Shown here: one piece after another, positions 1 through 64,000 of the stretch
Layout: each line of letters opens with the position of its first letter
How positions within the stretch are numbered: the first letter of the stretch is position 1
From: Deltaproteobacteria bacterium
GTDB taxonomy: Bacteria; Myxococcota; Kuafuiibacteriia; Kuafuiibacteriales; Kuafuiibacteriaceae
Assembly: GCA_040218735.1 (NCBI GenBank)
Contig: JAVJQW010000022.1
Coordinates: 64,001 to 128,000, forward strand
Reading direction: 5' to 3'
DNA length: 64,000 nucleotides
Made by a program: the position numbers and the translations under genes
The notes under the pieces: generated by a model
What the model was told of the DNA's origin: nothing
What the model saw: only the letters and a program-made list of their open reading frames with translations
Database searches by the model: none

Positions 1-1359
<1,359 letters not shown>

Positions 1360-1422
1360 TCACGCGCCGGACCCGGTGTCCATGTGGGGTAGCGACGCGC
1401 ACCGGTCGCGCTGGGACCGGGC

Positions 1423-2793
1423 TCAGCGGAAGCGGGCGGGGTCGATGCCGGCGCGTTTGAGCCACCGGTACAGCTGCGTTCGGTGCCAGCCGTTGTCGAT
1501 CGCGGCGGCCTTCACGTTGCCCTTGGCCTGCGCGAGCGCGGCCTCGAGCGCCGCGAAGGACGGAATCCCGTCCTCGCTCTCGGGGTCCGCGGGCGCGACG
1601 GCCGCGCTGGCCGGCGCCGTCTTGTCGAAGCGCTGCGCGAGCGGACCGCGCAGCTCCAGCGGGAGGTCGATCAGCTCGAACGGCCCTTCTCCGGCGAGCT
1701 GCTCGAGCCGCTTCGTGAGCTTGCGGAGCTCGCGCACGTTCATCGGCCAGTCGTGCAGGAGCAGCGCCTCGTAGAACTCGGGGGTGGCGTCGCGCACCGG
1801 ACGGTCCGGGAACTCCGTGCGCAGGAAGTGCTTGAACAGCGTCAGGACGTCGGCGCGGCGCTCGGCGAGCGACGGGATGCGGAGCACCCAGTCACACAGG
1901 CGCGCCAACAGGTCCTGCCGAAAGCCCGTGTCCTCCAGGTCGATGTGCGTCGCGGCCACCACGCGGACGTCGACCGAAACCGGCGCCCCGCCGCCGAGCG
2001 GCTGGATGGTCTTGTCCTCGAGGACGCGCAGAAGCTTCGCCTGGACCGGCGCCGGGAGGTCGCCGACCTCGTCGAGGAAGAGGGTCCCGCCCTCGGCGAG
2101 CCCGAAGTAGCCGGTGCGCTCGGACTCGGCGCCCGTGAAGGCCCCCTTCTTGTGGCCGAACAGCTCCGACTCCGCGATCTCCGCGGGGATGGCGGCGCAG
2201 TTCACCGGGACGAACGCGCCATCGCGCCCGCTCACCTCGTGGATGGCGTGCGCGGTGACCTCCTTGCCGGAGCCCGTGGGGCCGAGGAGCAAGACGGTGC
2301 CGTCCGTCGGCGCGACGGTGGCGATGGAGCGCTTGAGGAGCAGCGTCGCGGCCGAGCCGCCGATCACCCCGCCGACCCCCGACGGATCCGCGTTGGGCGC
2401 CGCCGGCAGGTGGTCTCGCGACGGTTCGCGGTCGACGACCATCAGCGTGTCACCGGCGGAGAGCACCACGCCGTCCAGGGGGCGGCGTCCGGTGACCGGG
2501 GCGCCGTCCAGGTAGGTGCCGTTGGTCGTGGCGAAGTCCTCGACGAGGTAGCCGGAGGCCCCCGCGCTGAGCGCGACGTGGCGGCGCGACATGCGCTGGT
2601 CCCGCACCCGCTCGCCGGCGTCCGAGCTGCGCCCGAACACCAGCTCGCGGCCGTCGAGCACGAATTCGGCCCCGTGGTAGTCCGGATCCGGGGAGTGGAC
2701 GATGCGGATCCTCAGCGCGCTCGTGTCCGCCGTGAGGGTGACGTCGCGACGGAGCGTCGTCATCGTCACGGGCGGGTCGAGATCTGCGCTCAC
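1423..2793 (-). CDS. FHA-domain sigma54-dependent activator (bEBP, Fis-type HTH)
   Basis: FHA (FGRS..MSRRH..TTNGT), Walker A GPTGSGKE, ESELFGHKKGAFTGA, LFLDEVGD, WPMNVRELR, C-terminal HTH. Confidence 0.95.
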   Translation of the reverse strand: MSADLDPPVTMTTLRRDVTLTADTSALRIRIVHSPDPDYHGAEFVLDGRELVFGRSSDAGERVRDQRMSRRHVALSAGASGYLVEDFATTNGTYLDGAPVTGRRPLDGVVLSAGDTLMVVDREPSRDHLPAAPNADPSGVGGVIGGSAATLLLKRSIATVAPTDGTVLLLGPTGSGKEVTAHAIHEVSGRDGAFVPVNCAAIPAEIAESELFGHKKGAFTGAESERTGYFGLAEGGTLFLDEVGDLPAPVQAKLLRVLEDKTIQPLGGGAPVSVDVRVVAATHIDLEDTGFRQDLLARLCDWVLRIPSLAERRADVLTLFKHFLRTEFPDRPVRDATPEFYEALLLHDWPMNVRELRKLTKRLEQLAGEGPFELIDLPLELRGPLAQRFDKTAPASAAVAPADPESEDGIPSFAALEAALAQAKGNVKAAAIDNGWHRTQLYRWLKRAGIDPARFR

Positions 2794-2818
2794 GGCTGCA
2801 CCTTAGCGCAATCTTTCG

Positions 2819-2856
2819 CGTGTCACGACACGCCGCGTGACACGGAGCTCGTGTCA
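2819..2856. promoter_or_regulatory. Putative enhancer (UAS): overlapping GTGTCA/TGACAC inverted repeats
   Basis: cgtgtcacg(2819-2827)-8 nt-cgtgacacg(2836-2844), plus tgacacg-gagct-cgtgtca (2838-2856), upstream of a sigma54 motif and next to a bEBP gene. Confidence 0.6.
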
Positions 2857-2896
2857 AACGGGCGGCTGGGGTCGGCCTGTGACCGCACGAAGGTCA

Positions 2897-2912
2897 TGGC
2901 ACGGCCCGTGCT
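2897..2912 (+). promoter_or_regulatory. sigma54 (-24/-12) promoter
   Basis: TGGCACGGCCCGTGCT: GG-N10-GC spacing, matches TGGCACG-N4-TTGCW, 12 nt before the GTG at 2925. Confidence 0.8.
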
Positions 2913-2924
2913 CTTACGAGACAC

Positions 2925-4166
2925 GTGGCCGACGCATCCTCCCCACGACCCTCGGAGTTCTTCGCCTACGCCGCGCAGCACGGCGCCGCGCAGCTGGTCG
3001 CCCATTCGACGGGCAACTCGAAGATCGAAATCGACGGGCAGACCCTCGCCGACTTCACCTCCAACAGCTACTTCGGCCTCGAGCGCGACCGCCGCCTCCA
3101 GGCCGCGGCCCACAGCGCGATGATGCGGTTCGGGGTCCAGTACGCTGCACCGCGTGCGCACGTCTCGCTCGATCTCTACCGCGAGCTCGAGGGGCTGCTG
3201 GACCAGATCTTCGTGGGCCCGACGATGCTTGCGGCGAGCACCACGCTCGCCCACCTCGCGACGCTCCCCACGTTGGTCTCGCCGCGGGATCTCGTGTTGA
3301 TGGAGACCAGCGTCCACCCGAGCGTCCGGCTCGCCGCCGAGAATCTCGTGGCGCGCGGCGTGCGCGTCCACGAGGTCACGCGCGGGGACTTCGAGACGCT
3401 CGACTCCGTGATGTGGCAACACGCGCCGACGTTCGAGCGGGTGTGGTACCTCGCCGACGGCGTCGACGCGACGTTCGGCGACGTGCTCGACATCCAGCGC
3501 CTCGAGAAGGTCCGCGACGAGCACCCGCAGCTGTATCTGTACATCGGCGATTCCCACGGCATGAGCATCCGTGGGCACCACGGCCGGGGCTTCGCGCTCG
3601 ACGGGCTCCGGTCGCGCGCCCGGACCATCGTGGTGAATTCGCTCTCCAAGTGTTTCGCGGCCGCGGGGGCGGCAGTGGTGTTCCCGAACGACGGGATGAA
3701 GCAGCGCGTGTTCGACGGGGGGGCGCCGATCATCTCGAGCGGACCCCTGCCGCCCCCGATGCTCGGGGCCGCGATCGCGTCCGCGCGCATCCACCTCGCG
3801 GACGAGATCATCGGCCGACAACGGCGCCTGGAGGCGCTGATCGTCACGCGCAACGATCTGCTCGCGCGACACGAGCTGCCCACGCCGGTCACGAGCACCT
3901 CGCCGATCGCGTTCGTGGAGTTGTCGTCCGAGCGGGAGGTCGTCGCGGTGGCGAACGCCCTGAGGACGCGTGGGTACTACGTCCACGCGACGCCGGTGAC
4001 GAACGGCCGCACTGGAATCCGCTTCACGACCACGGTCGACACGTCGGCGCGCACGTTGGAGGCGATGTTGGAGCTGCTCGCGCACGCCCGAAACCACCTG
4101 CACCGGACGCCGTCCGGGCGGCCGTCGTCGTCGAGCCCGCGCGACGTTCCTTGTCGCACCACGTGA
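2925..4166 (+). CDS. PLP-dependent alpha-oxoamine synthase-like protein (AONS/SPT/CqsA superfamily)
   Basis: FTSNSYFGLE, WYLADGV, GDSHGMS (DDAHG-like), NSLSKCF with the PLP lysine. Confidence 0.85.
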   Translation: MADASSPRPSEFFAYAAQHGAAQLVAHSTGNSKIEIDGQTLADFTSNSYFGLERDRRLQAAAHSAMMRFGVQYAAPRAHVSLDLYRELEGLLDQIFVGPTMLAASTTLAHLATLPTLVSPRDLVLMETSVHPSVRLAAENLVARGVRVHEVTRGDFETLDSVMWQHAPTFERVWYLADGVDATFGDVLDIQRLEKVRDEHPQLYLYIGDSHGMSIRGHHGRGFALDGLRSRARTIVVNSLSKCFAAAGAAVVFPNDGMKQRVFDGGAPIISSGPLPPPMLGAAIASARIHLADEIIGRQRRLEALIVTRNDLLARHELPTPVTSTSPIAFVELSSEREVVAVANALRTRGYYVHATPVTNGRTGIRFTTTVDTSARTLEAMLELLAHARNHLHRTPSGRPSSSSPRDVPCRTT

Positions 4167-4212
4167 GGCGCCGCCCGCTGTTTGGGCGGCCGTGACGTGC
4201 TATGCGACGAAC

Positions 4213-7200
4213 ATGAACACCCCCCGGGAGATCGCCCTCGCCGAGAAGCTCGCGTGCCTGCGCGCGGTGCCCGAGTTTCGTGGTCTCTCGGAGGAAGCGC
4301 TCACGCCCCTCGCGAAAGCGATGGAGATGCGCGTGTATCCGCCGCCGGGGGGGCCCGGTGTCCTCATGGGTCGGCTGCTGGGGTTGGTGGGTAACGGCGA
4401 CGAGCACTGGATCACGCACCCCAACCGTCCCGTCGCGGAGCGGTTGCTCTCGGTCGTCGTCGACGGACAGGTGCGCCTCGTCCAGACGCAGAACGGCGAG
4501 CCGTGGTCGCGCGCGCTCGGGCCGGGCACGCTGTTCAACGAAGAAGGCGTCGCGCACGCGCTCGGGATGCGCGGGCCCGAGGGTATGAAGATCGGCGCCG
4601 CCCCCGTCGGGCGCGCGTGGGTGTTGGAGCTGCCGAAGGCGAAGGTCGAGTCGGTGCTCGGTCGAGACCCGGAGCAGTCCGCCGTGTTGAGCGGCGTGCT
4701 CCGCGGCTTCGTGAGCGCGCAGTACGCGCCGCCGGTCGTGCAAGTCATGAAGCGCGACCCGAGCCTCGGGAACGCGCGGCTCGACGATCTCTACGCGCTC
4801 GCCGAAGGCGCCGAGGTCGTGCACCTCAAACGCGGCGCGCCGGTGCCCTACTTCGAGCCGGGCCAGGTGCCACAATACTTCTACGTGGTCGTCAGCGGGC
4901 GGCTCGTGTCGGCGCCGCGCGGTCTGCCGGACCCCGTCGCCGTGGGTACGCGCGTCGACACCGCGTTCCCGATCGGGTTGTCGCAGATGATTCGCCGGCA
5001 GGTGTTGAGCGAGCAGCTGTACGCCGCGGACGACGTGACCGTGATGGCGATCGGCGCCGACCGATTCCAGGAGCTGCTCTACACCAACACCGACTTCTTC
5101 CGCGCAATCCTCGAAGGCGCCGGCGTCGACCCGCTCCGCGGACAGCGCGACCAACAAACGGACGTCGACGTGGTGCTCGTCGCGGCGAGCCCGAAGCTCG
5201 AGACGCCGATCGGACCGGTCACGGATCTCCTCGGCGAGGCGATCGCTTCACACATGTACGATCGCACCTGCGTCCTGCACGTGCTCCCGCCGGGTGAAGG
5301 CCCGGTGCCCAACACCCAGCGCATCCTCGCGCCGCACCACGACTCCCGCTACCCGGGTGCCACCGCCGTCACCCATCACTACGCCCGCGCCGACGCCGAG
5401 GGGGTCGAGGCGGTGGACCGGGTGATCGAGGCGCTACGCGAGGAGCGCGCGCACGACCAGGACGTCGCGCACGACATCATCCTCGTGGACATCTCGCGCT
5501 TGGAGAGCGCGAGCACGACGCTCACGCGCTTCGCGGCGTTGAAGGCGCTGACGCGTATCTGCTTCGTCATCGACGACCCGGAGGACTACGTCCCCTTCTC
5601 GATGCTCCTGCGGAGCGTGGAGGTCGTGACGGTCGGTGTGCTGCCGGCGTTCCGCGACCAGCGCCCGATCGGCCTCGTGATGGAGGAGATGCACGACCAC
5701 TTTCAGGAGCAGTCCGTCCTGTCGCGTGTGAAGCAGGCATCGTCGACCGTGTTCGGGTACGGACGGACCCGCCTGCAGCGACGCGCCGAGTCCGCGCAGC
5801 GCTACGCGGAGCGGTTGATGCGGCCGTGGGAGTACGCGGACGGCTCACCGATCGCGATGCCGCCGTGGCCGCCGAGGACGACGCGCGTTCGTTTCGATCC
5901 GGAGCTCCTCGAAGCCGTTTATGCGCGCGTGAACGCGCCGGCCGACGCAGCGCCGCTGAAGCTCGGTGACTGGGAGGCTTCGCGCGACTCGATCAACCGG
6001 TGGGCGCGCGGCGTGACGGGGCGACGCGTGGGCATCGCGCTCGGCGGCGGCGGTGCGTTCGGTTACGTGCACGCCGCGTTGATCCGCCGGCTTCGCAGCG
6101 ACGACTACGACGTCCCGATCGACCTGGTGAGCGGGTCGAGCTTTGGGGCGGTGGTCGGCGCCTACTACGCGGGCGGCGACACGGACTTCGAGCGCCTGAT
6201 CGACCACTGGTACCTCATGACCGCGGCGGTCTCGGTCGGCATCGTCACGACGGCGTCGATGACCTTGGCGATCGACCTCGACGTCGGCGCCTACGACATG
6301 AACGAGATCGAGATCTCGTACTACCCGGTCGTCACCGACGCCGACACCGGGACGGAGTGGAGCCTGCGCCGCGGCACGCTCGGTCGTGGTGTGCGCGCGT
6401 CGGGCTCGCTGCCGCCGATGGCGCCGACGATCGAAGGTGTGCGCCGCCTCCTCGACGGTGGCCTCGTCGCCAACGTCCCCGTGCAGGTGCTGCACGACGA
6501 AGGCGCGGGGATGATCATCGCGTCGAACCCGATTCCGGACCCTGCGCCGCGCGAGCCGAAGGCGCCGTTGCCGATCCCGTTCCTCGGAGCGTTCCTGCGA
6601 TCGAGCGAGCCCATCGACCGCATCATGGACGGGTTCCGCTCCACGCTGATCCTCATGCGCGCGGCCGGCGCGAGCCAGGAGCGGTTCGCGGATCTCGTGT
6701 ACGCCGCCGAGACCCGCGGCACGACGATGTTCCGGTTCCAGGATCGCAAACAGATCATGGCGGAGGCGGAGCGTGATCCCGAGCGCCGGCTCGACCAGGC
6801 CGCAGAGCGCGCGTTGTTGCGCTGGCGTCGCTCGCTGCGACGTCCGCCGACCCGCGTGCAGGTGCTGGAGTCGGGCGAGATCCACGTGCCGGCCGGGCTG
6901 TGTTTCATGGAGCGCGCGGGGCGTGAAGTCTTCACGGAGACCGCCGCGGAGATCCTCGGCGAGGTCGCTGCCTTCCTTCGGGCCTCGCCGCAGATCCGGA
7001 AGGTCGGCGTGCACATCCCGATTCAATCCGCGCGCGGGGAGGAGGCCGTCGGTCCGCACCGACTCGCGGCGGGCGACACCGACGCCGACGAGCGCGCGAG
7101 CCGCGTCGTGGAGGAACTCACGCAGCGCGGCGTCGAGCCCGACCGCCTGCAGATCCTGAAACACGGCTCTGCGCGGTTCACGCGCGGACGCGAGGTGGAG

Positions 7201-9555
7201 CTCATCGCCCTGGAGGTCGCGACGGGGATCGCGGCGCAGCGGCTCGTGGACGCCGCCCAGGTGCAGGCGCGCGTCGAGCGACGACGACGCCTGACGTCGG
7301 ACGCCCGGGCGCAGCTCGAAGCCGGCAACGTGGGGCTCGCGCGACTCCTCGCGTTGGAGGCGGCGGCGCTCGGGATGGACCTGGAGGTCGACGGCGTGCT
7401 GCGCACGATCCTCGAACGGCCGCTCTCCCGGCGGTACGCGCTGCCGGCGCTCGAAGATTCGATTCACCGACTGCGCTGGTCGCCGGACGGCAACTACCTC
7501 GCGCGCGCGGGGTCGGGGGCGTTTTCGATCCACCCCCACGACACCCCCGACGACGCGATCCTCGTCCCCGCGAACGGCTACGGGACCGGCCTGTCCTGGA
7601 GCCCGGACCAGACCAAGCTCGCGCGCGGGAGCCACGACCGCACCGAGCGCATCTACGACGTCTCGCGCCTCCCTCAGGCGCCGCAACAGATCGCGATGCG
7701 TTCGACGAACACCTGGCGCGGCTGGGGCGTCGCGTTCCACCCCGAGGGCGATCGACTGCTCGGCACCGACCAAAACGGCGCTTCGATCTGGACCCTCCCC
7801 GGCACCCTCGACTCCGTCCGCCTCGAACACGAAGGTCCGATCAACTGGGCCGCGTGGGACGCGGACGGAAAGTGGGTCGTGACCACCGGGGAAGACGGGC
7901 GCATCGGCCTGTGGAACGCGGCGACCGGAGCACGGGTGCGCTGGTTACACGAAGGCGAAGCGAAGCCCGGCATCGCGGCCTTCAACCGGGATGGCGTGCT
8001 CGCTGCGGCGGACGGGAGGCACGTCCTGCTCTGGACCGACCCCGAGCAGGGCGACGCGAAGGTGCTGCACGGTCACCACCGATCGGTCGTGCACATCGCG
8101 TGGTCCACCTCCGGGCGACGCCTCGCGACCGCCTCGGACGATCTGTCCGTGCGCCTGTGGAACGCGGCGGGTGAGCTGCAGACCGTGGTGTGGGGCCACA
8201 GCACGCCGGCGCAGGTGCTCGCGTGGCACCCCGACCACGAGGTCCTCGCGAGCGGCGGACACGATGGGCGCACCAACCTCTGGGACGGCGAGACGGGGCG
8301 AAGTCTCCTGCGGATCGGAGGCAAGAGCGGCGTCACGTCCATCGACTGGCGACCGCAAGGTGACTTGCTCGCGACGGGCCGCGCCGACGGCACGACGCAG
8401 GTCTGGGATCCCGACTCGCGCGCCTCCGTCACGCGGCGTTACGCCGGTGAGCCGGCGTCGCGCGTCACGGTGTTCCCGTCGGATCCTTCTCGGGTCCTCA
8501 CGAGCACGCGCGACGGTCGCGTGGAGATCTGGTCGAGCATCAACGGACGGCCCGAGCAGGTCCTCCGCGAATCCGACGGACACGCGGTCGAAGCGGCGCT
8601 GCACCCGGACGCTTCGGCGGTGGCGTTCGGTCGTGAGCACCGCCTGACGATCGTCGACCTCACCACCGGTGAAGAGACCGTCGTCGACACGCCAAAGGGG
8701 GCGGTCGAGCGGATTCGCTGGTCGCCGGACGGCAAGTACGTCGCGTTCACCGGCGACGAACGCTGTCAGGTCGTGGACGTGCAGACCCGGACGGTCGCGT
8801 TCGTCTCGGACGACATCGGCGCGATCACCACGGTGGAGTGGTCACCGGACTCCACACGTTTGTTGATCGGTGCGTGGTTGGCGCGCGAGCCGGTGCACGT
8901 GTGGGCCTTCGCCGACGGACCGAGGCCGGTGCGCCTCCCGCTCGCGCACCGCGACGGCGTGTGGAAGGTGGCGTGGAGCACCGACGGCACCAAGATCGCG
9001 TCGGGCAGCAACGAGGACGGAACGCTGGCCGCGGCGCGCCTCGACGGGACGCAGATCGTCGGCGACATCGTGTACGCCACACACGCGAGCGCCGTGCTCG
9101 ACGTGAAGTGGTCTCCCACCGGCAACCTCGTCGCGACGGCCAGCGGCGATCGCAAGGTGCGCGTCCTCGACTTCGACTCGGGCCGTGCGGAGACGATCGG
9201 CGAGCACGACGAAGCGGTCTTCACGGTGCGGTGGAGCGACGACGGCCGACACCTCGTCTCGGGCGGCGGCGACGCCGTGGCGCGGATCTGGTCGGTCGCG
9301 GAGCGGACGCCGGTCGCGGTGATCCGCGGCCACGAGAACAGGGTCTTCGGCGTCGGTTACCTCGACCGGGACAAGAGCCTCCTCACCGCGAGCGACGACG
9401 GGACGATCCGCGTGCACCTCGCGTCGAGCGTCGACGTGCGCGACGCGGTCGCGGAGTCGGCGTCGCGACTCACGATGACACCTGAGGAGTGGGCGAAGTG
9501 GATGCCGAGCGGCGAGCCGCTGCGTCCGTCGTGGCCGCCGGGGTCCTCCTCGTGA
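4213..9555 (+). CDS. Multidomain cNMP-binding / patatin phospholipase / OmpA-like / WD40 protein
   Basis: Two cNMP-like domains; patatin motifs LGGGGAFG, GSSFG, LDGG; degenerate OmpA-C-like segment; long WD40 array (LATASDDLSVRLWN etc.). Alternative GTG start at 4192. Confidence 0.88.
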   Translation: MNTPREIALAEKLACLRAVPEFRGLSEEALTPLAKAMEMRVYPPPGGPGVLMGRLLGLVGNGDEHWITHPNRPVAERLLSVVVDGQVRLVQTQNGEPWSRALGPGTLFNEEGVAHALGMRGPEGMKIGAAPVGRAWVLELPKAKVESVLGRDPEQSAVLSGVLRGFVSAQYAPPVVQVMKRDPSLGNARLDDLYALAEGAEVVHLKRGAPVPYFEPGQVPQYFYVVVSGRLVSAPRGLPDPVAVGTRVDTAFPIGLSQMIRRQVLSEQLYAADDVTVMAIGADRFQELLYTNTDFFRAILEGAGVDPLRGQRDQQTDVDVVLVAASPKLETPIGPVTDLLGEAIASHMYDRTCVLHVLPPGEGPVPNTQRILAPHHDSRYPGATAVTHHYARADAEGVEAVDRVIEALREERAHDQDVAHDIILVDISRLESASTTLTRFAALKALTRICFVIDDPEDYVPFSMLLRSVEVVTVGVLPAFRDQRPIGLVMEEMHDHFQEQSVLSRVKQASSTVFGYGRTRLQRRAESAQRYAERLMRPWEYADGSPIAMPPWPPRTTRVRFDPELLEAVYARVNAPADAAPLKLGDWEASRDSINRWARGVTGRRVGIALGGGGAFGYVHAALIRRLRSDDYDVPIDLVSGSSFGAVVGAYYAGGDTDFERLIDHWYLMTAAVSVGIVTTASMTLAIDLDVGAYDMNEIEISYYPVVTDADTGTEWSLRRGTLGRGVRASGSLPPMAPTIEGVRRLLDGGLVANVPVQVLHDEGAGMIIASNPIPDPAPREPKAPLPIPFLGAFLRSSEPIDRIMDGFRSTLILMRAAGASQERFADLVYAAETRGTTMFRFQDRKQIMAEAERDPERRLDQAAERALLRWRRSLRRPPTRVQVLESGEIHVPAGLCFMERAGREVFTETAAEILGEVAAFLRASPQIRKVGVHIPIQSARGEEAVGPHRLAAGDTDADERASRVVEELTQRGVEPDRLQILKHGSARFTRGREVELIALEVATGIAAQRLVDAAQVQARVERRRRLTSDARAQLEAGNVGLARLLALEAAALGMDLEVDGVLRTILERPLSRRYALPALEDSIHRLRWSPDGNYLARAGSGAFSIHPHDTPDDAILVPANGYGTGLSWSPDQTKLARGSHDRTERIYDVSRLPQAPQQIAMRSTNTWRGWGVAFHPEGDRLLGTDQNGASIWTLPGTLDSVRLEHEGPINWAAWDADGKWVVTTGEDGRIGLWNAATGARVRWLHEGEAKPGIAAFNRDGVLAAADGRHVLLWTDPEQGDAKVLHGHHRSVVHIAWSTSGRRLATASDDLSVRLWNAAGELQTVVWGHSTPAQVLAWHPDHEVLASGGHDGRTNLWDGETGRSLLRIGGKSGVTSIDWRPQGDLLATGRADGTTQVWDPDSRASVTRRYAGEPASRVTVFPSDPSRVLTSTRDGRVEIWSSINGRPEQVLRESDGHAVEAALHPDASAVAFGREHRLTIVDLTTGEETVVDTPKGAVERIRWSPDGKYVAFTGDERCQVVDVQTRTVAFVSDDIGAITTVEWSPDSTRLLIGAWLAREPVHVWAFADGPRPVRLPLAHRDGVWKVAWSTDGTKIASGSNEDGTLAAARLDGTQIVGDIVYATHASAVLDVKWSPTGNLVATASGDRKVRVLDFDSGRAETIGEHDEAVFTVRWSDDGRHLVSGGGDAVARIWSVAERTPVAVIRGHENRVFGVGYLDRDKSLLTASDDGTIRVHLASSVDVRDAVAESASRLTMTPEEWAKWMPSGEPLRPSWPPGSSS

Positions 9556-10691
9556 AGACCGAAGCGTGGGCGATCCGAAGCGGCGACGGGCCCGGCGCGC
9601 TGGAGCGCATCGAGCTGACGCTGCGTCCCCCCGGACCGCACGAGGTCCTCGTCGAGCCGCTCTACGGATCGTGGGAAGCGAACATGTCGCACGCGATCGC
9701 GCGGCGCCCGGTCGACGTGTGCAAGATGCGAAACGAGCCGTTCGTCGTGCTCGGCAACTCCGGCGTCGGGCGCGTCGTCGCGTGTGGGCCCGGAGTGACG
9801 CTCGCGGAGGGCGACGTGTGCCTGTACGCCCTGCCCCACGAGTTCGACCCGTACGGCTACCCCGAGCGGTTGATGGGCTTCGACCGACCGCACGTGCACG
9901 GCCTCCTCGCGCGGCGCGGGCTGTGGCGCGCCGAAGACCTCCACCCGCTGCCGAAGGACACACGTCACTCGCTGCGACAGTGGGCGGCGTTCTCGGTGCG
10001 CTTCCTCTCCGCCTGGTCGAGCTGGAAGGTCGCGCACGGCGCGTGGCGGCTGCAGATGGACGAGTCCGATCAACGTGTCCCGTACGTCTTCGGCTGGGGC
10101 GGCGGGACGACGCTCGCGACGCTCCAGCTCGCTCGGCTGTTCGGCGCCGACGCCACGATGGTCGCGTCGAGCCCCGCGCGCCTCGAGCAGATCGAGTCGC
10201 TGGGCATCCACCCGCTGGATCGCCGCGACTACCTCGACCTCGTACACGACGAGACCCGGATGAAGGACCCCGCGTACGCGGCGCGTTACCGCGAAGCCGA
10301 GCGCCGCTTCCTGCGTGACGTCCGCGGACGCACGGAAGGCCGCGGTGCATCGATCTTCTTCGACTACATCGGGACGCCGGTGTTGCGCGCGACGCTCAAG
10401 GCGCTCGCGCGGCAGGGGGTGCTGGCGACCGCGGGTTGGCTCGAGGGGCGCGACACGAACCTCAACCGCGCGCGAGAGTGCGTGAGCCGGCACATCCACG
10501 TGCACACCCACGGCTATCGGCGGCAGGAGGTCGCGCCCGCGGTGGCGTTCGCGGAGGCGAACGACTGGGTGCCGACGATCCACGACGAAGAGCGCGTGTA
10601 CACCTTCGACGGGATCGACGAGCTCGCCGAGGACTTCGCGGCCGGGCGCGTGACGAGTTACTTCCCGGTGTTCGAGATCAACCCCGCGTGA
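9552..10691 (+). CDS. Medium-chain dehydrogenase/reductase (zinc-binding dehydrogenase family)
   Basis: PGPHEVLVEPLYGSWEAN, FVVLGNSGVGRVV, VFGWGGGT, GASIFFDYIG; GTGA overlap with the upstream stop. Confidence 0.85.
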   Translation: MKTEAWAIRSGDGPGALERIELTLRPPGPHEVLVEPLYGSWEANMSHAIARRPVDVCKMRNEPFVVLGNSGVGRVVACGPGVTLAEGDVCLYALPHEFDPYGYPERLMGFDRPHVHGLLARRGLWRAEDLHPLPKDTRHSLRQWAAFSVRFLSAWSSWKVAHGAWRLQMDESDQRVPYVFGWGGGTTLATLQLARLFGADATMVASSPARLEQIESLGIHPLDRRDYLDLVHDETRMKDPAYAARYREAERRFLRDVRGRTEGRGASIFFDYIGTPVLRATLKALARQGVLATAGWLEGRDTNLNRARECVSRHIHVHTHGYRRQEVAPAVAFAEANDWVPTIHDEERVYTFDGIDELAEDFAAGRVTSYFPVFEINPA

Positions 10692-11838
10692 GGACGATCT
10701 GATCGAGGACGAGGCCTTCACCGAACGGGAGGTCGTGTTCGATCGCGATCGAGGACCTCGGACGCTGCGGGGTGAAGTGAATCGCGTGGCCGCCGCGCTC
10801 GGTCACTTCGGTCGACGAAGTCACGATCACCGGGTCGCTCAGCAGCGCGATGCCTGAGGGTTCGAGCGTGAAGGTCATCCCGTCCGAAGTCATCGAGCGT
10901 ACGTAAAAGCTCAGCGTGTACGTCTCGCCGGGCTCTGCGTTCTCGAAGATGAGCGTCGGTTGGAAGTTGTCGACGACGTGCCCGAGCATCACGCCCATGC
11001 GCTCCGAGATGCCCTGGTCGGCGCCGGACCAGTGGACCTCGGTCGGCGTGGCGCCGGGGGCGCCCACGACGATCGGTGCGGTGTCGAGATCGAAGCGGAC
11101 GTCGAGGGGGACCGGCTCGCCCGAGCCGTAGATGCTGAAGGACTTCGTCTCGGCGATGCTCCGGGTCGAGTAGTAGGAGAGCATGCGGTCGCGGTAGGCC
11201 TCCTCGTCGGGCTGCTCGGCCTCCGTCTGGTAGAGATCGAACCCCGTCTGGAACGGCACCAACCCGGCGAGCGCGCGGCGCGGCTCGGCGCGCATCTCTT
11301 CGAAGTCCAACACGCGCCCCTCGGAGACGAAGATGCCGGCGTACGTGACGTCGAAGTAGTGCCAAGCGTCGTCGTAGCAGAACTGCACCGCAGTGTGGCC
11401 CGAGCCGGGCTCGATGAAGTTGTAGAGGCTGACCATCTCGGCCCGCAGGCCCGCGCGCTCCGCGAGCTGCTTCGTGACGACGGAGCGCTCTCCGCACAGG
11501 CCGTAGAACGGGATGGCGCGGAGGTGCTGTCCGTCGCCCTGGTCGGCCGCGACCTCGCGGTCGTTGACGGAGCTCAGCGCGACCCAGCGCGCGATCGTCT
11601 CCGCCTTCACGGCGTCGGGCATCTCGGGATCCAGCGCCGGTTCGAGCTGTGTCCAGAGCCAGGAGACGTCCCACTTCTCGGGGTCCGGCGTGTAGTTCGG
11701 CGTCGCGACCGGATCACACTTCGACGTTGGATCCGCGGGCGTCACGACGGGGTGACACGCCGCGATCCCGACCACGATGACGATGGCCGCGCGAGACACG
11801 ATGCCGTGTCTATTCGGTGAAGCGCGCGCTCGGCGCAA
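10678..11838 (-). CDS. Secreted/lipoprotein with transglutaminase-like Cys-His-Asp motifs
   Basis: Hydrophobic stretch ending GIAAC; GLCGERS...GHTAVQF...WHYFDVT. Start uncertain. Confidence 0.65.
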   Translation of the reverse strand: MRRARASPNRHGIVSRAAIVIVVGIAACHPVVTPADPTSKCDPVATPNYTPDPEKWDVSWLWTQLEPALDPEMPDAVKAETIARWVALSSVNDREVAADQGDGQHLRAIPFYGLCGERSVVTKQLAERAGLRAEMVSLYNFIEPGSGHTAVQFCYDDAWHYFDVTYAGIFVSEGRVLDFEEMRAEPRRALAGLVPFQTGFDLYQTEAEQPDEEAYRDRMLSYYSTRSIAETKSFSIYGSGEPVPLDVRFDLDTAPIVVGAPGATPTEVHWSGADQGISERMGVMLGHVVDNFQPTLIFENAEPGETYTLSFYVRSMTSDGMTFTLEPSGIALLSDPVIVTSSTEVTERGGHAIHFTPQRPRSSIAIEHDLPFGEGLVLDQIVLTRG

Positions 11839-11841
11839 AAA

Positions 11842-12987
11842 TCAGGCTGACGTGATCGCCCGCTCCAACGTCACGAGCAGCGACGCCGCGCTCTCTTCCC
11901 AGGTCGGCACCTGCGCGAGCTGCGTGATGCGCTCCGGTTCGACGGGCTCTGCGAGCTGCGCCGCGAGCGCGTCCGCGAGCGCCTCGGGGTTGCTCGGCGG
12001 CACGAGGCGGCCCAGCGCCGGGTGGTGTACGGCCTCGGGGATCCCACCCACGTGGGTCGCGACGACCGGGCGACCGCACGCGTGGGCCTCGCGGACGACG
12101 TTCGGCATGCCCTCATCCCAGCTCGGCAGCGTGAGGACGTCGCACGCCGCAAGGTAGGTTGCGATCTGCTCGTGCGGCTTGCGCCCCACTGCGCGGACGG
12201 TCGGGTTCGCCTGGAGGGTGTCGAGCATCGGGCCGTCGCCCACGTAGAGCACGGTCGCGTTCGGCGTGGTCCTCGAGAGGAGCTCGGCGGCGCGCAGCAG
12301 ATCCTCGGCGCCTTTGTGGTCGGCGAGGTGGCCGACGTAGAGGATCAGGCGGTCGACGTCGGTGAGGCCGAGCGTGCGGCGCGCGGCGTCGCGGTCGCGG
12401 ACGTGGAAACGCTCGCGGTCGATGCCGTTGTAGACCACGTCGATGCGTTCACGCGGCACGTTCAACAGCTGCGCCGCCTCCGCGAGCTTCTCACTCACGC
12501 AGACGACGCGCTCGGCGCGCGGGAGGAGCTGCTCCATCTGCAGGCGCGCGCTGAGGTGCTCGGGGACGCGGTTGAGATCACTCCCATGGCACTTCACGAC
12601 GACCGGGAGGCCCTGCGCCTTCGCCGCGACCAACGCACCGCACGCGTCGGGATACGCGTAGGCGCCGAGCACCAAGTCGTAGCGCTGCCCGCGCAGGCGC
12701 CGCGCCGCGAGGTGCGCGGTGACGGACGACGCCACCGACGCCGCGTTCAGCGCAACCGCGCCCGGCACGGTGAGGAAACGAGGGCGGAACACGTCGATGC
12801 CGTCGAAGACCTCGTGCCGCGAGAGGCCGCTTCGCAGCGGCGGGAAGATCTTCCTCGGGACGAGCGCGAAGATCTCGACGTCGGCGATCTCGGCGAGCGC
12901 GCGGAACTGCTGACGGTTGAACGGCGCGAAGTCCGGCCGCGCTTCGCTCGGGTAGAGGTTCGTGACGACGAGGACCGAGCGGCGCAC
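11842..12987 (-). CDS. Glycosyltransferase family 4 (TuaC-like)
   Basis: VLVVTNLYPS, KCHGSDLN, PSWDEGMPNVVREAHACGRPVVATHVGGIPE; start trimmed to GTG 12987. Confidence 0.92.
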   Translation of the reverse strand: MRRSVLVVTNLYPSEARPDFAPFNRQQFRALAEIADVEIFALVPRKIFPPLRSGLSRHEVFDGIDVFRPRFLTVPGAVALNAASVASSVTAHLAARRLRGQRYDLVLGAYAYPDACGALVAAKAQGLPVVVKCHGSDLNRVPEHLSARLQMEQLLPRAERVVCVSEKLAEAAQLLNVPRERIDVVYNGIDRERFHVRDRDAARRTLGLTDVDRLILYVGHLADHKGAEDLLRAAELLSRTTPNATVLYVGDGPMLDTLQANPTVRAVGRKPHEQIATYLAACDVLTLPSWDEGMPNVVREAHACGRPVVATHVGGIPEAVHHPALGRLVPPSNPEALADALAAQLAEPVEPERITQLAQVPTWEESAASLLVTLERAITSA

Positions 12988-12988
12988 G

Positions 12989-13522
12989 TCAGGCGGCCTT
13001 CGTTTCCTGCAGCGTGTCGAGCGCGCGCCGCACGCTCCGTTCGGCGCGGTCGAGGCAGGCGTGCACCTCGTCGACGTAGCCGTCCGCCGAGGCGGACCAC
13101 GCGCGGTTGAGCGCGCGTTCGCCGCTCGCGAAGGCGTCCATCGTGCGCGCGTAGACGTCGAGGCCGTGCACGGTGGCGATCGTCTCACGAACTTCGACGA
13201 AGCGGTTCACGTCGTGCATCACGTCCGCGTCGATGCGGCCGTGGATGCCGTAGACGCCGACACGCTCGCGCTCCGCGTTGAGGGCTTCGATCGCGGCGAG
13301 TGTCGCGGCCAAGCTCTCGTGGACGACCTGCAGCTCCGCCGCCGCGGCCTTGTGATCCGTCGTTCCGCCGCGCGCCGTGAGGCGTAGGAGCACGACGCCC
13401 GCGATCGCGATCGCAACGGTGATGCCGTACTGCCACCACGTCACGGTCGACAGCTCGCGCACCGTGACGAACGTACCCGCGGTGACGCCGAGAAAGAAGA
13501 GGACGAGCCCTGCGATACGCAT
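12989..13522 (-). CDS. Hypothetical membrane protein (2 N-terminal TM segments)
   Basis: Host-like codon usage, tightly packed between OPT and GT4. Confidence 0.75.
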   Translation of the reverse strand: MRIAGLVLFFLGVTAGTFVTVRELSTVTWWQYGITVAIAIAGVVLLRLTARGGTTDHKAAAAELQVVHESLAATLAAIEALNAERERVGVYGIHGRIDADVMHDVNRFVEVRETIATVHGLDVYARTMDAFASGERALNRAWSASADGYVDEVHACLDRAERSVRRALDTLQETKAA

Positions 13523-13525
13523 GGT

Positions 13526-15289
13526 TCAGCTCCCCGCCGCCGCGGCGATCTTGACGAGGGCGATGCCCACGCCGACGAGCGCCTCGCCGACGATCAACCC
13601 GGCCGCGACCGGGATGCCGACGTTTTCGCACCACTCGCGGCCCTTCACGCGCTGCAGGAGCACGCGGTTGGCGACGCCGATCGTGTACGTGAGGACGATG
13701 TTGAAGGGCATGTAGAAGCCGAGCCCGATGAGGACGCCGATGCCGCCGAGCCCGGACAGCGCCATCACGAACCCGATGCCGGCCCCCGCGCCGTAGCGGA
13801 ACGTCGGCACGTCGCCGCCCATGATACCGCCGACCATGCTCGCGAGCGCCTGGCCTTGCGGCGCGGGGAGCTTCTCGCTCCCGAGCCCGTACGCTTCGTG
13901 GAGGACGAAGATCAGGCCCATGACGAGGATGGGGCCGAGCCAGGTCGCGAGGAACTGGCCGATCTGCTGCGCGCGCGGGCTGGCGCCGGTGAGGTAGCCG
14001 CTCTTGAGGTCGAGCATCATGTCGCCCGCCTGCGCGATGGCCACGCAAATCGCGGCGCCGACGATCACACTCACGACGATCGTCGAGCGGTCCGACATCC
14101 CGCTCGCGACGAAGATCAGGATCGTCACCGCGATGAGCGTCATGCCGGAGAGCGGTGACCAGTTCGTGCGGCCGAGGCACTCGGCGACGATGACGCCGGC
14201 GACCCAGATCCACAGCGTCCCCACGACCGCCATCGCGATGGCGCGGAGGATCGTCATCTCGGGTGCGGAGAAGAACGCAAACGCGGTGAGGCCGACCGCC
14301 GCGAGCGCGACCCCCGCGTAGAGCACCTTGATCGGGAGCTCGTCGTTGTCGCGGGCCAGCTCCGACGAGGCGCGACCCGCCTCCTGCATCGAGCTGATGG
14401 CGCTCTTGATCAGCGGGAACGCCGCGATGACACCACCGATCGCCGCGCCGATCAGGATGCCGATCCCCGCCGGCTGGAACAGCGCCCCGCGGAGCGCGCC
14501 CGGCCCGGCCTTCAGGACCGGCTCCACCTCGGGCCCGCCGAACACGGTGAGGAGCGGCGCGAAGAGCCAGTAACAGGCGAAGCCGCCGATGCCGAACGTG
14601 ATGCCACCTTTGCCGGAGAGGAAGCCGACGCCGACGGTGAGCAGCGAGAGGTACAGCGCGACGTTGAGGTAGCTGGGCAGGCCGAGCTGCGCGCCGAGCT
14701 CCCAGGTCTCGTGGTGGACCTCGATGACCTGCGTGACGATCAGGTGGACGACTGCGGAGACGATCGCGCCGCCCACGAGGAGCATCGCCTTCTTGAGTCC
14801 CGCGCCCGGCGACTTGAGGATCGCGGCGACCGCGATGCCGCCCGGGTAGGCGAGGCGGTTGAAGTCGATCATCTGCTTCCGCAGCGGCACGATGAACGCG
14901 ATGCCGAGCACGCCGCCGGTGATGCAGGCGAGCACCATCAGGTACGGGTTGAAGTCGATGAGGCCCGGCGTGTCCTTCTCGAGGATGAACAGCGCGGGCA
15001 CGGAGAACATCATCCCGGCCGACGCGCCGTTCACGGCGGAGGCGACGGTCTGGTTCACGTTGTTCTCGACGATCGAGGAGCGCCTCAGGATCCCGCGGAG
15101 GATGCCCCAGCCTAGGATGGCGGCGAGCTCGGAGCCCTCGATCGAGAAGCCGAGGATCAGGCTGGCGTAGCCGATGCTGATCGCGATCAGCGCGCCCAGC
15201 CCGTAACCCACGAGGATCCCGACCCAGGTCAGCTCCGGGTACGGTCCACGTCGAATCGGGCGACCCTGCGGGTCGAGGGCGGCGGTCAT
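13526..15289 (-). CDS. OPT-family oligopeptide transporter
   Basis: YPELTW, VENNVNQTVASA, LAYPGGIAVA, MMLDLKSGYLTGASPRAQQIGQ, PAPQG; many TM helices. Confidence 0.92.
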   Translation of the reverse strand: MTAALDPQGRPIRRGPYPELTWVGILVGYGLGALIAISIGYASLILGFSIEGSELAAILGWGILRGILRRSSIVENNVNQTVASAVNGASAGMMFSVPALFILEKDTPGLIDFNPYLMVLACITGGVLGIAFIVPLRKQMIDFNRLAYPGGIAVAAILKSPGAGLKKAMLLVGGAIVSAVVHLIVTQVIEVHHETWELGAQLGLPSYLNVALYLSLLTVGVGFLSGKGGITFGIGGFACYWLFAPLLTVFGGPEVEPVLKAGPGALRGALFQPAGIGILIGAAIGGVIAAFPLIKSAISSMQEAGRASSELARDNDELPIKVLYAGVALAAVGLTAFAFFSAPEMTILRAIAMAVVGTLWIWVAGVIVAECLGRTNWSPLSGMTLIAVTILIFVASGMSDRSTIVVSVIVGAAICVAIAQAGDMMLDLKSGYLTGASPRAQQIGQFLATWLGPILVMGLIFVLHEAYGLGSEKLPAPQGQALASMVGGIMGGDVPTFRYGAGAGIGFVMALSGLGGIGVLIGLGFYMPFNIVLTYTIGVANRVLLQRVKGREWCENVGIPVAAGLIVGEALVGVGIALVKIAAAAGS

Positions 15290-15399
15290 CGGCGCCCTTA
15301 CAGCGCGCTCGGTCGGGGCGGTCAAGCGATCTGGTCCCGACTGGCGGCGTGAAGTTTGTCTTGGGGCCTTCGCGGCGCTTCCGCTAGCTTGGCGCCGCG

Positions 15400-16281
15400 A
15401 TGACGAGGACCGCCGAGCACGACAAGTTGGAGCGTCAGCTCGAGCGGCAGATCCGCCAGACGTCGAAGCGCTACGGCCTCCTCGCAGAGGGCGACAAGGT
15501 GCTCGTCGCGATCTCCGGCGGCAAGGACAGCTACACGATGCTGCGCATCCTCTCGCGCATCGCCACGCGGTTGCCGTTCGACGTGGAGCTGGTCGCGGTG
15601 CACCTCGACCAGCAGCAGCCGGGTTACGACGGGCGGCCGCTCGTCGAGTGGTTGGAGCAGCACGCAAACGTCGCGTACGAGATCCTCTCGGAGGACACGT
15701 ACTCGGTGGTGACGGACCACCTCGATGCGGCGTCGACGTACTGCTCGCTGTGCTCGCGCCTGCGCCGCGGCATCCTCTACACGGCGGCGGAGCGCCTCGG
15801 CTGCAACAAGATCGCGCTGGGCCATCACCGCGAGGACACGCTCGAGACGTTCATGATGAACCTCTTCTACGCGGGCAAGCTCCAGGCGATGCCGGCGAAG
15901 TACACGACCGACGACGGTCGCTTCGAGGTCATCCGCCCCATGATCGAGTGCAGCGAGGACAAGATTCGACGCTACGCCGAGCTGGAGGCGTTCCCGATCC
16001 TCCCCTGCAACCTGTGCGGCTCGCAGAGCGGCCTGAAGCGCGAGCTGATGGGGCAGATGCTGGAGCATATGGAGCAGACGAACCCGCACGTGCGCGCGGT
16101 GATGCTCAACGCGCTGACGAACGTGCGCCCGACGCACCTGCTCGACCAGGACGTGTTGGCGGCGTGGTCGGAGCGCGACGAAGCGATTCGGCCGGACGCG
16201 GAGGTCACGCCGCGCCGCGCCCACGCGGCCGCGGAGCCGGTGCTGAAACGGAACGCCCGGTTGCCGATCTTGGAGCACTGA
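15400..16281 (+). CDS. ttcA: tRNA 2-thiocytidine(32) synthetase
   Basis: PP-loop SGGKDS, LDQQQPG, CSLCSRLRRGILY, LGHHRED, PCNLCGSQ. Confidence 0.96.
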   Translation: MTRTAEHDKLERQLERQIRQTSKRYGLLAEGDKVLVAISGGKDSYTMLRILSRIATRLPFDVELVAVHLDQQQPGYDGRPLVEWLEQHANVAYEILSEDTYSVVTDHLDAASTYCSLCSRLRRGILYTAAERLGCNKIALGHHREDTLETFMMNLFYAGKLQAMPAKYTTDDGRFEVIRPMIECSEDKIRRYAELEAFPILPCNLCGSQSGLKRELMGQMLEHMEQTNPHVRAVMLNALTNVRPTHLLDQDVLAAWSERDEAIRPDAEVTPRRAHAAAEPVLKRNARLPILEH

Positions 16282-16327
16282 TCGCTTTGTCCGGTGACGC
16301 TCCCGTCGTCGTCGCTACGATGTCCGG

Positions 16328-16669
16328 GTGACGGTCCGCATCACGCCCCTGAAGGTCGTCTTCCTCCTCGCGCCGCTCCTCCTCCTCGTCTTCGGCCTCG
16401 AGCACTACGACGCCTACTGGGTGCCGCGCGGACCGAAGAACGTCATCGCCGGGGAGGCGCTGCTCTTCACCACGGGCTTTTGCTACTTCACCCTCCTCCT
16501 CAGCTACGTGCCGTTCGTGCACGACTTCCTGAGCCAGGGCTTCTGGTACAAGTTCCACTTCGTCCGTTCGAGCCCCGGCCAGGCGAGCGTCGCGCTGTTC
16601 GTGGTGCGCTGGGGCGCGCAGCTGCTGTTGTGGACGGTCGCGATCCTCGCGGCCACCGGCCGGGGTTAG
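16328..16669 (+). CDS. Small hypothetical membrane protein
   Basis: 113 aa with three hydrophobic segments; fills the gap between ttcA and def. Confidence 0.6.
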   Translation: MTVRITPLKVVFLLAPLLLLVFGLEHYDAYWVPRGPKNVIAGEALLFTTGFCYFTLLLSYVPFVHDFLSQGFWYKFHFVRSSPGQASVALFVVRWGAQLLLWTVAILAATGRG

Positions 16670-17241
16670 GCGTGGTACTTCGCGACGATCGCGTCGACGC
16701 GCTCGAGGAACTTCGGTTTGTGGTGCCGGTCGAACTCCGTCCACGTCGCGAACGTCGTCGGGTCGGTGACGCGGTCGACGAAGATCTTCCCGAAGAGGTG
16801 GTCGACCTCGTGCTGGATCGTGCCCGCGGTGAAGCCCGCGTAGGTCTCGTCGATCGCTTCGCCGTGGCGGTCCCAAGCGCGTAGCCGGATGCGCGCGGTG
16901 CGCGCGACGAGCCCTCTCAAGTTCGGCACCGAGAGGCACCCCTCGTAGTTGTCGAAGGTCTCGTCCGTGAGGTGCTCGATCTTCGGGTTCACCAAGATCG
17001 TCAGGGGGATCTTCGGCTTGTACGGGTAGCGCGGGTTGTCGCCGACCTCCATCGCGCAGATCTGCAGCGGCGTGTAGACCTGCGTCGCCGCGAGGCCGGC
17101 GCCGTTGGCGTCGCGCATCGTCTCGATGAGGTCGTCGATGAAGGTCTGGATCTCGGCGGACAAGAGCTCCTCCCTCGTCACTTCCCGGGCGACCTCCCTC
17201 AGGATCGGGTGTCCGATCTGCGCGATCTTTCGAATCGTCAT
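16666..17241 (-). CDS. def: Peptide deformylase
   Basis: GAGLAATQ, EGCLSV, QHEVDHLFG. Confidence 0.96.
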   Translation of the reverse strand: MTIRKIAQIGHPILREVAREVTREELLSAEIQTFIDDLIETMRDANGAGLAATQVYTPLQICAMEVGDNPRYPYKPKIPLTILVNPKIEHLTDETFDNYEGCLSVPNLRGLVARTARIRLRAWDRHGEAIDETYAGFTAGTIQHEVDHLFGKIFVDRVTDPTTFATWTEFDRHHKPKFLERVDAIVAKYHA

Positions 17242-17272
17242 CGCGCCGAGTATCGCGTTAGACACGGGCGCC

Positions 17273-18046
17273 GTGAAGATCGTGACGTGGAACGTGAACT
17301 CCCTCCGCCTCCGCGAGGACCTCGTGCTGAACTGGATCGAGGGCGAGGATCCGGACGTCGTCTGCATGCAGGAGACGAAGGTCCCCGACCAGGAGTTCCC
17401 GGAGGACAGCTTCGGCGACCTCGAGTACGACGTCTCGTTCTACGGGCAGCCCGCCTACAACGGCGTCGCCATCGCGAGCCGCGAGGAGCAGGAGGACGTC
17501 ACGCCCGGCTTCCCCTCCGACGACGACGACAGCGAACGGCGCTTCCTCGCCGCCACCGTCGAAGGCATCCGCCTCGTCGATCTGTACGTCCCGAACGGCC
17601 AGACCTACGCGAGCGACAAGTACGCCTACAAGCTCCGCTGGCTCGACGAGCTGACGGGCCTGCTCGAAAAGGAGCTCGCCGCACACGACGCCGTCGTGGT
17701 GTGCGGTGACTTCAACATCGCGCCGCGCGACGTCGACGCGCACGACCCGCACCTGCTCGACGAAAAGAGCCTCTTCGTCAGCACCGAAGAGCGCGCCGCG
17801 TTCAACCGCCTCCTCGACCTCGGCCTCACCGACGCCTTCGCGCACCTGCACGGCGACGAAGACAAACCGTACACCTGGTGGGACTACCGCGGCGGGAGCT
17901 GGGAGCGAAACCGCGGCCTACGCATCGACCACTTCCTCGTAAGCGACGCGGTCCTCGAACGCGCGAAGTCCGTGACGATCCACCGCGCGATGCGCGGCGA
18001 AGAGCAGCCGAGTGATCACGTCCCGGTGGTCTTGGAGCTCGACTGA
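17273..18046 (+). CDS. xth: Exodeoxyribonuclease III
   Basis: KIVTWNVNS, MQETK, YVPNG, GDFNIAP, YTWWDYR, LRIDH, SDHVPV. Confidence 0.96.
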   Translation: MKIVTWNVNSLRLREDLVLNWIEGEDPDVVCMQETKVPDQEFPEDSFGDLEYDVSFYGQPAYNGVAIASREEQEDVTPGFPSDDDDSERRFLAATVEGIRLVDLYVPNGQTYASDKYAYKLRWLDELTGLLEKELAAHDAVVVCGDFNIAPRDVDAHDPHLLDEKSLFVSTEERAAFNRLLDLGLTDAFAHLHGDEDKPYTWWDYRGGSWERNRGLRIDHFLVSDAVLERAKSVTIHRAMRGEEQPSDHVPVVLELD

Positions 18047-18486
18047 ATCGAGCAGTGCACCGAGACCTTCGAGATGAGCTGCCCGCACGGCTGATCGCCG
18101 GGGCGCCCGAGGTCGATGCAGCGCTGCACCGCCCACTTCGAAACACCGAGGATGTCGTCCGCCGCGGGGACCCCGTCGCAGAGGCCCGCAGTCTGGCGGG
18201 CCTGGTCGAGGCACTGGGTGAGGAAGGCGCTGACCATGCCGCGGCACATCGCGGCGCCGAGCGCGCCCCCTTCGCAGGCGTCGCTCTTGCGCAGCGACTC
18301 GTCGATGCACTCGGACTGCTCGTGCGCCGCGGCGAACTCACCCGCCTCCGCGGCGACCTGGTCCGCCTTGGCTTTGAAGTCCTCGGCGTTGTTCTGGAAC
18401 CAGACGTAGCCGGCGACGCAGGTGCCCGCGCCGAGGAGGAACATGCCGGCGATGACGCCGATGATGACCTTCCACGTGGTGCTCAT
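18016..18486 (-). CDS. Hypothetical membrane-anchored Cys-containing protein
   Basis: N-terminal TM segment, several Cys, host-like codons. Confidence 0.7.
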   Translation of the reverse strand: MSTTWKVIIGVIAGMFLLGAGTCVAGYVWFQNNAEDFKAKADQVAAEAGEFAAAHEQSECIDESLRKSDACEGGALGAAMCRGMVSAFLTQCLDQARQTAGLCDGVPAADDILGVSKWAVQRCIDLGRPGDQPCGQLISKVSVHCSIQSSSKTTGT

Positions 18487-18490
18487 GAAT

Positions 18491-19075
18491 TCAGACCCAA
18501 GCCTTGCGCAGCTCGGCGCCGAGCTCGACGACGCTCATACGGAACAGCTCGTCCTCGCGGACGCGCGCGACGACGTCCTGGTCGTCGCGGACCAGCACCA
18601 CGGCGCGGAAGTCCTTGCGCTTGAGCTTCGCGAGCGCCTTCTCGCGCGGGAGGATCTTCTGGAGCTTGGCGACGTCCGCCGGCCCGACCTTCACGTCCGC
18701 GGCGCCCGCGTCCTCGAGGAGCTGGGCGATCCCGTCCTGGAGCTGCTCGGAGAGGCGCCCGAGGTTGTTCTTGGCCCGCAGCGGCACCCGGGCGACCTGC
18801 GCGGTGGCGGGGTCGACGTCCTTGGAGAAGGTAACCCCGGCCCCGTCCATCTTGAGGCCGGAGAACTCGGGGAGGCACAGGAGCATGAAGCTGTAGTCCA
18901 GCGGGTGCTCCATGGCCGGGTTGAGGTAGTCGTCGACCCAGTTTTCCCAGTCGATCCGGAGTGTTCGGCAGATGAACTTGTTGAGGTGCAGCCACGCTTG
19001 CACCCGCTCCTGCTGATCCGGCGACAGCTGCCGGTAGCTCTCGAGCCACGCGCCCATGCGTGGTTGTTCTAACAT
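18491..19075 (-). CDS. Hypothetical protein
   Basis: C-terminal 194 aa of the long ORF reads as globular protein; the upstream part is antisense to 19145-19834. Confidence 0.65.
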   Translation of the reverse strand: MLEQPRMGAWLESYRQLSPDQQERVQAWLHLNKFICRTLRIDWENWVDDYLNPAMEHPLDYSFMLLCLPEFSGLKMDGAGVTFSKDVDPATAQVARVPLRAKNNLGRLSEQLQDGIAQLLEDAGAADVKVGPADVAKLQKILPREKALAKLKRKDFRAVVLVRDDQDVVARVREDELFRMSVVELGAELRKAWV

Positions 19076-19144
19076 CCCCCGACGAAAAAGGCGCAACAGA
19101 CGGCGCGAACCTGCGAAAATGTAGGTCGAGAACGGAGATTCTTC

Positions 19145-19834
19145 ATGACCAGCGGTATCCAGTTTTCCGGCAAAGGCGCACTCGCCGGCTTCGTGGCCGA
19201 CAAGCTCTTGGGGACGTCGTTCCCGATCGGCACCGCCATCGGCGCGCTCTACAAGAACCTGTCGAAGTTCGATCCGAGCGACATGAACGCCGCCTACAGC
19301 GAGACGTTCAACCAGGCGAAGGCGCAGTTCCAGTCCGGCGATCTCGAAGGGATGGCGCGCGGTCTGTTCGACAAAGCGGCCGAGTGGCTCGGTGGCGGCG
19401 TGTCCGAAAATGGCCAGCCCAACACCAACGAAGCGGCGCTCGCGATGCTCCGCCCCCGCGCGGACGGCGATGCGCAGAAGGAAGCCCAGTCGAAGTTCGG
19501 CTTCGGCGGCTGGGGCAAGGCGCTCATGATCGGCGGCGGCGTCCTCGCGGGCATCTCGCTCCTCAACAACCTGTCGTTCGGTGGCTTCGGGATGCCGATG
19601 TTCGGCGCGGGCATGCAGAACATGTTCGACCCCGGGATGCTGATGTACCAGATGCAGAACATGATCGCGGGCGGCGGCATGACGCCCGGGATGATGAACC
19701 CCGCCATGATGGGCATGGACCCGACGATGATGATGGCGGGCATGGGCGGCGGCGGCGGCGGCCTCACCTCGCTCGCGCTCCTCGCGGGCGGCGGCTGGCT
19801 GCTCTCGAAGATGCTGAAGGGCGCCAAGTTCTGA
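19145..19834 (+). CDS. Gly/Met-rich hypothetical protein
   Basis: RBS ggag before ATG; strong codon bias; GM-rich C-terminal half with two hydrophobic segments. Confidence 0.75.
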   Translation: MTSGIQFSGKGALAGFVADKLLGTSFPIGTAIGALYKNLSKFDPSDMNAAYSETFNQAKAQFQSGDLEGMARGLFDKAAEWLGGGVSENGQPNTNEAALAMLRPRADGDAQKEAQSKFGFGGWGKALMIGGGVLAGISLLNNLSFGGFGMPMFGAGMQNMFDPGMLMYQMQNMIAGGGMTPGMMNPAMMGMDPTMMMAGMGGGGGGLTSLALLAGGGWLLSKMLKGAKF

Positions 19835-19850
19835 TACCGTCCCTGTCGAC

Positions 19851-20384
19851 ATGACCGACCAAGAAGGCCCGTCCCGGGTCGTTCCGCGCGTCGAGGGCCA
19901 CGTCGAGGCGCTCCGCGCGGCCGGCCTCAACACCGAAGCATTCTTCGACGCGCTGGTCGGCATCCGCGACGACACCCTCCTCCAAGACCAGCACCGCGAA
20001 GCGCTCTATCGCCTCATCGCGACGGAGTCGTTCCTCTGGTACCTCGAGGCGCTGAAGGGGGAGCCGATCGACCGGATCAAGCTCGCGCTGGTCGCCCAGG
20101 AGATCGCGGAGAAGAACGCCGCCGCGATCAAGAAACACGTCCCCGGGGAGAACGCCGCCGAGCTGCTGCTCCGCGCGATGCAGGACGACGAGCCGACCGA
20201 GCCCGCGCAGGGCCCGCCGAACACACCTCGGAAGGCGCCGCCCAACGCACAGACGAAGCTCGACCGCCCCGCGCCGCGCAAACCCCCGGCCGACGCGAAG
20301 ACCGTGCGCGACAAACACCCGCGCCCGCGCCGCCCGCCGGACGCGTCGACGCGTGTGGATCGCCCACCGCCCAAGAAGAAGTAG
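19851..20384 (+). CDS. Hypothetical protein with Pro/Arg/Lys-rich tail
   Basis: Helical N-terminus, low-complexity C-terminus, co-oriented neighbours. Confidence 0.65.
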   Translation: MTDQEGPSRVVPRVEGHVEALRAAGLNTEAFFDALVGIRDDTLLQDQHREALYRLIATESFLWYLEALKGEPIDRIKLALVAQEIAEKNAAAIKKHVPGENAAELLLRAMQDDEPTEPAQGPPNTPRKAPPNAQTKLDRPAPRKPPADAKTVRDKHPRPRRPPDASTRVDRPPPKKK

Positions 20385-20418
20385 CCGCGCGGCGCCTTCG
20401 TTCGTTAAGACGCGGCGC

Positions 20419-21234
20419 ATGAAGCGCTTCGAGGATCGCATCGTCTGGATCACCGGCGGAGGCACCGGCCTCGGCCGAGGCCTCGCGGAGGAGCTCGCGC
20501 GCCGCGGCGCGACGGTCGCGGTCTCGGGGCGCCGTCGTGAGCCGCTCGACGAGGTGGTGCAGGCGATCGAAGCCGCGGGCGGCAAGGCGATCGCGGTGGA
20601 GTGCGACGTCACGGACGAAGCCTCGGTGCGCGAGGCGGTCGAAACGGTGACGAAGACCCTCGGCGGGTTGGACGTCGCGATCGCCAACGCGGGCGTGAGC
20701 GTCAGCGGGAAGATCGAGAAGGTGCCAGCCGAGCAGTGGCGGCGGCAGATGGAGATCAACGTCGTGGGCCTGACCACGACCGTGCGCGAGGCGCTCCCGT
20801 ACTTGTACGAGCGCGGCGGGCAGGTCGTCTTGATCGGCAGCGTCGCGGGGATGATCGCGGCGCCCGGCTTCGCGCCGTACCACGCGTCGAAGTACGCGGT
20901 GCGGGCGATCGGACAGTGCCTCGCGATCGAGCTGCACGGCACGGGCGTGACGTGCACGACGATCCACCCCGGCTTCGTGGAGAGTGAGATCGCGAAGGTC
21001 GACAACGCCGGCGTCTATCACCCCGACCGCGCCGACACGCGCCCCGCGAAGCTGATGTGGAAGACGGACCGCGCCGCGAAGGTGATGGTGGACGCGATCG
21101 GCGCCCGCAAACGCGAGTTCACGTTCACGGGCCACGGAAAGTTCGGCGCGTTCGTCGGGAGGCACGCGCCGGGCCTCGCGCACCTGGTGATGACGCGCGC
21201 GGCGAAGAAGCTGCGACCGCCGCGGTCGAGCTGA
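20419..21234 (+). CDS. SDR-family oxidoreductase
   Basis: TGGGTGLG, ANAG, YHASK. Confidence 0.95.
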   Translation: MKRFEDRIVWITGGGTGLGRGLAEELARRGATVAVSGRRREPLDEVVQAIEAAGGKAIAVECDVTDEASVREAVETVTKTLGGLDVAIANAGVSVSGKIEKVPAEQWRRQMEINVVGLTTTVREALPYLYERGGQVVLIGSVAGMIAAPGFAPYHASKYAVRAIGQCLAIELHGTGVTCTTIHPGFVESEIAKVDNAGVYHPDRADTRPAKLMWKTDRAAKVMVDAIGARKREFTFTGHGKFGAFVGRHAPGLAHLVMTRAAKKLRPPRSS

Positions 21235-21280
21235 GTTCGGGCCCGAGAGGGCTGGGGCTGCGCTGACTTCGTCAGCGTGA

Positions 21281-21904
21281 CTAGATCGACCGGCAGCAGC
21301 GGAACCCGATCTCCGTGTTCGCTTCGTTCGGGGGGGCGTTCGGGAAGGCGTCGACGCAGCGGTGGGTCTGCGAGCTCTGCGGGCCTCCGCCGCGGGCGGC
21401 GGCGGAGCCCATCGAGCCGCCCGTCCACTCGTAGACGTTGCCGCTCTGGTCGTAGGTCATCGAGAGGGCCTTGCAGGTCTCGCGGAGGCCGGTGGGCTCG
21501 ATGCCCATGTTCATCGTGTTGCAGCGGGTCGCGTCGAGCGTGTCGCCGTAGACGTACGTGTTGCCGCCGTCGCCAGGGACGCCATCGCAGGCGTCGACCC
21601 ACTCGTCGAGCGCGCAGAGGCGTTTGCCGCTGCGTTCACACGCGGAGCGGGCGCCGGACCAGTTGATGTCGGTCCACGGGACGCGATCGGGGAGCGAGCG
21701 GGCGCGGCCGTCGTCCATCAGGCCGGCGGTGTCGCGGTCGGCGTCTTCGCGCGAGGCCTCGTAGACGTCGATGCAGTAGCGCGCGCCGTCGCTCCGATCG
21801 AGACAGACCTCTTCATCCGGGACCTCGACGGTCGGCGTGTCCGAGCACCCGACCATCAAGAGTCCGACCATCGAGAGTACGACCCACAGCCCTCGCCACG
21901 ACAT
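21281..21904 (-). CDS. FGE-sulfatase (SUMF1-like) domain lipoprotein
   Basis: Lipobox LMVGC; CIDVYE, GKRLC..EW..AC, DQSGNVYEW, IGFRCC. Confidence 0.88.
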   Translation of the reverse strand: MSWRGLWVVLSMVGLLMVGCSDTPTVEVPDEEVCLDRSDGARYCIDVYEASREDADRDTAGLMDDGRARSLPDRVPWTDINWSGARSACERSGKRLCALDEWVDACDGVPGDGGNTYVYGDTLDATRCNTMNMGIEPTGLRETCKALSMTYDQSGNVYEWTGGSMGSAAARGGGPQSSQTHRCVDAFPNAPPNEANTEIGFRCCRSI

Positions 21905-21979
21905 GTCGACCCCTTCTACTACGGCCCGCGCCGCGCTCGGCTGGAATCTTCGGTCGGGCGGGCCTAAGCTGTCCGCCAG

Positions 21980-22417
21980 ATGGACGTCCCGGTCGAGCGC
22001 CTGATCGCCCAGTCGAAGATCTTCGCGCGGCTCGACGAGGAGGGCCGGCAGCGCCTCTCCCGCATCGCGACCCAGGAAGACTACGCGGCGGGCGACGTCA
22101 TCCTCCGTGAAGGCGAGCCCGGCGACGCCTTCTACTACGTCCTCGCCGGCGAGGTCGCCGTCGACGCCGCGAGCTTCGACGCGCAGGACAAACGCCTCGC
22201 CACCCTCGGCGCCGGCCACGTGTTCGGCGAGATCGCCTCGCTCACCCGCGAGCCGCGCACCGCGACGATCACCGCGGAGGTCGACACGCGCTGCCTGCGC
22301 TTCGAGATGGTGAGTGTCTTCGCCGTCCTGAAGGACTACCCGGACGCGCTCGCGGATCTGAACCGCCTCGGCCTCGCGCGCACCGAGGATCTATTGAACA
22401 AGATGAACGACGGGTAG
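21980..22417 (+). CDS. Stand-alone cyclic nucleotide-binding domain protein
   Basis: REGEPGDAFYYVLAGEV, VFGEIASLTREPRTATI. Confidence 0.92.
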   Translation: MDVPVERLIAQSKIFARLDEEGRQRLSRIATQEDYAAGDVILREGEPGDAFYYVLAGEVAVDAASFDAQDKRLATLGAGHVFGEIASLTREPRTATITAEVDTRCLRFEMVSVFAVLKDYPDALADLNRLGLARTEDLLNKMNDG

Positions 22418-22529
22418 GCCGGCGGTGGAGCTCGCTGTGTGAGCCATGAACGCTCGCGCCACGTCAGGGGGACGGTTCGCTCGATGGTCTGCACAGGTGC
22501 CTAACTCTAAGGCGATGGCCGGCGTGGCG

Positions 22530-22695
22530 AGCGAGCGCTGGGATGAGAGGCGCAATTGCACCGCGCTCGATCGCGATCTCGATCGCATCGGCGAGCGCCT
22601 CGGGGCCGTATCGAGCTGCCGGTTGAGGTAGCCGGTCTGCGGTCGAATCGGCACGTCGCGTTCGAGCAGCGCCTGCAGAAACGGTTGGGGGAGTG
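22530..22695 (-). pseudogene. Possible frameshifted IS21-family transposase (IstA) C-terminal remnant
   Basis: PFLQALLERDVPIRPQTGYLNRQLD, frameshift, YGPEALADAIEIAIERGA; resembles IstA C-termini as recalled. Confidence 0.4.
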
Positions 22696-22898
22696 CCACG
22701 TCGTTGCGAAAATCGCTGCGGAGGAAGCCAGGCAACTCGCCAGCGGAAGCGGCTGGTCCTAGCGCGTGCCGGATCTCGTCGAAGGTTAAACTTGTCGACG
22801 TTATTGCGGCCGACGAGAACGTTGAGTCCAGAACGCAAATCCAGCCAGCAGTCGCTCATATTCCGGAAGTTTTCAACGACGACGGACGATAGATGCAC
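22695..22898 (-). pseudogene. Truncated, frameshifted OLD-family/AAA_15 ATPase N-terminus
   Basis: RBS gagga plus GTG; VHLSSVVVENFRN..LRSGLNVLVGRNNVDK (Walker A G to D), frameshift, DEIRHALGPAASAGE..DF, then lost. Confidence 0.65.
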
Positions 22899-23205
22899 GT
22901 CGCCTTCCTCTTTAACGATCTCACAGGTGGTACCCGATCGGTCAACGACCAACCCGCGCGATGCCCTCGTCACCAGCGAGCGCAACCGCCAAGACCGATC
23001 GGATCCGGAGGCGGGGAAAGCTGCTCTCGTCCATTCGACCAAGGCTGCACCCTCCACGATGGAGGTGCTTCGCCAGGTCCGCGGCAAATGACCTGACGAC
23101 GTCGCTTGGATTCCTTGGACGGCGAGCTGCGGTGTCGGGCTTTGAAACTCCTTCCGAGCGCAGGCCGAATCCGGTCCGCCTCGACGAACGTGAGGTCAGG
23201 GCTGT

Positions 23206-24873
23206 TCACGCCCCTGCGCCTACCAGTCGTGCCGTCGCCGAGTCCGCACATAGCACGGCCAAACGGGTCCTTGCCCGCGTCGTGGCGACATACAGGTCAC
23301 GCCGGTCCAAAGGTGGTCCAGTCGGCTCAGGAGCATCGATCAGCACCACAGCGTCGGCCTCCAACCCTTTGAATGATCTCACGGTGCTGAACATGACGGT
23401 AGTGTCGTTCCACTCTGCCAGCTCGGTGACGAGGCTCAGGTTGTGGCCTTTGCGTGCGGAGGCCATCGAGGACTTCTCGAGTGTGAACGGTGAGAGTATC
23501 GCCACACGCACTCCACGACCGGCCCAGCTCGCGGCATGCCGCCAGGCAGCTTTCGCCATCGCCCGCCGGTCGGCAATGTGCTCGACGACGGTGTCAACGC
23601 CCTCCGGCAGCCCGGGCATCGGCTTGACGTGCTCGTCCAGGACTCGGTTACCAGTCTCATTGATCCGCACCGTGTTTCGGCAGTTGTGAAGGAGCGAGAA
23701 GACCACCTCCGCTCCCACGGCCTCGCGAACGCGGCGGTCGTAGAGGTCCTGCCGGTCGTCGGAGCAGTACACGAATGTGCCGCCGGGGCGGACGAGATTT
23801 CGCGCTGCCCAGAGGCGGTACTCGCCGAAGTCTTGCCCCTCGTCGACAATGAGCGCATCCACGGCAAGCTTGTTCGAGCCTCGTGTCTCGACGAGGTCGA
23901 TTACGAGCCCGGGGAGCGTTTCGCTGTAGTACTCGTCCATCTCGCGCTTGGGCACTGACGGCCTGGGACCGACCAACCGAGCAAAGTAGCTGTCCGCGTG
24001 CCAGATGTGCTCGGCGAGATCCGAATTCTGCAGCCGCAGGTGGGTCGCGAGCATCTTGTTGAAGCAGAGGAACAAGGCCTGCTCGCCCTGTTCCACCAGA
24101 GCGCGCAGCCGCCAAACGGCGAGCACGGTCTTGCCGGAGCCGGCTGGGCCGGTCACAGCGACACTCGGGTGAAGGAAAATACCCCGGAGAGCTGCGTGTT
24201 GCTGGCGAGTCAGGACCTCGATGGTGTCTCGGTCTTCGACCACGTCCTCCAAGGAATCGGCCGGCCCGATCTCGAGAGGGTGGTTCATCAGCACTTCGCC
24301 GATCTCTGATGATTTGTCTCCGTTCAGAGGCTGGCGATTCTCCATCGTACCGCGCGCATTCAACGCGCTGCGAATCGATTTCGCCAACCCGGGCAGCTGC
24401 CTTCGGAGCACGATTGTGGAGGCGTCGAACGTGTTGAACCCTCCGTTCGTGATCTCGCCTTGTGGGTAGACCACGACGTAGCCGAATGGCCATGGGAACG
24501 CTTTCCAACCCATTCGGTGACAGGCGAGGCGCGTGATCTCGTGGACGTTCGATGTTGCTTGCTCAGGCGGCGTTCTTGGTGTGATTGCGGTCCATGCTAT
24601 GCCGTCATGACTTCGGTACCAACACCCGTCGGAGCCCACGCGCACATGCTTGGAACCTTTCACCTCCACAACACAGAGGCCAAAGCCAGGCGCAATGACC
24701 ACGAAATCGGCCTGTCCATCTCGAACCCACGTCCGGCCATTTGGACTGGTGCTCCGCGTGGTCCAGTTCACGTTCGAGAGGACTACCCAGTCGGCCGGTG
24801 CCTGCTGCTGGAGCTCATTGTAGACGACGCGCTCGGACCGGTTAGCGGGGATTGGACCCAAGATCCGCGGCAC
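23206..24873 (-). CDS. NERD nuclease fused to SF1 (UvrD-like) helicase
   Basis: QADFVVIAPGFGLCVVEVKG; GPAGSGKT; IVDEGQD; HNCRNT; SFKGLEAD; LYVATTRAR. Confidence 0.92.
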   Translation of the reverse strand: MPRILGPIPANRSERVVYNELQQQAPADWVVLSNVNWTTRSTSPNGRTWVRDGQADFVVIAPGFGLCVVEVKGSKHVRVGSDGCWYRSHDGIAWTAITPRTPPEQATSNVHEITRLACHRMGWKAFPWPFGYVVVYPQGEITNGGFNTFDASTIVLRRQLPGLAKSIRSALNARGTMENRQPLNGDKSSEIGEVLMNHPLEIGPADSLEDVVEDRDTIEVLTRQQHAALRGIFLHPSVAVTGPAGSGKTVLAVWRLRALVEQGEQALFLCFNKMLATHLRLQNSDLAEHIWHADSYFARLVGPRPSVPKREMDEYYSETLPGLVIDLVETRGSNKLAVDALIVDEGQDFGEYRLWAARNLVRPGGTFVYCSDDRQDLYDRRVREAVGAEVVFSLLHNCRNTVRINETGNRVLDEHVKPMPGLPEGVDTVVEHIADRRAMAKAAWRHAASWAGRGVRVAILSPFTLEKSSMASARKGHNLSLVTELAEWNDTTVMFSTVRSFKGLEADAVVLIDAPEPTGPPLDRRDLYVATTRARTRLAVLCADSATARLVGAGA

Positions 24874-24875
24874 GA

Positions 24876-27800
24876 TTACGCTCCCCCGGTCGGCGAAATA
24901 GCTTCAGCGAGGACTCTGTAGCGGGAGAACGCTGATGGCTCGATGAACTCTCGTGCTTCGATCACTCGGACGCGGTTGGGCACCTGACCCTTCTTCAGCA
25001 GAACAACGAGTCCGTCGTCGCGACGTGCCAAGTATGTCCCTTGAGCAAACGTACCGTCGAACGGCTGTTCATGCACTCTACGGAAGGTGCGGGCCCTGCG
25101 CTCAAAGGTCTCGCCTTTGGGCACGTCCCACGGCTCGGCCGGCGAGGTGGCACTTTTCACCGACAGCCTCGGAAGCGCGAGTCGCTGCTGTTGAACCCAT
25201 GACATCCGACGTTCCAGATTGAAGGTGTCTACGAGATGAACTCGGTCGACGCCTGCCGACTCTGCAAGTGTCGTCACCTCTTGCAGTGGATTGAGCCGGC
25301 CTGGCGAGATGCCCCAGAGGGGGTGTACAGCTGCGAACATGACGCCGGGTCGGTTGGCTTCGGTCCACGCGAGTGGCCCCTCATCTCGGTCCACGCCGAT
25401 GGCCTCGAGGTTTGAGTGGACTGCCTCCATCCGCTGCACCAGCGTCCGTGCTCGCGGACGCCAACGCCGTAGGATCGAAGATCCCGATGACAGTTCCCCT
25501 GAGCCGGGAACGAAGTCAGCGTCCGAGAATGTCGCGAGCAGGTCCAAGCCGAGAGCGTAATCGAGGAGTGGGTGGATGAAGCGGTTCTGGAACCCGCGAA
25601 GTAGCCCATCCGGGTCGCTCTGCCGTGGTGGCTTGCGCAGCTCCTCGGCGAGAGCATCGCCGAGAATGCTCTTCCCGTTCGGGGCGAGCAACAGCCCTTG
25701 CAGTACCCGTTCCCAGTGATCGCGTACCCAACGAACCAGGCCAGCTCCGTTGGGATGCTCATCAGCCAGGTAGAGCTCGGTGCCGCGGGCATTGTGGCTG
25801 AAGACGACGTGGAGTGAAGCGATCTCGATTCCCGTTGAGTCCACGTCGAGCTCGAGCGCTACCGCGCGTTGCAACAACGTTGCCGCCGAAAACCACGCGG
25901 CCCGGCACGCAGCCAGTCTGGGGCCGCTGTCGGGATCCGCGAACCTCAAGCCGTCTCGTTCGAGCGCACGAATGGCAAGAACATCGGTGGTCTTCGGGGC
26001 GACGATTGCGAGTCGACGGGTCGTGTCGTTTCCTCCAGAGCGGGGAACGAGACGCCAAAGGTGTCCCTCAGCTCCGGAGCTCGAACGAGCTCTCAGCCAA
26101 TGCTCCTGGCCGTTCCGGCTCACTGCAAACCCGGGAATTGCATGCATCTCGAACAGGCCACGCCCGCCGGGTGTACTCAGCCTGAACACTTCAGCCGTGT
26201 CGCTGAAGCCGATCTCGACGGAACCGTTCTGATTGTAGTCAGCACCATCCAGCCGAGGGGAGGTGACGAACGCGTGAGCATTATGACCAGGTGTCCGTTG
26301 GTTTCCGCCACGCGTGACAGATCGGTCCATCCGCAAGTCCGTCACGAAACCGCGTGGCGCTACAGCGATGAACGCGCGAGTGTTCGTTGAGCCGCAGGAC
26401 GTACACTCGGCACCCTCATGCTCTTGGAATGGGCTGTCCACGCACCACCAATCCGGAAGGTCGTTCTGGTGCTCCACCATGTCGTCGGAGAGTAGGGAGC
26501 TCGAGAAGTGCTTGCGCTCTGTCGTCCTGCAATCTTCGCAGAGCAGGACCCGGAATGTGGCGCCGATGGGACGGGTTCCCGCAATCCACGACCTCTGACC
26601 TTTGTACTCGTGTTCCTGAACGCGCTCGACGAAGCCCACGGTATGGAGCTCGCGCTTGTCCCAGGTCCGCACGGCGCCAGGAGCGAAAGCCGCGACGGCC
26701 TGGTCGAAGTTACGATCCATCGAGCGGCCTTCTCCGCCACCGTCCGTGGCGCGGCGAAGGTCGTAGTAGAGATTCCGAACGCTCGTCGGCATCCCATACA
26801 TCGGAAGCAGCCCCACCTCTGCGAGTCGTCCGGCCAGGTTCGGGTCGACCAGCTCAGGGTCCTCGACTGCTTTCTCGATTCGGGTGCGTAGCGTCGCGGC
26901 GACCGCGGCGAGGGAGTGTGCGTCGTGGTCCGTACCCCTGGCGATCACCGAGGCCACGCGTTCGACTTCTGCGTGGTTTTCGTCGAGCCACGACGCGAGC
27001 GCTTCTGCGTCGCTTGGAGTCCACTGCTCGACTGTTCCGAACTCGCCGTGAGGATCCGGCTGGGCATCGAAGTCTACCCATGAGCGTCCCAAGTCGCGGA
27101 AGAACTGGCGCAAGACCTCCTTGGCGACCAGCCGATCGGCGAGAATGGCTTGTTCCTCTCCGGTGGCGACGGCGGGCTGCGGTGGGGCTCCTCCAGTCAT
27201 TTCGTTCGGGTGGAGGAAGTGAACAAGGTCGTGCGTCTGGGCCCGGCAGTAGGTAAGTGCTGCAGAGTACCGCTGCCCCTTTCGTCCGGCGCGGCCGACG
27301 CGCTGCTGGTAGTTGAAGCGCTCTGGAGGCATGTTGGCCTGGAAGACCGACTGCAGCGACCCGATGTCGACCCCGACCTCCATCGTGGTCGTGACCGACA
27401 GCAGGTCGATTTCGTCGACTGGAGGCAGCGCTGCCCGCTCGTGGATGTCGTCCACCTGTTCGTTGGAGAAGAAGATGCGACGGAAGAAGCGTTGGCGTTG
27501 GCCCGGGTCGTCGGTCTGGCCGCTCAACTCCTCGCAGTGCAGTCGGAATGCAGTGTCGACCCTCTTCGACTCGCTCGCATAGTAGTGGGTGTCCGCAATC
27601 GACTCTGCGGTGTGAGCGGCGCTCGGGTCCGCGGGGAGATCGTTCAGGCACCGAGTGCACACCCCACCGGAGCGATGCCAATGGGTCTGTCTGCACTGGG
27701 TACAGATCCAAGGCCTCTGTTCGGGTTTCATCGGGCGGACCCAGGTGTGTGTGAGGCTTATGATTCCCCAAGTGCCATCTCCGTCTGGGTGCCCGTGCCC

Positions 27801-30800
27801 AGCGTCGATGAGGTTCTTACGCACATCATCCCGAAGGGAGGTGGTCGGCACGCGGTGGATGGCGGCCACGCGCTCGAGATATCGCCACACGCGCGACTTG
27901 CCTCGCCCTGTGGTCTTCTCGCTCGGATGATCTGCTCGCCAAGCCTGCAAGGTTCTGCCGAAACGGTTCGGATCGGTTTGGTTCTCTTCGGTCAACAAGC
28001 GAAGCACCGCGTTGGTCACCTCTTCGATGCCGGGGCCAGCGAGACTCGTCGGATAGTGGGCGCAACTACCCGGTTGGAGGCACAGGTGACCCACTCCCTG
28101 TGCGTCGAGGTCATAGAGCAGGCGTCCGGAGACCGCCCGCCAGGTAGCCATTCGCGTGCGTGCCCCGAGCTGCTGGAGTGAATCGATTTCCACGTTGGTG
28201 AGCGGTGGCGTCTGTCGCACACCGGGCAGCGGTTGGCTCCAGTCGAAGAGCGTTGTCCAGTCCGCGTCGCCGTTGTCGTTGCGCACCGTCCGGTCCTCGA
28301 GCGATGGTCCCGCCGGACATACGCCTAGACCGAGCATCCGCTCCCAGACGCTGGACATGCCACCCGTCGGTTGTGGAGGGGAGACGAGGTCGGTGAGTCG
28401 TACGGCAGAGGACCTGGCCAAGATGCGAGCTCGTTCCTTTTCTTCGAGCTCTTCCTCCTCGAGTTCAGTGAAGAGGTTCTTGAGCTCCTGCAGACCCTTC
28501 TTCGGCAGGTCAGCTCCTGACTTCGACACGATCTTCTCGACATCGCTTCTCGAGGCTATCTCGCCGCGGTCGAACGCTTCGACGACGCGTCCCTTCCAGG
28601 CGTCGATACTCTCCGCGTCCCCTCTCCGCAGTGCGTCGAACAGGAACACGCGGAACAAGTGCTCCCATTGCTCGATCTCCACTCCGGCGGAGAGTTTGGC
28701 TGCTCCTTCGCGACTGTCGGAGAAGGCGACCAGCTTGGTTTCGTTCGACCCACCCGATGTCACTCGTAGCTCGGACATCAAGTGCTTCGACAGGAGGTGG
28801 GACATCCTGAGAATACCGGTGGCAAATCCTCGAATGGGTGATTGTCGACCACCGCCTCGCTCGGAGTAGTCGGTTCCGCAGTGGGGGCACCGCTGTGGCA
28901 ATGCCGGAAACTTCTTGGGCACGGCCCCGTCCGCCTTCAGGGACGCACCGAGTTCGAACCAGAGGCACGGCAACGATTGCTCGTCCGGCGGATCGCCGCC
29001 GAGAAGTACGTAGCCGGTCTGGGGGTGAATCCATGCATTCACCCATTCGGCGTGCCGGAAGTGGGACGCACGGCCGAAGTCGCCCTTCGTTCGCTCGAAA
29101 CTGCCTTGCGCCCACTTCATGTGGCGCCTCTCCGGCGCCTCTCCGGCACGAAGCCAGACCACACCAAAGTCCGGGTAAGGCTGCTCGTAGGATTGGGTGT
29201 CGACGAAATCCTCGGGCAGTCCGTCGATACTGGACGTGGCGAGCGACAACTCGAATGCCTCAGGCCGCTGCGTCTGTCCCCAGCCTGGGATACCTCCGAC
29301 GTCGCCGGTCGCCTCGTGATGAACGGCTGTCTTCTGGCCCGAGAGGAACTGCGTGCCGCAGCACTCGCAGTAAAGCACCTCGAGCAGTCGCCCTTGGTCG
29401 TGCCACGCATCCGGCTTGGGACTGAGCGTGCCGACGGCGCGCTTCGGATCCTCTGGGAGCAGGCCAGGCAGCGCCCAAAGTCCCGAGATGTTTCGGACCA
29501 TCCAGTGGAAGCGGATCCGGGGTGCATCGATCCGGCCCCAACGTGTCTCGGGGTTCATTGGATAAACGCGTGACAGCGCCATCAGGAGGCCGCGCAGTGC
29601 GGTTCGACTGTCCGGCTGTTTCGGAAAGAGCGAGCCTTCGATCTCTGTCAGGGGGCGCGCTGTCGGGACTCCGTCCTTTGCGAACGCGGCGAGGATGCTC
29701 GCCGGCAGCTCATCTTCACCAGCCAGTGCTTGCAGTGCTCCATCGATGACATCTTGAGGAGCATTCACCCCCGCAGACCCAAGTGCGATGCAGGCTTCGA
29801 AGGTGGTAGGCGAGAGCTCGGCCGACCCCTTTGGCTTCCAGAGAGGGTCACCCGTTTCGACGTGGAAGGTGTCCCGTACGTTCTCGGCGGAGAGACCGAA
29901 GAAGCCACCCAGATAGTTCAACGTCTCGTCCGTTCCCTCGCTGAGAGAGGCAGACGAAGCCAAGATTCGAAACTGCGGATGATCGGGTGCCAAGCCCAAA
30001 CGATCGAGCAGAATTCGAACAAGGTACGCGACCTCCGTGCCTGCCGATCCTCGGTAGAGGTGCAACTCGTCGACGACGAGCTGGAAGACGTTACGCTCGT
30101 CGGCTTCGAGCCACTGGCGTGTCTTCCGGAAGATGTCGGAGTCGGCCTGGTCTCTACTGACCGACCGGGCTCGATTCCGCATCAACATGATGGATAGCAT
30201 GCTGACGTTCGTGATGAGGATGTCGGGTGGGTCAACCTGCATCTCCCACCGATGGAACATCTCTGCGGCGTTCGGGTCGATCTTCTGGACGAAGGTTGCC
30301 AGCTCAATCGCATGTTCGACGGCCTCCTTCGCAGTCGCCTCCTCGGACGTGCCTTTGGCCTCGTCGTACCGTCGACGTGCTTCGTCGAGTTGTCGTTGTG
30401 CGCCCGAATGCGCCTTCTGAGCATCTTGGAAGGCACGCTTGAGAGCATCACGCTTCGACTGGTTGGCGCGCCCCTTCCGCTCGAACGGGTGACCGGGCAC
30501 CGGGGTCTTGCCGATGAAGCGGCCGAATCGGATGCGGTTGTCCCCCAAGTGAGCGCGAAGAGCCTCATGGGCGCGATCGGAATCGAGGGCCTCTCGGAGC
30601 CGAGTCAGCTGATCTTCGACGAGAGCGTTCATCGGGTACAGAACGAGGGCACGGACGGCCGGAGTGCGCTCTTCACTACGTTTGGCTGCGCGGCGGTAGT
30701 CCCATGTGAATCGGTTCGGGTCGCGGCCCGTGGGGTTGCTCGGCCATGGCTTCGCGGTCTGGGCTGCCGGCCACGCCCGACAGGCTTCTTCGACGATTGT

Positions 30801-31199
30801 GGCGAACATGGGCAGGAGAAACGACTCGGTCTTCCCGGACCCGGTACCTGTCACCACGACGCAGTGCTTTCCCGATAGCGACCGTTCGAGGAGCTTTTGC
30901 TGGTGGGTGTAGAGTGGGTATCCGTTCTTGAACAGCCCTGCGCGCATGAGACTCACGAACGTCTCCCGAGCCTGCGCGGCTAGTCCCGGAATGTCCGCCG
31001 GCTCCAGTTGCTCAAGCCTTTTGCCGGACCGGTACTCCGGTTGTGGCTCGAGATAAGCCTCCTGGAAGAGGTTCCCAGGTTCGAGGAGCAATTCTCGCCG
31101 CTCGTTTTCAAAGGTCGGCGAGTTCGTTCCGAACGCGCTCGTGATGTAAAGGCGGATGCTCTTTTGGATCGACTCGTACACGCCAATGGGGTCGTTCAT
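24876..31199 (-). CDS. druE: Giant SF2 DEAD/DEAH helicase with DUF1998-like C-terminus; Druantia DruE-like (2107 aa)
   Basis: [79 protein letters not shown]; ATGA overlap with the upstream gene. Symbol inferred from size and context. Confidence 0.85.
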
Positions 31200-34100
31200 C
31201 TCAAGTCTCCGATTTCGTCCAGCCTGCACCCCAGTCGGTTCGCGACGATCTTCACGACCTCTCGGGGGACGGCTTGGTATTCGAGCCACAGGCGTACGTC
31301 GTTGGGAGGCAGGAAGTCCCTGTAGTTCCGGTCGAACGAGCCTACGAATGCGCCGCCGACGGTGCGTGCTCGCAGCCGATCAGCGTCAGTGTTTTGGTCA
31401 GCGATGAGTCTCGCCCGTGCCGGCGGACCTCCGCTGCATGCTACGAGCGCACGTTCGAGAATCAGCGGGAGTTTCATTCCTGCCGGTACCCACAATGAAC
31501 GAGTGACTTGCTGGTAGGAGAGAGGCCAGGGCGCGATGCCTGGGAACATAGTCGCAAAATGGCGGACGCAGGAGTCGTAGGCCATCCACGTTGCCCAGCG
31601 CTCATTGCGGACGTGCCGGTAACGGTAATGCCCAGGGGCCCCGTTGCGCAGCGAGTGCAGGCGATGGCTCCCGGTGTCAGGATCGGTATATCGCAGAAGG
31701 ACCCAGTCGAAGTCCGAGCGTGGAGTCGAGTCACTCCAGTCGGCACATCCTGGCTGAAACCACTCCCGGTCGTGAGCTCTCTTATCGAGTGTTTCGAATC
31801 CGCGTGATGCGAATGCTTGTCGGAGCTCCTCGAGCGACGAGCTACAAGTTGCGATCGCGGTCGGCGGTTGCTTGGTCACGTGGAAGGGGCCTGAGTCGCG
31901 GACGGCACCGCGGAGACGAAATACAGGCAGGCTGGTTTCCGGATCTTGCGACATGTAAAGGTCGGCCCCCGTGGCCACGAGATGCCTCCAATAATCTTGA
32001 CTTGGGGTCCCGCAGACGCCCCACGTCGGATCCTCTTCGACCATGAGTGGCAGGGCGTACAGAGTCGGGCGCACGGCGCCCACAGCTGTCCAGCGTCCTC
32101 GCGTGTCGGACTGGATTTCCAGCATGCCTCGCTGCCTGAGCGCTTCAAGCGTCGCGGTCGTCGTCCGTTCGGATCGTTTCCCAAGGTATCGGCGCAAGAT
32201 GTTCCGTGCCCTGCCGTATGCCATCCGTCCAGAGCCCTGAGATAGCGCATCCAGGAAACGCAGCTCCGGACAGTCGAGCGGCAATTGGGTCAGGTCATTG
32301 CAGACTCTTCCGAGTCGATGCGCAGCCACATTGATTCGGTTCGGCACCGCAGAACCTCGATCGGAGCCCTTCACCAGCATTCCGTGAACTGCTATGCCCC
32401 GTTCTAGCGAGCCGCGTGCCGGCACCAGGCCGATCGCTCCGGCGGTTTGCTCAGCGCCGCCGACCGCCAGCCGCAACTTGGCTTCGCCGAGGATTCTGCC
32501 CTCTGGCGACGTCACGGACAGGGTGAACAGCCGGTCGTCGCTCTCGACCTGGAGTTCGAATGTCCTGCGAGTAGACGGTTGGAGGAAACCTGGCTGTGAA
32601 GATCCACCAGCCGTGTCGGTGGTTTCGGCTATCGTGAGGCCCGGCGTTCGTATCTTGCAGCCAGGCGGAGCATCCACCTCGGCCATTGGCAGGTCGTGGG
32701 CGAGATAAGCGACGCGGCCCGCTCGGCGGATGCGCAGGCCTCCAATCAGGCGGATCGCTCTTGGACGTGAAGCGCTGGGGGGTACACCGGGGAGCTGGTC
32801 GCGCTGGTCAACGGTGAGTGTTGCTGCGTCCTCTAGGAAGAGCAGGCGCCAGCCGAAGGGGAGTCCTTGGCCAGGACACGTCTCGAGTTTGACGCGCTCT
32901 AGGCTCACCACGTGGTCGAAGTTCCGGTTCTCGGGGCTCACCAAGAGGTAGGTCGCACCTTGGGCGGGCATCGCGTCGAGTTCGACTAGGCAGCGATGTC
33001 GGCGGCTGAACTCGAGAACGGTGAGCGGTGATGCCGCCCACGTGAGGTCCTTCCGCCGCTCCGACGGTCGGAACCCATCGTCGAAGAATACGCTGAGCTT
33101 CAACTCCGAGGTCATGAGCTCGCAGTGTGCGCTATTCGACCCATCTGGTTTTGCCACTGCATAGGCGCTGCCATCGTATGCAGCGTGCCACCGCGCAGTA
33201 CCGTACTCCAGTGTGACGCGACCATCGTCCCGGAACGAAGGCATCCGCCATCCCAGTTGCCACGGTGGGCTGTTCCCGTCCGCGAACAGCGCGATACCGA
33301 GTCGAGAGTACGCGCGATGAGTCTTCGTTGGAGCCTCTTCCTCTTCTCCGGACTGCGTGCTGCCGTCCCAGTCCAACAGGATCTGGTTGAGACGTTCGAT
33401 CAATGCGCTTCGGTAATCCTCCTGAGCCGATGCATCTCTAATGCCGCGACTCAATACGTGCTCGTCGTGGATGCGGCCAAGCACCGTCCCTACCCGATCC
33501 AGAGGCATGGGTTCCCCGGGAGTCAGCCGGAGCTTGGAGAAGAGCGTGTGCAGTTTTTCGATGTCACTCGCCCGGATGATGGACTGTGACTTGAGCATGC
33601 CAATCACGGGGCGGCCACCGAGAGTGCGCGCCTTGAAGACACCAAACTTGCCCTTCGTTTCGGCTGTCCACTTCTGAAGGTCACGCCATAGTGCGTTGAC
33701 TCTGTCTAGCTCGTTCATCCCCCAGCTGTTTGGCAGCGCCAGACGGTCTTGTGCGTGCGCGTAGAAGCCACCCTCTCCGTGTTGGTATTCGACCGAGAGC
33801 GCAACCAGCGCCGCGAGGACCGGTAGGTACGGCGGGAAGTTGTCGGAGGCGGCTCCGTAAGAAAGATGACGCGTTGGATGGATGTAGCCCTGGGGCCGGC
33901 TGGCAGCGTGCCGCCTCTGCCGCATTAACCCGAGCGCCAGGTTCGTCAGGGCTCGCCCATCCGAAAGTTTCCAAGGCGGACCGTGCTGTACGGCCTGGAG
34001 GAGACCCTCGAAGCCGCCGAGTTCGGGCGCGATATCGTCGAGCTCGGCGCGCGAGAGTGAAAACGTGACCTCCTCATCCGCCTGAGTGGGGGAGAAGAAG

Positions 34101-34579
34101 TCGCGGAGCAGGGCGGCGTTCCATGCGCCGAACATGTCACCTTGCTCGAAACCGTCACTTTGCGGCGAGCTTGGACTTGCGCGGTTCGTGACGATCGTTC
34201 GAACTCCAACTCCGGGAAACGGATTGCCTCCCTCCGTGATGACTTCTACGGCAATGCATTGCTCCTCTTCCTTGAGTACCAAGAGACTGGGTACGGGCGT
34301 CACGGCCTGTGAGCTGTAGGCGCGTACCAGCGCTTCGTGGTCGACGTCGCCGTCAGCGATCAGCACGATCGCAGTTGCTCCGGTGGATGTTGCCTCGGAG
34401 ATGATCTTGCCGTAGTTCTCCGGCGCCCCAAGGGCCTCGATCAGCAACCCGTTCAAGTCCAGCGCCGACTCAAGTGCGGCTATTGCCGGTTGGTATTCGT
34501 CCTTGCTCGCCGACGAATCGTCGATGCCGCCTAGTGCCTCCGACAGAAGATCGTCCATATCATGGTGGGTGGTGTTCAC
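31196..34579 (-). CDS. druH: Large protein coupled to the helicase; Druantia type III DruH-like
   Basis: 1127 aa directly upstream of the DruE-like gene; [43 protein letters not shown]. Assignment by context and recalled resemblance. Confidence 0.65.
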
Positions 34580-35023
34580 TGGCGGCGTTCGCTACGGTCA
34601 TCATTGGGGGGGGGTGTCGTTCAGTCTCCTCGATGAGGGCTCGCAGTCGATGTCGGTCTGCTTCAGGTGATCTCACTGCGCGGGGCAGCTCGGTAGACTC
34701 ATTGAGGCAGGCTTACCCCCTGTTGATTATGGGAGCAACTCGCATTGCATGCGCGCGGTGAGGCCGAATTCCGCACGCTCATTCCCATCGAGCGGCCAGG
34801 TAGATTCGCTCGCACAAGCCGGTCGGGGACATGCGCCTCTTGATGCTGGCCAGTTCTGTTTTCCGTGTTCGGTTCGTCTTGCATTGCTACACTGAGGCTT
34901 GGCCATCGGCGTCCCAAACCACTGAAAGTAGGCACCGAAGCGCCTTCTAGAGATGCCAACGCATTCTCCGTCCGGTCACGGCCTTGGCCGGTAGCTGGGC
35001 TCGTCAAGCCCGAGGTTCTCCGG

Positions 35024-36247
35024 TCAACCAGCAGCGGCTCGACGATTCTCGTTCTCACCAGACATGCGGATGATATGCTCGTCCAGTGCTGCCAAGAAGT
35101 CGTCTCTGAACCTGAGCGTGCTGCGCTTCGTGCGCTTTCGAAAGCCCTCCGTAGCTCGCAGCGAAAGGAGGCGCCCCGCACCGAGGAAGGTATGGAGGTC
35201 CTTGTAGGCATAGCACTTCGGCCACTCGGTTAGTTCGGGCGCTCGGTAGGCGCGACCTTGGCGACCCCACGCCGCAACTGGCCACCGCGCGCCAGCTGGA
35301 ATCGGCTCGTAGATCTTGGTGATCGGCGCGGCCGGTTTCCCGAGACGTTGGCCAACCCACCGCGCTACGGGGACGCTCACCGCATTCCCGGCGAGCTTCC
35401 ATCGCGGTCCGTTTCTGCGTTTGGAGTCCTCGACAGCCGGACGGGTCCAGTTGCGCGGAAAGCCTTGGAGCCGTTCAGCGTCCACCAGCTCAGGCGTGAC
35501 GATGTCACCATTTGGAAGCCAAACCGCAGGCGGGGACGGGATTCCTACCGTCGAGCCTCCCTTGAGCGTCGGAATCGCGTTGATTCCCCAGCCCAGCCCT
35601 CGGATGCCTTCGGTCCAATAGAAGCCGTAGGCGATGCGCTTGTCTTCGTCGAATGCGCGCTCACCTTCCTCGTCGGCGAACAACACGGTTCGAGGATCTT
35701 CGGTCTGCGAAGCGAGCAGGATGACACGTCGGCGGCGCTGCGGGAGACCAAAGGCACGGGTGTCGACGACGCGGTAGCACCATGTGTACCCCATGTCCGA
35801 AAGCGTGTCGGTCAGGAACCGCATCGCGCGTCCGCGCTCGAGCTGAAGCATGAAAGGGACGTTCTCGATCAGCACCCACTTCGGCCGGGGCTTCATCGTT
35901 CGCATCAAGCGAAACATGTGCGAGACGAGCCCCGACTTCTCGCCCTCGATCCCCTGCGTGCGTCCTGCCTGGCTGAGGTCCTGACACGGGAAACCGCCGG
36001 CGAGCACGTCCACAGGGGGGATCTTGGAAGCCTGCAGATCACGAACGTCGGGGTGCAGCGGAACGTCGAAATGGTGCCTAAGCACCCGGGCCGCAGACTC
36101 GTCGAACTCGCAGAGGAGCTCGGCTCGATGGCCGGCGCGGCGCATCCCGAGCTCGATTCCACCGATCCCTGCGAACAGTCCAGCGACTTTCAATGATTCC
36201 CCTCTACTAGGGAACATGCTGACCTGCGCACTTGTGGCCCCTGGCAT
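35024..36247 (-). CDS. dcm: DNA (cytosine-5)-methyltransferase
   Basis: LFAGIGG, GGFPCQDLS, IENV, PQRRRRV, RLQGFP, AGNAV. Start uncertain (36217-36316). Confidence 0.96.
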   Translation of the reverse strand: MPGATSAQVSMFPSRGESLKVAGLFAGIGGIELGMRRAGHRAELLCEFDESAARVLRHHFDVPLHPDVRDLQASKIPPVDVLAGGFPCQDLSQAGRTQGIEGEKSGLVSHMFRLMRTMKPRPKWVLIENVPFMLQLERGRAMRFLTDTLSDMGYTWCYRVVDTRAFGLPQRRRRVILLASQTEDPRTVLFADEEGERAFDEDKRIAYGFYWTEGIRGLGWGINAIPTLKGGSTVGIPSPPAVWLPNGDIVTPELVDAERLQGFPRNWTRPAVEDSKRRNGPRWKLAGNAVSVPVARWVGQRLGKPAAPITKIYEPIPAGARWPVAAWGRQGRAYRAPELTEWPKCYAYKDLHTFLGAGRLLSLRATEGFRKRTKRSTLRFRDDFLAALDEHIIRMSGENENRRAAAG

Positions 36248-36302
36248 CGGGTCACACCATATCTCGAGGTCGATGCATTTGCATTGGTGGATTCGCCGTC
36301 CC

Positions 36303-36788
36303 TCAAGATATGACAAGGAGACCCGAATCGAGGTTCGAGCGCGGTGTCTTGCGACGATCGAACACGAGTGTCGACACCGTTTCCGCGGCAGAGACCGGGT
36401 CCACGTGGGCCCAGATCCGGATGACGTACCACGCCGCCCCGGCGAGCTTCTCGTTCGTGTCGCGATCGCGGCACCGGTTCGTCTCGATCTTGTCGCGCCA
36501 GAACGCCGCGTTCGCTTTCGGCCACGTCGCGTGCTCGGGGCAGCCGTGCCAGAAGCAGCCGTCCACGTAGATGGCGAGTCTCAGGCGTCGGAACACGATG
36601 TCAGCGCGACGCCGAAGACCGTCGATCACCTTCGCATCGATTCGGTAGCCGCGAACACCCAGCGCATACAGGCACCGGCGCAGCTCAAGCTCGGGGCGCG
36701 TGTCTCGTCGACGCGTCCGCTCCATTCGACGCTTTGCTTCGGGTGAAGAGGGGCGCGGCCCTCGCCGACGCGACCTCGCGTTGCTCAC
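36303..36788 (-). CDS. vsr: Very short patch repair endonuclease
   Basis: RDTRPELELRR, RADIVF, VDGCFWHGCPEH, FWRDKIETNR.RD. Confidence 0.95.
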   Translation of the reverse strand: MSNARSRRRGPRPSSPEAKRRMERTRRRDTRPELELRRCLYALGVRGYRIDAKVIDGLRRRADIVFRRLRLAIYVDGCFWHGCPEHATWPKANAAFWRDKIETNRCRDRDTNEKLAGAAWYVIRIWAHVDPVSAAETVSTLVFDRRKTPRSNLDSGLLVIS

Positions 36789-39094
36789 ACGAACCTCCGC
36801 AGAACGTCAAGCCACCGCGTCGCGATGGCTCGTCGAGCTCCGGCTTCGAACAGAGGACCAAGGTCGAGACCGAACAGCGGACCAAGGTCGAGACCAACGA
36901 GCCACGCCGGGAGGTCGAGTGAGTCGCCGATGGGCACACCGAGAAAGAGCCCGACGCCAAGCGCGGTGTTCACCGATCCAACTCCCCCGTGCACGAAGCC
37001 CGCCTCTCCGTTCACCTGGTACCGTGCGCCGCGAACGCCGGCGCCCTCGAGCGCGAAGCTCGCTGAGGAAGCCCCGGAGACGAGGCGCGCCTCTCCCTCT
37101 ACCCTGTACGCAGCGCGGACGACGCCGGCTCCGTCGCAAACCACCAGTTCGCTGACGTCGAGCTCGCCGATCTCGAGCCCCAACCCGCCGCCCGGTCTCG
37201 AAGGCACCGGCCAGCAGCGATGCTCATGCGCCCAGTCCTCAAGACCATCGATGTCGCGAACGAAGAGTGCGCGAAGATCGGCCGGGGGCCGCGACCACCA
37301 AGGCACGACTCGCTGCGGGCCACCGAAGCCTTCCTCGGTGTAGCTGACGCTTTCCCAGTAGCGTGCTCGCTCGTGCGCCGAGGCTTGATTCGCGAGATGC
37401 ACGATCACGTCATCGAGGAACCGAACGATTGCTTCCTCGCCGATTCCCTCCCGATCCGGACCGGGCTTCAGCGGAAAAGCGCCGAGACTCGGCAAGAGCT
37501 CGCCATGCTTTCGAAGCACTTCCACATCCGCCCCGGGATAAACAGCATAGGCTCCAACCGCGCCGAGGATCGCATCGCGATATGCGTGCATTTTGGTGAT
37601 GTCCGCTGGCGGCACTCGCGTCGTTTCTTCGCCGAGTGCGTCGACCGCCCTCTCGACACGATACTTGGCGTCGAAGTGTAGACGAACAGGCGTGGTCCAT
37701 GCTCCGGCGGGCTCGAGGAGACGAACCTCTAGCGAGCAATCCGGGCGCATTGACCGCGACCAGGTGCCGTCGCCGAGCTCGTACGAGCGTTCGTACACGA
37801 GATCGAGTGCCATCCTTCGACCGAGTCGAGCGACGAGTGCCCGGACCGCGGCGCGTCGGCCCCGGCGAAGCGCAAAGTCGACGCCAGTGGTCGTCGACCG
37901 AACCAAGGACTCGACGTCGAGCTCTTGGCCCGATAGACGCGCAACGATTCCCGCAAGGCGCAGGAACACCCAATACTCGTACAGGGTCGCAACGTCCCTC
38001 TGGCCCGCGCCATAGACGTCCTCGCCGCCTTGCCATTCGAGTTGCGCGCCGACCTGCGACAGCAGGAACGCCTCGAAGAGCTCGCGATAGCCCGGGCGCC
38101 GCTCGAGGACCTGATTGCCGACCGGGAAGCGAACGAGATCCTCCACGTTCCTCAGAACCGGGTGGCGGAGTAGATCGTTGAGAACGGCGTCCACCTCTTC
38201 GGTTTCGCGAAGCCCACGATTGACAGCGGCAGGAATCCTTCTGTCCGTTCCCGTCTTCTCGGCCAGCAGCGCGTCACGAAGACGCCACGTCACCGCGCGC
38301 CACTCCTCGAGCACGAATCGCACGAACCGATTGGGGATGGAGTCGGTCGTCTCTTCGTGACGAAGACGCTCGAGATCGGCTGGCAGCATCAGTGGTTCAC
38401 GTCCTGGCCACGGCTGCTTGGGGCCGGGCTTGGCGATCAGGCGAGCGACGCGGGACGTCGCGCGCAACGGCTGTCCCGGCAGCACGGTCTCGGGGTACTC
38501 GCGCCATTCCACGTGTGGGCGAGCCAGGACTACGGCGAGCGCTCCACGGAGGCGCGTCCCCATCAGCATCGCACGTACGAGTCGGAACTGAGCGTGGAGC
38601 CCATGGGGATCGCCCAAGGTGTCGGGTCGAAGCCGTTGCTCGGTCGCGGCGAACCGACGGAGCACGAGCTCCGTCGCAACGTTCGCGATGTCTTCGAGCA
38701 TGTTCCGATAGTCGTCGAGGTAGCCGAGCTTCTTCGAACGCACCTCGACGGCGACCTCGTCCAAGCGACGTCCGCCGACCACGATGCCGATCGGGAGACG
38801 CCCGGTATGCTCACGAGGACGAAGACGACCCGTTCGGCCGGAGGCATCGTCTGCGGAGATCAGATCGTCGGGTTCGATGCGAACAGGACCCGGCAGGTCG
38901 ACCTCGTAGCGATACTCGACCCCCTCGACCAGCTGAACTGGTTCTAAGGTCGTGGGTGGGTCGGCTCGAAGATCGAGCAGAGGAGGGACTGTTGGGTTGC
39001 GATCTCGGCCGAGCACCGAGATTCGAAGGCTGCCGATTATGGCGGTGTTCGTCGGATCGACGAGCGGCAGCTCGACGTGATCGACGGGAGCCAT
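36785..39094 (-). CDS. McrC-like DUF2357 / PD-(D/E)xK nuclease
   Basis: DSIPNRFVRF, PGYRELF, LYEYWVF, MRPDCSL...FDAKYR...DITKMHAYRDAI. Confidence 0.9.
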   Translation of the reverse strand: MAPVDHVELPLVDPTNTAIIGSLRISVLGRDRNPTVPPLLDLRADPPTTLEPVQLVEGVEYRYEVDLPGPVRIEPDDLISADDASGRTGRLRPREHTGRLPIGIVVGGRRLDEVAVEVRSKKLGYLDDYRNMLEDIANVATELVLRRFAATEQRLRPDTLGDPHGLHAQFRLVRAMLMGTRLRGALAVVLARPHVEWREYPETVLPGQPLRATSRVARLIAKPGPKQPWPGREPLMLPADLERLRHEETTDSIPNRFVRFVLEEWRAVTWRLRDALLAEKTGTDRRIPAAVNRGLRETEEVDAVLNDLLRHPVLRNVEDLVRFPVGNQVLERRPGYRELFEAFLLSQVGAQLEWQGGEDVYGAGQRDVATLYEYWVFLRLAGIVARLSGQELDVESLVRSTTTGVDFALRRGRRAAVRALVARLGRRMALDLVYERSYELGDGTWSRSMRPDCSLEVRLLEPAGAWTTPVRLHFDAKYRVERAVDALGEETTRVPPADITKMHAYRDAILGAVGAYAVYPGADVEVLRKHGELLPSLGAFPLKPGPDREGIGEEAIVRFLDDVIVHLANQASAHERARYWESVSYTEEGFGGPQRVVPWWSRPPADLRALFVRDIDGLEDWAHEHRCWPVPSRPGGGLGLEIGELDVSELVVCDGAGVVRAAYRVEGEARLVSGASSASFALEGAGVRGARYQVNGEAGFVHGGVGSVNTALGVGLFLGVPIGDSLDLPAWLVGLDLGPLFGLDLGPLFEAGARRAIATRWLDVLRRFV
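36847..36894. repeat. 24-bp tandem duplication (1 mismatch), in frame
   Basis: cgaacagaggaccaaggtcgagac / cgaacagcggaccaaggtcgagac; encodes GLDLGPLF twice. Confidence 0.9.
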
Positions 39095-39097
39095 TCG

Positions 39098-40699
39098 TCA
39101 GTCCCAGAACGAGGCGAACTGGTTCGCGTGCAGCGCTCGAATCATGCGTCGGACCTTTCGCGCTGCGCCCGGAAGATCGGGCGCATCGATGGGGGCAGCT
39201 GGGTCGTAGACTGGAGCGTCGAGCTCGGCAACGACGTCGTTGGCGAACGCACCGACGACGCGGAGCACGGGTTCGAGAGCACGGCGAGACCCGTGGAGGC
39301 GTGGGAGGATCTTCTGGAGAACGAATAAGTCGAGTGCTTCGTGGTGGTCGCCACCAGCGATGGCCAGCAAGGCGGAGAGGCGGACTCCCTCGAAGAAGGT
39401 TCGATGCCCGAACTCGACTCCCTGCGAGGCGAGCGCGGCGTGGAGACGCCGAACGGCGGCGACGAACTCCTCCGCGAATGGCGGCGGATGATCGCGATGA
39501 TAGTCGTCGTCGCGCGCCAAGACTGCAAAGCCTCGAGCGAGCTCGCCGGGCCCAGGTTCGACGACTCCCGGTCGAGCGACGCCAGATGCGTCGGAGGGTA
39601 GAGCGTCGGTGCCGACGCGGAACTCGATAGTGTTCGCGCGGTCGAGGACTTTGGGCGACATTGCGAACGTCGTTTCGTCGACGTTCACCGTCCCGACGAT
39701 GAAGAGATTCTCCGGGAATGGAAGGGCGGCTGCCGCCCCCTCCGCACAGTACCAGTCGTCGTCGACAGCTTCGAGATTCGGGACGACTGGCGTCCTCGAC
39801 TCGATACCCGACAGCGCGTCGGCGAAGTACCGCTCGATGTGTGCGAGGTTCATCTCGTCGAGGAGGAGCAGGTACGGTCTATTGGGGTCATGGGCGGCTC
39901 TGATCACGAACTCGAGCGTCGACGGAACCACCCACGGCCGACGCCCATCATCTGCCGGAGTGCGGAGCGCATCCTCATAGCCAAAGAGGTACTCGGGGCC
40001 TGTCCAATCCGGGCGGACAGGTACGAGGAGAAGCTGGTCGTCGCCGAGCCAGCGTCCGAACTGGAGCGCCAATTGCGTCTTCCCCGACCCCGACAGGCCT
40101 GTGAGCACGACGAATCTCTTCGTCGCCAAGCTACACACGAACGCCCTCGTCAGTCGTTCATGACGAGAACCGAAATCGAGTCCGACGTCGCGGACGGCGG
40201 TCGCAAACTCTCTGGCGACGCGCGCGATGTCGACAACGGCTTCGACGTCCGCAGTCTGCTCGCGCTCCTCCTCTTGGGGCGCGACCAGTTCGACCGTCAA
40301 GCCATCGTCCAAACGCTCCTGGACGAGGCGAACCATATGGCTGCCGGGATCCGCGACTATGGTTCCGACGCGCCAACGTTGCTCGACGTCGTCATAGAAG
40401 TTGAAGATCGCGCTGGCGACTTGCCTCGACCACGTTCGGTCATGCCAGTGCTCTTTCGCCGAGCGCACGGCACGGTCATGCGTCCTCTTGTTCCGCACCG
40501 TGAGACTGAGGAGGCCGCCGCTCGCCCCCGTCGCCTGCGAAAACTTGTTCTTGAGCTGCTGGCTAGGATTCGACACAGAGGTCCCGTAGCACTTCACCAT
40601 GCCGTCATCCGCGTCCAGTAGCTCCGTCAGCCACTCTTCCAGCTCCGACGGAATTACCAGCCGATTCGCTGCGTCGACGTCCTCGGGAGACGGATGCAT
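39098..40699 (-). CDS. McrB-like AAA+ GTPase
   Basis: GLSGSGKT, VPVRPDWT, LLLDEMNLA, GTVNVDETT, SPKVLDRAN, QKILPRLHG. Confidence 0.92.
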   Translation of the reverse strand: MHPSPEDVDAANRLVIPSELEEWLTELLDADDGMVKCYGTSVSNPSQQLKNKFSQATGASGGLLSLTVRNKRTHDRAVRSAKEHWHDRTWSRQVASAIFNFYDDVEQRWRVGTIVADPGSHMVRLVQERLDDGLTVELVAPQEEEREQTADVEAVVDIARVAREFATAVRDVGLDFGSRHERLTRAFVCSLATKRFVVLTGLSGSGKTQLALQFGRWLGDDQLLLVPVRPDWTGPEYLFGYEDALRTPADDGRRPWVVPSTLEFVIRAAHDPNRPYLLLLDEMNLAHIERYFADALSGIESRTPVVPNLEAVDDDWYCAEGAAAALPFPENLFIVGTVNVDETTFAMSPKVLDRANTIEFRVGTDALPSDASGVARPGVVEPGPGELARGFAVLARDDDYHRDHPPPFAEEFVAAVRRLHAALASQGVEFGHRTFFEGVRLSALLAIAGGDHHEALDLFVLQKILPRLHGSRRALEPVLRVVGAFANDVVAELDAPVYDPAAPIDAPDLPGAARKVRRMIRALHANQFASFWD

Positions 40700-41108
40700 G
40701 GCGTCGAACGTACGCTGCGCCGCGGGCCGATCCACACTCGCCCCAATCGCCCAATCCTGGGGCCATGGCAATGCGGAATTGAGCAGCCGGTTGGAATGGA
40801 GCGCGGTTTCTCGTTCGGACTCGGGCTGCCACCATCCGCATCGGCTGCGTCTTCGCAACAACGCATTACGTTCGACCAGAGAGCTAGCAACAAGCGGCAG
40901 GGTCTCTGCTCGGAGAACCGCCGCGACGCGGGCGGAGGTCTGCGGTCGCCTTCGAGTCCGACTGCTTCACCGTCTGCGTCTTGCTGTCCTTCCGTCCCGC
41001 GCCGCGCAACTTCGAAACACCATCGCTCTGGCTTCAACCCGCATCCGCAGGCGATCACGGCGTCGCAGTAGGTCGCCTAGTCTGATCGCTCGCCGCGCAC
41101 CCGCGCTC

Positions 41109-41144
41109 GAGGGCAAGTGTAAGGGCAAGTTCAAGTTCAAGGGG
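41109..41144. repeat. Short hexamer-periodic tract (AAGNNN)n
   Basis: gagggc aagtgt aagggc aagttc aagttc aagggg. Confidence 0.6.
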
Positions 41145-41164
41145 CCGTTGGGCTGCGCCCTCGG

Positions 41165-43201
41165 CTAGCGCCCGTCGGTATCCGCGAGCAGCGCGTTCAA
41201 CGACGCCTCGTGCACGACCGGGACGCCGTACATCGCAGCCTGGTCGAACTCACGTGCGGCCTTCTTGCCCGCGATGAGCAAGTCCGTGCGCCGACCGACC
41301 GTCGACTGCACCAAGCCACCGCGGCGCTCGATCTCGTCGACGACGTGGACCGCGCCCAGCTCGAAGTCACCGGCGACCACGACGCGCTGTCCGAGGAAGG
41401 GCGCCGAGAACGAACGCGGGCCGTCGAGCAGCTCCACGCCCGCCTCCTTCACGCGCACGATGTCCGCGCGCGCCGTCGATGCGAGCCAACCGCGCAGCCC
41501 CTCCGCCGCCTCCGGCTCCAGGCCGGGGATGCGCGGGCAGTCGTCGGGCTCCAACGTCTCCAGCCGCTGCACCGTGCAGACGTGGTGCGCGATGAGCCGC
41601 GCCGCGTGCTCACTCACGTGCGGGATCCCGAGCAGGTACAACAGCCGCCACAACGGCATCTTCCGCGCGCGCGCCAGCTCGTCTTCGAACCGCGCGCCCT
41701 CGCCCGGCGCGATGTGATCGAGCTGCGTCGGGTCCAGCGTGAACATGTCCGCGACGTCCTTGATCGAAAACTCCGCCTGCAGTCGCTCCACCAGCCGAAG
41801 GCTCACACTCTTCAGCCGCAGCCCGCGGGGCCCGATCAGGTGAAGCAGTCGCGCACGCACGCGGCCCGGGCAGATCGCATTCGTGCACTCGGCGAACGGC
41901 GCGTCGACCGGTTGCTCCAGACCACCGCCGCACGCCGGGCACTTCGGCGGCATCGGCACCGCTTCTTCGTCGCCCTCGAGGTTCACGATCGGTGCGACGC
42001 TCCCCGGGCGCACCCGCAGCCGCGCGCCGACCTTCACGCCGACGATCGAGTGCCCCGTCTCCGTGGGGATCGGCGCACGCTCCGGCACGGGGAGCTTGTG
42101 CTCCGGCGCGCGTTGGATCTGCACCACCGGTAGCAGCGCGCCGCCGCGACCGACCGCGTGATAGACCTTCGCCGCCAACGCGGGGCGGCCCGGCGTCGGG
42201 AACACGAGCCGGACCTTCTGCGGCACTTCGCGCTCCGCCGCGCGTACGCCGAAGCCGAGTTTATTGATCTGGAGGACGGCCGCTTCCAGCGGGAACTCGA
42301 ACTTCGGCGCGATCTGCTGGAGCGCCGCCACGAAGTCGAGCACCTCCTGCAGCCCCTTGCACCGCCACGTCACCGGCAACACCGAAAAGCCCCAGCTCTT
42401 GAGCGCGCCGAGCATCTGCCAGGACGTGTCGACGCCGGGCGGCGGCTCGTCCGCGCCGAGCGCGAACAGCTTGAGCGGCCGGTTCGCCGTGACCGCCGGA
42501 TCCAGCCGACGCACCGACCCGAGCACCGCGCCCCGCGGCAATATGTAGGGGGGGTCGCCGGCGTCGACGCGGCGACGGTCGAGCGCGGTCAGGTCCGTCG
42601 CGCGCATCGCGATGACCGCGTGCACCTCCAGCGCGCCGGGGAACGGCGGCACCGGTGACAACGTCGCGGGGCCGAGGGCCTGCTTGATGAGCTTCGTCGC
42701 GCGCGACTCGGTGATGGTGCCGGGCGGGCGCAGCTTGAGGGGGACCGACGGGATGGTCCGGACGTTGTCGGTGACGTCCTCGCCCTCGGCGCCATCGCCC
42801 TTCAGCACGGCGCGTGCGAGCAGCCCGTTTTCGTAGGTCAGGACAACCTCGACCCCCGGCATCGTGGCGCTCGCGACGTACGTCGCGTCGCCGCCCTCCA
42901 CGGAGAGGACCCGCGCGTGGAAGGCCTTGAGCTCGGCGACGCTCTGGACCACGGGGAGCGACGGCCACATCCGGCGGTGCGCGTAGCGCACGAAGGCGTC
43001 CCGCGGCGTCTGGGGATCGCGCTGGGTCGGGGAGTCGACCGGGCGATCGGGGGTCTCGGCCTCGAGCCGCCGCAGCTCCTCGACCAGGTGCGCGAGGGCG
43101 CGCGGGTCGATGGCGGGGTGCTCTAGGACGAACGTCCGATGCTCGTGGTCGGCGATCTGGAGCCGCAGCTCTGCGGCGCGTTCTTCTGCCCGTGAGGCCA
43201 T
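41165..43201 (-). CDS. NAD-dependent DNA ligase (LigA) paralogue with degenerate catalytic motifs
   Basis: LTYENG..KGDGAEGEDVTDNVRTI, C4 Zn finger, HhH (LGIPHVSE), BRCT; KxDG position reads TMPG. Confidence 0.88.
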   Translation of the reverse strand: MASRAEERAAELRLQIADHEHRTFVLEHPAIDPRALAHLVEELRRLEAETPDRPVDSPTQRDPQTPRDAFVRYAHRRMWPSLPVVQSVAELKAFHARVLSVEGGDATYVASATMPGVEVVLTYENGLLARAVLKGDGAEGEDVTDNVRTIPSVPLKLRPPGTITESRATKLIKQALGPATLSPVPPFPGALEVHAVIAMRATDLTALDRRRVDAGDPPYILPRGAVLGSVRRLDPAVTANRPLKLFALGADEPPPGVDTSWQMLGALKSWGFSVLPVTWRCKGLQEVLDFVAALQQIAPKFEFPLEAAVLQINKLGFGVRAAEREVPQKVRLVFPTPGRPALAAKVYHAVGRGGALLPVVQIQRAPEHKLPVPERAPIPTETGHSIVGVKVGARLRVRPGSVAPIVNLEGDEEAVPMPPKCPACGGGLEQPVDAPFAECTNAICPGRVRARLLHLIGPRGLRLKSVSLRLVERLQAEFSIKDVADMFTLDPTQLDHIAPGEGARFEDELARARKMPLWRLLYLLGIPHVSEHAARLIAHHVCTVQRLETLEPDDCPRIPGLEPEAAEGLRGWLASTARADIVRVKEAGVELLDGPRSFSAPFLGQRVVVAGDFELGAVHVVDEIERRGGLVQSTVGRRTDLLIAGKKAAREFDQAAMYGVPVVHEASLNALLADTDGR

Positions 43202-43364
43202 ATCCGCTTGACTAACCTCGGCGCTGGCCCCTACGTTGCCCCGCGTCACCGGGTGCGCGTGGGTCTTTCCCCTCAGGCCGCACCTGAACTTCTTACAGAA
43301 TCCGTCGAGGATGCCCCAAAGGGCCCCCTTTTCGGACCTCGAAGACCATAGGACCAACAGCGCC

Positions 43365-44828
43365 ATGGCGCAAACCAGCGGCAACCGCCGAACCAGAAAA
43401 TCCGAGGATGAGCATATGACGGGTGAGGGCACCGAAGCACCACGCCGTGGGGGCAAGAAGCGTCGTTCGACGCGTCAGAACAAGCGGCAGGACACCGGCA
43501 ACGGCAACGGCGCCGCCTACGACGAGGATGTGGACGAGATGGCCGCTTCCGCCCCGGCGGATGGGGACGGCCCCGGCCGCATGAACCTCAAGGAGCTCAA
43601 GGAGAAACGTATCTCCGAGCTCACCCGCATGGCCCGCGACATGGGCGTCGAAGGCGCGGCGGGGATGCGGAAGCAGGAGCTGATCTTCGCGGTGCTCAAG
43701 GAGCACGCGGCCCGACGCGGGACGATCTACTCCGAGGGCGTGCTCGAGTGCCTATCCGACGGATTCGGCTTCTTGCGCTCGCCCGACTACAGCTACCTCC
43801 CGGGCCCCGACGACATCTACGTCAGCCCCTCTCAGCTCCGCCGCTTCAACCTCCGCACTGGAGACACGATCAGCGGCCAGATTCGCCCCCCGAAGGACAA
43901 CGAGCGCTACTTCGCCATGCTGAAGGTGGAGAGCGTCAACTTCGAGGCGCCCGAGGTCGCGCGGGACAAGATCCTGTTCGACAACCTGACGCCCCTGTAC
44001 CCGCAGGCGCGCCTGAACCTCGAGCACAAGGGCGACAACTACTCCACGCGCATCATCGACCTGCTCACGCCGATCGGTAAGGGCCAACGCGCCCTCATCG
44101 TGTCGCCGCCGCGCGCCGGTAAGACGGTGCTCCTGCAGGACATCGCGCACGCCATCAGCGCCAACCACCCCGAGGTGTGGCTGATGGTGCTGCTGATCGA
44201 CGAGCGTCCGGAGGAAGTGACGGACATGGAGCGCTCCGTCGACGGCGAGGTCGTCAGCTCGACCTTCGACGAGCCGGCCTCCCGGCACGTCCAGGTCGCC
44301 GAGATGGTCATCGAGAAGGCCAAGCGCCTCGTGGAGCACGGACGCGACGTCGTCATCCTCCTCGACTCGATCACCCGCCTCGCGCGCGCCTACAACACGG
44401 TGATTCCGCCGTCGGGCAAGATCCTCTCCGGTGGTGTCGACGCCAACGCGCTGCACAAGCCGAAGCGTTTCTTCGGCGCCGCGCGCAACATCGAAGAGGG
44501 TGGCTCGCTCACGATCATCGCCTCGGCGCTGGTCGACACCGGCAGCCGCATGGACGAGGTCATCTTCGAGGAGTTCAAGGGCACCGGTAACTCCGAGATC
44601 CACCTCGACCGCAAGCTCATGGAGAAGCGCATCTTCCCGTGCCTCGACATCAACAAGTCGGCGACGCGTAAGGAAGAGCTCCTCCAGCCGCCGGACGTGC
44701 TCAACCGCGTCTGGATCCTCCGTCAGCTGCTGCACCCGCTGAACCCGATCGACTCGATGGAGTTCATGCTCAGCAAGCTGCGCCCGACGAAGGCCAACCA
44801 GGAGTTCCTGGACTCGATGAACAGCTGA
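43365..44828 (+). CDS. rho: Transcription termination factor Rho
   Basis: [51 protein letters not shown]. Confidence 0.98.
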
Positions 44829-44858
44829 CGGCGTCGGCCGTCGCTCCCCTCACGGCTC

Positions 44859-44905
44859 GCGGACATCGCCGCACGCGTCGAACGTGACGTGCGCGGCGAT
44901 CCCGC
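44859..44905 (+). terminator. GC-rich hairpin downstream of rho (no U-tract)
   Basis: gcggacatcgccgcacgcgtcg-aacg-tgacgtgcgcggcgatcccgc. Confidence 0.5.
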
Positions 44906-44996
44906 ACCCACGACTTCCCGTCCAGCTTCTTGGCCACCCACACGTCGACGAGTTCGACGGGGCCGCCCTGCGCCCATTCAGACGGTCGTGGGTCGC

Positions 44997-45050
44997 GCTG
45001 AACGTCGCTGAACAATTCGATCGAAGTCGTTTGAACAATTCGTTCAAACG
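44997..45050. promoter_or_regulatory. Putative enhancer: TGAAC repeats and a 9-bp inverted repeat
   Basis: cgtttgaac-aattc-gttcaaacg (45028-45050); tgaacaattcg also at 45009; gctgaac twice. Confidence 0.6.
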
Positions 45051-45086
45051 GGCGCGCGTTCGTCGCTCACGCCGAGCCTCCTCCGT

Positions 45087-45102
45087 CGGCACGCCTCCTG
45101 CT
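45087..45102 (+). promoter_or_regulatory. sigma54 (-24/-12) promoter
   Basis: CGGCACGCCTCCTGCT, GG-N10-GC, followed by RBS gggagg (45115-45120). Confidence 0.7.
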
Positions 45103-45120
45103 GAGGGCGCACTCGGGAGG

Positions 45121-48100
45121 ATGCACTTGCACAAGTCGAAACCGTTCACATTCTTGCTCGGCGCCCTGTTGGTCGGCGTCGGTTGTTCCAACGAACAGGA
45201 CGCGACCGGGGTGAAGGACGACGCGATCGTCTACCAACCGAACCTCGTCGTCACGGCGCTCGAGACGCCCTACTCCGTCGCGCCCTACAACCCGATCGAC
45301 CTGACCGTCACCGTCTGTAACCAGGGCAACGACTGGGCGTCGAACAGCGACACTCTCCTCGTCGTCTCCACCGACACCACGATCACCTCGGCCGACACCT
45401 GGATCACCAGCGTCCCCACGAACAGCCTGGCCCCCGGACAGTGCGACACGCAGTCCGTCTCCTATCCGCTCCCTCCCCTGATGGACGGCGCCTATTACAT
45501 CGGCGCGATCGCGGACGAGTCGGGCTTCGTCATCGAGTCCGACGAGACCGACAACACCCTCGCGAGCGACATCATCGGCATCGGCTACGGCCCCGACCCG
45601 GTCGTCACCGCGATTTCCGCCCCGCCGAGCAGCGCGGACGGGCTCCCCGTCGTCGTCACCGTCTGCAACCGCGGGACGGATCCGGCCGGCGGCGTCGACC
45701 TCACGCTCTACCTTTCGACCGACACCACCATCGAGGACTACGCGTCGAACCCCATGTCGCCCGACTTCTTCCTCAGCGGCGACTACATCTCGAACCTCTA
45801 CCCCGGTGAGTGCACCGACCTCACGATCAACGGCTGGGTCGGCGGCCTCCCGACCGGCGCCTACTACATCGGCGCCGTCGTCGATGAGTGGAACTTCACG
45901 ACCGAGCTGATCGAGTCCAACCAGGTCACCGTCGACGGCCCCATCGGCATCGGCTGGGGACCCGACCTCGTCACCACCGCCGTCGACGCGCCCGCCGCGA
46001 CCGACGGCTACTTCGACGCCACCGTCACCATCTGCAACGTCGGCACCGACATCAGCTACGGCGCGGACGCCTCGCTCTACCTCTCCGAGGACACCGTGAT
46101 CGAGTCGCCGATGACGAACCCGATGACGACCGACATGCCGATCGGCGGCGTCACCGTCAGCTTCCTCGCCCCCGGACAGTGTGAAGACGTGACGCAGAGC
46201 TTCTGGGCCCCGACCGGCCTCGACGCGCCGTACATCGGCGTCCTCACCGACGAGTTCAACACCGTCGCCGAGCTGATCGAGAGCAACAACACGTTCGTCG
46301 GCGACCGCATCGGCGTCGGCTACGGCCCGGACATCGTCGTCGAGACCCTGACGTACCCGCCGAGCGCGGACGGGATGTTCTCGATCGTCGTGCGCGCCTG
46401 CAACCAGGGCACCGACTACACCAGCGGCTTCAACGTCGACGTCTACGCTTCGACCGACGCGACCATCGAAGGCACCTTCGCGAGCCCGTACGGCGACTAC
46501 CCGCTGGCCGGCGCCTACTTCAGCTCGCTGTACGCCGGCCAGTGCGCGCAGCAGACGGTCCAGGCCTACCCGCCGGGCCTCTTCGGACCGCACTACATCG
46601 GCGCGATCGCCGACGAGGGCGCGTCGGTCCTCGAGCTCAACGAGTACAACAACGTCTACGTCGGCGCGCCGATGGGCTTCGGCTACGGCAGTGACCTCGT
46701 CGTCTCCTCGGTCGTCGTGCCTCCGAGCGCGGACGGCCAGTTCGAGGTCGACGTCACCGTGTGCAACCAGGGCACCGCGCAGGCTTCCTACACGGACGTC
46801 GAGCTGTACCTGTCGTCGGACCTCGTCCTCTCCACGGGGCCGAGCGGATCGGACTTCCCGATCGGCGGCACCAGCTTCGCGACGCTCTACCCGATGGCCT
46901 GCGCCACGCAGTCGGTGATCGCGAACGTGTACGGCAACACCGGCCCGTACTACGTCGGCGCGATCGTCGATCCGTTCGACAGCGAGCAGGAGCTCATCGA
47001 GACCAACAACGAAGCCTTCTCGGGCATCTTCGGCGTCGGCTACGGCCCCGACCTCGTCGTCACCGCGATCGACGCGCCGCCGAGCACGGACGGTCAGTTC
47101 TCCGCCACGATCACCGTGTGTAACCAGGGCACCGCGTCCTCCTCGTCGACCGACGTCGAGCTGATCCTCACGCTCGACGACGTCATCGAGACGTACTTCG
47201 GCAACCCGTACACGCAAGACTTCCCGGCCGGCGGCGCGCCCATCCCGACGCTCAACCCCGGTCAGTGCACGAACGCCGCGATCAACGGCTACGCGCCCGC
47301 ACCGTCGCCCGCGCACTACTTGGCCGCGATCGTGGATCCCTACGACTCGATCCCCGAGCTCGTCGAATCCAACAACGATTTCCTCGGCGACCTGATCGGT
47401 ATCGGCTACGACGCCGACCTCATCGTCAGCGCGATCGCCGCCCCGCCGAGCGCGAACGGCAACGCGACCATCACCGTCACCGCCTGCAACCAGGGCACCG
47501 CCCCCTCCTCCTCCTTCGACGTCGAGCTGTACGTCTCCGAGGACCAGATCATCGAGGGGTACACGATGAGCGGCCCGCCGGTGGACACGCCGATCGGTGG
47601 CGCGTACCTGACGTCGCTCAACCCCGGCGCGTGTGCCTCGCAGGACGTGCTCGTGTGGCTCCCCGCCCCGGACGCGGCGTGGTACCTCGGCGCGATCGCG
47701 GATCCGTTCGACTCCCAGATCGAGCTGATCGAATCCAACAACACGTTCCTCGGCCCGCGCATCGGCCTCGGCTCCGGGCCCGACCTCGTCGTTCAGTCCG
47801 TCACCGGCCCGGCGAGCGCCAACGGCCCGTTCGACGTCGTCGTCACCGTCTGCAACCAGGGCACGACGTTCGCCGGCAACGCCGACGTGGAGATCTACGC
47901 GAGCGAGGACCTGAGCATCCAGACCGTGCAGCAGAACCCGTTCACCAACGACTTCCCGATCGCGTGGGCGAACTTCTCGAACCTGCAGCCCGGCGCGTGC
48001 GGGACGCAGACCACGCAGGCCGCGCCGCCGCCGTGGACGGGCGCAGGGTACCTCGCCGGCATCGTCGATCCCTACGAGGCGGTGACCGAGCTCGACGAGG

Positions 48101-49773
48101 AGAACAACGTCACGTTCGACGGCGTCGTCGGCTTCGGCAACGGCCCCGACTTCATCGTCACCGCGATCTCGGGTCCGCCGAGCTCGACGGGCACGTTCAA
48201 CCTCGCGTGGACCGTGTGTAACCAGGGCACGCAGGCCGGCGCGACCGACGTGACGCTCTACCAGTCCGACGACGCCGTGATCACCTCCGACATGCCGTAC
48301 CCCGGCGCGGGCGACACGATCATCGGCAGCATCAACGTGAGCATCAACGCCGACGACTGCGCGAGCGGCACGCTGCCCGTGAGCACGTTCGGCCAGGGCG
48401 CGTACTACCTCGGCGCGATCGCGGACGAGTACGACACGACCGTGGAGCTCATCGAGACCAACAACACGTTCGTCGGCGGCCAGATCGGCATCGGCAACGA
48501 TCCCGACCTCGTCGTCTCGAGCGTCGCGGGTCCGCCGAGCACGACCGGCTCGTTCACGATCGACTACACGGTCTGCAACCAGGGCACGACGTCGAGCCCC
48601 GGCACCGACGTGAACTTCTACCTCGTGACGGGCGAGACGCTCGTGGGTCAGGCCAACAACCCGTACGGCGATCCGCCGGTCGCGAACGACTTCGTGCCGA
48701 CGCTCCCCGCGGGTGACTGTCACATCGCGCTCACCCCGGCGTACGCGCCGCAGCCCGGTACCTATCGAATCGGCGCGATCGTCGACGAGTGGTCAGCGGT
48801 GTCGGAGCTCATCGAGACGAACAACGGGCTGCTCGGCCCGCAGATCGGCGTCGGCAACGGCCCCGACCTGATCGTCGAGAGTGTCACCGGTCCGGCCGTC
48901 ACCGGCCCGGGCGCGTACCCGGACTTCGTGGTGCGCGTGTGCAACCAAGGGACCGCGGGCAGCACCGCGACGAACGGCACGTTGTACCTGTCGAACGACG
49001 CGACGATCGAGCCGTTCGACGCGATGCTCACGCAGTACCCGGTGAACAACATCGCGACCGGCGCGTGTGAAGACGTCCTCGTGCCCGCGCCGATGCCGCC
49101 GTACACCGGTAGCTTCTTCGTCGGTGCGATCGTGGACGACTTCGACAGCGTCCCCGAGCTCATCGAGACGAACAACGCGAGCAGCGGCACGCCGATCGAG
49201 CTCGCGGCGATGTTCTGCGGGGACGGCAGCGTCGACCCCGCGACCGAGGAGTGCGACGACGGCAACGGCATCAGCGGCGACGGCTGCAGCGCGACGTGTT
49301 TCGTCGAGCACACCGTGTGGCAGGAGAACCAGTCCGGCCCCAGCCAGGGGCCGTACAACTGGAACTACGCGATGGGCTTCCACTTCACGCCGACGCGCGA
49401 CGGCGAGATCACGCAGCTGGGTGGCTACTTCTACGGTGGTCCGAAGACGGTGCGTCTGTTCGAGCGCGACACGGGTGTGCTCCTCGCCGAGACCCAGGTG
49501 GCGGGCCAGGCGAACGTCGGGCAGTTCAGCTACGGCGACATCACGACGGTGCCGGTGACGGCGGGGACACGTTATACGGTGGCGGTCTACCTCGCGGGGA
49601 CCGGCGGGACGCGCACGATCGTGAACCCGCGCTTCCCGGTGGCGTACGGCGACATCACGATCGACGCGTCGACGTACATCTATACGGGCTCGAACCCCGA
49701 CCGCCGGCCGACCAACAGCATCCCACGCGTGATGTACGGCCAGGCGGACATTCGGTACGCACCGACCGAGTGA
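45121..49773 (+). CDS. Large lipoprotein: 11 CARDB-like repeats, Myxococcus Cys-rich repeat, DUF4082-like C-terminus
   Basis: Lipobox VGVGC; 11 x PDLVV..TVCNQG..YYIGAIVD..ELIETNN; CGDG..EECDDGN..GDGCSATC; MGFHFTP..DGEIT. TTG 45127 fits the RBS better. Confidence 0.9.
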   Translation: MHLHKSKPFTFLLGALLVGVGCSNEQDATGVKDDAIVYQPNLVVTALETPYSVAPYNPIDLTVTVCNQGNDWASNSDTLLVVSTDTTITSADTWITSVPTNSLAPGQCDTQSVSYPLPPLMDGAYYIGAIADESGFVIESDETDNTLASDIIGIGYGPDPVVTAISAPPSSADGLPVVVTVCNRGTDPAGGVDLTLYLSTDTTIEDYASNPMSPDFFLSGDYISNLYPGECTDLTINGWVGGLPTGAYYIGAVVDEWNFTTELIESNQVTVDGPIGIGWGPDLVTTAVDAPAATDGYFDATVTICNVGTDISYGADASLYLSEDTVIESPMTNPMTTDMPIGGVTVSFLAPGQCEDVTQSFWAPTGLDAPYIGVLTDEFNTVAELIESNNTFVGDRIGVGYGPDIVVETLTYPPSADGMFSIVVRACNQGTDYTSGFNVDVYASTDATIEGTFASPYGDYPLAGAYFSSLYAGQCAQQTVQAYPPGLFGPHYIGAIADEGASVLELNEYNNVYVGAPMGFGYGSDLVVSSVVVPPSADGQFEVDVTVCNQGTAQASYTDVELYLSSDLVLSTGPSGSDFPIGGTSFATLYPMACATQSVIANVYGNTGPYYVGAIVDPFDSEQELIETNNEAFSGIFGVGYGPDLVVTAIDAPPSTDGQFSATITVCNQGTASSSSTDVELILTLDDVIETYFGNPYTQDFPAGGAPIPTLNPGQCTNAAINGYAPAPSPAHYLAAIVDPYDSIPELVESNNDFLGDLIGIGYDADLIVSAIAAPPSANGNATITVTACNQGTAPSSSFDVELYVSEDQIIEGYTMSGPPVDTPIGGAYLTSLNPGACASQDVLVWLPAPDAAWYLGAIADPFDSQIELIESNNTFLGPRIGLGSGPDLVVQSVTGPASANGPFDVVVTVCNQGTTFAGNADVEIYASEDLSIQTVQQNPFTNDFPIAWANFSNLQPGACGTQTTQAAPPPWTGAGYLAGIVDPYEAVTELDEENNVTFDGVVGFGNGPDFIVTAISGPPSSTGTFNLAWTVCNQGTQAGATDVTLYQSDDAVITSDMPYPGAGDTIIGSINVSINADDCASGTLPVSTFGQGAYYLGAIADEYDTTVELIETNNTFVGGQIGIGNDPDLVVSSVAGPPSTTGSFTIDYTVCNQGTTSSPGTDVNFYLVTGETLVGQANNPYGDPPVANDFVPTLPAGDCHIALTPAYAPQPGTYRIGAIVDEWSAVSELIETNNGLLGPQIGVGNGPDLIVESVTGPAVTGPGAYPDFVVRVCNQGTAGSTATNGTLYLSNDATIEPFDAMLTQYPVNNIATGACEDVLVPAPMPPYTGSFFVGAIVDDFDSVPELIETNNASSGTPIELAAMFCGDGSVDPATEECDDGNGISGDGCSATCFVEHTVWQENQSGPSQGPYNWNYAMGFHFTPTRDGEITQLGGYFYGGPKTVRLFERDTGVLLAETQVAGQANVGQFSYGDITTVPVTAGTRYTVAVYLAGTGGTRTIVNPRFPVAYGDITIDASTYIYTGSNPDRRPTNSIPRVMYGQADIRYAPTE

Positions 49774-49810
49774 TTGGGGGCGCCGTGTCGGGCTCGGACG
49801 CCCTGCCCCT

Positions 49811-51613
49811 TCAGTCCGAGCCCGGCACCGGCGTCTGCTTCCGAGGCCGCGCGATCCCGTAGCGGTCCAGGCGCGACACCAGCGTCCCCCTCGAGATCCC
49901 CAGCTTCTTCGCCGCGCGCGTCTGGTTGCCGTGGCACTCCGCGAGCGCGACGACGATCGCGCGGTGCTCGTCGTTCACGAACAAGTCCGCCGGCATCGTC
50001 GGCTCCGAGAACGAAGCGGCCGGGAACGGCTGCGGCGGCGCGGGCTGCAACACCGCAGACGTCGGCACGACCGTCCGCATCACGGGGGCGCGCATGTTCT
50101 CCGCGGGGAGGTGGCTGACGTCGATCGGCTCCCCGCCCGCCAGGTACACCGCGCGCTCCACGGTGTGGACGAGCTCGCGCACGTTGCCGGGCCAGTGGTA
50201 CCCGCGGAGCATGTTCTCGGCGGCGTCCGTGAACCTCGGGCTGCCCGGGAAGCCGGCTTTGACGTGCGCGCGCGTCGCGAAGTGGCGGACCAGCGGCTCG
50301 ATCTCCGCGGGGCGCTCACGCAGCGCCGGCACGTTCAGCGTGACGCCGTTGAGGCGGTAGTAAAGATCGAGGCGGAAGCGGCGCTGTGCGATCTCCTCTT
50401 CGAGATCGCGGTTGGTCGCGGAGACGAAGCGTACGTCGACGGGGATCGGCGTCCGGCCACCGACGCGCATCACTTCGTTCGATTCGATCACCCGGAGCAG
50501 CTTGCTCTGCACGAGCGGCGGGAGCTCGCCGACTTCGTCGAGCAGCACGGTGCCGCGGTTCGCGGACTCGATGATCCCGGGCTGCGCGGACTCGGCGCCG
50601 GTGAACGCACCCTTCTCGTGCCCGAACAGCTCACTCTCCACGAGTGACTCGGAGAGCGCGGCGCAGTTGATCCGAATGAAGGGGTGATCACGGCGCAGCG
50701 ACGCGCGGTGAACGGCCTCCGCCATGATCTCCTTGCCGACGCCGGTCTCGCCGAGGATCAGCACCGCGAGATCACTCGGCGCGACGCGATCGATGATCCG
50801 GTAGAGGGCCTCCATCGCGGAGTCCTCGACGACGATGTCACTCGTGGCCTCCGCGGTGGGCGCGCCCTCCCCGAGGGCGGCCATCAGATCGTTCGGGCGA
50901 CGGCCATCGACGCCGTAGATCGCGACGTTCACGTCGACCGTGCTCGCGTGGCGCGCGACGCGCTCGAACAGCGCGTTCTTCCCGCCCTGCGGGACGTCGA
51001 TCGCGATGACGCCGTACGTCTTCGGGTCGAGCTTGGCGACGAAGTCGAAGGACTTGAACACCGACAGCGCCTTCTCGACGGTCGCGCGGTCCTCCCCCGC
51101 CTTCGCGCTGAGCCGCACGATCGCAAACGGGACGTCCGTCATCCGCGCGCGCTCGCACTCCTCGGTGAGGCGCGCGTCGAAGTCGATGCGCGACCACACG
51201 CGGCGCACCCGCGAGCCGAGCGCGGCGCGCTGCACGGTGAGCATGATCGAGCCGAGGTCGATCGCCTCGCCGAGCTTCACCGGGGTGGTGGTGTTCGCTT
51301 CCAGGCGACGGCCGGAGACCGACGTCCCGTTGGCGCTCCCAAGGTCCTCGAGCGCGAGGCGGACCTGGTCGCCGTCGGCCGTCTCGATGTGAAGGACGGC
51401 GTGTCGCCTCGAGATCGACGCGTCCGTGAGGTGCACGTCGGACTCCTGCGAGCGGCCGATCGTGACCTCGCCGTTCGGAGGTAGGACGTGGGTCGACACC
51501 GTGTTCACGCCGTCGCGGAGCACCAGCAGCTTCAGGCCGATGCCTCGGCTCTCGGCGGGAGGCGCGCGATCCGTGGTCTCGGCGCTGAGGGTGTCGACCC
51601 AGTCGTTCGGCAT
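49811..51613 (-). CDS. FHA-domain sigma54-dependent activator
   Basis: IGRS..ISRRH..LGSANGT; degenerate GGDEF-like middle; GETGVGKE, GAFTGA, WPGNVREL; HTH GNQTRAAKKLGISR. Confidence 0.95.
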   Translation of the reverse strand: MPNDWVDTLSAETTDRAPPAESRGIGLKLLVLRDGVNTVSTHVLPPNGEVTIGRSQESDVHLTDASISRRHAVLHIETADGDQVRLALEDLGSANGTSVSGRRLEANTTTPVKLGEAIDLGSIMLTVQRAALGSRVRRVWSRIDFDARLTEECERARMTDVPFAIVRLSAKAGEDRATVEKALSVFKSFDFVAKLDPKTYGVIAIDVPQGGKNALFERVARHASTVDVNVAIYGVDGRRPNDLMAALGEGAPTAEATSDIVVEDSAMEALYRIIDRVAPSDLAVLILGETGVGKEIMAEAVHRASLRRDHPFIRINCAALSESLVESELFGHEKGAFTGAESAQPGIIESANRGTVLLDEVGELPPLVQSKLLRVIESNEVMRVGGRTPIPVDVRFVSATNRDLEEEIAQRRFRLDLYYRLNGVTLNVPALRERPAEIEPLVRHFATRAHVKAGFPGSPRFTDAAENMLRGYHWPGNVRELVHTVERAVYLAGGEPIDVSHLPAENMRAPVMRTVVPTSAVLQPAPPQPFPAASFSEPTMPADLFVNDEHRAIVVALAECHGNQTRAAKKLGISRGTLVSRLDRYGIARPRKQTPVPGSD

Positions 51614-51697
51614 CGTGTGGGGCGAAGCATCGCATCATCGCGCGGGGACTTGAACCGCGACGGGCATGAGACGAGACTCACATCTGTTTTGGTGTCG

Positions 51698-52723
51698 ATG
51701 GTTCAAGAGCCTCTGCTCCGCGGCGCCAACGCGCTGTACAAAGGTCAGACCCTCGCCAACGCGGCCCTCTCGAACGGGGCGCTCGCGGTGGCCTATCGGC
51801 TACTCGGGTGGGCGGGAGAACCTCCGCCGAAGGCGGCGCAACGCGCCTTGCAGCAGCGCTTCGACGCCATGATGGACACGGACTGGGAAAACGCCCGGGC
51901 CGGTTATTACCCGATGCGCTGGTTGTTCGCGTCGCCGTTCCTACGGCACGGCCGACAGCTCCCCCGCATCCTGCGCGACGCGCCGCGCGTGGTTCGTCGT
52001 CGCCGACAGGCGCGTCACGACGACCTCCCCCAGGACGTCGATCGCGCGAAGTACCCGCGCTACTACCTGCGCAACTTCCACTGGCAGACGGACGGCTGGT
52101 TCTCGTCACACTCCGCGGAGCTGTACGACGCTTCGGTCGAGGTGCTGTTCGGCGGCGCCGCGGACATGATGCGACGCATGGTCATCCCGCCGGTGGTCGA
52201 CGGGCTGGCGGGCGTCGCGGAGCCGCGCGTGCTCGACGTCGCGTGCGGCACGGGTGAGTTCCTGTCGCGGCTGAAGACCGCCCTCCCCCGCGGTCGCTTC
52301 ACGGGCCTGGATCTCTCCGAGGCGTACCTCGACCACGGTCGCCGAACGCACGGCGACGCCCACCTCGTGTGGGGCAACGCGGAGCGGATGCCGTTCGACG
52401 ACGCGAGCTTCGACGCGCTGACGTGCATCTTCCTCTTCCACGAGCTCCCGCGCGCCGTGCGCCGCACGGTGATGGCGGAGCTGCTCCGCGTCGTGCGCCC
52501 GGGCGGCCGCGTGGTGATCGAAGACTCGGCGCAGCTGGTGGAGAGCGGCGTCCTCGAGCACTTCCTGAAGCGCTTCCCGGTCGTCTACCACGAGCCCTTT
52601 TACGCCGATTACCTGAAGGACGACCTCGCCGAGGTCGCGCGTGGCGCGGGCTTCGAGGTGATCGAGAGCCGGCCGTACGTGGTGTCCAAGGTCGTGACCC
52701 TGCGCCGCCCCGCGGTGAACTGA
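51698..52723 (+). CDS. Class I SAM-dependent methyltransferase
   Basis: YPRYYLRNFHWQTDGW, VLDVACGTG, FLFHELP, YHEPFY. Confidence 0.92.
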   Translation: MVQEPLLRGANALYKGQTLANAALSNGALAVAYRLLGWAGEPPPKAAQRALQQRFDAMMDTDWENARAGYYPMRWLFASPFLRHGRQLPRILRDAPRVVRRRRQARHDDLPQDVDRAKYPRYYLRNFHWQTDGWFSSHSAELYDASVEVLFGGAADMMRRMVIPPVVDGLAGVAEPRVLDVACGTGEFLSRLKTALPRGRFTGLDLSEAYLDHGRRTHGDAHLVWGNAERMPFDDASFDALTCIFLFHELPRAVRRTVMAELLRVVRPGGRVVIEDSAQLVESGVLEHFLKRFPVVYHEPFYADYLKDDLAEVARGAGFEVIESRPYVVSKVVTLRRPAVN

Positions 52724-52737
52724 AGCGGGACCGCGGG

Positions 52738-53691
52738 TCAGAACGGGAGCTTCGTTACCGCGGCCTTCGCCTTCGCGTCTCCCCACACGAGCTGGACCTC
52801 GGTGCCCTCCGCCTCGTTCTTCGTGTGGACGTAGCCGAGCGCGATGACGCCGTGGGCGTCGGAGCGGACGGCGCTCGTGACCTCGCCGGTGTCTTCTTCG
52901 CCGACGACGATCTTCGCGTCCTTCGGCGGGACGGTGTCGCCCTCGACGCGGAGCCCGACGAGGCGGTGTTTCACGCCGCCGAGGTTGTGGGCGCGCGCGA
53001 TGACCTCCTGGCCGACGTAGCAGCCCTTCGTGAAGCTGATCCAGTCCACGAGGTTGGCCTCGAGCGGGATGGTGTCGTCGTCGACGTCGACGCCGTCGCG
53101 TGCGACGCCCGACTCGACGCGCACGATGTCGAGGGAGTCTTCGTCCACCTCGATCGCGCCCGCGACGATCAGCGCCTTCACAGCGTCGTCGCCTTTACGC
53201 GGGAGCGCGAGGATCTCGTAACCCTCCACGCCGATCACGCCGTCGTCGCGCATGACGCGCACGTCGCCGACGTCGGCGTAGCTCAGGTCTTCGAGCGCCG
53301 GCACCGCCCACCCCGCTTCGGAGATCAGCTTGCGCGCCGAGGGCCCGTAGACCGCGATGACCTCGCGCGTGTCCGTCGCGTCGGACAACGTGACGTCGTC
53401 CATGATGATGAGTTTGTTGAGCTCGGTCGCGACGCGCTGGGCGGACGTCTCGAGGACGTCGATCAGATACGCGTCGTCCTCGGCGCGCACGCGCAGCATC
53501 CCCTCCACGCGTCCGCGGTTGTTCGGTTTGATCGCCCGCTGCATGCGGCCGGTCGCGAGCTTCGAGACGTCGCTCGTGATCATCCCGTTCAGGAATCGCT
53601 CGCGGTCGGGCCCCGCGATGCGCAGGGTGTAGAGGTCGTCCCGGCGGACGACGGCAGCGCCGTTGCGGATCGCTTCGACTTCTTCGTTCAC
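52738..53691 (-). CDS. ygfZ: YgfZ/GcvT-family folate-binding protein
   Basis: GPDRERFLNGMITSD, KGCYVGQEVIAR. Confidence 0.9.
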   Translation of the reverse strand: MNEEVEAIRNGAAVVRRDDLYTLRIAGPDRERFLNGMITSDVSKLATGRMQRAIKPNNRGRVEGMLRVRAEDDAYLIDVLETSAQRVATELNKLIIMDDVTLSDATDTREVIAVYGPSARKLISEAGWAVPALEDLSYADVGDVRVMRDDGVIGVEGYEILALPRKGDDAVKALIVAGAIEVDEDSLDIVRVESGVARDGVDVDDDTIPLEANLVDWISFTKGCYVGQEVIARAHNLGGVKHRLVGLRVEGDTVPPKDAKIVVGEEDTGEVTSAVRSDAHGVIALGYVHTKNEAEGTEVQLVWGDAKAKAAVTKLPF

Positions 53692-53698
53692 GGATCCC

Positions 53699-54349
53699 TC
53701 ACCAGTTCTTGCCGATGCGCTCCGCCGGCATCCCCGCCGTGACGAGCGCCTCGGTCACGCCCTCCATCATCGCCTTCATCCCGCAGATGTACGCAACCGC
53801 GTTGTCGACCGGAGGCGGGTCGGCGCGGAACTTGTCCTGCACCCACGGCTTGGAGACCGACTGCACGATGTCGATGCGGTCGCGCCGCCAGTCCTCGAAC
53901 TCCCCGCGGAACGCGAAGTCCTGGTCGGTGTGCGCGCCGACGTAGAGCGTGATGCGCCCGTACGCGGAGCGGTCCTTGCGGAGGAACTGGACGAGCGGGC
54001 GGATGGGCGCAATGGCCGAGCCGACCGCGAACAGGAGCACGTCGTTGCCCTTGGCCATCGCGACGTCGAAGCCGCGCCCCATCGGCGGGTCCATCGTGAT
54101 GGTCTTGCCCGGCTCGGGGCCGATCTTGCCCGCGGCGCCCGGTCCGAGGAGGACCTCCAGGTGGTCGTCGCCCGGCGAGGACGCGATCGCGAGGTAGACC
54201 TGGTCCTCGGGCGTGGGCCGGACCACGACGACCTGCCCGGGCGTCGCGTACTTCGCCCGCACGTCGTCGTCGCACTTCACACGGATCCTCAGGAGGCTCG
54301 GGGTCTCCTCCGTGACGGTCTCGATGGTGGCTTGGATGCTGTCGGCCAT
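53699..54349 (-). CDS. FNR-like FAD/NAD(P)-binding oxidoreductase
   Basis: TPGQVV, LAIASSPG, PMGRGF, AVGSAIAPIR, YICG. Confidence 0.88.
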   Translation of the reverse strand: MADSIQATIETVTEETPSLLRIRVKCDDDVRAKYATPGQVVVVRPTPEDQVYLAIASSPGDDHLEVLLGPGAAGKIGPEPGKTITMDPPMGRGFDVAMAKGNDVLLFAVGSAIAPIRPLVQFLRKDRSAYGRITLYVGAHTDQDFAFRGEFEDWRRDRIDIVQSVSKPWVQDKFRADPPPVDNAVAYICGMKAMMEGVTEALVTAGMPAERIGKNW

Positions 54350-54412
54350 GGTCCGGCGAACCAACCACGAACCGCCTCCGCCATCCAGGCTTGCCAGAGC
54401 GGGGCTTTTTAT

Positions 54413-54434
54413 TTATAACGAACGTTCGAAATAA
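54413..54434. promoter_or_regulatory. Palindromic TetR operator
   Basis: ttat-aa-cgaacgttcg-aa-ataa, 4 nt before the TetR start, in an AT-rich divergent spacer. Confidence 0.75.
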
Positions 54435-54438
54435 GAAA

Positions 54439-54990
54439 ATGCCTCGCCAAGTCGACCACGAAGCCTACCGGACGGACCTCGTCACCCGCTGCACGCCCCT
54501 CTTCGCCGAGCAGGGCTACACGTCGCTGACCATGCGGAAGATCGCCAAACACCTCGGCGTCTCGACGGGCACGCTCTACCACTACTTCCCGAACAAGGAG
54601 GCGCTGTTCAAACACGTCGCCCGGGCCGTCGCCGCCGAGGACCTCGGCCAGGCGCGCATCGCGATCCCCGAGGGCCTGTCGACCGCCGCCCGCGCCCGCG
54701 CGGTGCTCACCTACGTCGAGCTGATGGAGTCGTACTTCCTCCAGCAGAACCTCGTCCTCATCGAGTACTTCCGCACCGTCCCCGCCGAAGAGATCCGCAC
54801 CGACGTCGCGCTCCGCAGCGCCGCGGACTTCTACCAAGGCACCGTCGCCGAGCTCCTCGGCATCGACACCGACCGCGCCAAGGCGGTCCTCATGTTCCTC
54901 AAGGGGCTGATCCTCCAGCGCCTCTACGACGGCGGGCTCACTACGTTCGCCGACCAGGCCCCGTACCTCGAAGCCTTGCTCAACGATTGA
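54439..54990 (+). CDS. TetR/AcrR-family regulator
   Basis: FAEQGYTSLTMRKIAKHLGVSTGTLYHYFPNKEALF. Confidence 0.95.
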   Translation: MPRQVDHEAYRTDLVTRCTPLFAEQGYTSLTMRKIAKHLGVSTGTLYHYFPNKEALFKHVARAVAAEDLGQARIAIPEGLSTAARARAVLTYVELMESYFLQQNLVLIEYFRTVPAEEIRTDVALRSAADFYQGTVAELLGIDTDRAKAVLMFLKGLILQRLYDGGLTTFADQAPYLEALLND

Positions 54991-56363
54991 AGGAGATGAC
55001 CATGTCCGCTGCGCAAATCGCGACCCGTCTATTCAAAGGAACGCCGCGTCCGCCGGGCCCGGTCGGCCTCCCCTTCCTCGGCCCGATGTGGGCCTACCAG
55101 AAGGACCCGCTCGCCTTCATGCTCGACGCGAAGCACCGCTACGGCGACGTGGTGTTCACGCGCTTCGCCGGCTTCGGCGCGTACCTCGTGAGCAGCCCCG
55201 ACGGCATCGAGTACATCCTGCGGACGAACCGCGACAACTTCACGAAGAGCGCGCTCATCGAACGCTTCCGCGTCGTGCTGGGCGACGGGCTCCTCACCAG
55301 CAGCGGCCCGCTGTGGACGCGGCAACGGAAGCTCATCGCGCCCGCCTTCCACCACAAACGGGTGCAGTCGTACGTCGAAGCGATGACCGACGTGATCGAT
55401 CGCCACCTCTCGCAATGGCGCCCCGGCGATCGCGAGGTCACACAGGACATGATGCGGCTGACGCTCGACATCGCGGTCCGCACGCTCTTCGGCACCGCGA
55501 CCGGCGACGCCAGCGAGCGCGTCGGGCGCGCGCTCGAGACCGTCGTCGACTACTTCGCCGAGACGCTCTCCTATCCGCTCCCCATCCCGCTCTCCGTGCC
55601 GACGCCGCAGAACCGCCGCTTCCTCGGCGCGCGGGACGAGTTGTTCGACGTCGTCCAGCGCATCATCCGCGAGAAGCGCAAGAGCCCCGACGGCGACGAC
55701 CTGCTGTCGATGCTCCTCGCGCTCGAGGACGAGGACGGCCAGGGCATGAACGACCAGCAGCTGCAGGACGAGGTCCTCACGCTGCTCCTCGCCGGCCACG
55801 AGACCACCGCGCTGACGCTCACGTACACGTTCGATCTCCTCGCGCGTCACCCCGAGGAGGAGCGCGCCCTGCACGCGGAGGTCGACCGCGTGCTGGCGGA
55901 CCGCACCCCGACGCTGGAGGATCTGTCCGGCCTGGTTCGCGTGGAGCAGGTCGTGAAGGAGTCGATGCGTCTGTTCCCCCCGGCGGCCACGCTCATTCGG
56001 CAGGCGCAGGCGGACGACGTCGTGCTCGGGTGGCCGGTGCCGAAGGGCTCGCTCGTCGTGCTCCCGCAGTGGGTCACCCACCGCGACGCACGCTGGTTCG
56101 AATCCCCGGACGACTTCAAACCCGAGCGCTGGACCAAGGCGCTCGAAGAGCAGCTCCCGCGCTACGCGTACTTCCCGTTCGGGGGAGGCCCGCGCATCTG
56201 CATCGGGAGCGCGTTTGCGATGCTGGAGGCGCGGCTCGCGGTCGCGATGATCGCGCAGCGCTACACCCTCGCCCGGCTCGACGATCGCCCGTTGGATCTC
56301 CAGGCGTCGATCACCATCCGCCCCCGGAACGGCCTGACGATGCGCGCCGAACTGCGGCGGTGA
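54987..56363 (+). CDS. Cytochrome P450
   Basis: AGHETT, ESMR, PERW, FPFGGGPRICIG. Confidence 0.97.
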   Translation: MKEMTMSAAQIATRLFKGTPRPPGPVGLPFLGPMWAYQKDPLAFMLDAKHRYGDVVFTRFAGFGAYLVSSPDGIEYILRTNRDNFTKSALIERFRVVLGDGLLTSSGPLWTRQRKLIAPAFHHKRVQSYVEAMTDVIDRHLSQWRPGDREVTQDMMRLTLDIAVRTLFGTATGDASERVGRALETVVDYFAETLSYPLPIPLSVPTPQNRRFLGARDELFDVVQRIIREKRKSPDGDDLLSMLLALEDEDGQGMNDQQLQDEVLTLLLAGHETTALTLTYTFDLLARHPEEERALHAEVDRVLADRTPTLEDLSGLVRVEQVVKESMRLFPPAATLIRQAQADDVVLGWPVPKGSLVVLPQWVTHRDARWFESPDDFKPERWTKALEEQLPRYAYFPFGGGPRICIGSAFAMLEARLAVAMIAQRYTLARLDDRPLDLQASITIRPRNGLTMRAELRR

Positions 56364-56364
56364 G

Positions 56365-57315
56365 TCAGGACCAGGGGAGCGCCTTGCGCGTCGACCAGTA
56401 GTCGGCGGGCGCCTCGGCGTCGTCGAACACCGCCTCGTCCACCTCGAGGTCCCGCGCGGCGAGGTTGGCGTCGAGCTGGGCCGGCGTGACGGCGCCGCTC
56501 AGGACGACGTCGACCCAAGAGCGGGACGCGATCGCCGCGAGCGCGACGGCGTCCACCGTGACGTCGTTCGCCGCCGCGATCGACCGCAACACTTCCTGCT
56601 TCGCCGAGGCCAATGTTGCGAGGCCGCGCTCGGTGAGGCGTCCATTGGCGACGCCCTCCTTCACGATCACCGCGAGCCCTTCGCCGTGCGCGGTCTCGAG
56701 CGCAGCGCCCGCGCTCGTCTCGAGCACGTTGTACGTCGCCTGCACGGCGTCGAAGAGGCGCCGTCCCTCGACCTCGATCTCGAGCGCTCGCTTCAGTGTA
56801 TCGGCCTGACCGACACCCGAGAGCGACAGCCCGATCAAAAAGCCGTGCTCCGCGCGCAGGGCGTGGAGGCGTTCGTGCACGTCGGCATCGTCGAGGACGC
56901 CGCTGTCCAGCGTCGCCGAGTGGATCTGATAGAGGCCGAGTCGATCGCCGAGCAACGCGCGCGACTCGGCCTGTTGTCGGTCGAGCACCGCGAGGCCGTG
57001 GTCCTTCACCTCGTGGACGTCGGCGTCGACCGTCCAGTCCGCGGTGTACGTGTAGCCCCACTTCGAGCTGATGGTCGGGCGGTGCCCACGGGCGTCGAGC
57101 CAAGAAGCGAGGAAACGCTCTGCGTAGCCGTAGGATCGCGCGGTGTCGACGTGGCGGACCCCGACCGACCACGCGTGGTCGAGGAGCGCGTGCGCCCGGC
57201 GTTCGAAGGTCGCGACGGATCGGTCCTCGCCGAGGTCCGCGTCACGTCCGAGGGTGATGTAGCCGGGGCGGCCGATCGCGGCGAGGCCGAGGCCGAAGCG
57301 GGAAGCGAAGCGCAC
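56365..57315 (-). CDS. Aldo/keto reductase
   Basis: GLGLAAIGRPGYI, DTARSYG, SSKWGY, LYQIHS. Confidence 0.92.
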   Translation of the reverse strand: MRFASRFGLGLAAIGRPGYITLGRDADLGEDRSVATFERRAHALLDHAWSVGVRHVDTARSYGYAERFLASWLDARGHRPTISSKWGYTYTADWTVDADVHEVKDHGLAVLDRQQAESRALLGDRLGLYQIHSATLDSGVLDDADVHERLHALRAEHGFLIGLSLSGVGQADTLKRALEIEVEGRRLFDAVQATYNVLETSAGAALETAHGEGLAVIVKEGVANGRLTERGLATLASAKQEVLRSIAAANDVTVDAVALAAIASRSWVDVVLSGAVTPAQLDANLAARDLEVDEAVFDDAEAPADYWSTRKALPWS

Positions 57316-57348
57316 GCGGCGAGGTTAGGCCGCGCGCGCTGGTCGACG

Positions 57349-58980
57349 CTACTGGCAGAGGTTCGTCATCGGGTTGCAGCTCTGACCCGGTGCGCAGTCC
57401 GCGTTCGTCATGCACGGCGTGCCGTTGCTCGGCGGGCCACACGTCGCGGTGCTCGGGTCGCAGACCTCACCCATCGGGCAGTCCGCGTCCGTCATGCACC
57501 CGTTACCGCTCCCCGGGCCGCAGGTCGCCGTCGCGGGGTCACAGACCTGGTTCGGCGGGCAGTCGGCGTTGGTCATGCAGCCGTTGCTGTTGCCCGGCAC
57601 GCACTGGTTCGTCATCGGGTCGCACTGCTGGCCCGGCGCGCAGTCGGCGTTCGAGGTGCAGCCGTTGCTGTTGCCCGGCACACACTGCGCCGTGTTCTGG
57701 TCGCAGATCTCGCCCATCGGGCAGTCCGCGTCCGTCATGCACGCGTTGCCGGTGTTCCCGACGCACTGCGCAGTCATGGGATCACACACCTGGTTCGGCG
57801 GGCAATCGGCGTCCGTCATGCAGCCGTTGCTGTTCCCAGGCACGCACTGGTTCGTCATCGGGTCGCACTGTTGGCCCGGCGCGCAGTCGGCGTTCGAGGT
57901 GCAGCCGTTGTTGTTCCCCGGCACACACTGCGCCGTGTTCGGATCACACACCTCGCCCATCGGGCAGTCCGCGTCCGTCATGCACGCGTTGCTGTTGCCC
58001 GGTACGCACTGGTTCGTCATCGGATCGCAGATCTGATTCGCCGGGCAGTCCGCGTCCGTCATGCAGCCGTTGTTGTTCCCCGGCACGCACTGGTTCGTCA
58101 TTGGGTCACAGACCTGGCTGGGTGCGCAGTCGGCGTTCGAAGTGCAGCCGTTGTTGTTCCCCGGCGTGCACTGCTGCGTGTTCGGGTCGCAGATCTGACC
58201 CATCGGGCAGTCGGCGTTCGAAGTGCAGCCGTTGTTGTTCCCCGGCACGCACTGGTTCGTCATCGGGTTGCACTGCTGGTTCGCCGGGCAGTCGGCGTCG
58301 GTCATGCAGCCGTTCGAAGAGCCCGGCACGCACTGCGCGGTGCTCGGGTCGCAGACCTGGTTGGCGGGGCAGTCGGCGTCGGACATGCAGACGTTGCTGT
58401 TTCCCGGCACACACTGCGCGACGCTGGGATCGCAGACCTGGCTCGGCGGGCAGTCGGCGTTGGTCATGCACGCGTTCGGCGCGGTGCCGCAGGTGCCGTT
58501 GGTGCAGAGCTGCCCCATCAGGCAGTCTGCGTCGCTCGTACACTGCGCCGCGGAGTTGAACATGCCGTAGGTCGAGAAGTGCTCGAGCGCGCCGCGCGCG
58601 ACGCCGCCTTCGATCGTCTGGTTCGCGAGCGGCACGGGTCGCTCCGGATCCGCCCACGCGAGGACGACGTCCGTGCGGCCGCCGGTGCGCAACGCCAGCG
58701 TCGCGTCGTTCGTGAACGTGAGCCCGTCCGGGCCGAAGTCGTACAGGCGCGACACGAGGTCGGCGCGCTCGACGCTGCGAACCTCGATCGTGATCTCGGT
58801 GGTGGTGTCGAGGGCGCCCGCCGGGATGACGAGCTCCGCGATGCCGTCGGCGCTCATCAGCTTGCCGCCGTCGGGGCCGATCGATGCGCCGGTGCGTTCG
58901 ATCAACACGGTTTCTTGAGTGCACGCCGAAACGAGCAGCGGGAGGAGAACAGCGAGTGTAGTTCGGACGTTCATCATCAT
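57349..58980 (-). CDS. Lipoprotein with ZU5-like domain and 15 Cys-rich 27-aa repeats
   Basis: Lipobox LVSAC; IGPDGG..LVIPAGAL..FGPDGLTF..HFSTY; repeats CxxxADCxxxQxCDPxTxQCVPG. Confidence 0.88.
   Translation of the reverse strand: MMMNVRTTLAVLLPLLVSACTQETVLIERTGASIGPDGGKLMSADGIAELVIPAGALDTTTEITIEVRSVERADLVSRLYDFGPDGLTFTNDATLALRTGGRTDVVLAWADPERPVPLANQTIEGGVARGALEHFSTYGMFNSAAQCTSDADCLMGQLCTNGTCGTAPNACMTNADCPPSQVCDPSVAQCVPGNSNVCMSDADCPANQVCDPSTAQCVPGSSNGCMTDADCPANQQCNPMTNQCVPGNNNGCTSNADCPMGQICDPNTQQCTPGNNNGCTSNADCAPSQVCDPMTNQCVPGNNNGCMTDADCPANQICDPMTNQCVPGNSNACMTDADCPMGEVCDPNTAQCVPGNNNGCTSNADCAPGQQCDPMTNQCVPGNSNGCMTDADCPPNQVCDPMTAQCVGNTGNACMTDADCPMGEICDQNTAQCVPGNSNGCTSNADCAPGQQCDPMTNQCVPGNSNGCMTNADCPPNQVCDPATATCGPGSGNGCMTDADCPMGEVCDPSTATCGPPSNGTPCMTNADCAPGQSCNPMTNLCQ
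57352..58545. repeat. 81-bp coding tandem repeat array with 243-bp higher-order period
   Basis: 15 units counted in the translation. Confidence 0.9.
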
Positions 58981-58999
58981 TCCTTTGTCCAGAGTCCGG

Positions 59000-59016
59000 C
59001 CGTGGGTTGCCGGCAC
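59000..59016 (-). promoter_or_regulatory. 17-bp motif, copy 1 (upstream of the Cys-rich lipoprotein)
   Basis: ccgtgggttgccggcac, identical to 61726-61742. Confidence 0.65.
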
Positions 59017-59028
59017 TCGCGGATGTGT

Positions 59029-61131
59029 TCATTCGTCCGCTTCGATTTTCTCCAACGCCGCGCGGAGCGCGGTCTCGTCGTCTACGTCGCGCGCCTCGTG
59101 CGCCGCACGAATCGCGACGACGTGCGCACGGATCCGAATCGATCGCGCCTGCGACGGACCGAGGAGCGGCGCCACGACGCGACGCGCGAGCGCGGCGTCC
59201 TCGTTCACGAGGCGCGCCCCGATCGTCAGCCGCGCGGAGCGCACCGCGAAGCTCGACGTCCCCGCGGCCTCCAGCGTCTGCACCGCGAACGCAAAGCGCC
59301 CCGCCTCCACCGCGAGCTGCGCCGTCAGCACGGCGCGCTCCGGACCGAGCCGTCCGGCACCGAAGCGACGCTGCGACGACGCGAGCAACGCGAGCGCCCC
59401 CTCGAGGTCCCCGGCGGCGCCGAGCATCTCCGCGCGACGCCAGAGCGCCTCCTCCGCGAGGGCCGGCGAGGTCGACGCGTTGGCGTAGGCATCGGCGGCG
59501 GCCGCGAAGTCATTCGCGCGGCGGCGCTTGTCGCCGAGCACGAGCCAGGCCTTCGGCGTGCGCGGGGGGGCGTCGGCGTGCTCAGGAGAGGCGCCATCCG
59601 CGGGGTCCGTGATGGAGTCGCCGGGTTCGTCCTTGCGTGGTCCGTTGTCCGCAGTGGCGTCGTCGCGCGGAGCGCCGTCCGCGGACCGCGTGGCGGGTTC
59701 ATCGCGCTGTTCCCCACGCGAAGCGCCGTCGGCGGAGCGCGCGGTGGGCGCGTCGCGCTGTGCCCCACGCGAAGCGCCGTCCGCGGACCGCGTGGCGGGT
59801 TCATCACGTTCGTCGTCTTGCGGAGCGCCGTCCGCCGCGCCCGCGGACGGTCCGTCACGCGCGCCCTCTGCCGACGTGCGCGCGTCGGCGGGGGAGCCGT
59901 CGGCGCGCGCGCCGGGCGCTCGTGCGGAGGGGTCGTCCGAAGGCCGCGCGGCCGCACCCTCGCGCGCGCTCCGGGCTTCGGCGGACGCGCGCGCGCTGGG
60001 CGCGTCGCGTGCGGCCGCGGCCCCGCCAACCTTGGCGTTCACCGCGGGCGTATCGCGTGCGGGGGGAGCTTCGGTGGAAGCGTCATCCGCAGCGTGCGGA
60101 CTGGAGCCATCGCGCGCGGCCCGCGCTTCGGCCGACGTGCCTGCCGAGCGCACCGCCGACGCTTCGCGCGCCGCCCGAGCTTCGTCCGAAGCGCGCACAT
60201 GGGGAGCGTCGCCTGAAGGGAGCGCGCCGTCCGTGGAGCGCGCACCCGACGCGCCGCGTGAGGCCGGCGCCCCGTCCGCGTCGCGCGTTCGTTCGTGCCG
60301 TGCGGATGCGTTCATCGCAACGTGGTCGCCCACGTCATCGGCCGCCCTCGCGCCGGCCGGGTCGGTGCCCTCGGAGCGCGCCGTCGTCGTTCCGACTTCG
60401 TCACGCGCCGCAGACGCAGCGTCGCTCGCCCCCGCGACGTCGCGCGGGATCCGGATCGACTGCCGCGCCGCCACGCGATGGAGCCGCGCGCCCTCGGTCG
60501 CCTCGACGACGCCCTCCTCCACCGACAGCTCCGTGCGTGCGGCCAACACGCGCACGGTGAAGCGCGTGCCGACGACGCGGATCGTCGTGTGCGGCGTCGA
60601 CACCCAGAACCCACCGTCCCGCGGCGCGACGTCGAAGCGCATCGTCCCGAGCAGCACCCGGACCTCGGAGCGCGCGTCCAGGTCGACGACGAACGTCGCG
60701 CCGTCCGGCGCAGCCAAGGCGGCGTCGGCGAAGACGAGCTTGGTCCCCGCCTCGGCCACGAGCTCGGCCCGCAACGGCAACGCACCCTCCACCGCCGCGC
60801 CGGCGTGGAGAACGCGCCCCTGCACCACCGGCGACGAAGGCCACAGGATCAACGCAGCGCACAGCGCCACCGCGGCCGCGGCGACGGGCCACGCGATCCA
60901 CGTCGGCCGACGCCGCGACACCTTCGCGTCCACGCCGAGCCGCAGCGCGCGCAGCTGATCGGCGTCGGGCTCGCGGGCGTTCTCGCGGAGGATCGTGCGC
61001 GCGTCGTGCAACACCTCGAAGGCGCGCTCACACTCGACACACTTCGCCGCGTGGCGCGTGAACGACGCGCGCTCCTCCTTGGCGAGGAACTCGAAACGGG
61101 CGGCCTCCACGGTGCGCGGGCAACGGCTCAC
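59029..61131 (-). CDS. Anti-sigma factor: HxxxCxxC zinc finger, TM, FecR domain, low-complexity linker, TPR-like end
   Basis: HAAKCVEC; TM; VSTPHTTIRVVGTRFTV..LSVEEGVV; GTGA overlap with the ECF gene. Confidence 0.88.
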   Translation of the reverse strand: MSRCPRTVEAARFEFLAKEERASFTRHAAKCVECERAFEVLHDARTILRENAREPDADQLRALRLGVDAKVSRRRPTWIAWPVAAAAVALCAALILWPSSPVVQGRVLHAGAAVEGALPLRAELVAEAGTKLVFADAALAAPDGATFVVDLDARSEVRVLLGTMRFDVAPRDGGFWVSTPHTTIRVVGTRFTVRVLAARTELSVEEGVVEATEGARLHRVAARQSIRIPRDVAGASDAASAARDEVGTTTARSEGTDPAGARAADDVGDHVAMNASARHERTRDADGAPASRGASGARSTDGALPSGDAPHVRASDEARAAREASAVRSAGTSAEARAARDGSSPHAADDASTEAPPARDTPAVNAKVGGAAAARDAPSARASAEARSAREGAAARPSDDPSARAPGARADGSPADARTSAEGARDGPSAGAADGAPQDDERDEPATRSADGASRGAQRDAPTARSADGASRGEQRDEPATRSADGAPRDDATADNGPRKDEPGDSITDPADGASPEHADAPPRTPKAWLVLGDKRRRANDFAAAADAYANASTSPALAEEALWRRAEMLGAAGDLEGALALLASSQRRFGAGRLGPERAVLTAQLAVEAGRFAFAVQTLEAAGTSSFAVRSARLTIGARLVNEDAALARRVVAPLLGPSQARSIRIRAHVVAIRAAHEARDVDDETALRAALEKIEADE
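59670..59810. repeat. 51-bp coding tandem repeat (about 3 copies)
   Basis: RDEPATRSADGASRGAQ / RDAPTARSADGASRGEQ / RDEPATRSADGAPR. Confidence 0.8.
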
Positions 61132-61676
61132 CGCTGGCCTCCCATCTTCTCGTAGAGCGCCATCAGCTCCTTGCGCGCGTGGTACAGGCGCGTGCGCACC
61201 GTCGCCTCGTTGATGTCGAGCGCCTCCGCGACCTCCTTGCCGCTGAGCCCTTCGACTTCGTAGAGCACGTACACCACGCGCTTCTTCGCGGGGATCTGCA
61301 TCAGGCAACGCCACACGCGCATCAGCTCGGCGCGCTCCGCGACGGTTCGCTCGACGTCCGGGCTCCGATCGACGATCGGCTCCGCCTCCACCGCCTGCTT
61401 CAGGCGACGACGGCGGCGCCAGGAGCGCAGGTGCATCAGCACCGTCCGCGTCGCGATGCCGTAGAGCCAGGTCTCGACCTTCGCGTCGCCCCTGAACCGC
61501 GGCAACGCGCGATGCGCGCCGAGGAAGACGTCCTGTGCGATGTCCTGCACGTCTGCGTCACTCGCCCCCGGGCCGAGCAGGCTCGCGACCATTCGATACA
61601 CGCGTGCACCGTGTTGCCGAACCAGCTGGTCGATCGTCAGCGTCGACCCCCCAAGTTCGGTCACCTCCTGGTGCAT
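61128..61676 (-). CDS. ECF sigma-70 factor
   Basis: DVQDIAQDVF, FRGDAKVETWLYGIA, EGLSGKEVAEALDINEATVRTRLYHARK. Confidence 0.95.
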   Translation of the reverse strand: MHQEVTELGGSTLTIDQLVRQHGARVYRMVASLLGPGASDADVQDIAQDVFLGAHRALPRFRGDAKVETWLYGIATRTVLMHLRSWRRRRRLKQAVEAEPIVDRSPDVERTVAERAELMRVWRCLMQIPAKKRVVYVLYEVEGLSGKEVAEALDINEATVRTRLYHARKELMALYEKMGGQR

Positions 61677-61725
61677 GGGGCTCGTTATCGAGCGGGTCAA
61701 ACCGGACTCGCTACCCTTCGGGTGA

Positions 61726-61742
61726 CCGTGGGTTGCCGGCAC
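61726..61742 (-). promoter_or_regulatory. 17-bp motif, copy 2 (upstream of the ECF sigma gene)
   Basis: ccgtgggttgccggcac, identical to 59000-59016. Confidence 0.65.
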
Positions 61743-61783
61743 CGCCCCTCATGTTCACGGCCGGGGCGATTTTTTTCGACCCG

Positions 61784-62683
61784 TCAGTAGAGCGCGACCT
61801 GGACCCCGACGGTCGCGAAGGGAACGACCGGCCCGCTGACCCACCCCGCACCCGAATACCCAGGCGGGACGGCCACTTGCACGGAGGGGACCCGGAGCTG
61901 CGCGCCGGCCGCCGCGCGGAAGAAGAGGCGGTCACGCCACACCTCGAGCTCGAGCGCGCCGCCGACCCGCACCAGCGCCTCCCAAGCGACGACGCGCTGC
62001 GTCGGCGCGAGATCGGCGAACGTGAGGGGCTCCGCCTCGGCCGTGACCCGCTGCGCCCCGACCCGCACCGCGCCGCGCACCCGCACGACCGTCCACTGCG
62101 CGAACGTCCATGCGCCGTCGAGTCCGAGCGCCAGGGCCTCGGCGTCGCCGGCGATCCCGGTGCTCTCGCGTCGGCAACACACGTGGCCGACCGCGCCGCC
62201 GACGACGGCGAGCGAAGCGCGTCCGATGTCGACGCCGACGCCGAGCTCGAGGCCGAGCTGCGGTTGTCGAGGCCGCCACCACAGCGTCGTGAGCACGTCG
62301 GTCGTCAGGTGCACGCCGAACGTCCTCGGCGCGGGCGGGAGCTCGAAGGGTTCGTCGAGCGCGCGCACCGTCGCCACCGCGCGCGTGGTGAGGAGCGTGG
62401 CGACGCGGAGCGCCTGCTCAGGTTGGCCGGACGGCACGCGGCGCTCGGCGAGCGTGGCGTCGACCGTCGACACCCGGACGAGGAACGTGTCGGCGACGCG
62501 GCGGACGACGACACGCACGCGCGCGAGCCCCGCGCGGGTGAACTCGACGTCACCGATCTCCAGGCTCAACGCACGCGTGAGTGCCTCGGAACGAGAACCG
62601 GCATCGACGGCGATCGAAATTGGGGCGGCGATCGCGGGTGTCGCGAAGCAGAGCGACAGCAGTGTCCCGAAAACGAACCGCAC
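61784..62683 (-). CDS. Secreted hypothetical protein, beta-barrel-like C-terminus
   Basis: Signal peptide ..FATPAIA; amphipathic beta strands; ends in an aromatic residue (VQVALY). Confidence 0.65.
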   Translation of the reverse strand: MRFVFGTLLSLCFATPAIAAPISIAVDAGSRSEALTRALSLEIGDVEFTRAGLARVRVVVRRVADTFLVRVSTVDATLAERRVPSGQPEQALRVATLLTTRAVATVRALDEPFELPPAPRTFGVHLTTDVLTTLWWRPRQPQLGLELGVGVDIGRASLAVVGGAVGHVCCRRESTGIAGDAEALALGLDGAWTFAQWTVVRVRGAVRVGAQRVTAEAEPLTFADLAPTQRVVAWEALVRVGGALELEVWRDRLFFRAAAGAQLRVPSVQVAVPPGYSGAGWVSGPVVPFATVGVQVALY

Positions 62684-62743
62684 CGTGTCGCGCCTTTTAA
62701 CACTCACTCGAAGATCGAGCGCACTCGTCCGAAGAAACGATTG

Positions 62744-63052
62744 ATGCGGATCGCTTCGTCCACTGCCGCGCTCGTCAAGCCGCCCTGCGAGGACTGCGGT
62801 CCTCACGGCGCCAAAGCCAAGGAGGAGCGGGCCCTCGAAGAGATCAAGAACGACAAGGCGATCGAGCGCGTCCGCGAGAAGCGCACCGAGCAGTCGGAGG
62901 GCGTGGCGCCCGCGACCGCGGCGGAGGCCTCGGCGGCCCTCGCCTCCCTGACGCGCGAGGACAGCGTCGAGCCGACGGTCAGCGCGGGCCAGGTCGAGTC
63001 GGCGTACCGTCCGGAGGAGACGCAGGCGGACTCGTTCTCGACCGTCGCCTGA
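62744..63052 (+). CDS. Small hypothetical protein with CxxC
   Basis: 102 aa, PCEDCG, host-like codon usage. Confidence 0.6.
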   Translation: MRIASSTAALVKPPCEDCGPHGAKAKEERALEEIKNDKAIERVREKRTEQSEGVAPATAAEASAALASLTREDSVEPTVSAGQVESAYRPEETQADSFSTVA

Positions 63053-63089
63053 GCAGCAGCGTGTGTCAGGTCGCCGGGAGGGGAGTGCC

Positions 63090-64000
63090 CAGGAACGGCT
63101 GCGCTTTTGGCGTCGGCCGGGGACGCTCTTCCGGTCAGAAGCCGTTCGTCTCGCCGGGTGTGGCCCCTTCACTTCGCTGACTGCCCAGGCGGGCGAGCCG
63201 AACTGATTCCCTCCAGGGCGTCCCCGTCCGCCGCCATCGCTCCGCCTGTCGAGTTTGCCGCTCACCAGCGATCCAATGAATGGAGTGACCCGGGGGAGCT
63301 TCGACCCAACGCACCGCAGATGCGACGCGCTGCCCAGGCGCCCACTCCGCTTTCGACATCGGGCGCGGCGACCTCGGTTCGGCTTGCCGGGCGACCGTCC
63401 GGCGCGGAGATCGCGCTGCGACGCTCGGCAGTACCTGGGTGCGTCGGCGGGGCGGTCCGGCTGTCGGAATCGCCGCGCCCGATGTCTGCGCTCCGCTCGA
63501 CGAGTTGCCTGATTCCAACGCGTGCATCGGCGCGATCTAGCGCCAGTACGAGATCACGATCGAGAAGGCGCCGGGCTCGGGCAACGTGAATAGCGGAGCG
63601 CAGGCGGCGGGCGCGCCGATTCCGAAAGCCGAGCCGCTCCGCCGTGGGCGACAGGCCTTGCCGATCGACGGCGATGGGGTCTCCGCGTCGAACGGACGCC
63701 CACCTCGCCGAACCGAGGTCGGCGTGCCCGCCGCCGGAGCGGAGCGATCACCTGGGCAACGTGTCGAACGAGCACAATCGGTGGAACGAGGCGCCCCGGG
63801 TCACCCACCTCATCGGATGGCCGAGCGAAGGCAACTCGACACGCGGAGCGCAGGCGGCGGGCGGGGACCTCTCCGTAGGGAATCAGTTCGGCTCGCCCGC
63901 CTCGGTCATCAGCGAAGCCGAGGGGCCCCACCCGGCGAGACGAACGGCTTCTGACCGGAGGGGAGGTCCCCGGCCGTCGCCAAACGCGAAGCCGGACCTG
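63090..64000. repeat. Very long imperfect palindrome (arms about 450 nt, 12-nt loop), probably continuing past the window end
   Basis: Perfect paired blocks 63130-63160/63929-63959 (31 bp), 63187-63212/63877-63902 (26 bp), 63370-63383/63707-63720, 63486-63497/63592-63603, 63534-63538/63551-63555. Confidence 0.95.

What the first reader, a model, noticed from the sequence alone, without database searches (positions are those of the whole stretch)
1423..10691. sigma54-controlled three-gene lipid-signal cassette: oxoamine synthase + cNMP-patatin-WD40 + reductase
Seen: an FHA-bEBP is divergent from an operon that has a near-consensus -24/-12 promoter and palindromic UAS; the last two genes overlap (GTGA). 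Known: patatins release fatty acids; AONS/SPT/CqsA-type enzymes condense acyl-CoA with an amino acid or SAM; reductases convert the ketone product (CAI-1, sphingoid bases). Inference: a phospho-Thr- and cyclic-nucleotide-gated pathway that makes an aminolipid or hydroxyketone signal. No bio genes are adjacent. I do not know of this combination as a described system.
Basis: partly seen in the sequence, partly recalled or inferred. Interest (0 to 1): 0.7.

Follow-up and report, generated by a model that had tools for sequence, protein, structure and literature searches.

The report
Sigma-54 operon: aminoketone synthase, giant lipase, reductase
A large myxobacterium-like genome carries a tightly packed three-gene operon (a PLP condensing enzyme, a 1787-residue patatin lipase with sensor and scaffold domains, and a reductase) under its own sigma-54 activator. 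The genes are real and probably make a lipid-derived small molecule, but the combination was found only in this species-level lineage.

Summary
At 1423-10691 there is an FHA-domain sigma-54 activator. It lies divergent from an operon with a near-consensus -24/-12 promoter and a perfect palindrome. The operon encodes an alpha-oxoamine synthase (AOS), a 1787-aa CAP-like/patatin/WD40 protein (BIG) and an MDR reductase. The BIG stop and MDR start overlap (GTGA).

- The AOS is not BioF. It is the worst-scoring of five paralogues on the bioF model. It is a divergent, catalytically intact member of a PRK07505-like family.
- That family sits beside histidine kinases elsewhere (41 of 80 loci). This fits a signal-synthase role for the family, but the window's own clade lies apart on a long branch.
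- The reductase lacks the zinc-ADH signature. Its family lies in PKS/NRPS clusters, so it looks like an enoyl-type reductase rather than a ketoreductase.
- The "cNMP" domains have degenerate phosphate-binding motifs, so cyclic-nucleotide gating is unproven.
- The trio does not co-occur elsewhere: 0 of 80 AOS loci, 0 of 6 BIG loci, 0 of 32 MDR loci and 0 of 200 other Myxococcota genomes.
- Only near-identical strains (about 99% and about 95% DNA identity) keep the arrangement.

Verdict: a real, lineage-specific sigma-54 operon, probably making an acyl-derived aminoketone-type metabolite. Pathway coupling is inferred from operon structure alone. The scan had already noted AOS-kinase pairs on other DNA.

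The parts
1423..2793 (-). FHA-domain sigma-54 enhancer-binding protein (456 aa): FHA, AAA+ with GAFTGA, Fis-type HTH
   Evidence: Pfam FHA 35.6 bits, Sigma54_activat 185.9 bits, AAA_lid_14 and HTH_8. No NCBIfam equivalog reaches its cut-off. Motifs were read.
2819..2861 (.). Putative activator binding site: perfect inverted repeat CGTGTCACG-N8-CGTGACACG plus a third half-site
   Evidence: Inverted repeats I1-I3. The exact palindrome is unique in the 11.6-Mb genome. Binding by the activator is inferred.
2897..2912 (+). Sigma-54 -24/-12 promoter TGGCACGGCCCGTGCT
   Evidence: Single match in the 64-kb window, 0.11 expected. rpoN is present in the genome. The -12 element ends 12 nt before the GTG at 2925, so a leaderless or very short leader is inferred.
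2925..4166 (+). Divergent alpha-oxoamine synthase (413 aa), PRK07505-like, catalytic residues retained
   Evidence: NCBIfam NF005697 205 bits (cut-off 342), bioF 126 bits, CqsA-type 43.5 bits. The best PDB hit is Alb29 8xha, E 4e-28. H131, D209, H211, K242 and R366 are conserved.
4192..9555 (+). BIG: 1787-aa multidomain patatin-like lipase
   Evidence: Pfam hits. There are 37 homologues of the same length and architecture.
4249..5136 (+). BIG aa 20-315: two CAP/cNMP-binding-like domains with degenerate phosphate-binding cassettes
   Evidence: Pfam cNMP_binding 32.6 bits at aa 221-297. Alignment of 20 homologues.
5167..5817 (+). BIG aa 326-542: MinD/NifH/Get3-like alpha/beta domain without a P-loop
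   Evidence: AlphaFold model, pLDDT 78. Foldseek hits NifH, Get3 and MinD, E 6e-4 to 2e-3, TM 0.3-0.56. No Walker A is visible in the sequence.
6025..6534 (+). BIG aa 612-781: patatin domain with GSSFG serine and DGG aspartate; oxyanion motif GGGGAFG (Phe where Arg/Lys is usual)
   Evidence: Pfam Patatin 50.9 bits. Best PDB hit PlpD 5fqu. The motifs are nearly invariant in 20 homologues.
6877..7218 (+). BIG aa 896-1009: OmpA C-terminal-like domain
   Evidence: AlphaFold model. Foldseek hits YiaD, MotB and Pal, prob 1.00, TMt 0.48-0.61.
7456..9552 (+). BIG aa 1089-1787: about 700 aa of WD40 repeats (two propellers)
   Evidence: Pfam WD40 204.9 bits and many beta-propeller models.
9552..10691 (+). 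Zinc-less MDR-superfamily reductase (379 aa), start overlapping the BIG stop (GTGA)
   Evidence: ADH_zinc_N 44 bits. Crotonyl-CoA reductase model 49 bits, cut-off 378. More than 1139 homologues, typically 46-55% identical and 377-390 aa long. Overlap read.

Best explanation
This is a lineage-specific operon transcribed from a sigma-54 promoter. It is probably switched on by the divergently encoded FHA-domain activator, which would bind the unique palindrome about 65 nt upstream of the -24 element.

The operon co-expresses three enzymes of acyl and lipid small-molecule chemistry.
1. A catalytically intact but divergent PRK07505-type alpha-oxoamine synthase. It would condense an acyl thioester with an amino acid to give an alpha-aminoketone.
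2. A zinc-less MDR reductase of a family that elsewhere lies in PKS/NRPS clusters. Most likely it reduces a conjugated C=C bond, or less likely the ketone, using NAD(P)H.
3. A 1787-aa NTE-like patatin lipase flanked by CAP-like, pseudo-MinD, OmpA-like and WD40 domains. It could supply or remodel acyl chains and tie the chemistry to a ligand or a protein partner.

The most likely output is an acyl-derived aminoketone or amino-alcohol-type metabolite, either a signal or a specialised lipid.

Shown: gene identities, conserved catalytic residues, promoter and palindrome, operon packing, and collinearity in related strains.
Inferred: activator-promoter pairing, co-transcription, enzyme order, substrates and product.
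For: - Promoter and palindrome are statistically unusual, correctly placed and correctly oriented.
- The activator has GAFTGA and intact FHA phosphothreonine-binding residues (GR, SRRH, NGT; residue roles recalled). rpoN is present.
- Gene spacing is 25 nt and then a 4-nt overlap. No internal sigma-70-like promoter was found, and terminator-like sites are no more frequent than chance.
- AOS catalytic residues are conserved. Its nearest solved relative is Alb29, an acyl-CoA plus L-glutamate AOS of a natural-product pathway (passages of PMC11906848).
- The AOS family is kinase-linked. HATPase_c lies within 2.7 kb in 41 of 80 loci, at 0.111 per kb near against 0.0146 per kb further out, and 37 of 42 hits are on the same strand.
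- MDR homologues lie between PKS modules that lack ER domains, or beside acyl-CoA dehydrogenase, AMP-ligase and C-PCP genes, in 5 of 7 Myxococcota loci. That represents about 2 independent contexts.
- The patatin Ser-Asp dyad is conserved in 20 homologues.
- One 17.3-kb contig (120 differences) and one 32.5-kb contig (653 differences over 12.6 kb) from other runs are collinear across the activator, AOS, BIG, MDR and beyond.
Against: - No comparative support for functional coupling was found. The counts are 0 of 80 AOS loci with BIG or MDR neighbours, 0 of 6 BIG loci with AOS or MDR, and 0 of 32 MDR loci with AOS or the BIG N-terminal part.
- Among 200 other Myxococcota genomes, 4 have the AOS family, 12 the MDR family and 6 a full-length BIG. 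No genome has two of them.
- A same-genus genome (75% complete) has none of the three with these queries.
- No acyl-CoA ligase or ACP is in the operon.
- The window AOS sits on a long branch apart from the kinase-linked clades (quick tree). Its 47% relative P0003 has Gln at the PLP-lysine position.
- No histidine kinase domain was found in the 64-kb window with my small HMMs.
- No expression data are available.
Confidence: 0.4

Rival explanations
1. Operon by accretion. The three genes are co-transcribed from the sigma-54 promoter but serve separate functions: a stand-alone aminoketone synthase, an autonomous regulated lipase and a general reductase. There is no shared pathway.
For: Each family occurs without the other two everywhere else that was sampled. 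BIG-family neighbours are variable: HEAT/WD40 proteins, Ser/Thr kinases, transporters. MDR-family contexts are PKS/NRPS clusters. AOS-family contexts are kinases.
Against: Tight packing with a start/stop overlap, and a dedicated regulator whose palindrome is unique in the genome. All three enzymes plausibly act on acyl or lipid substrates. The arrangement is retained at about 95% DNA identity, although that is a short evolutionary distance.
Confidence: 0.3
2. The patatin domain frees fatty acids when cAMP or cGMP binds. The AOS condenses the activated acyl chain with an amino acid or SAM. The reductase converts the ketone, giving a CAI-1- or sphingoid-like signal. Phosphothreonine input arrives through the FHA activator.
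For: The domain kinds are as described. The FHA residues are intact. The AOS family is kinase-linked elsewhere.
Against: The phosphate-binding cassettes are degenerate. The MDR is zinc-less and of the ER/QOR type with PKS/NRPS contexts. No acyl-activating enzyme is present. The CqsA-type model scores 43.5 bits against a cut-off of 428. The trio does not co-occur elsewhere.
Confidence: 0.15
3. Membrane-lipid pathway. The AOS acts like a serine palmitoyltransferase and the operon makes or remodels a sphingoid or aminolipid membrane component under stress control.
For: AOS fold, with SPT structures among the PDB hits at E about 2e-15. The lipase is in the same operon. A glycosyltransferase lies downstream on the other strand.
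Against: The SPT equivalog models score 40-69 bits against cut-offs of 500-670. No ceramide synthase-like or SDR-type reductase gene is in the operon. The AOS family is rare in the phylum, in 4 of 200 other genomes.
Confidence: 0.1
4. Biotin synthesis (BioF), or an anti-phage module with a nucleotide-activated patatin effector.
For: The annotation-level name '7-keto-8-aminopelargonate synthetase-like' appears on homologues. cNMP-like plus patatin recalls nucleotide-activated lipase effectors (recalled).
Against: On the bioF HMM the window gene scores 126 bits, while three paralogues score 338-371. No bio genes are nearby. PADLOC gives no hit for AOS, BIG or MDR; only generic RtcR-type AAA+ hits appear for the activator. 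No cyclase or nucleotidyltransferase was seen among the neighbouring genes scanned.
Confidence: 0.03

Closest known systems
Alb29 (Streptomyces albogriseolus albogrisin pathway alpha-oxoamine synthase; PDB 8xha, 8i7u)
   Same: It is the best solved-structure match, E 4e-28 over residues 19-375. It has the same AOS fold and catalytic residues, and it is a stand-alone enzyme of specialised metabolism that uses acyl-CoA plus an amino acid (L-glutamate; passages of PMC11906848).
   Different: The match scores only about 100 bits. The substrate-loop sequence differs: AAPR in the window clade against SSSR in the family consensus. The gene context is unrelated. The amino-acid substrate here is unknown.
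CqsA/CqsS (Vibrio) and LqsA/LqsS (Legionella) alpha-hydroxyketone signalling
   Same: An AOS-family enzyme is encoded next to a dedicated regulator. The wider PRK07505-like family sits beside a histidine kinase in 41 of 80 loci, the same make-and-sense layout.
   Different: The window enzyme scores 43.5 bits on the CqsA-type model, cut-off 428. Its neighbour is a cytoplasmic FHA-bEBP, not a membrane kinase. No HATPase_c domain was found in the window. The window clade lies apart from the kinase-linked clades.
NTE/PNPLA6-type and bacterial 'cyclic nucleotide-binding and patatin' proteins; PlpD
   Same: CAP/cNMP-like domains lie N-terminal to a patatin domain with a Ser-Asp dyad. The patatin domain is closest to PlpD 5fqu.
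   Different: BIG has extra domains: a P-loop-less MinD-like domain, an OmpA-like domain and about 700 aa of WD40. The oxyanion Arg/Lys is replaced by Phe across the family. The phosphate-binding cassette is degenerate. The NTE architecture itself is recalled, not tested here.
Trans-acting enoyl reductases, crotonyl-CoA reductase and quinone-oxidoreductase-type MDRs
   Same: It is a zinc-less MDR with a Rossmann motif. There are weak hits to the CCR model and to CCR and PpsC-ER structures. Homologues lie between PKS modules that have DH and KR but no ER.
   Different: It scores far below every curated cut-off, for example 49 against 378 bits for CCR. It forms its own well-conserved family, typically 46-55% identical across phyla with more than 1139 members, and no characterised member turned up in the libraries or papers I searched.
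Myxobacterial FHA-domain sigma-54 activators (NtrC-like activators)
   Same: FHA plus AAA+ (GAFTGA) plus HTH architecture, divergent from a -24/-12 promoter with an upstream palindrome.
   Different: No equivalog model is reached. The cognate Ser/Thr kinase and the signal are unknown. The abundance of such activators in myxobacteria is recalled.

Membership tests
Alpha-oxoamine synthase (fold-type I PLP, CoA-dependent acyltransferase) | Aminotransferase class I/II fold with best similarity to AONS, KBL, SPT or ALAS enzymes | tested here: met
   Pfam PF00155 42 bits. NCBIfam and PDB hits are all AOS enzymes.
Alpha-oxoamine synthase (fold-type I PLP, CoA-dependent acyltransferase) | PLP-binding lysine plus the His / Asp-x-x-His / Arg catalytic set | tested here: met
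   K242 (SLSKCF), H131, D209, H211 and R366 lie in invariant or nearly invariant columns of a 24-sequence alignment. The residue roles are recalled or taken from PMC11906848 (Arg366 of ThAOS).
BioF (8-amino-7-oxononanoate synthase equivalog) | Score above the TIGR00858 cut-off; best bioF-like gene of the genome; bio gene context | tested here: not met
   125.8 bits against 426.45. It ranks fifth of five paralogues, and the others score 371, 346, 338 and 176. No bio genes lie in 1-15.7 kb.
PRK07505 subfamily (NF005697) | Score above the curated cut-off | tested here: not met
   It is the best-scoring model but reaches 205 bits against 342. The gene groups with this family against other paralogues with SH-aLRT 100 (quick tree).
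CqsA/LqsA autoinducer synthase | Score above the NF005526 cut-off and an adjacent cognate sensor kinase | tested here: not met
   43.5 bits against 428. No HATPase_c or receiver domain was found in the 64-kb window with HMMs built here.
Serine palmitoyltransferase | Score above the SPT equivalog cut-offs | tested here: not met
   40-69 bits against 500-670.
Sigma-54-dependent promoter with bEBP | -24 GG and -12 GC elements with correct spacing, oriented toward the gene | tested here: met
   TGGCACGGCCCGTGCT at 2897-2912, unique in the window, 0.11 expected.
Sigma-54-dependent promoter with bEBP | Activator with an AAA+ GAFTGA loop; rpoN in the genome; upstream activator site | tested here: met
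   GAFTGA and Walker A/B. Sigma54_DBD at 223.9 bits in contig C9. Perfect 9-nt inverted repeat, unique in the genome.
Sigma-54-dependent promoter with bEBP | Transcription start and dependence on the activator | not testable with these tools
   No RNA run is listed for this DNA.
Patatin-like phospholipase | GxSxG nucleophile and DG[AG] aspartate dyad | tested here: met
   GSSFG and LDGGL, nearly invariant in 20 homologues.
Patatin-like phospholipase | Oxyanion-hole motif G-G-x-[RK]-G | tested here: not met
   GGGGAFG, with Phe at the Arg/Lys position, is conserved across the family. The canonical motif is recalled.
Cyclic-nucleotide-binding (CAP/CRP effector) domain | Pfam PF00027 match | tested here: met
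   32.6 bits against a cut-off of 27.5, with no single stretch passing on its own.
Cyclic-nucleotide-binding (CAP/CRP effector) domain | Phosphate-binding cassette FGE...R[ST]A | tested here: inconclusive
   Domain 1 has FNEEGV...GRAW (close homologues have FGEQGV...GRAW or GRTV). Domain 2 has no Arg at the expected place. The cassette consensus is recalled.
Zinc-dependent alcohol dehydrogenase (MDR) | Cofactor-binding domain PF00107 | tested here: met
   44.1 bits against 31.8.
Zinc-dependent alcohol dehydrogenase (MDR) | Catalytic zinc ligands (Cys...GHE...Cys) and the ADH_N GroES-like Pfam match | tested here: not met
   There is no PF08240 hit. GNSGVG replaces GHE and there is no Cys in the N-terminal ligand region. 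The ligand pattern is recalled.
Crotonyl-CoA carboxylase/reductase | Score above the TIGR01751 cut-off | tested here: not met
   49.2 bits against 378.55.
Known anti-phage defence systems (PADLOC) | Any PADLOC model hit on AOS, BIG (aa 1-1080) or MDR | tested here: not met
   0 families for these three. Only generic RtcR-type AAA+ hits appear for the activator.

The most novel reading that the evidence does not exclude
The operon would be a self-contained, previously undescribed myxobacterial 'make-a-lipid-signal' unit. A giant sensor-lipase, carrying CAP-like ligand sensors and WD40/OmpA-like docking domains, releases or hands over acyl chains. A new clade of alpha-oxoamine synthase condenses them with an amino acid. 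An ER-type MDR finishes the product. The whole unit would be switched on through Ser/Thr-kinase phosphothreonine signalling to an FHA sigma-54 activator. This would be a eukaryote-like kinase-to-lipid-mediator cascade in a bacterium.
Probability: 0.15. Interest if true: 0.75.

Novelty: new variant of a known kind. Interest (0 to 1): 0.4.

Why it matters
If the three enzymes work together, the locus would define a new route to an aminoketone or amino-alcohol lipid mediator in a large-genome, marine-associated Myxococcota lineage. It would also give a tractable handle on three poorly understood families, using one promoter, one activator and one palindrome:
- PRK07505-like alpha-oxoamine synthases;
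- the conserved 380-aa zinc-less MDRs that sit in PKS/NRPS clusters;
- the 1800-aa CAP-like/patatin/OmpA-like/WD40 proteins of myxobacteria.

As it stands it is a single-lineage gene arrangement without comparative or expression support. Its value is as a candidate for heterologous expression rather than as an established system.

Tried and rejected
- Synteny through AOS homologues. 80 loci from genome contigs with up to 10-kb flanks were searched by tblastn with BIG (three parts), MDR, orfX and GT4. There were 0 hits, and generic bEBP hits in 3.
- Synteny through BIG. Six loci had no AOS or MDR.
- Synteny through MDR. 21 genome loci and 11 metagenome loci had no AOS, BIG N-terminal or patatin hit. 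A generic WD40 hit appeared in 3 related short contigs.
- The metagenome scan with the MDR returned only 42-51% relatives on short contigs. It did not return the 59-62% relatives seen.
- Contigs of the closest homologues could not be fetched. Comparing 'longest contig' lengths between searches gave no shared contig.
- No BIG homologue at about 80% identity appeared. That search only saw proteins of 982 aa or more, so a gene split at a contig end would be missed.
- Expression: no RNA holder is listed.
- Defence reading: PADLOC was negative.
- BioF reading: rejected.
- NLR/STAND reading of patatin plus WD40: no Walker A is visible anywhere between them, and the inter-domain fold is OmpA-like.
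- Hope that the unknown BIG domain (aa 301-610) was an acyl-activating domain: it is MinD/NifH/Get3-like without a P-loop.
- Literature searches for a description of AOS-kinase pairing, BioF2 function or cNMP-patatin-WD40 proteins in myxobacteria found nothing pertinent beyond the Cqs/Lqs literature and a review calling Mtb BioF2 uncharacterised (PMC12910592 passages).
- The careful tree search did not finish in 300 s. Only the quick tree is reported.
- The Atlas search gave only generic names for the MDR.


Full report
**What is there**

The window is about 70% G+C. A third-position GC test picks one clear gene per stretch:
- a KatG-like peroxidase, 1-1344(-);
- an FHA/sigma-54 activator, 1423-2793(-);
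- an aminotransferase-fold enzyme, 2925-4166(+);
- a 1787-aa protein, 4192-9555(+), called BIG here;
- an MDR-type dehydrogenase, 9552-10691(+) (alternative starts at 9489 and 9498);
- on the other strand, an unknown 386-aa ORF, a GT4 glycosyltransferase and an OPT transporter.

The genome is 11.6 Mb in 70 contigs. Named homologues of its proteins come from Polyangia, Nannocystaceae and Myxococcaceae. I therefore treat it as Myxococcota by inference.

**Regulatory part**

The activator has FHA, AAA+ (Sigma54_activat, 186 bits), lid and Fis-type HTH domains. Its sequence shows GAFTGA, Walker A and B, and the FHA GR / SRRH / NGT residues (residue roles recalled).

In the 131-nt divergent intergenic region, TGGCACGGCCCGTGCT (2897-2912) faces the operon. 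It differs from the recalled consensus TGGCAC-N5-TTGCW at one base. It is the only match to TGGCACN5KTGCW in 64 kb on both strands, against 0.11 expected.

Upstream lies a perfect 9-nt inverted repeat, CGTGTCACG-N8-CGTGACACG, with a third half-site. The exact 22-nt palindrome occurs once in the whole genome, and two other places differ by one mismatch. rpoN is present.

No sigma-70-like promoter was found in 1300-12000, and terminator-like sites are no more frequent than chance. The -12 element ends 12 nt before the only possible start codon, GTG 2925. The next in-frame start would remove invariant residues. A leaderless or nearly leaderless mRNA is therefore inferred.

The gene junctions are 25 nt (AOS to BIG) and a GTGA start/stop overlap (BIG to MDR).

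**The PLP enzyme**

It is an alpha-oxoamine synthase by fold and by every hit. Scores on the NCBIfam models:

| Model | Bits | Cut-off |
|---|---|---|
| NF005697 (PRK07505, 'hypothetical protein') | 205 | 342 |
| bioF | 126 | 426 |
| KBL and SPT | about 50-70 | 460 and above |
| CqsA-type | 43.5 | 428 |

Within its own genome it is the weakest of five bioF-model matches; the others score 371, 346, 338 and 176 bits. It is therefore not a plain BioF.

Its best solved relatives are four entries at E about 4e-28 to 6e-28. One of them, 8xha, is Alb29, the L-glutamate plus acyl-CoA AOS of albogrisin biosynthesis (passages of PMC11906848).

H131, D209, H211, K242 and R366 sit in invariant or nearly invariant columns. 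The window clade has AAPR where the family has SSSR in the substrate loop. Its 47% relative P0003 has Gln in place of the PLP lysine.

Close relatives are few: 96%, 81% and 47% identity, then 44% or less. None of 40 related genomes has anything closer than 39%.

**A family-level lead**

The genome-contig scan found 470 relatives. I examined the 80 best loci.
- A Pfam scan of the flanking genes in 17 of them showed histidine kinases, response regulators or LuxR-type regulators next to the AOS in 11. It showed a C-terminal GNAT/FemAB-like fusion (about 810 aa) in 5, plus two further proteins of 819 and 829 aa without a Pfam hit for the extra part.
- With a HATPase_c HMM built from seven of those kinases, 41 of 80 loci have a kinase domain within 2.7 kb. 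The density is 0.111 per kb near the gene against 0.0146 per kb in the outer flanks, and 37 of 42 hits are on the same strand.
- The loci come from Actinomycetota, Bacteroidota, Myxococcota and Cyanobacteriota, but many are close kin, so they are not independent.

This is the CqsA/CqsS-type layout built from a different AOS family. Earlier notes of this scan report the same pairing on other DNA. I did not find it in print.

In a quick ML tree (the careful search did not finish), the window enzyme forms its own clade with P0001, P0002 and P0003. That clade has weak support (SH-aLRT 81) and sits on a long branch inside the family, outside the kinase-linked clades. No kinase or receiver domain was detected in the 64-kb window or beside the paralogues in this genome and two relatives. 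The lead therefore supports 'signal synthase' for the family. It supports it only weakly for this gene.

**The giant protein (BIG)**

- Pfam gives a weak cNMP_binding hit (aa 221-297), Patatin (aa 616-767) and about 700 aa of WD40.
- 37 other proteins of 987-2035 aa match. Most share the length and architecture, and those with names come from Byssovorax, Corallococcus, Pyxidicoccus and Hyalangium, annotated as 'patatin-like phospholipase family protein'.
- The patatin serine (GSSFG) and aspartate (DGG) are nearly invariant in 20 homologues. The oxyanion motif is GGGGAFG throughout, with Phe where Arg or Lys is usual (canonical motif recalled).
- The two CAP-like domains have poor phosphate-binding cassettes, so cyclic-nucleotide binding is open.
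- AlphaFold models built with the 20-sequence alignments show two further domains. Residues 301-610 resemble the MinD/NifH/Get3 fold without a P-loop (pLDDT 78; Foldseek E 6e-4 to 2e-3). Residues around 896-1009 form an OmpA C-terminal-like domain (Foldseek prob 1.00 to YiaD, MotB and Pal).
- There is no NTPase motif between patatin and WD40, so it is not an NLR-type protein.
- PADLOC finds nothing.

**The reductase**

Only ADH_zinc_N is found, with no ADH_N. GNSGVG stands where zinc ADHs have GHE (motif recalled). There are weak hits to crotonyl-CoA reductase and to a PpsC ER-domain structure.

The family is large and well conserved: more than 1139 hits, typically 46-55% identical and 377-390 aa long.

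I annotated seven Myxococcota loci. In two related loci, one scanned with Pfam, the gene lies between PKS modules that have DH and KR but no ER. In three related loci, two scanned with Pfam, it follows acyl-CoA dehydrogenase, AMP-ligase and C-PCP genes, and in one of the scanned loci it precedes an NRPS-PKS. One is near KAS III and an AMP-ligase. One is near a hexapeptide transferase, a TetR regulator and a hydrolase. An enoyl-type (C=C) reductase acting on acyl thioesters or enones is therefore more likely than a ketoreductase. This is inference.

**Do the three travel together?**

No, beyond the species level.
- 0 of 80 AOS loci have BIG or MDR within up to 10 kb.
- 0 of 6 BIG loci have AOS or MDR.
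- 0 of 32 MDR loci have AOS or the BIG N-terminal or patatin parts. Three related short contigs have a generic WD40 gene convergent to the MDR.
- In the same sample of 200 other genomes of the phylum, 4 have the AOS family, 12 the MDR family and 6 a BIG homologue reaching into the N-terminal part. No genome has two of the three.
- The same-genus genome is only 75% complete and shows none of the three with these queries.

What is conserved is the arrangement within the lineage. A 17.3-kb contig from one run covers 575-14300 with 120 differences. A 32.5-kb contig from another covers 1732-14300 with 653 differences, about 95% identity. Both are collinear. The locus is therefore not an assembly artefact, but this is a short evolutionary distance.

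The contigs of the 81%/47% AOS and 78%/62% MDR homologues could not be fetched (look-up of encoding contigs closed). That is the main gap.

**Reading**

The best-supported statement is that a dedicated FHA sigma-54 activator drives a lineage-specific operon. The operon co-expresses an active AOS of a signalling-associated family, an ER-type MDR of a PKS/NRPS-associated family, and a regulated, scaffold-rich patatin lipase. A joint pathway to an acyl-derived aminoketone-type metabolite is plausible, because all three handle acyl or lipid substrates and the genes are tightly packed. It rests on operon structure alone (confidence 0.4).

The main rival is an operon assembled from functionally separate genes (0.3). 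SPT-like lipid synthesis (0.1), and BioF or defence roles (0.03), are unlikely.

**Novelty and interest**

Each component belongs to a recognisable superfamily. The combination and its regulation were not found in the libraries or in the literature searches made here. It is also not a recurrent system. I rate it a new variant of a known kind: AOS-based small-molecule synthesis under a dedicated regulator. Interest is moderate (0.4), mainly as a compact candidate for expression and metabolomics.

Noticed in passing
L009-L088 (80 genome-contig loci around AOS homologues): PRK07505-like alpha-oxoamine synthases sit next to histidine kinases. HATPase_c lies within 2.7 kb in 41 of 80 loci, about 7.6-fold denser than in the outer flanks, and 37 of 42 hits are on the same strand. 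Response regulators or LuxR-type regulators appear in others. This is the CqsA/CqsS-like layout with an unrelated AOS clade. Earlier notes of this scan report the same pairing on other DNA.
   Followed up: partly
L015:9965-12388, L018:9821-12274, L033:9950-12382, L041:9944-12370, L074:9899-12331 (also L049, L011): Many family members are fusions of about 810 aa: AOS followed by a C-terminal GNAT/FemAB-like domain (Pfam Acetyltransf_6, FemAB_like). The window enzyme lacks this domain. Its own-genome paralogue on contig C9 lies in an 880-aa open frame and may be such a fusion.
   Followed up: partly
P0003 (47% identical AOS homologue), alignment column of window K242: The closest non-trivial relative of the window AOS has Gln in place of the PLP-binding lysine (SLSQCF). 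Part of this small clade may therefore be catalytically dead.
   Followed up: no
L142, L143, L144, L145, L146 (Myxococcota genomes): The conserved zinc-less MDR family of about 385 aa lies in two kinds of context: between PKS modules that have DH and KR but no ER, or after acyl-CoA dehydrogenase, AMP-ligase, ACP and C-PCP genes beside an NRPS-PKS. It is a candidate trans-acting reductase family without a characterised member that I could find.
   Followed up: partly
L120:4441-8175(-), L124:4341-8156(+): In two related genomes the BIG homologue is next to a 1250-aa Ser/Thr protein kinase with AAA_16 and TPR domains. This could relate to the phosphothreonine-reading FHA activator seen in the window, but the two loci are orthologous and count as one observation.
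   Followed up: no
window 6877-7218 and 5167-5817: An apparently cytoplasmic protein (no signal peptide obvious at its N-terminus) contains an OmpA C-terminal-like fold, which is usually periplasmic and peptidoglycan-binding. It also contains a MinD/NifH/Get3-like domain that has lost its P-loop.
   Followed up: partly
window 10678-11838(-): A 386-aa ORF with strong GC3 bias but no Pfam, NCBIfam or PADLOC hit converges on the MDR gene and overlaps its 3' end by 14 nt. It is followed by a GT4 glycosyltransferase (11842-13188) and an OPT transporter (13526-15667).
   Followed up: no
L151:2760-3578, L152:2780-3598, L153:8132-9013: In three related metagenome contigs a WD40-repeat gene converges on the MDR homologue and runs off the contig end. 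Whether it carries a patatin domain cannot be seen.
   Followed up: no
window 1423-10691 in runs X1-X20: Near-identical DNA is held by runs labelled sponge, aquaculture, biofloc and biofilm metagenomes from 8 studies. Only X2, X3, X8 and X15 were laid. X2 and X15 have long collinear contigs, while X3 and X8 have only short pieces.
   Followed up: partly
window 2912-2925: The sigma-54 -12 element ends 12 nt before the only usable start codon of the AOS gene. This implies a leaderless or nearly leaderless transcript without a Shine-Dalgarno sequence.
   Followed up: no

Follow-up and report, generated by a model that had tools for sequence, protein, structure and literature searches.

A Druantia type II/IV-like system with a NERD nuclease-helicase lies beside an McrBC-like gene pair in a genomic island

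Druantia type II reportedly consists of DruM, DruF, DruG and DruE, as set out by Doron et al. in 2018. That definition is restated in the accessible part of the PADLOC paper (PMC8565338), which also describes a type IV made up of DruE, DruF and DruL, without DruM and DruG. Type III (DruH-DruE) combines a giant YprA-family helicase with one partner of ~1100 aa, and is described in the accessible parts of two reports as having a PLD nuclease of its own and no methylase (PMC12458937; 10.64898/2026.05.12.722862). Our literature search turned up no experiments on Druantia of type II or type IV, and the mechanism proposed below is drawn by analogy.

The locus described here resembles several of these systems and fits none of types I-IV exactly, which bears out an initial annotation that had proposed a Druantia variant outside the catalogue. 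It lies in a window of 64,000 nucleotides (the whole stretch of DNA that was analyzed, to which all positions refer) and comprises seven genes, all on the minus strand as that annotation had placed them. In the direction of transcription, these encode an McrB-like AAA+ GTPase of the NxD-motif type (39098-40699; 533 aa), an McrC-like protein with DUF2357 and PDDEXK_7 domains (36785-39094; 769 aa), the very-short-patch repair endonuclease Vsr (36303-36788; 161 aa), a C5-cytosine DNA methyltransferase identified with both Pfam and PADLOC (dcm; 35024-36247, or to 36316 with another start), a long DruF (31196-34579; 1127 aa), the YprA-family SF2 helicase DruE (24876-31199; 2107 aa), and a NERD protein with a UvrD-like SF1 helicase (23206-24873; 555 aa). 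Four tight junctions read exactly as had been described: a 3-nt gap between the mcrB-like and mcrC-like genes (TGA-CGA-ATG), a GTGA overlap between the mcrC-like gene and vsr (GTGTGA), an ATGA overlap between druF and druE (GAGATGAAC), and a 2-nt gap between druE and the NERD helicase gene (TAA-TC-GTG). The domain labels held for six of the genes and failed for the 1127-aa protein, which had been called druH-like.

The 18.7-kb island that holds these genes is foreign DNA in a high-GC genome. GC3 was 0.70-0.77 in all seven genes, versus 0.87-0.90 in the flanking ligA, rho and FGE-sulfatase-like genes, and GC content fell from about 0.70 to 0.61-0.65 over roughly 22-41 kb. The clustering of the seven genes is more than chance, and the catalytic motifs are intact in the sequences of all enzymes of the island. 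The spacer between dcm and druF (34580-35023; 444 nt; GC 0.606) contained neither a family-matching ORF nor a consensus promoter and matched nothing in Rfam, and a search for promoters and terminators placed none, with counts no higher than those in shuffled sequences. We infer that this spacer is probably a second promoter region.

The 1127-aa protein is a DruF-like N-terminal part joined to a putative DruL-like C-terminal part. It had eleven PADLOC matches at E ≤ 0.01, each to a DruF or DruL model. DruF4 scored 84.5 bits and DruF2 (PDLC00021) 75.1 bits over residues 152-585; the DruL4 match was weak (17.8 bits over residues 1018-1122), with a second DruL match at 15.1 bits. DruL matches reached 36 bits in the orthologue from locus L019 and 177 bits in a fused protein from L066. 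No DruH or DruG model and no Pfam family matched the protein, and the DruH identity was rejected. DruG models had no match among the seven island proteins, and when the long-DruF profile was compared with a DruG2 protein by hhalign, the probability was 0.3. A profile of 23 long-DruF orthologues found no PDB chain at E ≤ 1, though the library includes a type III DruE entry. The AF2 model (pLDDT 77.6) showed no long coiled coil, and a whole-chain search, which is weak for multidomain proteins, found no similar PDB fold at E ≤ 0.001. An inactivated CnuB/McrB homologue with an extended coiled coil is reported for type II-like operons in the accessible part of Bell et al. 2025 (PMC12458937); hhalign of the long DruF against the McrB-like protein of the island gave a probability of 0.2.

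DruE is a YprA-family helicase of the DruE2/E4 type. The PADLOC model DruE2 (PDLC00014) matched with 1488.1 bits, aligning residues 31-2035 to positions 1-1922 of 1928, and DruE4 matched with 1212 bits, versus 153-229 bits for the DruE3 models, whose matches were split in four or five fragments. A type III (DruE3) helicase was rejected on these scores, and the type III (DruH) framing of the initial annotation gives way to them and to the DruF/DruL-like nature of the partner. The protein contains DEAD and Helicase_C domains (Pfam), its motifs GTGSGKTE and DELH were invariant in the homologue alignment, and it matched the PDB chain 9wae_A ("Helicase") with 570 bits. DruE of types I and II carries an inactivated Vsr-like nuclease domain according to the accessible part of Bell et al. 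2025 (PMC12458937); our comparison of the DruE alignment with the island's Vsr by hhalign did not confirm such a domain (probability 0.1). In a FastTree phylogeny of the first 700 residues, the island DruE fell inside a clade with SH-like support of 97 that holds all 13 NERD loci sampled. The Massilia litorea protein P0039 falls within this clade, and Table S1 of Bell et al. 2025 (PMC12458937), in the part accessible, labels the DruE of that species "Druantia Type II-like". By this proxy, the island DruE belongs to the "Druantia Type II-like"/"Type IV CoCoNuT" clade of that study; our search of the table did not turn up the island's own protein.

The NERD nuclease-helicase is a conserved addition to this little-studied Druantia type II/IV-like form. 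We used the best 80 of 605 confirmed DruE loci in a genome contig collection and defined the nearest clade as the 22 loci of highest DruE identity (L001-L022; 35-44%); the nearest DruE relatives, with 75% and 65% identity, lie outside the 80-locus set. In all 22 clade loci, DruE was immediately preceded by a DruF-family gene (992-1183 aa in 21), and the long DruF, DruE and the NERD-UvrD helicase followed in the same order in every one. The DruF ORF of L021 has 639 aa and is cut by the contig start. NERD orthologues (161-483 bits) began no more than 30 nt past the end of DruE in all 22 loci, and the NERD label needed a single change on a 66-row DruE tree. The initial annotation was thus correct to count the NERD helicase as a true partner, and we predict that it is the effector of this Druantia form. 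Its domains were recognized by Pfam (NERD, 41.8 bits; UvrD_C_2, 43.4 bits; AAA_19, 28 bits), and its motifs D...EVK, GPAGSGKT, DEGQD and TTRAR are present. Like Nhi and stand-alone NERD-helicase defences, it joins a NERD nuclease and an SF1 helicase in one protein. Membership in Nhi was rejected: the Nhi model scored 18.7 bits (E 1.4e-4), versus 119 bits for RTasNERD-Hel, and, unlike Nhi, the gene directly follows DruE throughout the clade.

The methylase and Vsr belong with the Druantia core. The flanks retrieved for the 22 clade loci contained a PF00145 methylase in all but one case, L002, whose contig measures 12 kb (21 of 22), and 11 of the 22 loci had Vsr; therefore, vsr-dcm goes with DruF, DruE and NERD. 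The methylase family and its position varied among these loci, and the island's own order, vsr-dcm-druF-druE-NERD, was found in three (L013, L016 and L019). The conserved unit is [vsr]-dcm plus druF-druE-NERD, with vsr optional. This agrees with the earlier proposal that a 5mC methylase is part of the system and replaces the proposed division into an mcrBC-vsr-dcm block and a druH-druE-NERD block. Another 19 loci encode a Cas4-like PD-(D/E)xK protein (DruK in PADLOC) after DruE, and all 19 had a methylase, compared with 6 of the 25 loci without a nuclease gene after DruE. On the tree, the nuclease partner and the methylase changed four and five times, giving two to four independent pairs (sign test p = 1), so that their association may reflect shared ancestry alone.

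The island's methylase takes the role of DruM. Its sequence shares 51% identity with the methylase encoded after DruE2 in a canonical DruF2-DruG2-DruE2 locus on a Burkholderia replicon. Pfam DNA_methylase (PF00145) scored 162.6 bits, the generic PADLOC model MTase_II (PDLC03324) 448.9 bits, and the DruM2 models 77-132 bits; the motifs FAGIGG, GFPCQD, ENV, QRRRR and GNAV are present. The gene may start with TTG at 36316, giving a 14-nt overlap with vsr, or with ATG at 36247 or 36217. Vsr matched TIGR00632 with 107.2 bits (cutoff 97.85) and Pfam Vsr with 58.7 bits, and contains the motif ADIVF...YVDGCFWHGC.

Compared with the described systems, the island combines parts of several. It shares with Druantia type II the DruE2-type helicase, the C5-cytosine methylase and a DruF-family N-terminal part in the protein upstream of DruE, and differs in having no DruG, in the fusion of DruF to a putative DruL-like part, and in the NERD-UvrD helicase, which lies outside the type II definition. 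With PADLOC type IV it has in common a DruF part, a related DruE and, putatively, a DruL-like part, and type IV-like loci are sister to the island's clade on the DruE tree; unlike in type IV, the F and putative L parts are one polypeptide, a methylase gene lies 444 nt upstream of druF, with one in nearly every clade locus, and a nuclease-helicase is added. The DruK-bearing loci are alike in having a PD-(D/E)xK nuclease gene directly after DruE and a methylase nearby, whereas the island's nuclease is NERD plus SF1 helicase rather than Cas4-like, and its DruE belongs to a different clade. The likeness to type III is a giant YprA-family helicase with one partner of about 1100 aa, and helicase loading on ssDNA-containing intermediates, as in type III (10.64898/2026.05.12.722862), is the analogy that we work from; the island has no DruH match, a low DruE3 score, and, unlike type III, a methylase.

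The genes from vsr through the NERD helicase (23206-36788), which we call module A, form a Druantia of the type II/IV lineage. The methylase would mark host DNA, and Vsr would repair T:G mismatches arising from 5mC deamination. The DruF-L protein and DruE may recognize unmethylated DNA that is invading or replicating and unwind it, and the NERD-helicase may supply the nuclease that degrades this DNA. DruE of this lineage has reportedly lost its own nuclease.

The remaining two genes (36785-40699; module B) form an McrBC-like module that is of the NxD type and belongs with the methylase-associated ones. Residues 188-363 of the McrB-like protein matched the PDB McrB chains 6hz4, 6ut6 and 7vsr (E 3.5e-4 to 9e-4), and PADLOC PDC-M26A scored 149 bits; Pfam gave only AAA_22 and AAA_5, both below threshold. 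Walker A (GLSGSGKT), Walker B (LLLLDEMN) and NVDE (GTVNVDET) motifs are intact, and the McrBC GTPase signature N-x(1-2)-D is present as the NxD variant. Residues 1-190, the N-terminal domain, matched no Pfam family and had no usable neighbour in an atlas search (best TM 0.41). The ATG chosen for this gene in the initial annotation is residue 55 of the longest ORF. The McrC-like protein matched DUF2357 (142.5 bits; residues 88-343) and PDDEXK_7 (96.4 bits; residues 370-522), both over the Pfam cutoffs, has the nuclease motifs RPD...FDAKY, and extends ~250 aa beyond PD-(D/E)xK. Together, the two proteins would act as an endonuclease that translocates with GTP, of the sort that accompanies methyltransferases. 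The module is not a CoCoNuT because it has no coiled-coil fusions. An association of the NxD branch of McrB-like GTPases with methylases is described in the accessible part of Bell et al. 2024 (PMC11090510). Like such NxD McrBC-like systems and LlaJI-type restriction-modification, the island combines in one operon an McrB-like GTPase whose NxD precedes an E, its DUF2357-PD-DxK partner and a methylase. The mcrB-like, mcrC-like, vsr, dcm order is a LlaJI-like layout. LlaJI restriction-modification has two methylases. The island has one, and its operon continues into the Druantia system.

Module B did not accompany DruE in the other loci compared. Using phmmer and a family HMM (positive control, 1e-80), we found the McrB-like/DUF2357 pair in none of the best 80 of 605 DruE loci, and a Pfam scan found none among 144 flank proteins of 21 clade loci. 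Among the 120 matches listed, the pair's best homologue apart from its own record was 46% identical, versus 75% for DruE and 62% for DruF, and none of the 120 appears to come from the genomes of near DruE or DruF relatives. The proposed co-occurrence of two blocks in other genomes therefore held for vsr-dcm and failed for the McrBC part. With moderate confidence, we favor two modules with separate histories that are now physically fused: a type II/IV-like Druantia with a methylase, Vsr and the NERD helicase, and an McrBC-like pair. Both the uniform GC3 and the GTGA overlap by which the mcrC-like gene is coupled to vsr are as consistent with one functional unit as with fusion. The McrBC-like module may share the Druantia methylase and its methylation mark, and the two modules may cooperate.

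A different reading of module B, compatible with the rest of this picture, is that the pair belongs to the type IV, modification-dependent enzymes, acting on foreign modified DNA and functionally apart from Dcm. Its closest solved relatives are GTPase domains of E. coli McrB, and the N-terminal domain that matched no family could hold a modified-base reader. A type IV enzyme can coexist with Dcm when the sequence contexts differ, as McrBC and Dcm do in E. coli K-12. We nonetheless rate a separate type IV role as somewhat less likely: the pair is translationally coupled to vsr-dcm, and both the NxD branch and the distant plasmid relatives of the pair, which adjoin or are fused to methyltransferases, point to the layout of LlaJI-like restriction-modification. 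Because of this translational coupling, we consider a restriction enzyme of the LlaJI kind, which the same methylation would block, somewhat more likely than a modification-dependent one.

The initial annotation had gone further and proposed an obligate seven-gene supersystem, in which the methylase would mark self, McrBC-like cuts would make ends, and DruE and the NERD-helicase would load there and degrade. Co-orientation of all genes, the overlaps or gaps of ≤3 nt at four of the six junctions, the GTGA overlap that bridges two conserved units, and the even composition of the island are all in its favor, and the accessible part of Bell et al. 2024 (PMC11090510) reports McrBC-type CoCoNuT systems in superoperons with Druantia type III. 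Another nuclease gene also adjoins the methylase in 12 of 21 clade loci: an MvaI/BcnI REase in L006, L013 and L021, a type IIG REase-MTase in L007, L008, L011, L012, L014 and L015, a GIY-YIG protein in L019, and an HNH fusion in L003 and L004. That count overstates the independent cases, however, because a single, closely related lineage accounts for all six type IIG loci. Canonical McrBC, in which AAA_5 is paired with an McrC of another family (PF10117), lay near DruE in only 2 of the 80 loci, L065 and L074, which are of another architecture class than the island's clade. With the pair missing from all 80 loci and from the clade flanks, more diverged from its relatives than DruE, and the 444-nt spacer parting dcm from druF, the supersystem is improbable. 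The mechanistic idea, in which a restriction nuclease produces ends that the helicases use, may nonetheless hold.

Least likely of all are three or four unrelated systems in one defence island (a type IV McrBC, an orphan or R-M Dcm/Vsr, a PADLOC type IV Druantia and a stand-alone Nhi-like NERD-helicase): NERD plus SF1 helicase proteins do act alone in other defences (C3a187, 71.7 bits; Nhi weak), related Dcm-Vsr pairs occur without DruE nearby in L083 and L084, and the methylase varies within the clade, but the NERD-helicase adjoins DruE in every clade locus and its label changes once on the tree, a plasmid collection yielded no close NERD orthologue outside DruE loci (best match 31% identical), and methylases accompany 21/22 NERD and 19/19 DruK loci against 6/25 without a nuclease partner.

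The left edge of the island is marked by a remnant of an OLD/GajA-like ATPase gene (22464-23087, minus strand), which is not a member of the system. Its matches to AAA_15 and GajA models are limited to residues 65-100, and its GC3 is 0.63.

The seven genes make up a discrete foreign island. The G+C content of the window is about 70%, and 61-65% between roughly 22 and 41 kb; in this low-G+C stretch, seven long open reading frames are arrayed head to tail along the minus strand (23206-40699), encoding an McrB-like protein, a McrC-like DUF2357 nuclease, Vsr, the methylase Dcm, a 1127-aa protein, DruE, and a NERD-UvrD helicase. GC3 was 0.70-0.77 in all seven genes, in contrast to 0.87-0.90 in the flanking ligA, rho, and FGE-sulfatase-like genes, and the flanks contain housekeeping genes (for an OPT transporter, an EEP-family enzyme, an SDR, LigA, Rho, a CARDB-repeat protein, and a sigma-54 activator). 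Based on the low G+C content and the difference in GC3 from these ordinary flanks, we conclude that the island, of about 18.7 kb, is real and well delimited. There was no integrase within the island, no tRNA gene within the window, and nothing beyond short chance-like matches among flanking direct repeats.

Other unusual genes lie near the island. At its left edge, a 207-aa ORF (22464-23087, minus strand; GC3 0.63) matches the N-terminal P-loop of OLD/GajA-type ATPases at residues 65-100 only (AAA_15, 23.8 bits; GajA, 28.4 bits) and is probably what is left of another defence gene. Some 6 kb away from the island, a 244-aa ORF without a Pfam family (16205-16939, minus strand) has a GC3 of 0.56 amid neighbours at 0.87-0.98 and may be a second small foreign insertion. 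Directly after rho, a gene on the plus strand (44884-49773) with a strongly negative GC skew encodes a 1629-aa protein with 11 CARDB repeats and C-terminal DUF4215 and DUF4082 domains.

The junctions between the island genes read exactly as the initial annotation had claimed. The mcrB-like and DUF2357 genes are joined by a stop codon, CGA, and ATG; the end of the DUF2357 gene and the start of vsr share GTGTGA; the end of the gene for the 1127-aa protein and the start of druE share GAGATGAAC; and druE is joined to the NERD-helicase gene by TAA, TC, and GTG. The start of dcm is ambiguous, either TTG at 36316 (a 14-nt overlap with vsr) or ATG at 36247 or 36217, and a spacer of 444 nt lies between dcm and the gene for the 1127-aa protein. 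Counts of promoter-like sites (2 versus 1.9 expected, searched with a sigma-70 consensus that may not suit this organism) and terminator-like sites (6 versus 12 expected) were uninformative for operon signals, and Rfam gave 0 matches at E <= 0.1 over 22000-41500.

Six of the seven protein labels in the initial annotation were upheld by Pfam, PADLOC, and NCBIfam; the exception was the DruH-like label of the 1127-aa protein. The McrB-like protein matched Pfam AAA models below threshold only, and matched the solved GTPase domain of E. coli McrB at E 3.5e-4. It contains the motifs GLSGSGKT, LLLLDEMN, and GTVNVDET, the last of which is a shortened N-x-D signature followed by E. According to passages of Bell et al. 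2024 (PMC11090510), this signature marks a large McrB-like GTPase branch, many members of which are linked by gene context to DNA methyltransferases. The protein has no long coiled coil and is therefore not a CnuB, the McrB homologue of CoCoNuT (McrBC-type coiled-coil) systems. Residues 1 to about 190 matched no Pfam family, and a structure-atlas search with them gave no usable match. The McrC-like partner matched DUF2357 (142.5 bits) and PDDEXK_7 (96.4 bits) and has an intact PD...DAK motif; its C-terminal extension contains a perfect-frame 24-nt tandem duplication (36847-36894, 96% identical) that encodes GLDLGPLF twice. Vsr scored above its NCBIfam cutoff, the methylase has the full set of usual motifs of a C5-MTase, and the product of the last gene combines a NERD domain (D...EVK) with a UvrD-like helicase (GPAGSGKT, DEGQD, TTRAR).

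The 1127-aa protein, for which no Pfam family was found, is a long form of DruF (DruF-L). Residues 152-585 matched the PADLOC models DruF4 (84.5 bits) and DruF2 (75.1 bits), and the C-terminus weakly matched DruL models. No PADLOC model of DruH or DruG matched, and comparison with DruG gave an hhalign probability of 0.3. DruE matched DruE2 end to end (1488 bits), DruE4 at 1212 bits, and DruE3 at 229 bits in fragments. These DruF matches and the DruE2 and DruE4 scores place the locus in the Druantia type II/IV lineage and not in type III. Bell et al. 2025 (PMC12458937) report that type I and II operons encode an McrB-like protein that is inactivated and a DruE with an inactivated Vsr-like nuclease domain. 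Comparison of the long DruF with the McrB-like protein gave an hhalign probability of 0.2, and a search for a Vsr-like domain in DruE gave 0.1. An AF2 model of the long DruF (pLDDT 77.6) had 0 Foldseek matches in the PDB at E <= 0.001, and its profile had 0 matches among PDB sequences at E <= 1. A solved 1970-aa "Helicase" (PDB 9wae and six further entries) scored 570 bits against the island DruE, compared to 87.5 bits for the type III-like chain 9tu7, so the structure of a closer DruE seems to exist; we found no paper on the 9wae helicase.

The genes from vsr and dcm to the NERD-helicase gene are a conserved unit. DruE relatives accounted for 6563 of 7997 scored candidates at E <= 1e-10. A profile scan of GTDB species genomes, driven by an alignment of 22 DruE relatives, gave 623 matching stretches; 605 were confirmed, and the best 80 of the 605 were kept with 10-kb flanks (the window's own genome is absent from these 80), and all 6982 ORFs were searched with the island proteins and then with DruK, DruL, DruG, and other methylase queries. 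In all 22 loci of highest DruE identity among these best 80 (L001-L022; 35-44%), a DruF-family gene was directly upstream of druE (217-391 bits; 38 for L021) and an orthologue of the NERD-helicase started at most 30 nt from the end of DruE (400-483 bits; 161 for L021). The upstream DruF was 992-1183 aa in 21 of the 22, and in L021 an ORF of 639 aa that the start of the contig cuts off. A PF00145 methylase was in the flanks of 21 of the 22 (the exception, the 12-kb contig L002, ends shortly past the helicase), vsr was in 11, and the island's own order of vsr, dcm, druF, druE, and NERD on one strand was found in three (L013, L016, and L019). The long DruF of the relatives also has a DruF N-terminus and a DruL-like C-terminus, and their NERD-helicases, like that of the island, match no Dru model. 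This gene content crosses the point between dcm and the "druH" gene at which the initial annotation had divided the island into two blocks, and that boundary is not the evolutionary one.

The clade is found in Pseudomonadota, Bacillota, Verrucomicrobiota, and Planctomycetota, in addition to the window's high-GC genome. In DruE trees built on the first 700 residues, the island DruE falls inside this clade with an SH-like support of 97; the clade holds all 13 NERD loci sampled, and the NERD label is a single change on a 66-row tree. Close relatives of the NERD-helicase were not found in the plasmid collection, in which 4 records were 26-31% identical. Judged by sequence and gene content, the core is a Druantia II/IV-like system, present in at least 22 species genomes, in which DruF-L is a fusion, the methylase looks obligatory, and the NERD-helicase is a putative effector.

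Three of the NERD-type loci, L007 (2658-6384), L016 (3766-5001), and L019 (18802-23417), adjoin mobile-element genes: phage-type integrases, a filamentous-phage-like replication protein, or TrwC/TrwB conjugation genes. These neighbours suggest that several NERD-type Druantia loci are borne by integrative or conjugative elements; the island of the window lacks genes of this sort.

The methylase was found with a nuclease partner in other architectures as well. We drew architecture classes from the 69 loci with an unbroken DruE (11 of the 80, in which DruE was split or cut, were dropped). The NERD-helicase class had 21 loci, all 21 with a methylase. In 19 loci, a Cas4-like PD-(D/E)xK protein (DruK, a name from PADLOC-DB) directly followed DruE, and a methylase was nearby in all 19. 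No nuclease gene followed DruE in 25 loci, of which 6 had a methylase and 19 did not; the remaining 4 were cut too near DruE to classify. The proportions with and without a nuclease partner (40/40 versus 6/25; raw Fisher p = 1.4e-11) suggest that the methylase goes with the nuclease effector; the two traits changed 4 and 5 times on the tree, with 2-4 independent pairs (sign test p = 1), so this link is not shown to go beyond shared ancestry.

The locus fits no published Druantia type exactly. Type II requires DruG and type III requires DruH, both missing from the island, and PADLOC type IV, as described in part of PMC8565338, is without DruM (the methylase role in type II), which the island has. 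In sections of Bell et al. 2025 (PMC12458937), the helicase clade is catalogued as "Druantia Type II-like (Type IV CoCoNuT)", and a Massilia litorea protein from Table S1 of that paper falls in the island's DruE clade; "NERD" was not found in the portions of its supplementary material covered. Nor was a NERD-helicase named as part of Druantia in the literature excerpts searched, a scope that excludes figures, Doron et al. 2018, and the newer PADLOC and DefenseFinder rules. Where these excerpts name both Druantia and NERD, they tie NERD to TALON, Mokosh, or Nhi-like systems, or do not tie it to Druantia.

The initial annotation had proposed that all seven genes form one supersystem, which is not supported by conservation. 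The McrB-like/DUF2357 pair was found in 0 of the 80 DruE loci, either by phmmer or by an HMM of 40 homologues of the pair that gave 1e-80 on two distant plasmid relatives as a positive control. Pfam found no AAA_5, DUF2357, or McrC domains in 144 flank proteins of 21 clade loci, a list that leaves out five small ORFs. The best homologue of the DUF2357 protein among 5.8 billion proteins was 46% identical; relatives of DruE reach 75% and 65% identity, and those of DruF 62%. As indirect evidence, none of the 120 DUF2357 hits listed had a longest contig equal in length to those with these near relatives. Close McrC-like relatives were not found in the plasmid collection, where 5 records were 26-28% identical. 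Distant relatives of the pair on plasmids adjoin two methyltransferases, and in one the McrB-like domain is fused to a methyltransferase. Based on these comparisons, we conclude that the pair is most readily seen as a separate, methylase-associated restriction module that was joined to a Druantia operon in the window's genome, so far the only genome with both the pair and the Druantia core. A canonical McrBC (AAA_5 and PF10117) is a few kb downstream of at least two DruK-class loci, L065 (19526-22986, a Bacillus isolate, with a Schlafen-type helicase adjoining the pair) and L074 (19815-23896, a Planctomycetota MAG); this is ordinary defence-island clustering of another McrC family. PMC11090510 describes superoperons that combine McrBC-type systems with Druantia type III, and adjacency of McrBC and Druantia is thus not new in itself.

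The pair is coupled translationally to vsr-dcm, and its branch is associated with methylases. For these reasons we lean slightly toward a restriction enzyme blocked by the same methylation (LlaJI-type) rather than a modification-dependent one.

Building on the domains, intact motifs, tight gene coupling, and conservation that we observed, we propose that Dcm would mark self, Vsr would limit the mutational cost of that mark, DruF-L and DruE would sense and unwind unmarked DNA, and the NERD-UvrD protein would be the nuclease effector, in a slot filled by DruK in sister clades. Druantia type I has been linked to host DNA methylation in the literature. In the literature excerpts covered, which include part of 10.64898/2026.05.12.722862, type III DruE, described as a helicase-nuclease, engages intermediates that contain ssDNA; the recent studies of structure and mechanism in them all concern type III, and we found no published mechanism for types II and IV.

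Another nuclease gene lies beside the methylase in 12 of 21 clade loci: L006, L013, and L021 have an MvaI/BcnI REase, six loci that are closely related have a type IIG enzyme, L019 has a GIY-YIG protein, and L003 and L004 have an HNH fusion. This is a hint that cuts by the McrBC-like pair could feed the Druantia machine, and all seven genes might act together in function, a reading to which conservation lends no support. It is also conceivable, although we consider it unlikely, that the lineage is built to work behind an exchangeable, co-encoded restriction nuclease sharing the methylation mark: the nuclease would cut the unmethylated invader, and DruF-L, DruE, and the NERD-helicase would load on the ends and destroy the genome. 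If so, the seven-gene supersystem would be one instance, with the McrBC-like pair as a swappable first stage that elsewhere would be an MvaI/BcnI, type IIG, HNH, or GIY-YIG enzyme.

The island locus and its 22 relatives represent a compact, widely spread form of Druantia in which the missing nuclease appears to be supplied by the NERD-UvrD protein and a 5mC methylase is almost always there. The proposed roles predict that the core would be toxic without the methylase and that defence would be lost in NERD active-site mutants. The NERD form can be cleanly compared with the DruK-bearing and nuclease-free forms, and the fusion with the McrBC-like pair is a natural setting in which to ask whether restriction and Druantia act together through a single methylation mark.

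The island methylase is part of a Dcm-Vsr cassette that takes the DruM role in other loci. Using the methylase, we found L086 (9943-22074, minus strand), a locus on a Burkholderia multivorans replicon with a canonical type II DruF2 (927 aa, 327 bits), DruG2 (704 aa, 73.5 bits), and DruE2 (2261 bits); after these come a methylase, which shares 51% identity with the island methylase, and vsr. The same cassette also occurs without DruE, at loci L083 and L084. L086 is unannotated in the plasmid collection and is a useful reference for PADLOC's type II.

Follow-up and report, generated by a model that had tools for sequence, protein, structure and literature searches.

A long imperfect palindrome in a GC-rich, myxobacteria-like genome and signs of a second, diverged copy

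Palindromes on the kilobase scale are expected to be unstable in bacteria. Eukaryotic Foldback (FB) transposons have two long inverted arms around a short middle, with arms made of tandem subrepeats, and viroids and Obelisk-type RNAs are rod-like RNA replicons of about 1 kb whose pairing is selected in a strand-specific manner. MITEs measure a few hundred bp. The prokaryotic MITEs treated in the available portions of two papers are non-autonomous elements with terminal inverted repeats (PMC10969869, PMC3184786). REPINs, according to source excerpts, are units of ~100 nt composed of two short REP sequences, occur in tens to hundreds of copies and are tied to a RAYT gene (PMC3116915, PMC3337134). 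For E. coli, partial texts describe long or interrupted palindromes as SbcCD substrates, and quasi-palindromes as arising from template switching (PMC3315005, PMC4787754, PMC3855049). The parts of the literature that we consulted contained no description of an element like the one reported here in myxobacteria.

The window, that is, the whole 64,000-nt stretch of DNA that we analysed, ends in a large inverted repeat. On balance, we lean towards reading this repeat as a non-coding, imperfect palindrome of ~945 bp that belongs to a small foldback-repeat family represented at least twice in a single large, GC-rich (~70%), myxobacteria-like genome. The evidence is best read as an old, low-copy element that was copied as one unit and has been decaying with no selection to keep its arms paired. 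When positions 63051–64000 were compared with the window by blastn, the palindrome matched its own reverse complement on the minus strand (63090–64000 against 64000–63090, 74.4% identity over 922 columns, E = 1e-149). It scored 606 in a local self-reverse-complement test; in a control of 70 further 911-nt tiles from the window, one tile that overlaps the palindrome reached 223 and the rest scored 48 or less. An earlier note on this DNA had claimed that the sequence pairs with itself from the apex out to the window edge and keeps its register over ~450 nt in five blocks, and both points hold, with paired coordinates adding up to 127089–127090 in five inverted-repeat pairs (I1, I2, I3, I5 and I7). 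The duplex that the note described is real as self-pairing, but the pairing is ~80% rather than near-perfect. Globally aligned, the left arm and the reverse complement of the right arm share 351 identical columns, with 90 mismatched and 29 gap columns, giving 79.6% identity without gaps and 19 separate indels between the arms.

This divergence also bears on the possibility that the feature is a chimeric foldback created during assembly where a contig or read ends. Palindromes are known to cause trouble in assembly, and this one touches the window edge. Artefactual foldbacks are near-identical, however, whereas here 90 mismatches and 29 gap columns separate the arms, and the same architecture is read through by a protein, described below, that was called independently at another locus or in another assembly. 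An assembly artefact is therefore extremely improbable.

The left arm probably occupies 63073–63544, of which 63090–63544 is paired within the window, and the right arm begins at 63545 and is cut by the window edge at 64000. Between them, the apex (63534–63555) consists of a 5-bp stem (63534–63538 with 63551–63555) and a 12-nt loop centred on 63544/63545, as previously described. Position 63090 is not a biological boundary, because it only mirrors the final base of the window (64000). The proposal that the palindrome starts ~40 nt after a small gene for a CxxC protein was thus an edge artefact: similarity between the second copy and the reverse strand of the left flank ends near 63073, ~20 nt past the CxxC stop codon (63050–63052). 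This similarity is what places 63073–63089 in the left arm, and symmetry would put the end of the right arm near 64017. Together, these positions suggest true ends at ~63073 and ~64017 and a total length of ~945 bp.

Symmetry is unevenly distributed along the arms. The outer part is identical in 136 of 160 columns (85%), compared with 197 of 280 in the inner part (Fisher p = 5e-4); identity is highest, at up to 95%, in 63128–63167, and the centre is the least symmetric part, at 60%–72%. The longest perfect runs between the arms form two subterminal blocks. Block 1 is 31 nt long (63130–63160, with a perfect mirror at 63929–63959) and agrees with the earlier report of perfect helices of up to 31 bp, and block 2 is 26 nt long (63187–63212, with a perfect mirror at 63877–63902). 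Neither block occurs again in the 64-kb window when up to three mismatches are allowed. Each arm also contains nested hairpins. Hairpin A (63108–63236) is closed by stems at 63108–63129 and 63215–63236 and is mirrored by A' at 63853–63981 (pairs I9 and I11); its local folds have z scores of -2.7 to -3.7, and its self-complementarity (A against its reverse complement) exceeds that of shuffled sequences with z = 8.7. Hairpin B (63355–63486) has a perfect 17-bp closing stem (63355–63371 with 63470–63486) and a mirror, B', at ~63598–63740 (pairs I12 and I10), with local folds at z = -2.2 to -2.8 and self-complementarity at z = 5.7. We considered whether A and B could be two copies of one unit and rejected this, as they show no homology (z = 0.9 and 0.4). 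TRF, with a minimum score of 30, found no tandem repeats in 63053–64000.

Compared with the long palindromes of E. coli, as far as the source excerpts describe them, this locus is likewise a closely spaced long inverted repeat with a broken centre, which is expected to make a palindrome tolerable. The E. coli examples in those excerpts are engineered or recent and nearly perfect, whereas this palindrome is natural and old, with arms that have diverged by ~20%, and it is both nested and duplicated. Its weak central symmetry agrees with the known tolerance of long palindromes in bacteria (PMC3315005, PMC4787754). It is likely that the broken central symmetry explains why the palindrome is tolerated: judging by established work on long palindromes in E. 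coli, an asymmetric centre would make hairpin or cruciform formation and nuclease attack unlikely, and the element could persist. A natural palindrome that has survived to 20% arm divergence and been copied within a genome would be a test case for palindrome tolerance.

The palindrome is non-coding and has no transposase inside it, in agreement with the earlier view that it holds no credible CDS or transposase. GC content by codon phase is flat across 63060–63460, and GC3 of the palindrome ORFs ranges from 0.66 to 0.82, compared with 0.92 and 0.88 in neighbouring genes. Arm mismatches show no period of three when sorted by coordinate modulo 3 (33/24/33, p = 0.41, and 31/31/28, p = 0.92), and the indel runs between the arms are mostly 1–2 nt. 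None of the five palindrome ORFs reached the Pfam cut-off, none was present in the protein collection by exact look-up, and a Pfam scan of 24 window proteins returned no transposase-family match. A match of one palindrome ORF to the SIP family was set aside as sub-threshold (17.5 bits against a cut-off of 26.3). An inverted pair of protein-coding paralogues was also rejected, given the flat GC3, the lack of a three-base period, the 1–2-nt indels, and the absence of a Pfam family.

Evidence for a second copy came from a protein search. A phmmer search with the frame-C translation of 63644–64000 against 1.84 billion representative proteins gave two matches, P0007 and P0008. We rejected P0007, a 5620-aa repeat protein at 26% identity, since its score was summed over 20 stretches of low-complexity repeats. 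P0008 is a 246-aa 'hypothetical protein' (E = 6e-10), and a frameshift-tolerant alignment with the window showed that it runs from the inner left arm through the apex and along the whole right arm to ~20 nt past the mirror of the window edge. Residues 1–88 align with the plus strand of the left arm at 73 of 88 identical codons (72 of 80 without the apex) and one frameshift. Residues 86–235 align with the plus strand of the right arm (108 of 140 identical codons, six frameshifts), and residues 86–246 with the reverse strand of the left arm (108 of 155 identical codons, five frameshifts). The window has stop codons where P0008 stays open, and P0008 is not encoded in the window. P0008 cannot be regarded as a conserved gene, because one plus six frameshifts are needed to align it and window stops are met along the way. 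In the protein atlas it had no usable match, and its recognition value of 918 lies within the range of shuffled sequences. Judged from these alignments, P0008 is a spurious ORF that reads through a homologous palindrome whose sequence is ~10% different from the window copy. Annotation artefacts of this kind are typical of open frames in high-GC DNA. For annotators, the point is that the second palindrome copy yielded a spurious call of a 246-aa 'hypothetical protein'.

Searches for further relatives by other routes added no copy. The BLAST check for other copies that the earlier note had called for was answered in part, with a second copy recovered through the protein search (P0008) but none in the window, or among plasmids or phages. 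Within the 64-kb window, blastn found no further copy of the palindrome, and the plasmid and phage collections, searched with blastn in a mode for distant similarity, held no match to it. Two peptide patterns drawn from the translated-arm alignment gave 22 pattern matches in 185,579 species-representative genomes, none of which was confirmed. Among proteins of 135–431 aa, the only homologue of P0008 was P0008 itself, so that this route provided no third copy. An alignment of a neighbouring 307-aa protein with four homologues gave 174 pattern matches in the species-representative genomes and a single locus, L001. This is a 3403-nt contig with 70% amino-acid identity that ends 3–4 codons before the stop of the CxxC homologue and hence does not extend to the place of the palindrome. 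The contig breaks where the palindrome begins in the window, which may be chance (coverage 0.83) or an assembly break at a similar repeat.

Comparison of the two copies gives some indication of how they have changed. The second copy is known solely as a translated ORF, so silent changes, including silent compensation, are invisible, and nucleotide changes were inferred by parsimony from amino-acid differences. The comparison covers 466 positions present in both arms of both copies, 72% of which are paired in the window; nine ambiguous codons were partly used, and 17 inferred changes that had no covered partner were left out. For 39 changes the partner position was also covered. Of these, 17 disrupt a pair present in the window, 12 turn a window mismatch into a pair, 10 keep the site mismatched, and none is compensatory. 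Leaving out eight changes in the poorly aligned apex zone gives 12, 11, 8, and 0, respectively. Four of the 17 pair-breaking changes amount to G.U on the plus strand and six to G.U on the minus strand. Changes were enriched at sites that are mismatched in the window (22 of 39 against 28% expected, p = 1.7e-4). The mixture of breaks and repairs, together with this enrichment, is what independent decay from a better-paired ancestor would predict. Most of the mismatches between the window arms recur in P0008. The apex itself is not conserved, with 27 nt of differing sequence in the P0008 copy compared with 34 nt in the window.

Change was unequal between the arms. In the left part of P0008, 29 codons match only the left arm of the window and one matches only the right arm; the arms were therefore already divergent when the copies separated. 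In the right part, codon matches to the same-side arm compared with the opposite arm numbered 15 versus 9 in the inner zone and 10 versus 9 in the outer zone. Window-specific codon changes came to ~1 in the left arm and ~18 in the right arm. Either the right arm of the window has changed far more than the left since the copies separated, or conversion occurred. Simple neutral decay would be insufficient to account for such unequal change, and gene conversion or unequal rates would be needed.

The pattern of substitutions also bears on whether the palindrome is the gene for a very long rod-shaped RNA, such as a hairpin RNA or dsRNA precursor, transcribed from one strand and with its pairing selected. 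As RNA, the plus strand folds into a single rod at -705 kcal/mol (z = -25.2, with none of 20 shuffles as good), and this extreme stability, the register held over 450 nt, the foldback form retained in the homologous copy, and the modestly significant local folds of the nested hairpins (z = -2.2 to -3.7) are all in favour of such a gene. The minus strand, however, folds into a single rod equally well, at -708 kcal/mol (z = -20.9). Mismatches between the arms, read on the plus strand, comprise 19 G.U and 22 A.C, and 41 are transitions and 49 transversions, so there is neither a wobble excess nor a strand bias, and nothing indicates selected pairing. The changes inferred against P0008, which come from the protein level and are thus blind to silent changes, bear on the covariation check proposed in the earlier note: none of the 39 is compensatory, and 17 break pairs. 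A search of 60000–64000 against Rfam 15 (E ≤ 1) found no match in the palindrome, only a weak and unrelated one at 61921–61961, which is in line with the note's statement that the element cannot be assigned to a known class. A scan restricted to sigma-70-type promoters and intrinsic terminators found neither in 63053–64000, and neither the apex loop nor the stem next to it is conserved between copies. We consider a gene for a selected rod-shaped RNA quite unlikely, and the earlier description of the duplex as selected, together with the option of a rod-shaped ncRNA, is not supported by these comparisons: the strands fold alike, the apex hairpin differs between copies, and G.U pairs do not exceed A.C. 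The palindrome resembles viroids and Obelisk-type RNAs in its size of ~1 kb and predicted rod shape, and differs from them in being chromosomal DNA of ~70% GC with no sign of selected pairing. A motif resembling an ECF-type promoter at 63092–63114, found by eye, was discarded for its short spacing and the lack of a mirror in the right arm. If the element were transcribed from flanking genes, its outer stem would present a strong hairpin barrier immediately downstream of the CxxC gene.

P0008 lies on a single contig of 11,524,684 nt. The exact CxxC protein of the window (102 of 102 aa) is found on three contigs, the longest of which is also 11,524,684 nt, and P0014, on a contig of that length, is the window's 299-aa neighbour (298 of 299 aa, differing only at the start codon, V versus M). 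From these matches, the likeliest identity of the second palindrome is a paralogue at another site on the same chromosome, a placement that is based on identical neighbour proteins and contigs of equal size rather than on coordinates. The two would be separate loci because the neighbours are identical while the palindrome ~20 nt away differs by ~10% and seven frameshifts. The copied unit would be approximately the palindrome itself, because the CxxC gene, 20 nt away, has no paralogue.

The alternative is a one-off inverted duplication that is decaying neutrally, with P0008 coming from this very locus in a strain or assembly that is nearly identical, or else from part of a larger segmental duplication. 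Such a history would agree with the neutral-looking mismatch spectrum (41 transitions and 49 transversions, 19 G.U and 22 A.C), the many small indels, the lack of compensatory changes, and the absence of another copy in the window or a relative among the species-representative genomes, and the contig evidence for a single genome is indirect. Neighbours that are identical (102/102 and 298/299 aa) beside a palindrome that differs by ~10% and seven frameshifts are hard to reconcile with one locus, however, and a CxxC gene lacking a paralogue argues against a larger duplication on that side. The better-kept outer blocks would also be unexplained by neutral decay alone. We therefore regard a one-off duplication as unlikely. 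Under the preferred reading of a duplicated foldback repeat, an ancestral inverted duplication was already at ~75%–80% arm identity, as the mismatches common to both copies show, when the palindrome, probably as a unit of roughly its own extent, was copied to a second locus. Both copies have since decayed independently through pair-breaking substitutions and small indels, as the comparison between them shows.

The conservation of the outer part raises the question of a site that acts at the DNA level, namely a cruciform or a large symmetric protein-binding region for replication, partition, or recombination, with the blocks as putative binding sites. Both blocks and their mirrors are present in all three arms seen, the two window arms and the right arm of P0008. 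For block 1, the two window arms share 10 residues in translation, and eight of the 10 are kept in the P0008 right arm; the translation of block 2 is likewise retained there. Perfect mirroring over 31 and 26 bp and an outer part significantly better conserved than the inner part would be expected of such a site. However, cruciform extrusion nucleates at the centre, where symmetry is lowest (60%–72%), which makes a cruciform look unlikely, and the centre also differs between the copies. Among 12 proteins scanned in 49.8–63.0 kb, none is a replication, partition, or recombinase gene product, the right flank being outside the window. The better conservation of the outer blocks could equally reflect function or recent arm-to-arm conversion, and we find a DNA-level site very unlikely. 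If the foldback repeat has a cis-acting site, the two subterminal blocks would be the foremost candidates, and a transposase or recombinase encoded elsewhere might, for instance, bind there.

Like MITEs and REPINs, the palindrome is intergenic, non-coding, and bounded by inverted repeats, and it differs from each in specific ways. Relative to MITEs, as described in the available portions of PMC10969869 and PMC3184786, it is similarly non-coding, intergenic, apparently present in more than one copy, located just downstream of a gene, and better kept at its ends than in its interior. Its ends form terminal inverted repeats (85% identity in the outer 160 columns, with perfect runs of 31 and 26 bp), it lacks an internal transposase, and one further copy is indicated by P0008, with no other in the window. 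It departs from MITEs in being an inverted repeat over its whole length rather than at the ends only, in its size of ~945 bp, which is not small in the MITE sense, and in having only two known copies, with no target-site duplication or parent IS seen. The earlier option of a foldback or MITE-like repeat gains support from the second homologous palindrome. With REP, REPIN, and BIME sequences, as far as excerpts of PMC3116915 and PMC3337134 go, the palindrome has in common that these are extragenic, non-coding inverted repeats that fold into hairpins and persist vertically. Its unit is ~10 times longer than the REPINs of those excerpts, with arms of ~470 nt and nested hairpins A and B of ~130 nt each instead of REPs of 20–40 nt, and it is low-copy, neither the palindrome nor its blocks having further matches in the 64-kb window.

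The overall plan resembles that of FB transposons, in that two long inverted arms make up nearly the whole palindrome and only a short middle separates them. However, FB elements are eukaryotic, 63053–64000 contains no tandem repeats, A and B are non-homologous, and there is no evidence of transposition here. A bolder proposal is that the palindrome represents a bacterial counterpart of foldback transposons: a wholly palindromic family of ~0.95 kb with nested hairpins, mobilised in trans through the subterminal blocks, possibly via a single-stranded hairpin intermediate, whose transcripts would form dsRNA of ~450 bp next to host genes. This proposal is speculative and, in our judgement, unlikely. 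Two copies are too few for a claim of mobility, and we saw neither ends nor target-site duplications, empty sites, or a parent element. The palindrome is real and unusual but probably does not represent a new functional class; on present evidence we regard it as an oddity of genome architecture, not as a new functional RNA or system. It nonetheless bears on whether foldback-type repeats that exceed REPINs and MITEs in size exist in bacteria.

The window has a GC content of ~70%, and its gene content is, in our reading, typical of myxobacteria. The CxxC protein gene (62744–63052, plus strand, GC3 0.92) stops ~20 nt short of the element and lies outside the repeat. Its 102-aa product has one CxxC motif, which is N-terminal, and a tail that is acidic and rich in alanine; it matched no Pfam family. 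The gene is real and conserved, adjoining the 307-aa gene in L001 and occurring as variants P0009 and P0010 at ~93%–95% identity (seven and five differences in 102 aa). P0009 and P0012 lie on a contig of 25,802 nt, and P0010 and P0016 on one of 47,541 nt, both with neighbouring proteins at 94%–97% identity. No paralogue of it was found. Diverging from it is a probable operon on the minus strand (57349–62707). Its predicted products are a secreted 307-aa protein, an ECF sigma factor, and two larger proteins, one of 761 aa with a FecR domain and one of 555 aa with Dickkopf-type cysteine-rich repeats. The secreted 307-aa protein belongs to no known family and has four relatives at 48%–73% identity beyond its own 90% cluster. 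Retron, hairpin-telomere, and CRISPR-leader interpretations were dropped because the scanned proteins, all from within the window and thus not from the right flank, included no marker genes for them.

Elsewhere in the window, positions 22400–41000 form an island of ~19 kb with a GC content of 60%–65%, compared with 70%–73% around it. Several large genes in this island match models for anti-phage defence, namely a NERD+UvrD-type helicase (23206–24873), DruE2 (24876–31289, 1488 bits), a DruF-like gene (31196–34579), a C5 cytosine methylase (35024–36316, which matches a Type II MTase model best, at 449 bits, and DruM2 less well, at 132 bits), a DUF2357 + PD-(D/E)XK protein (36785–39094), and an AAA protein (39098–40861), all on the minus strand. 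By these model matches, the island looks like a Druantia type II-like system beside an McrBC-like pair.
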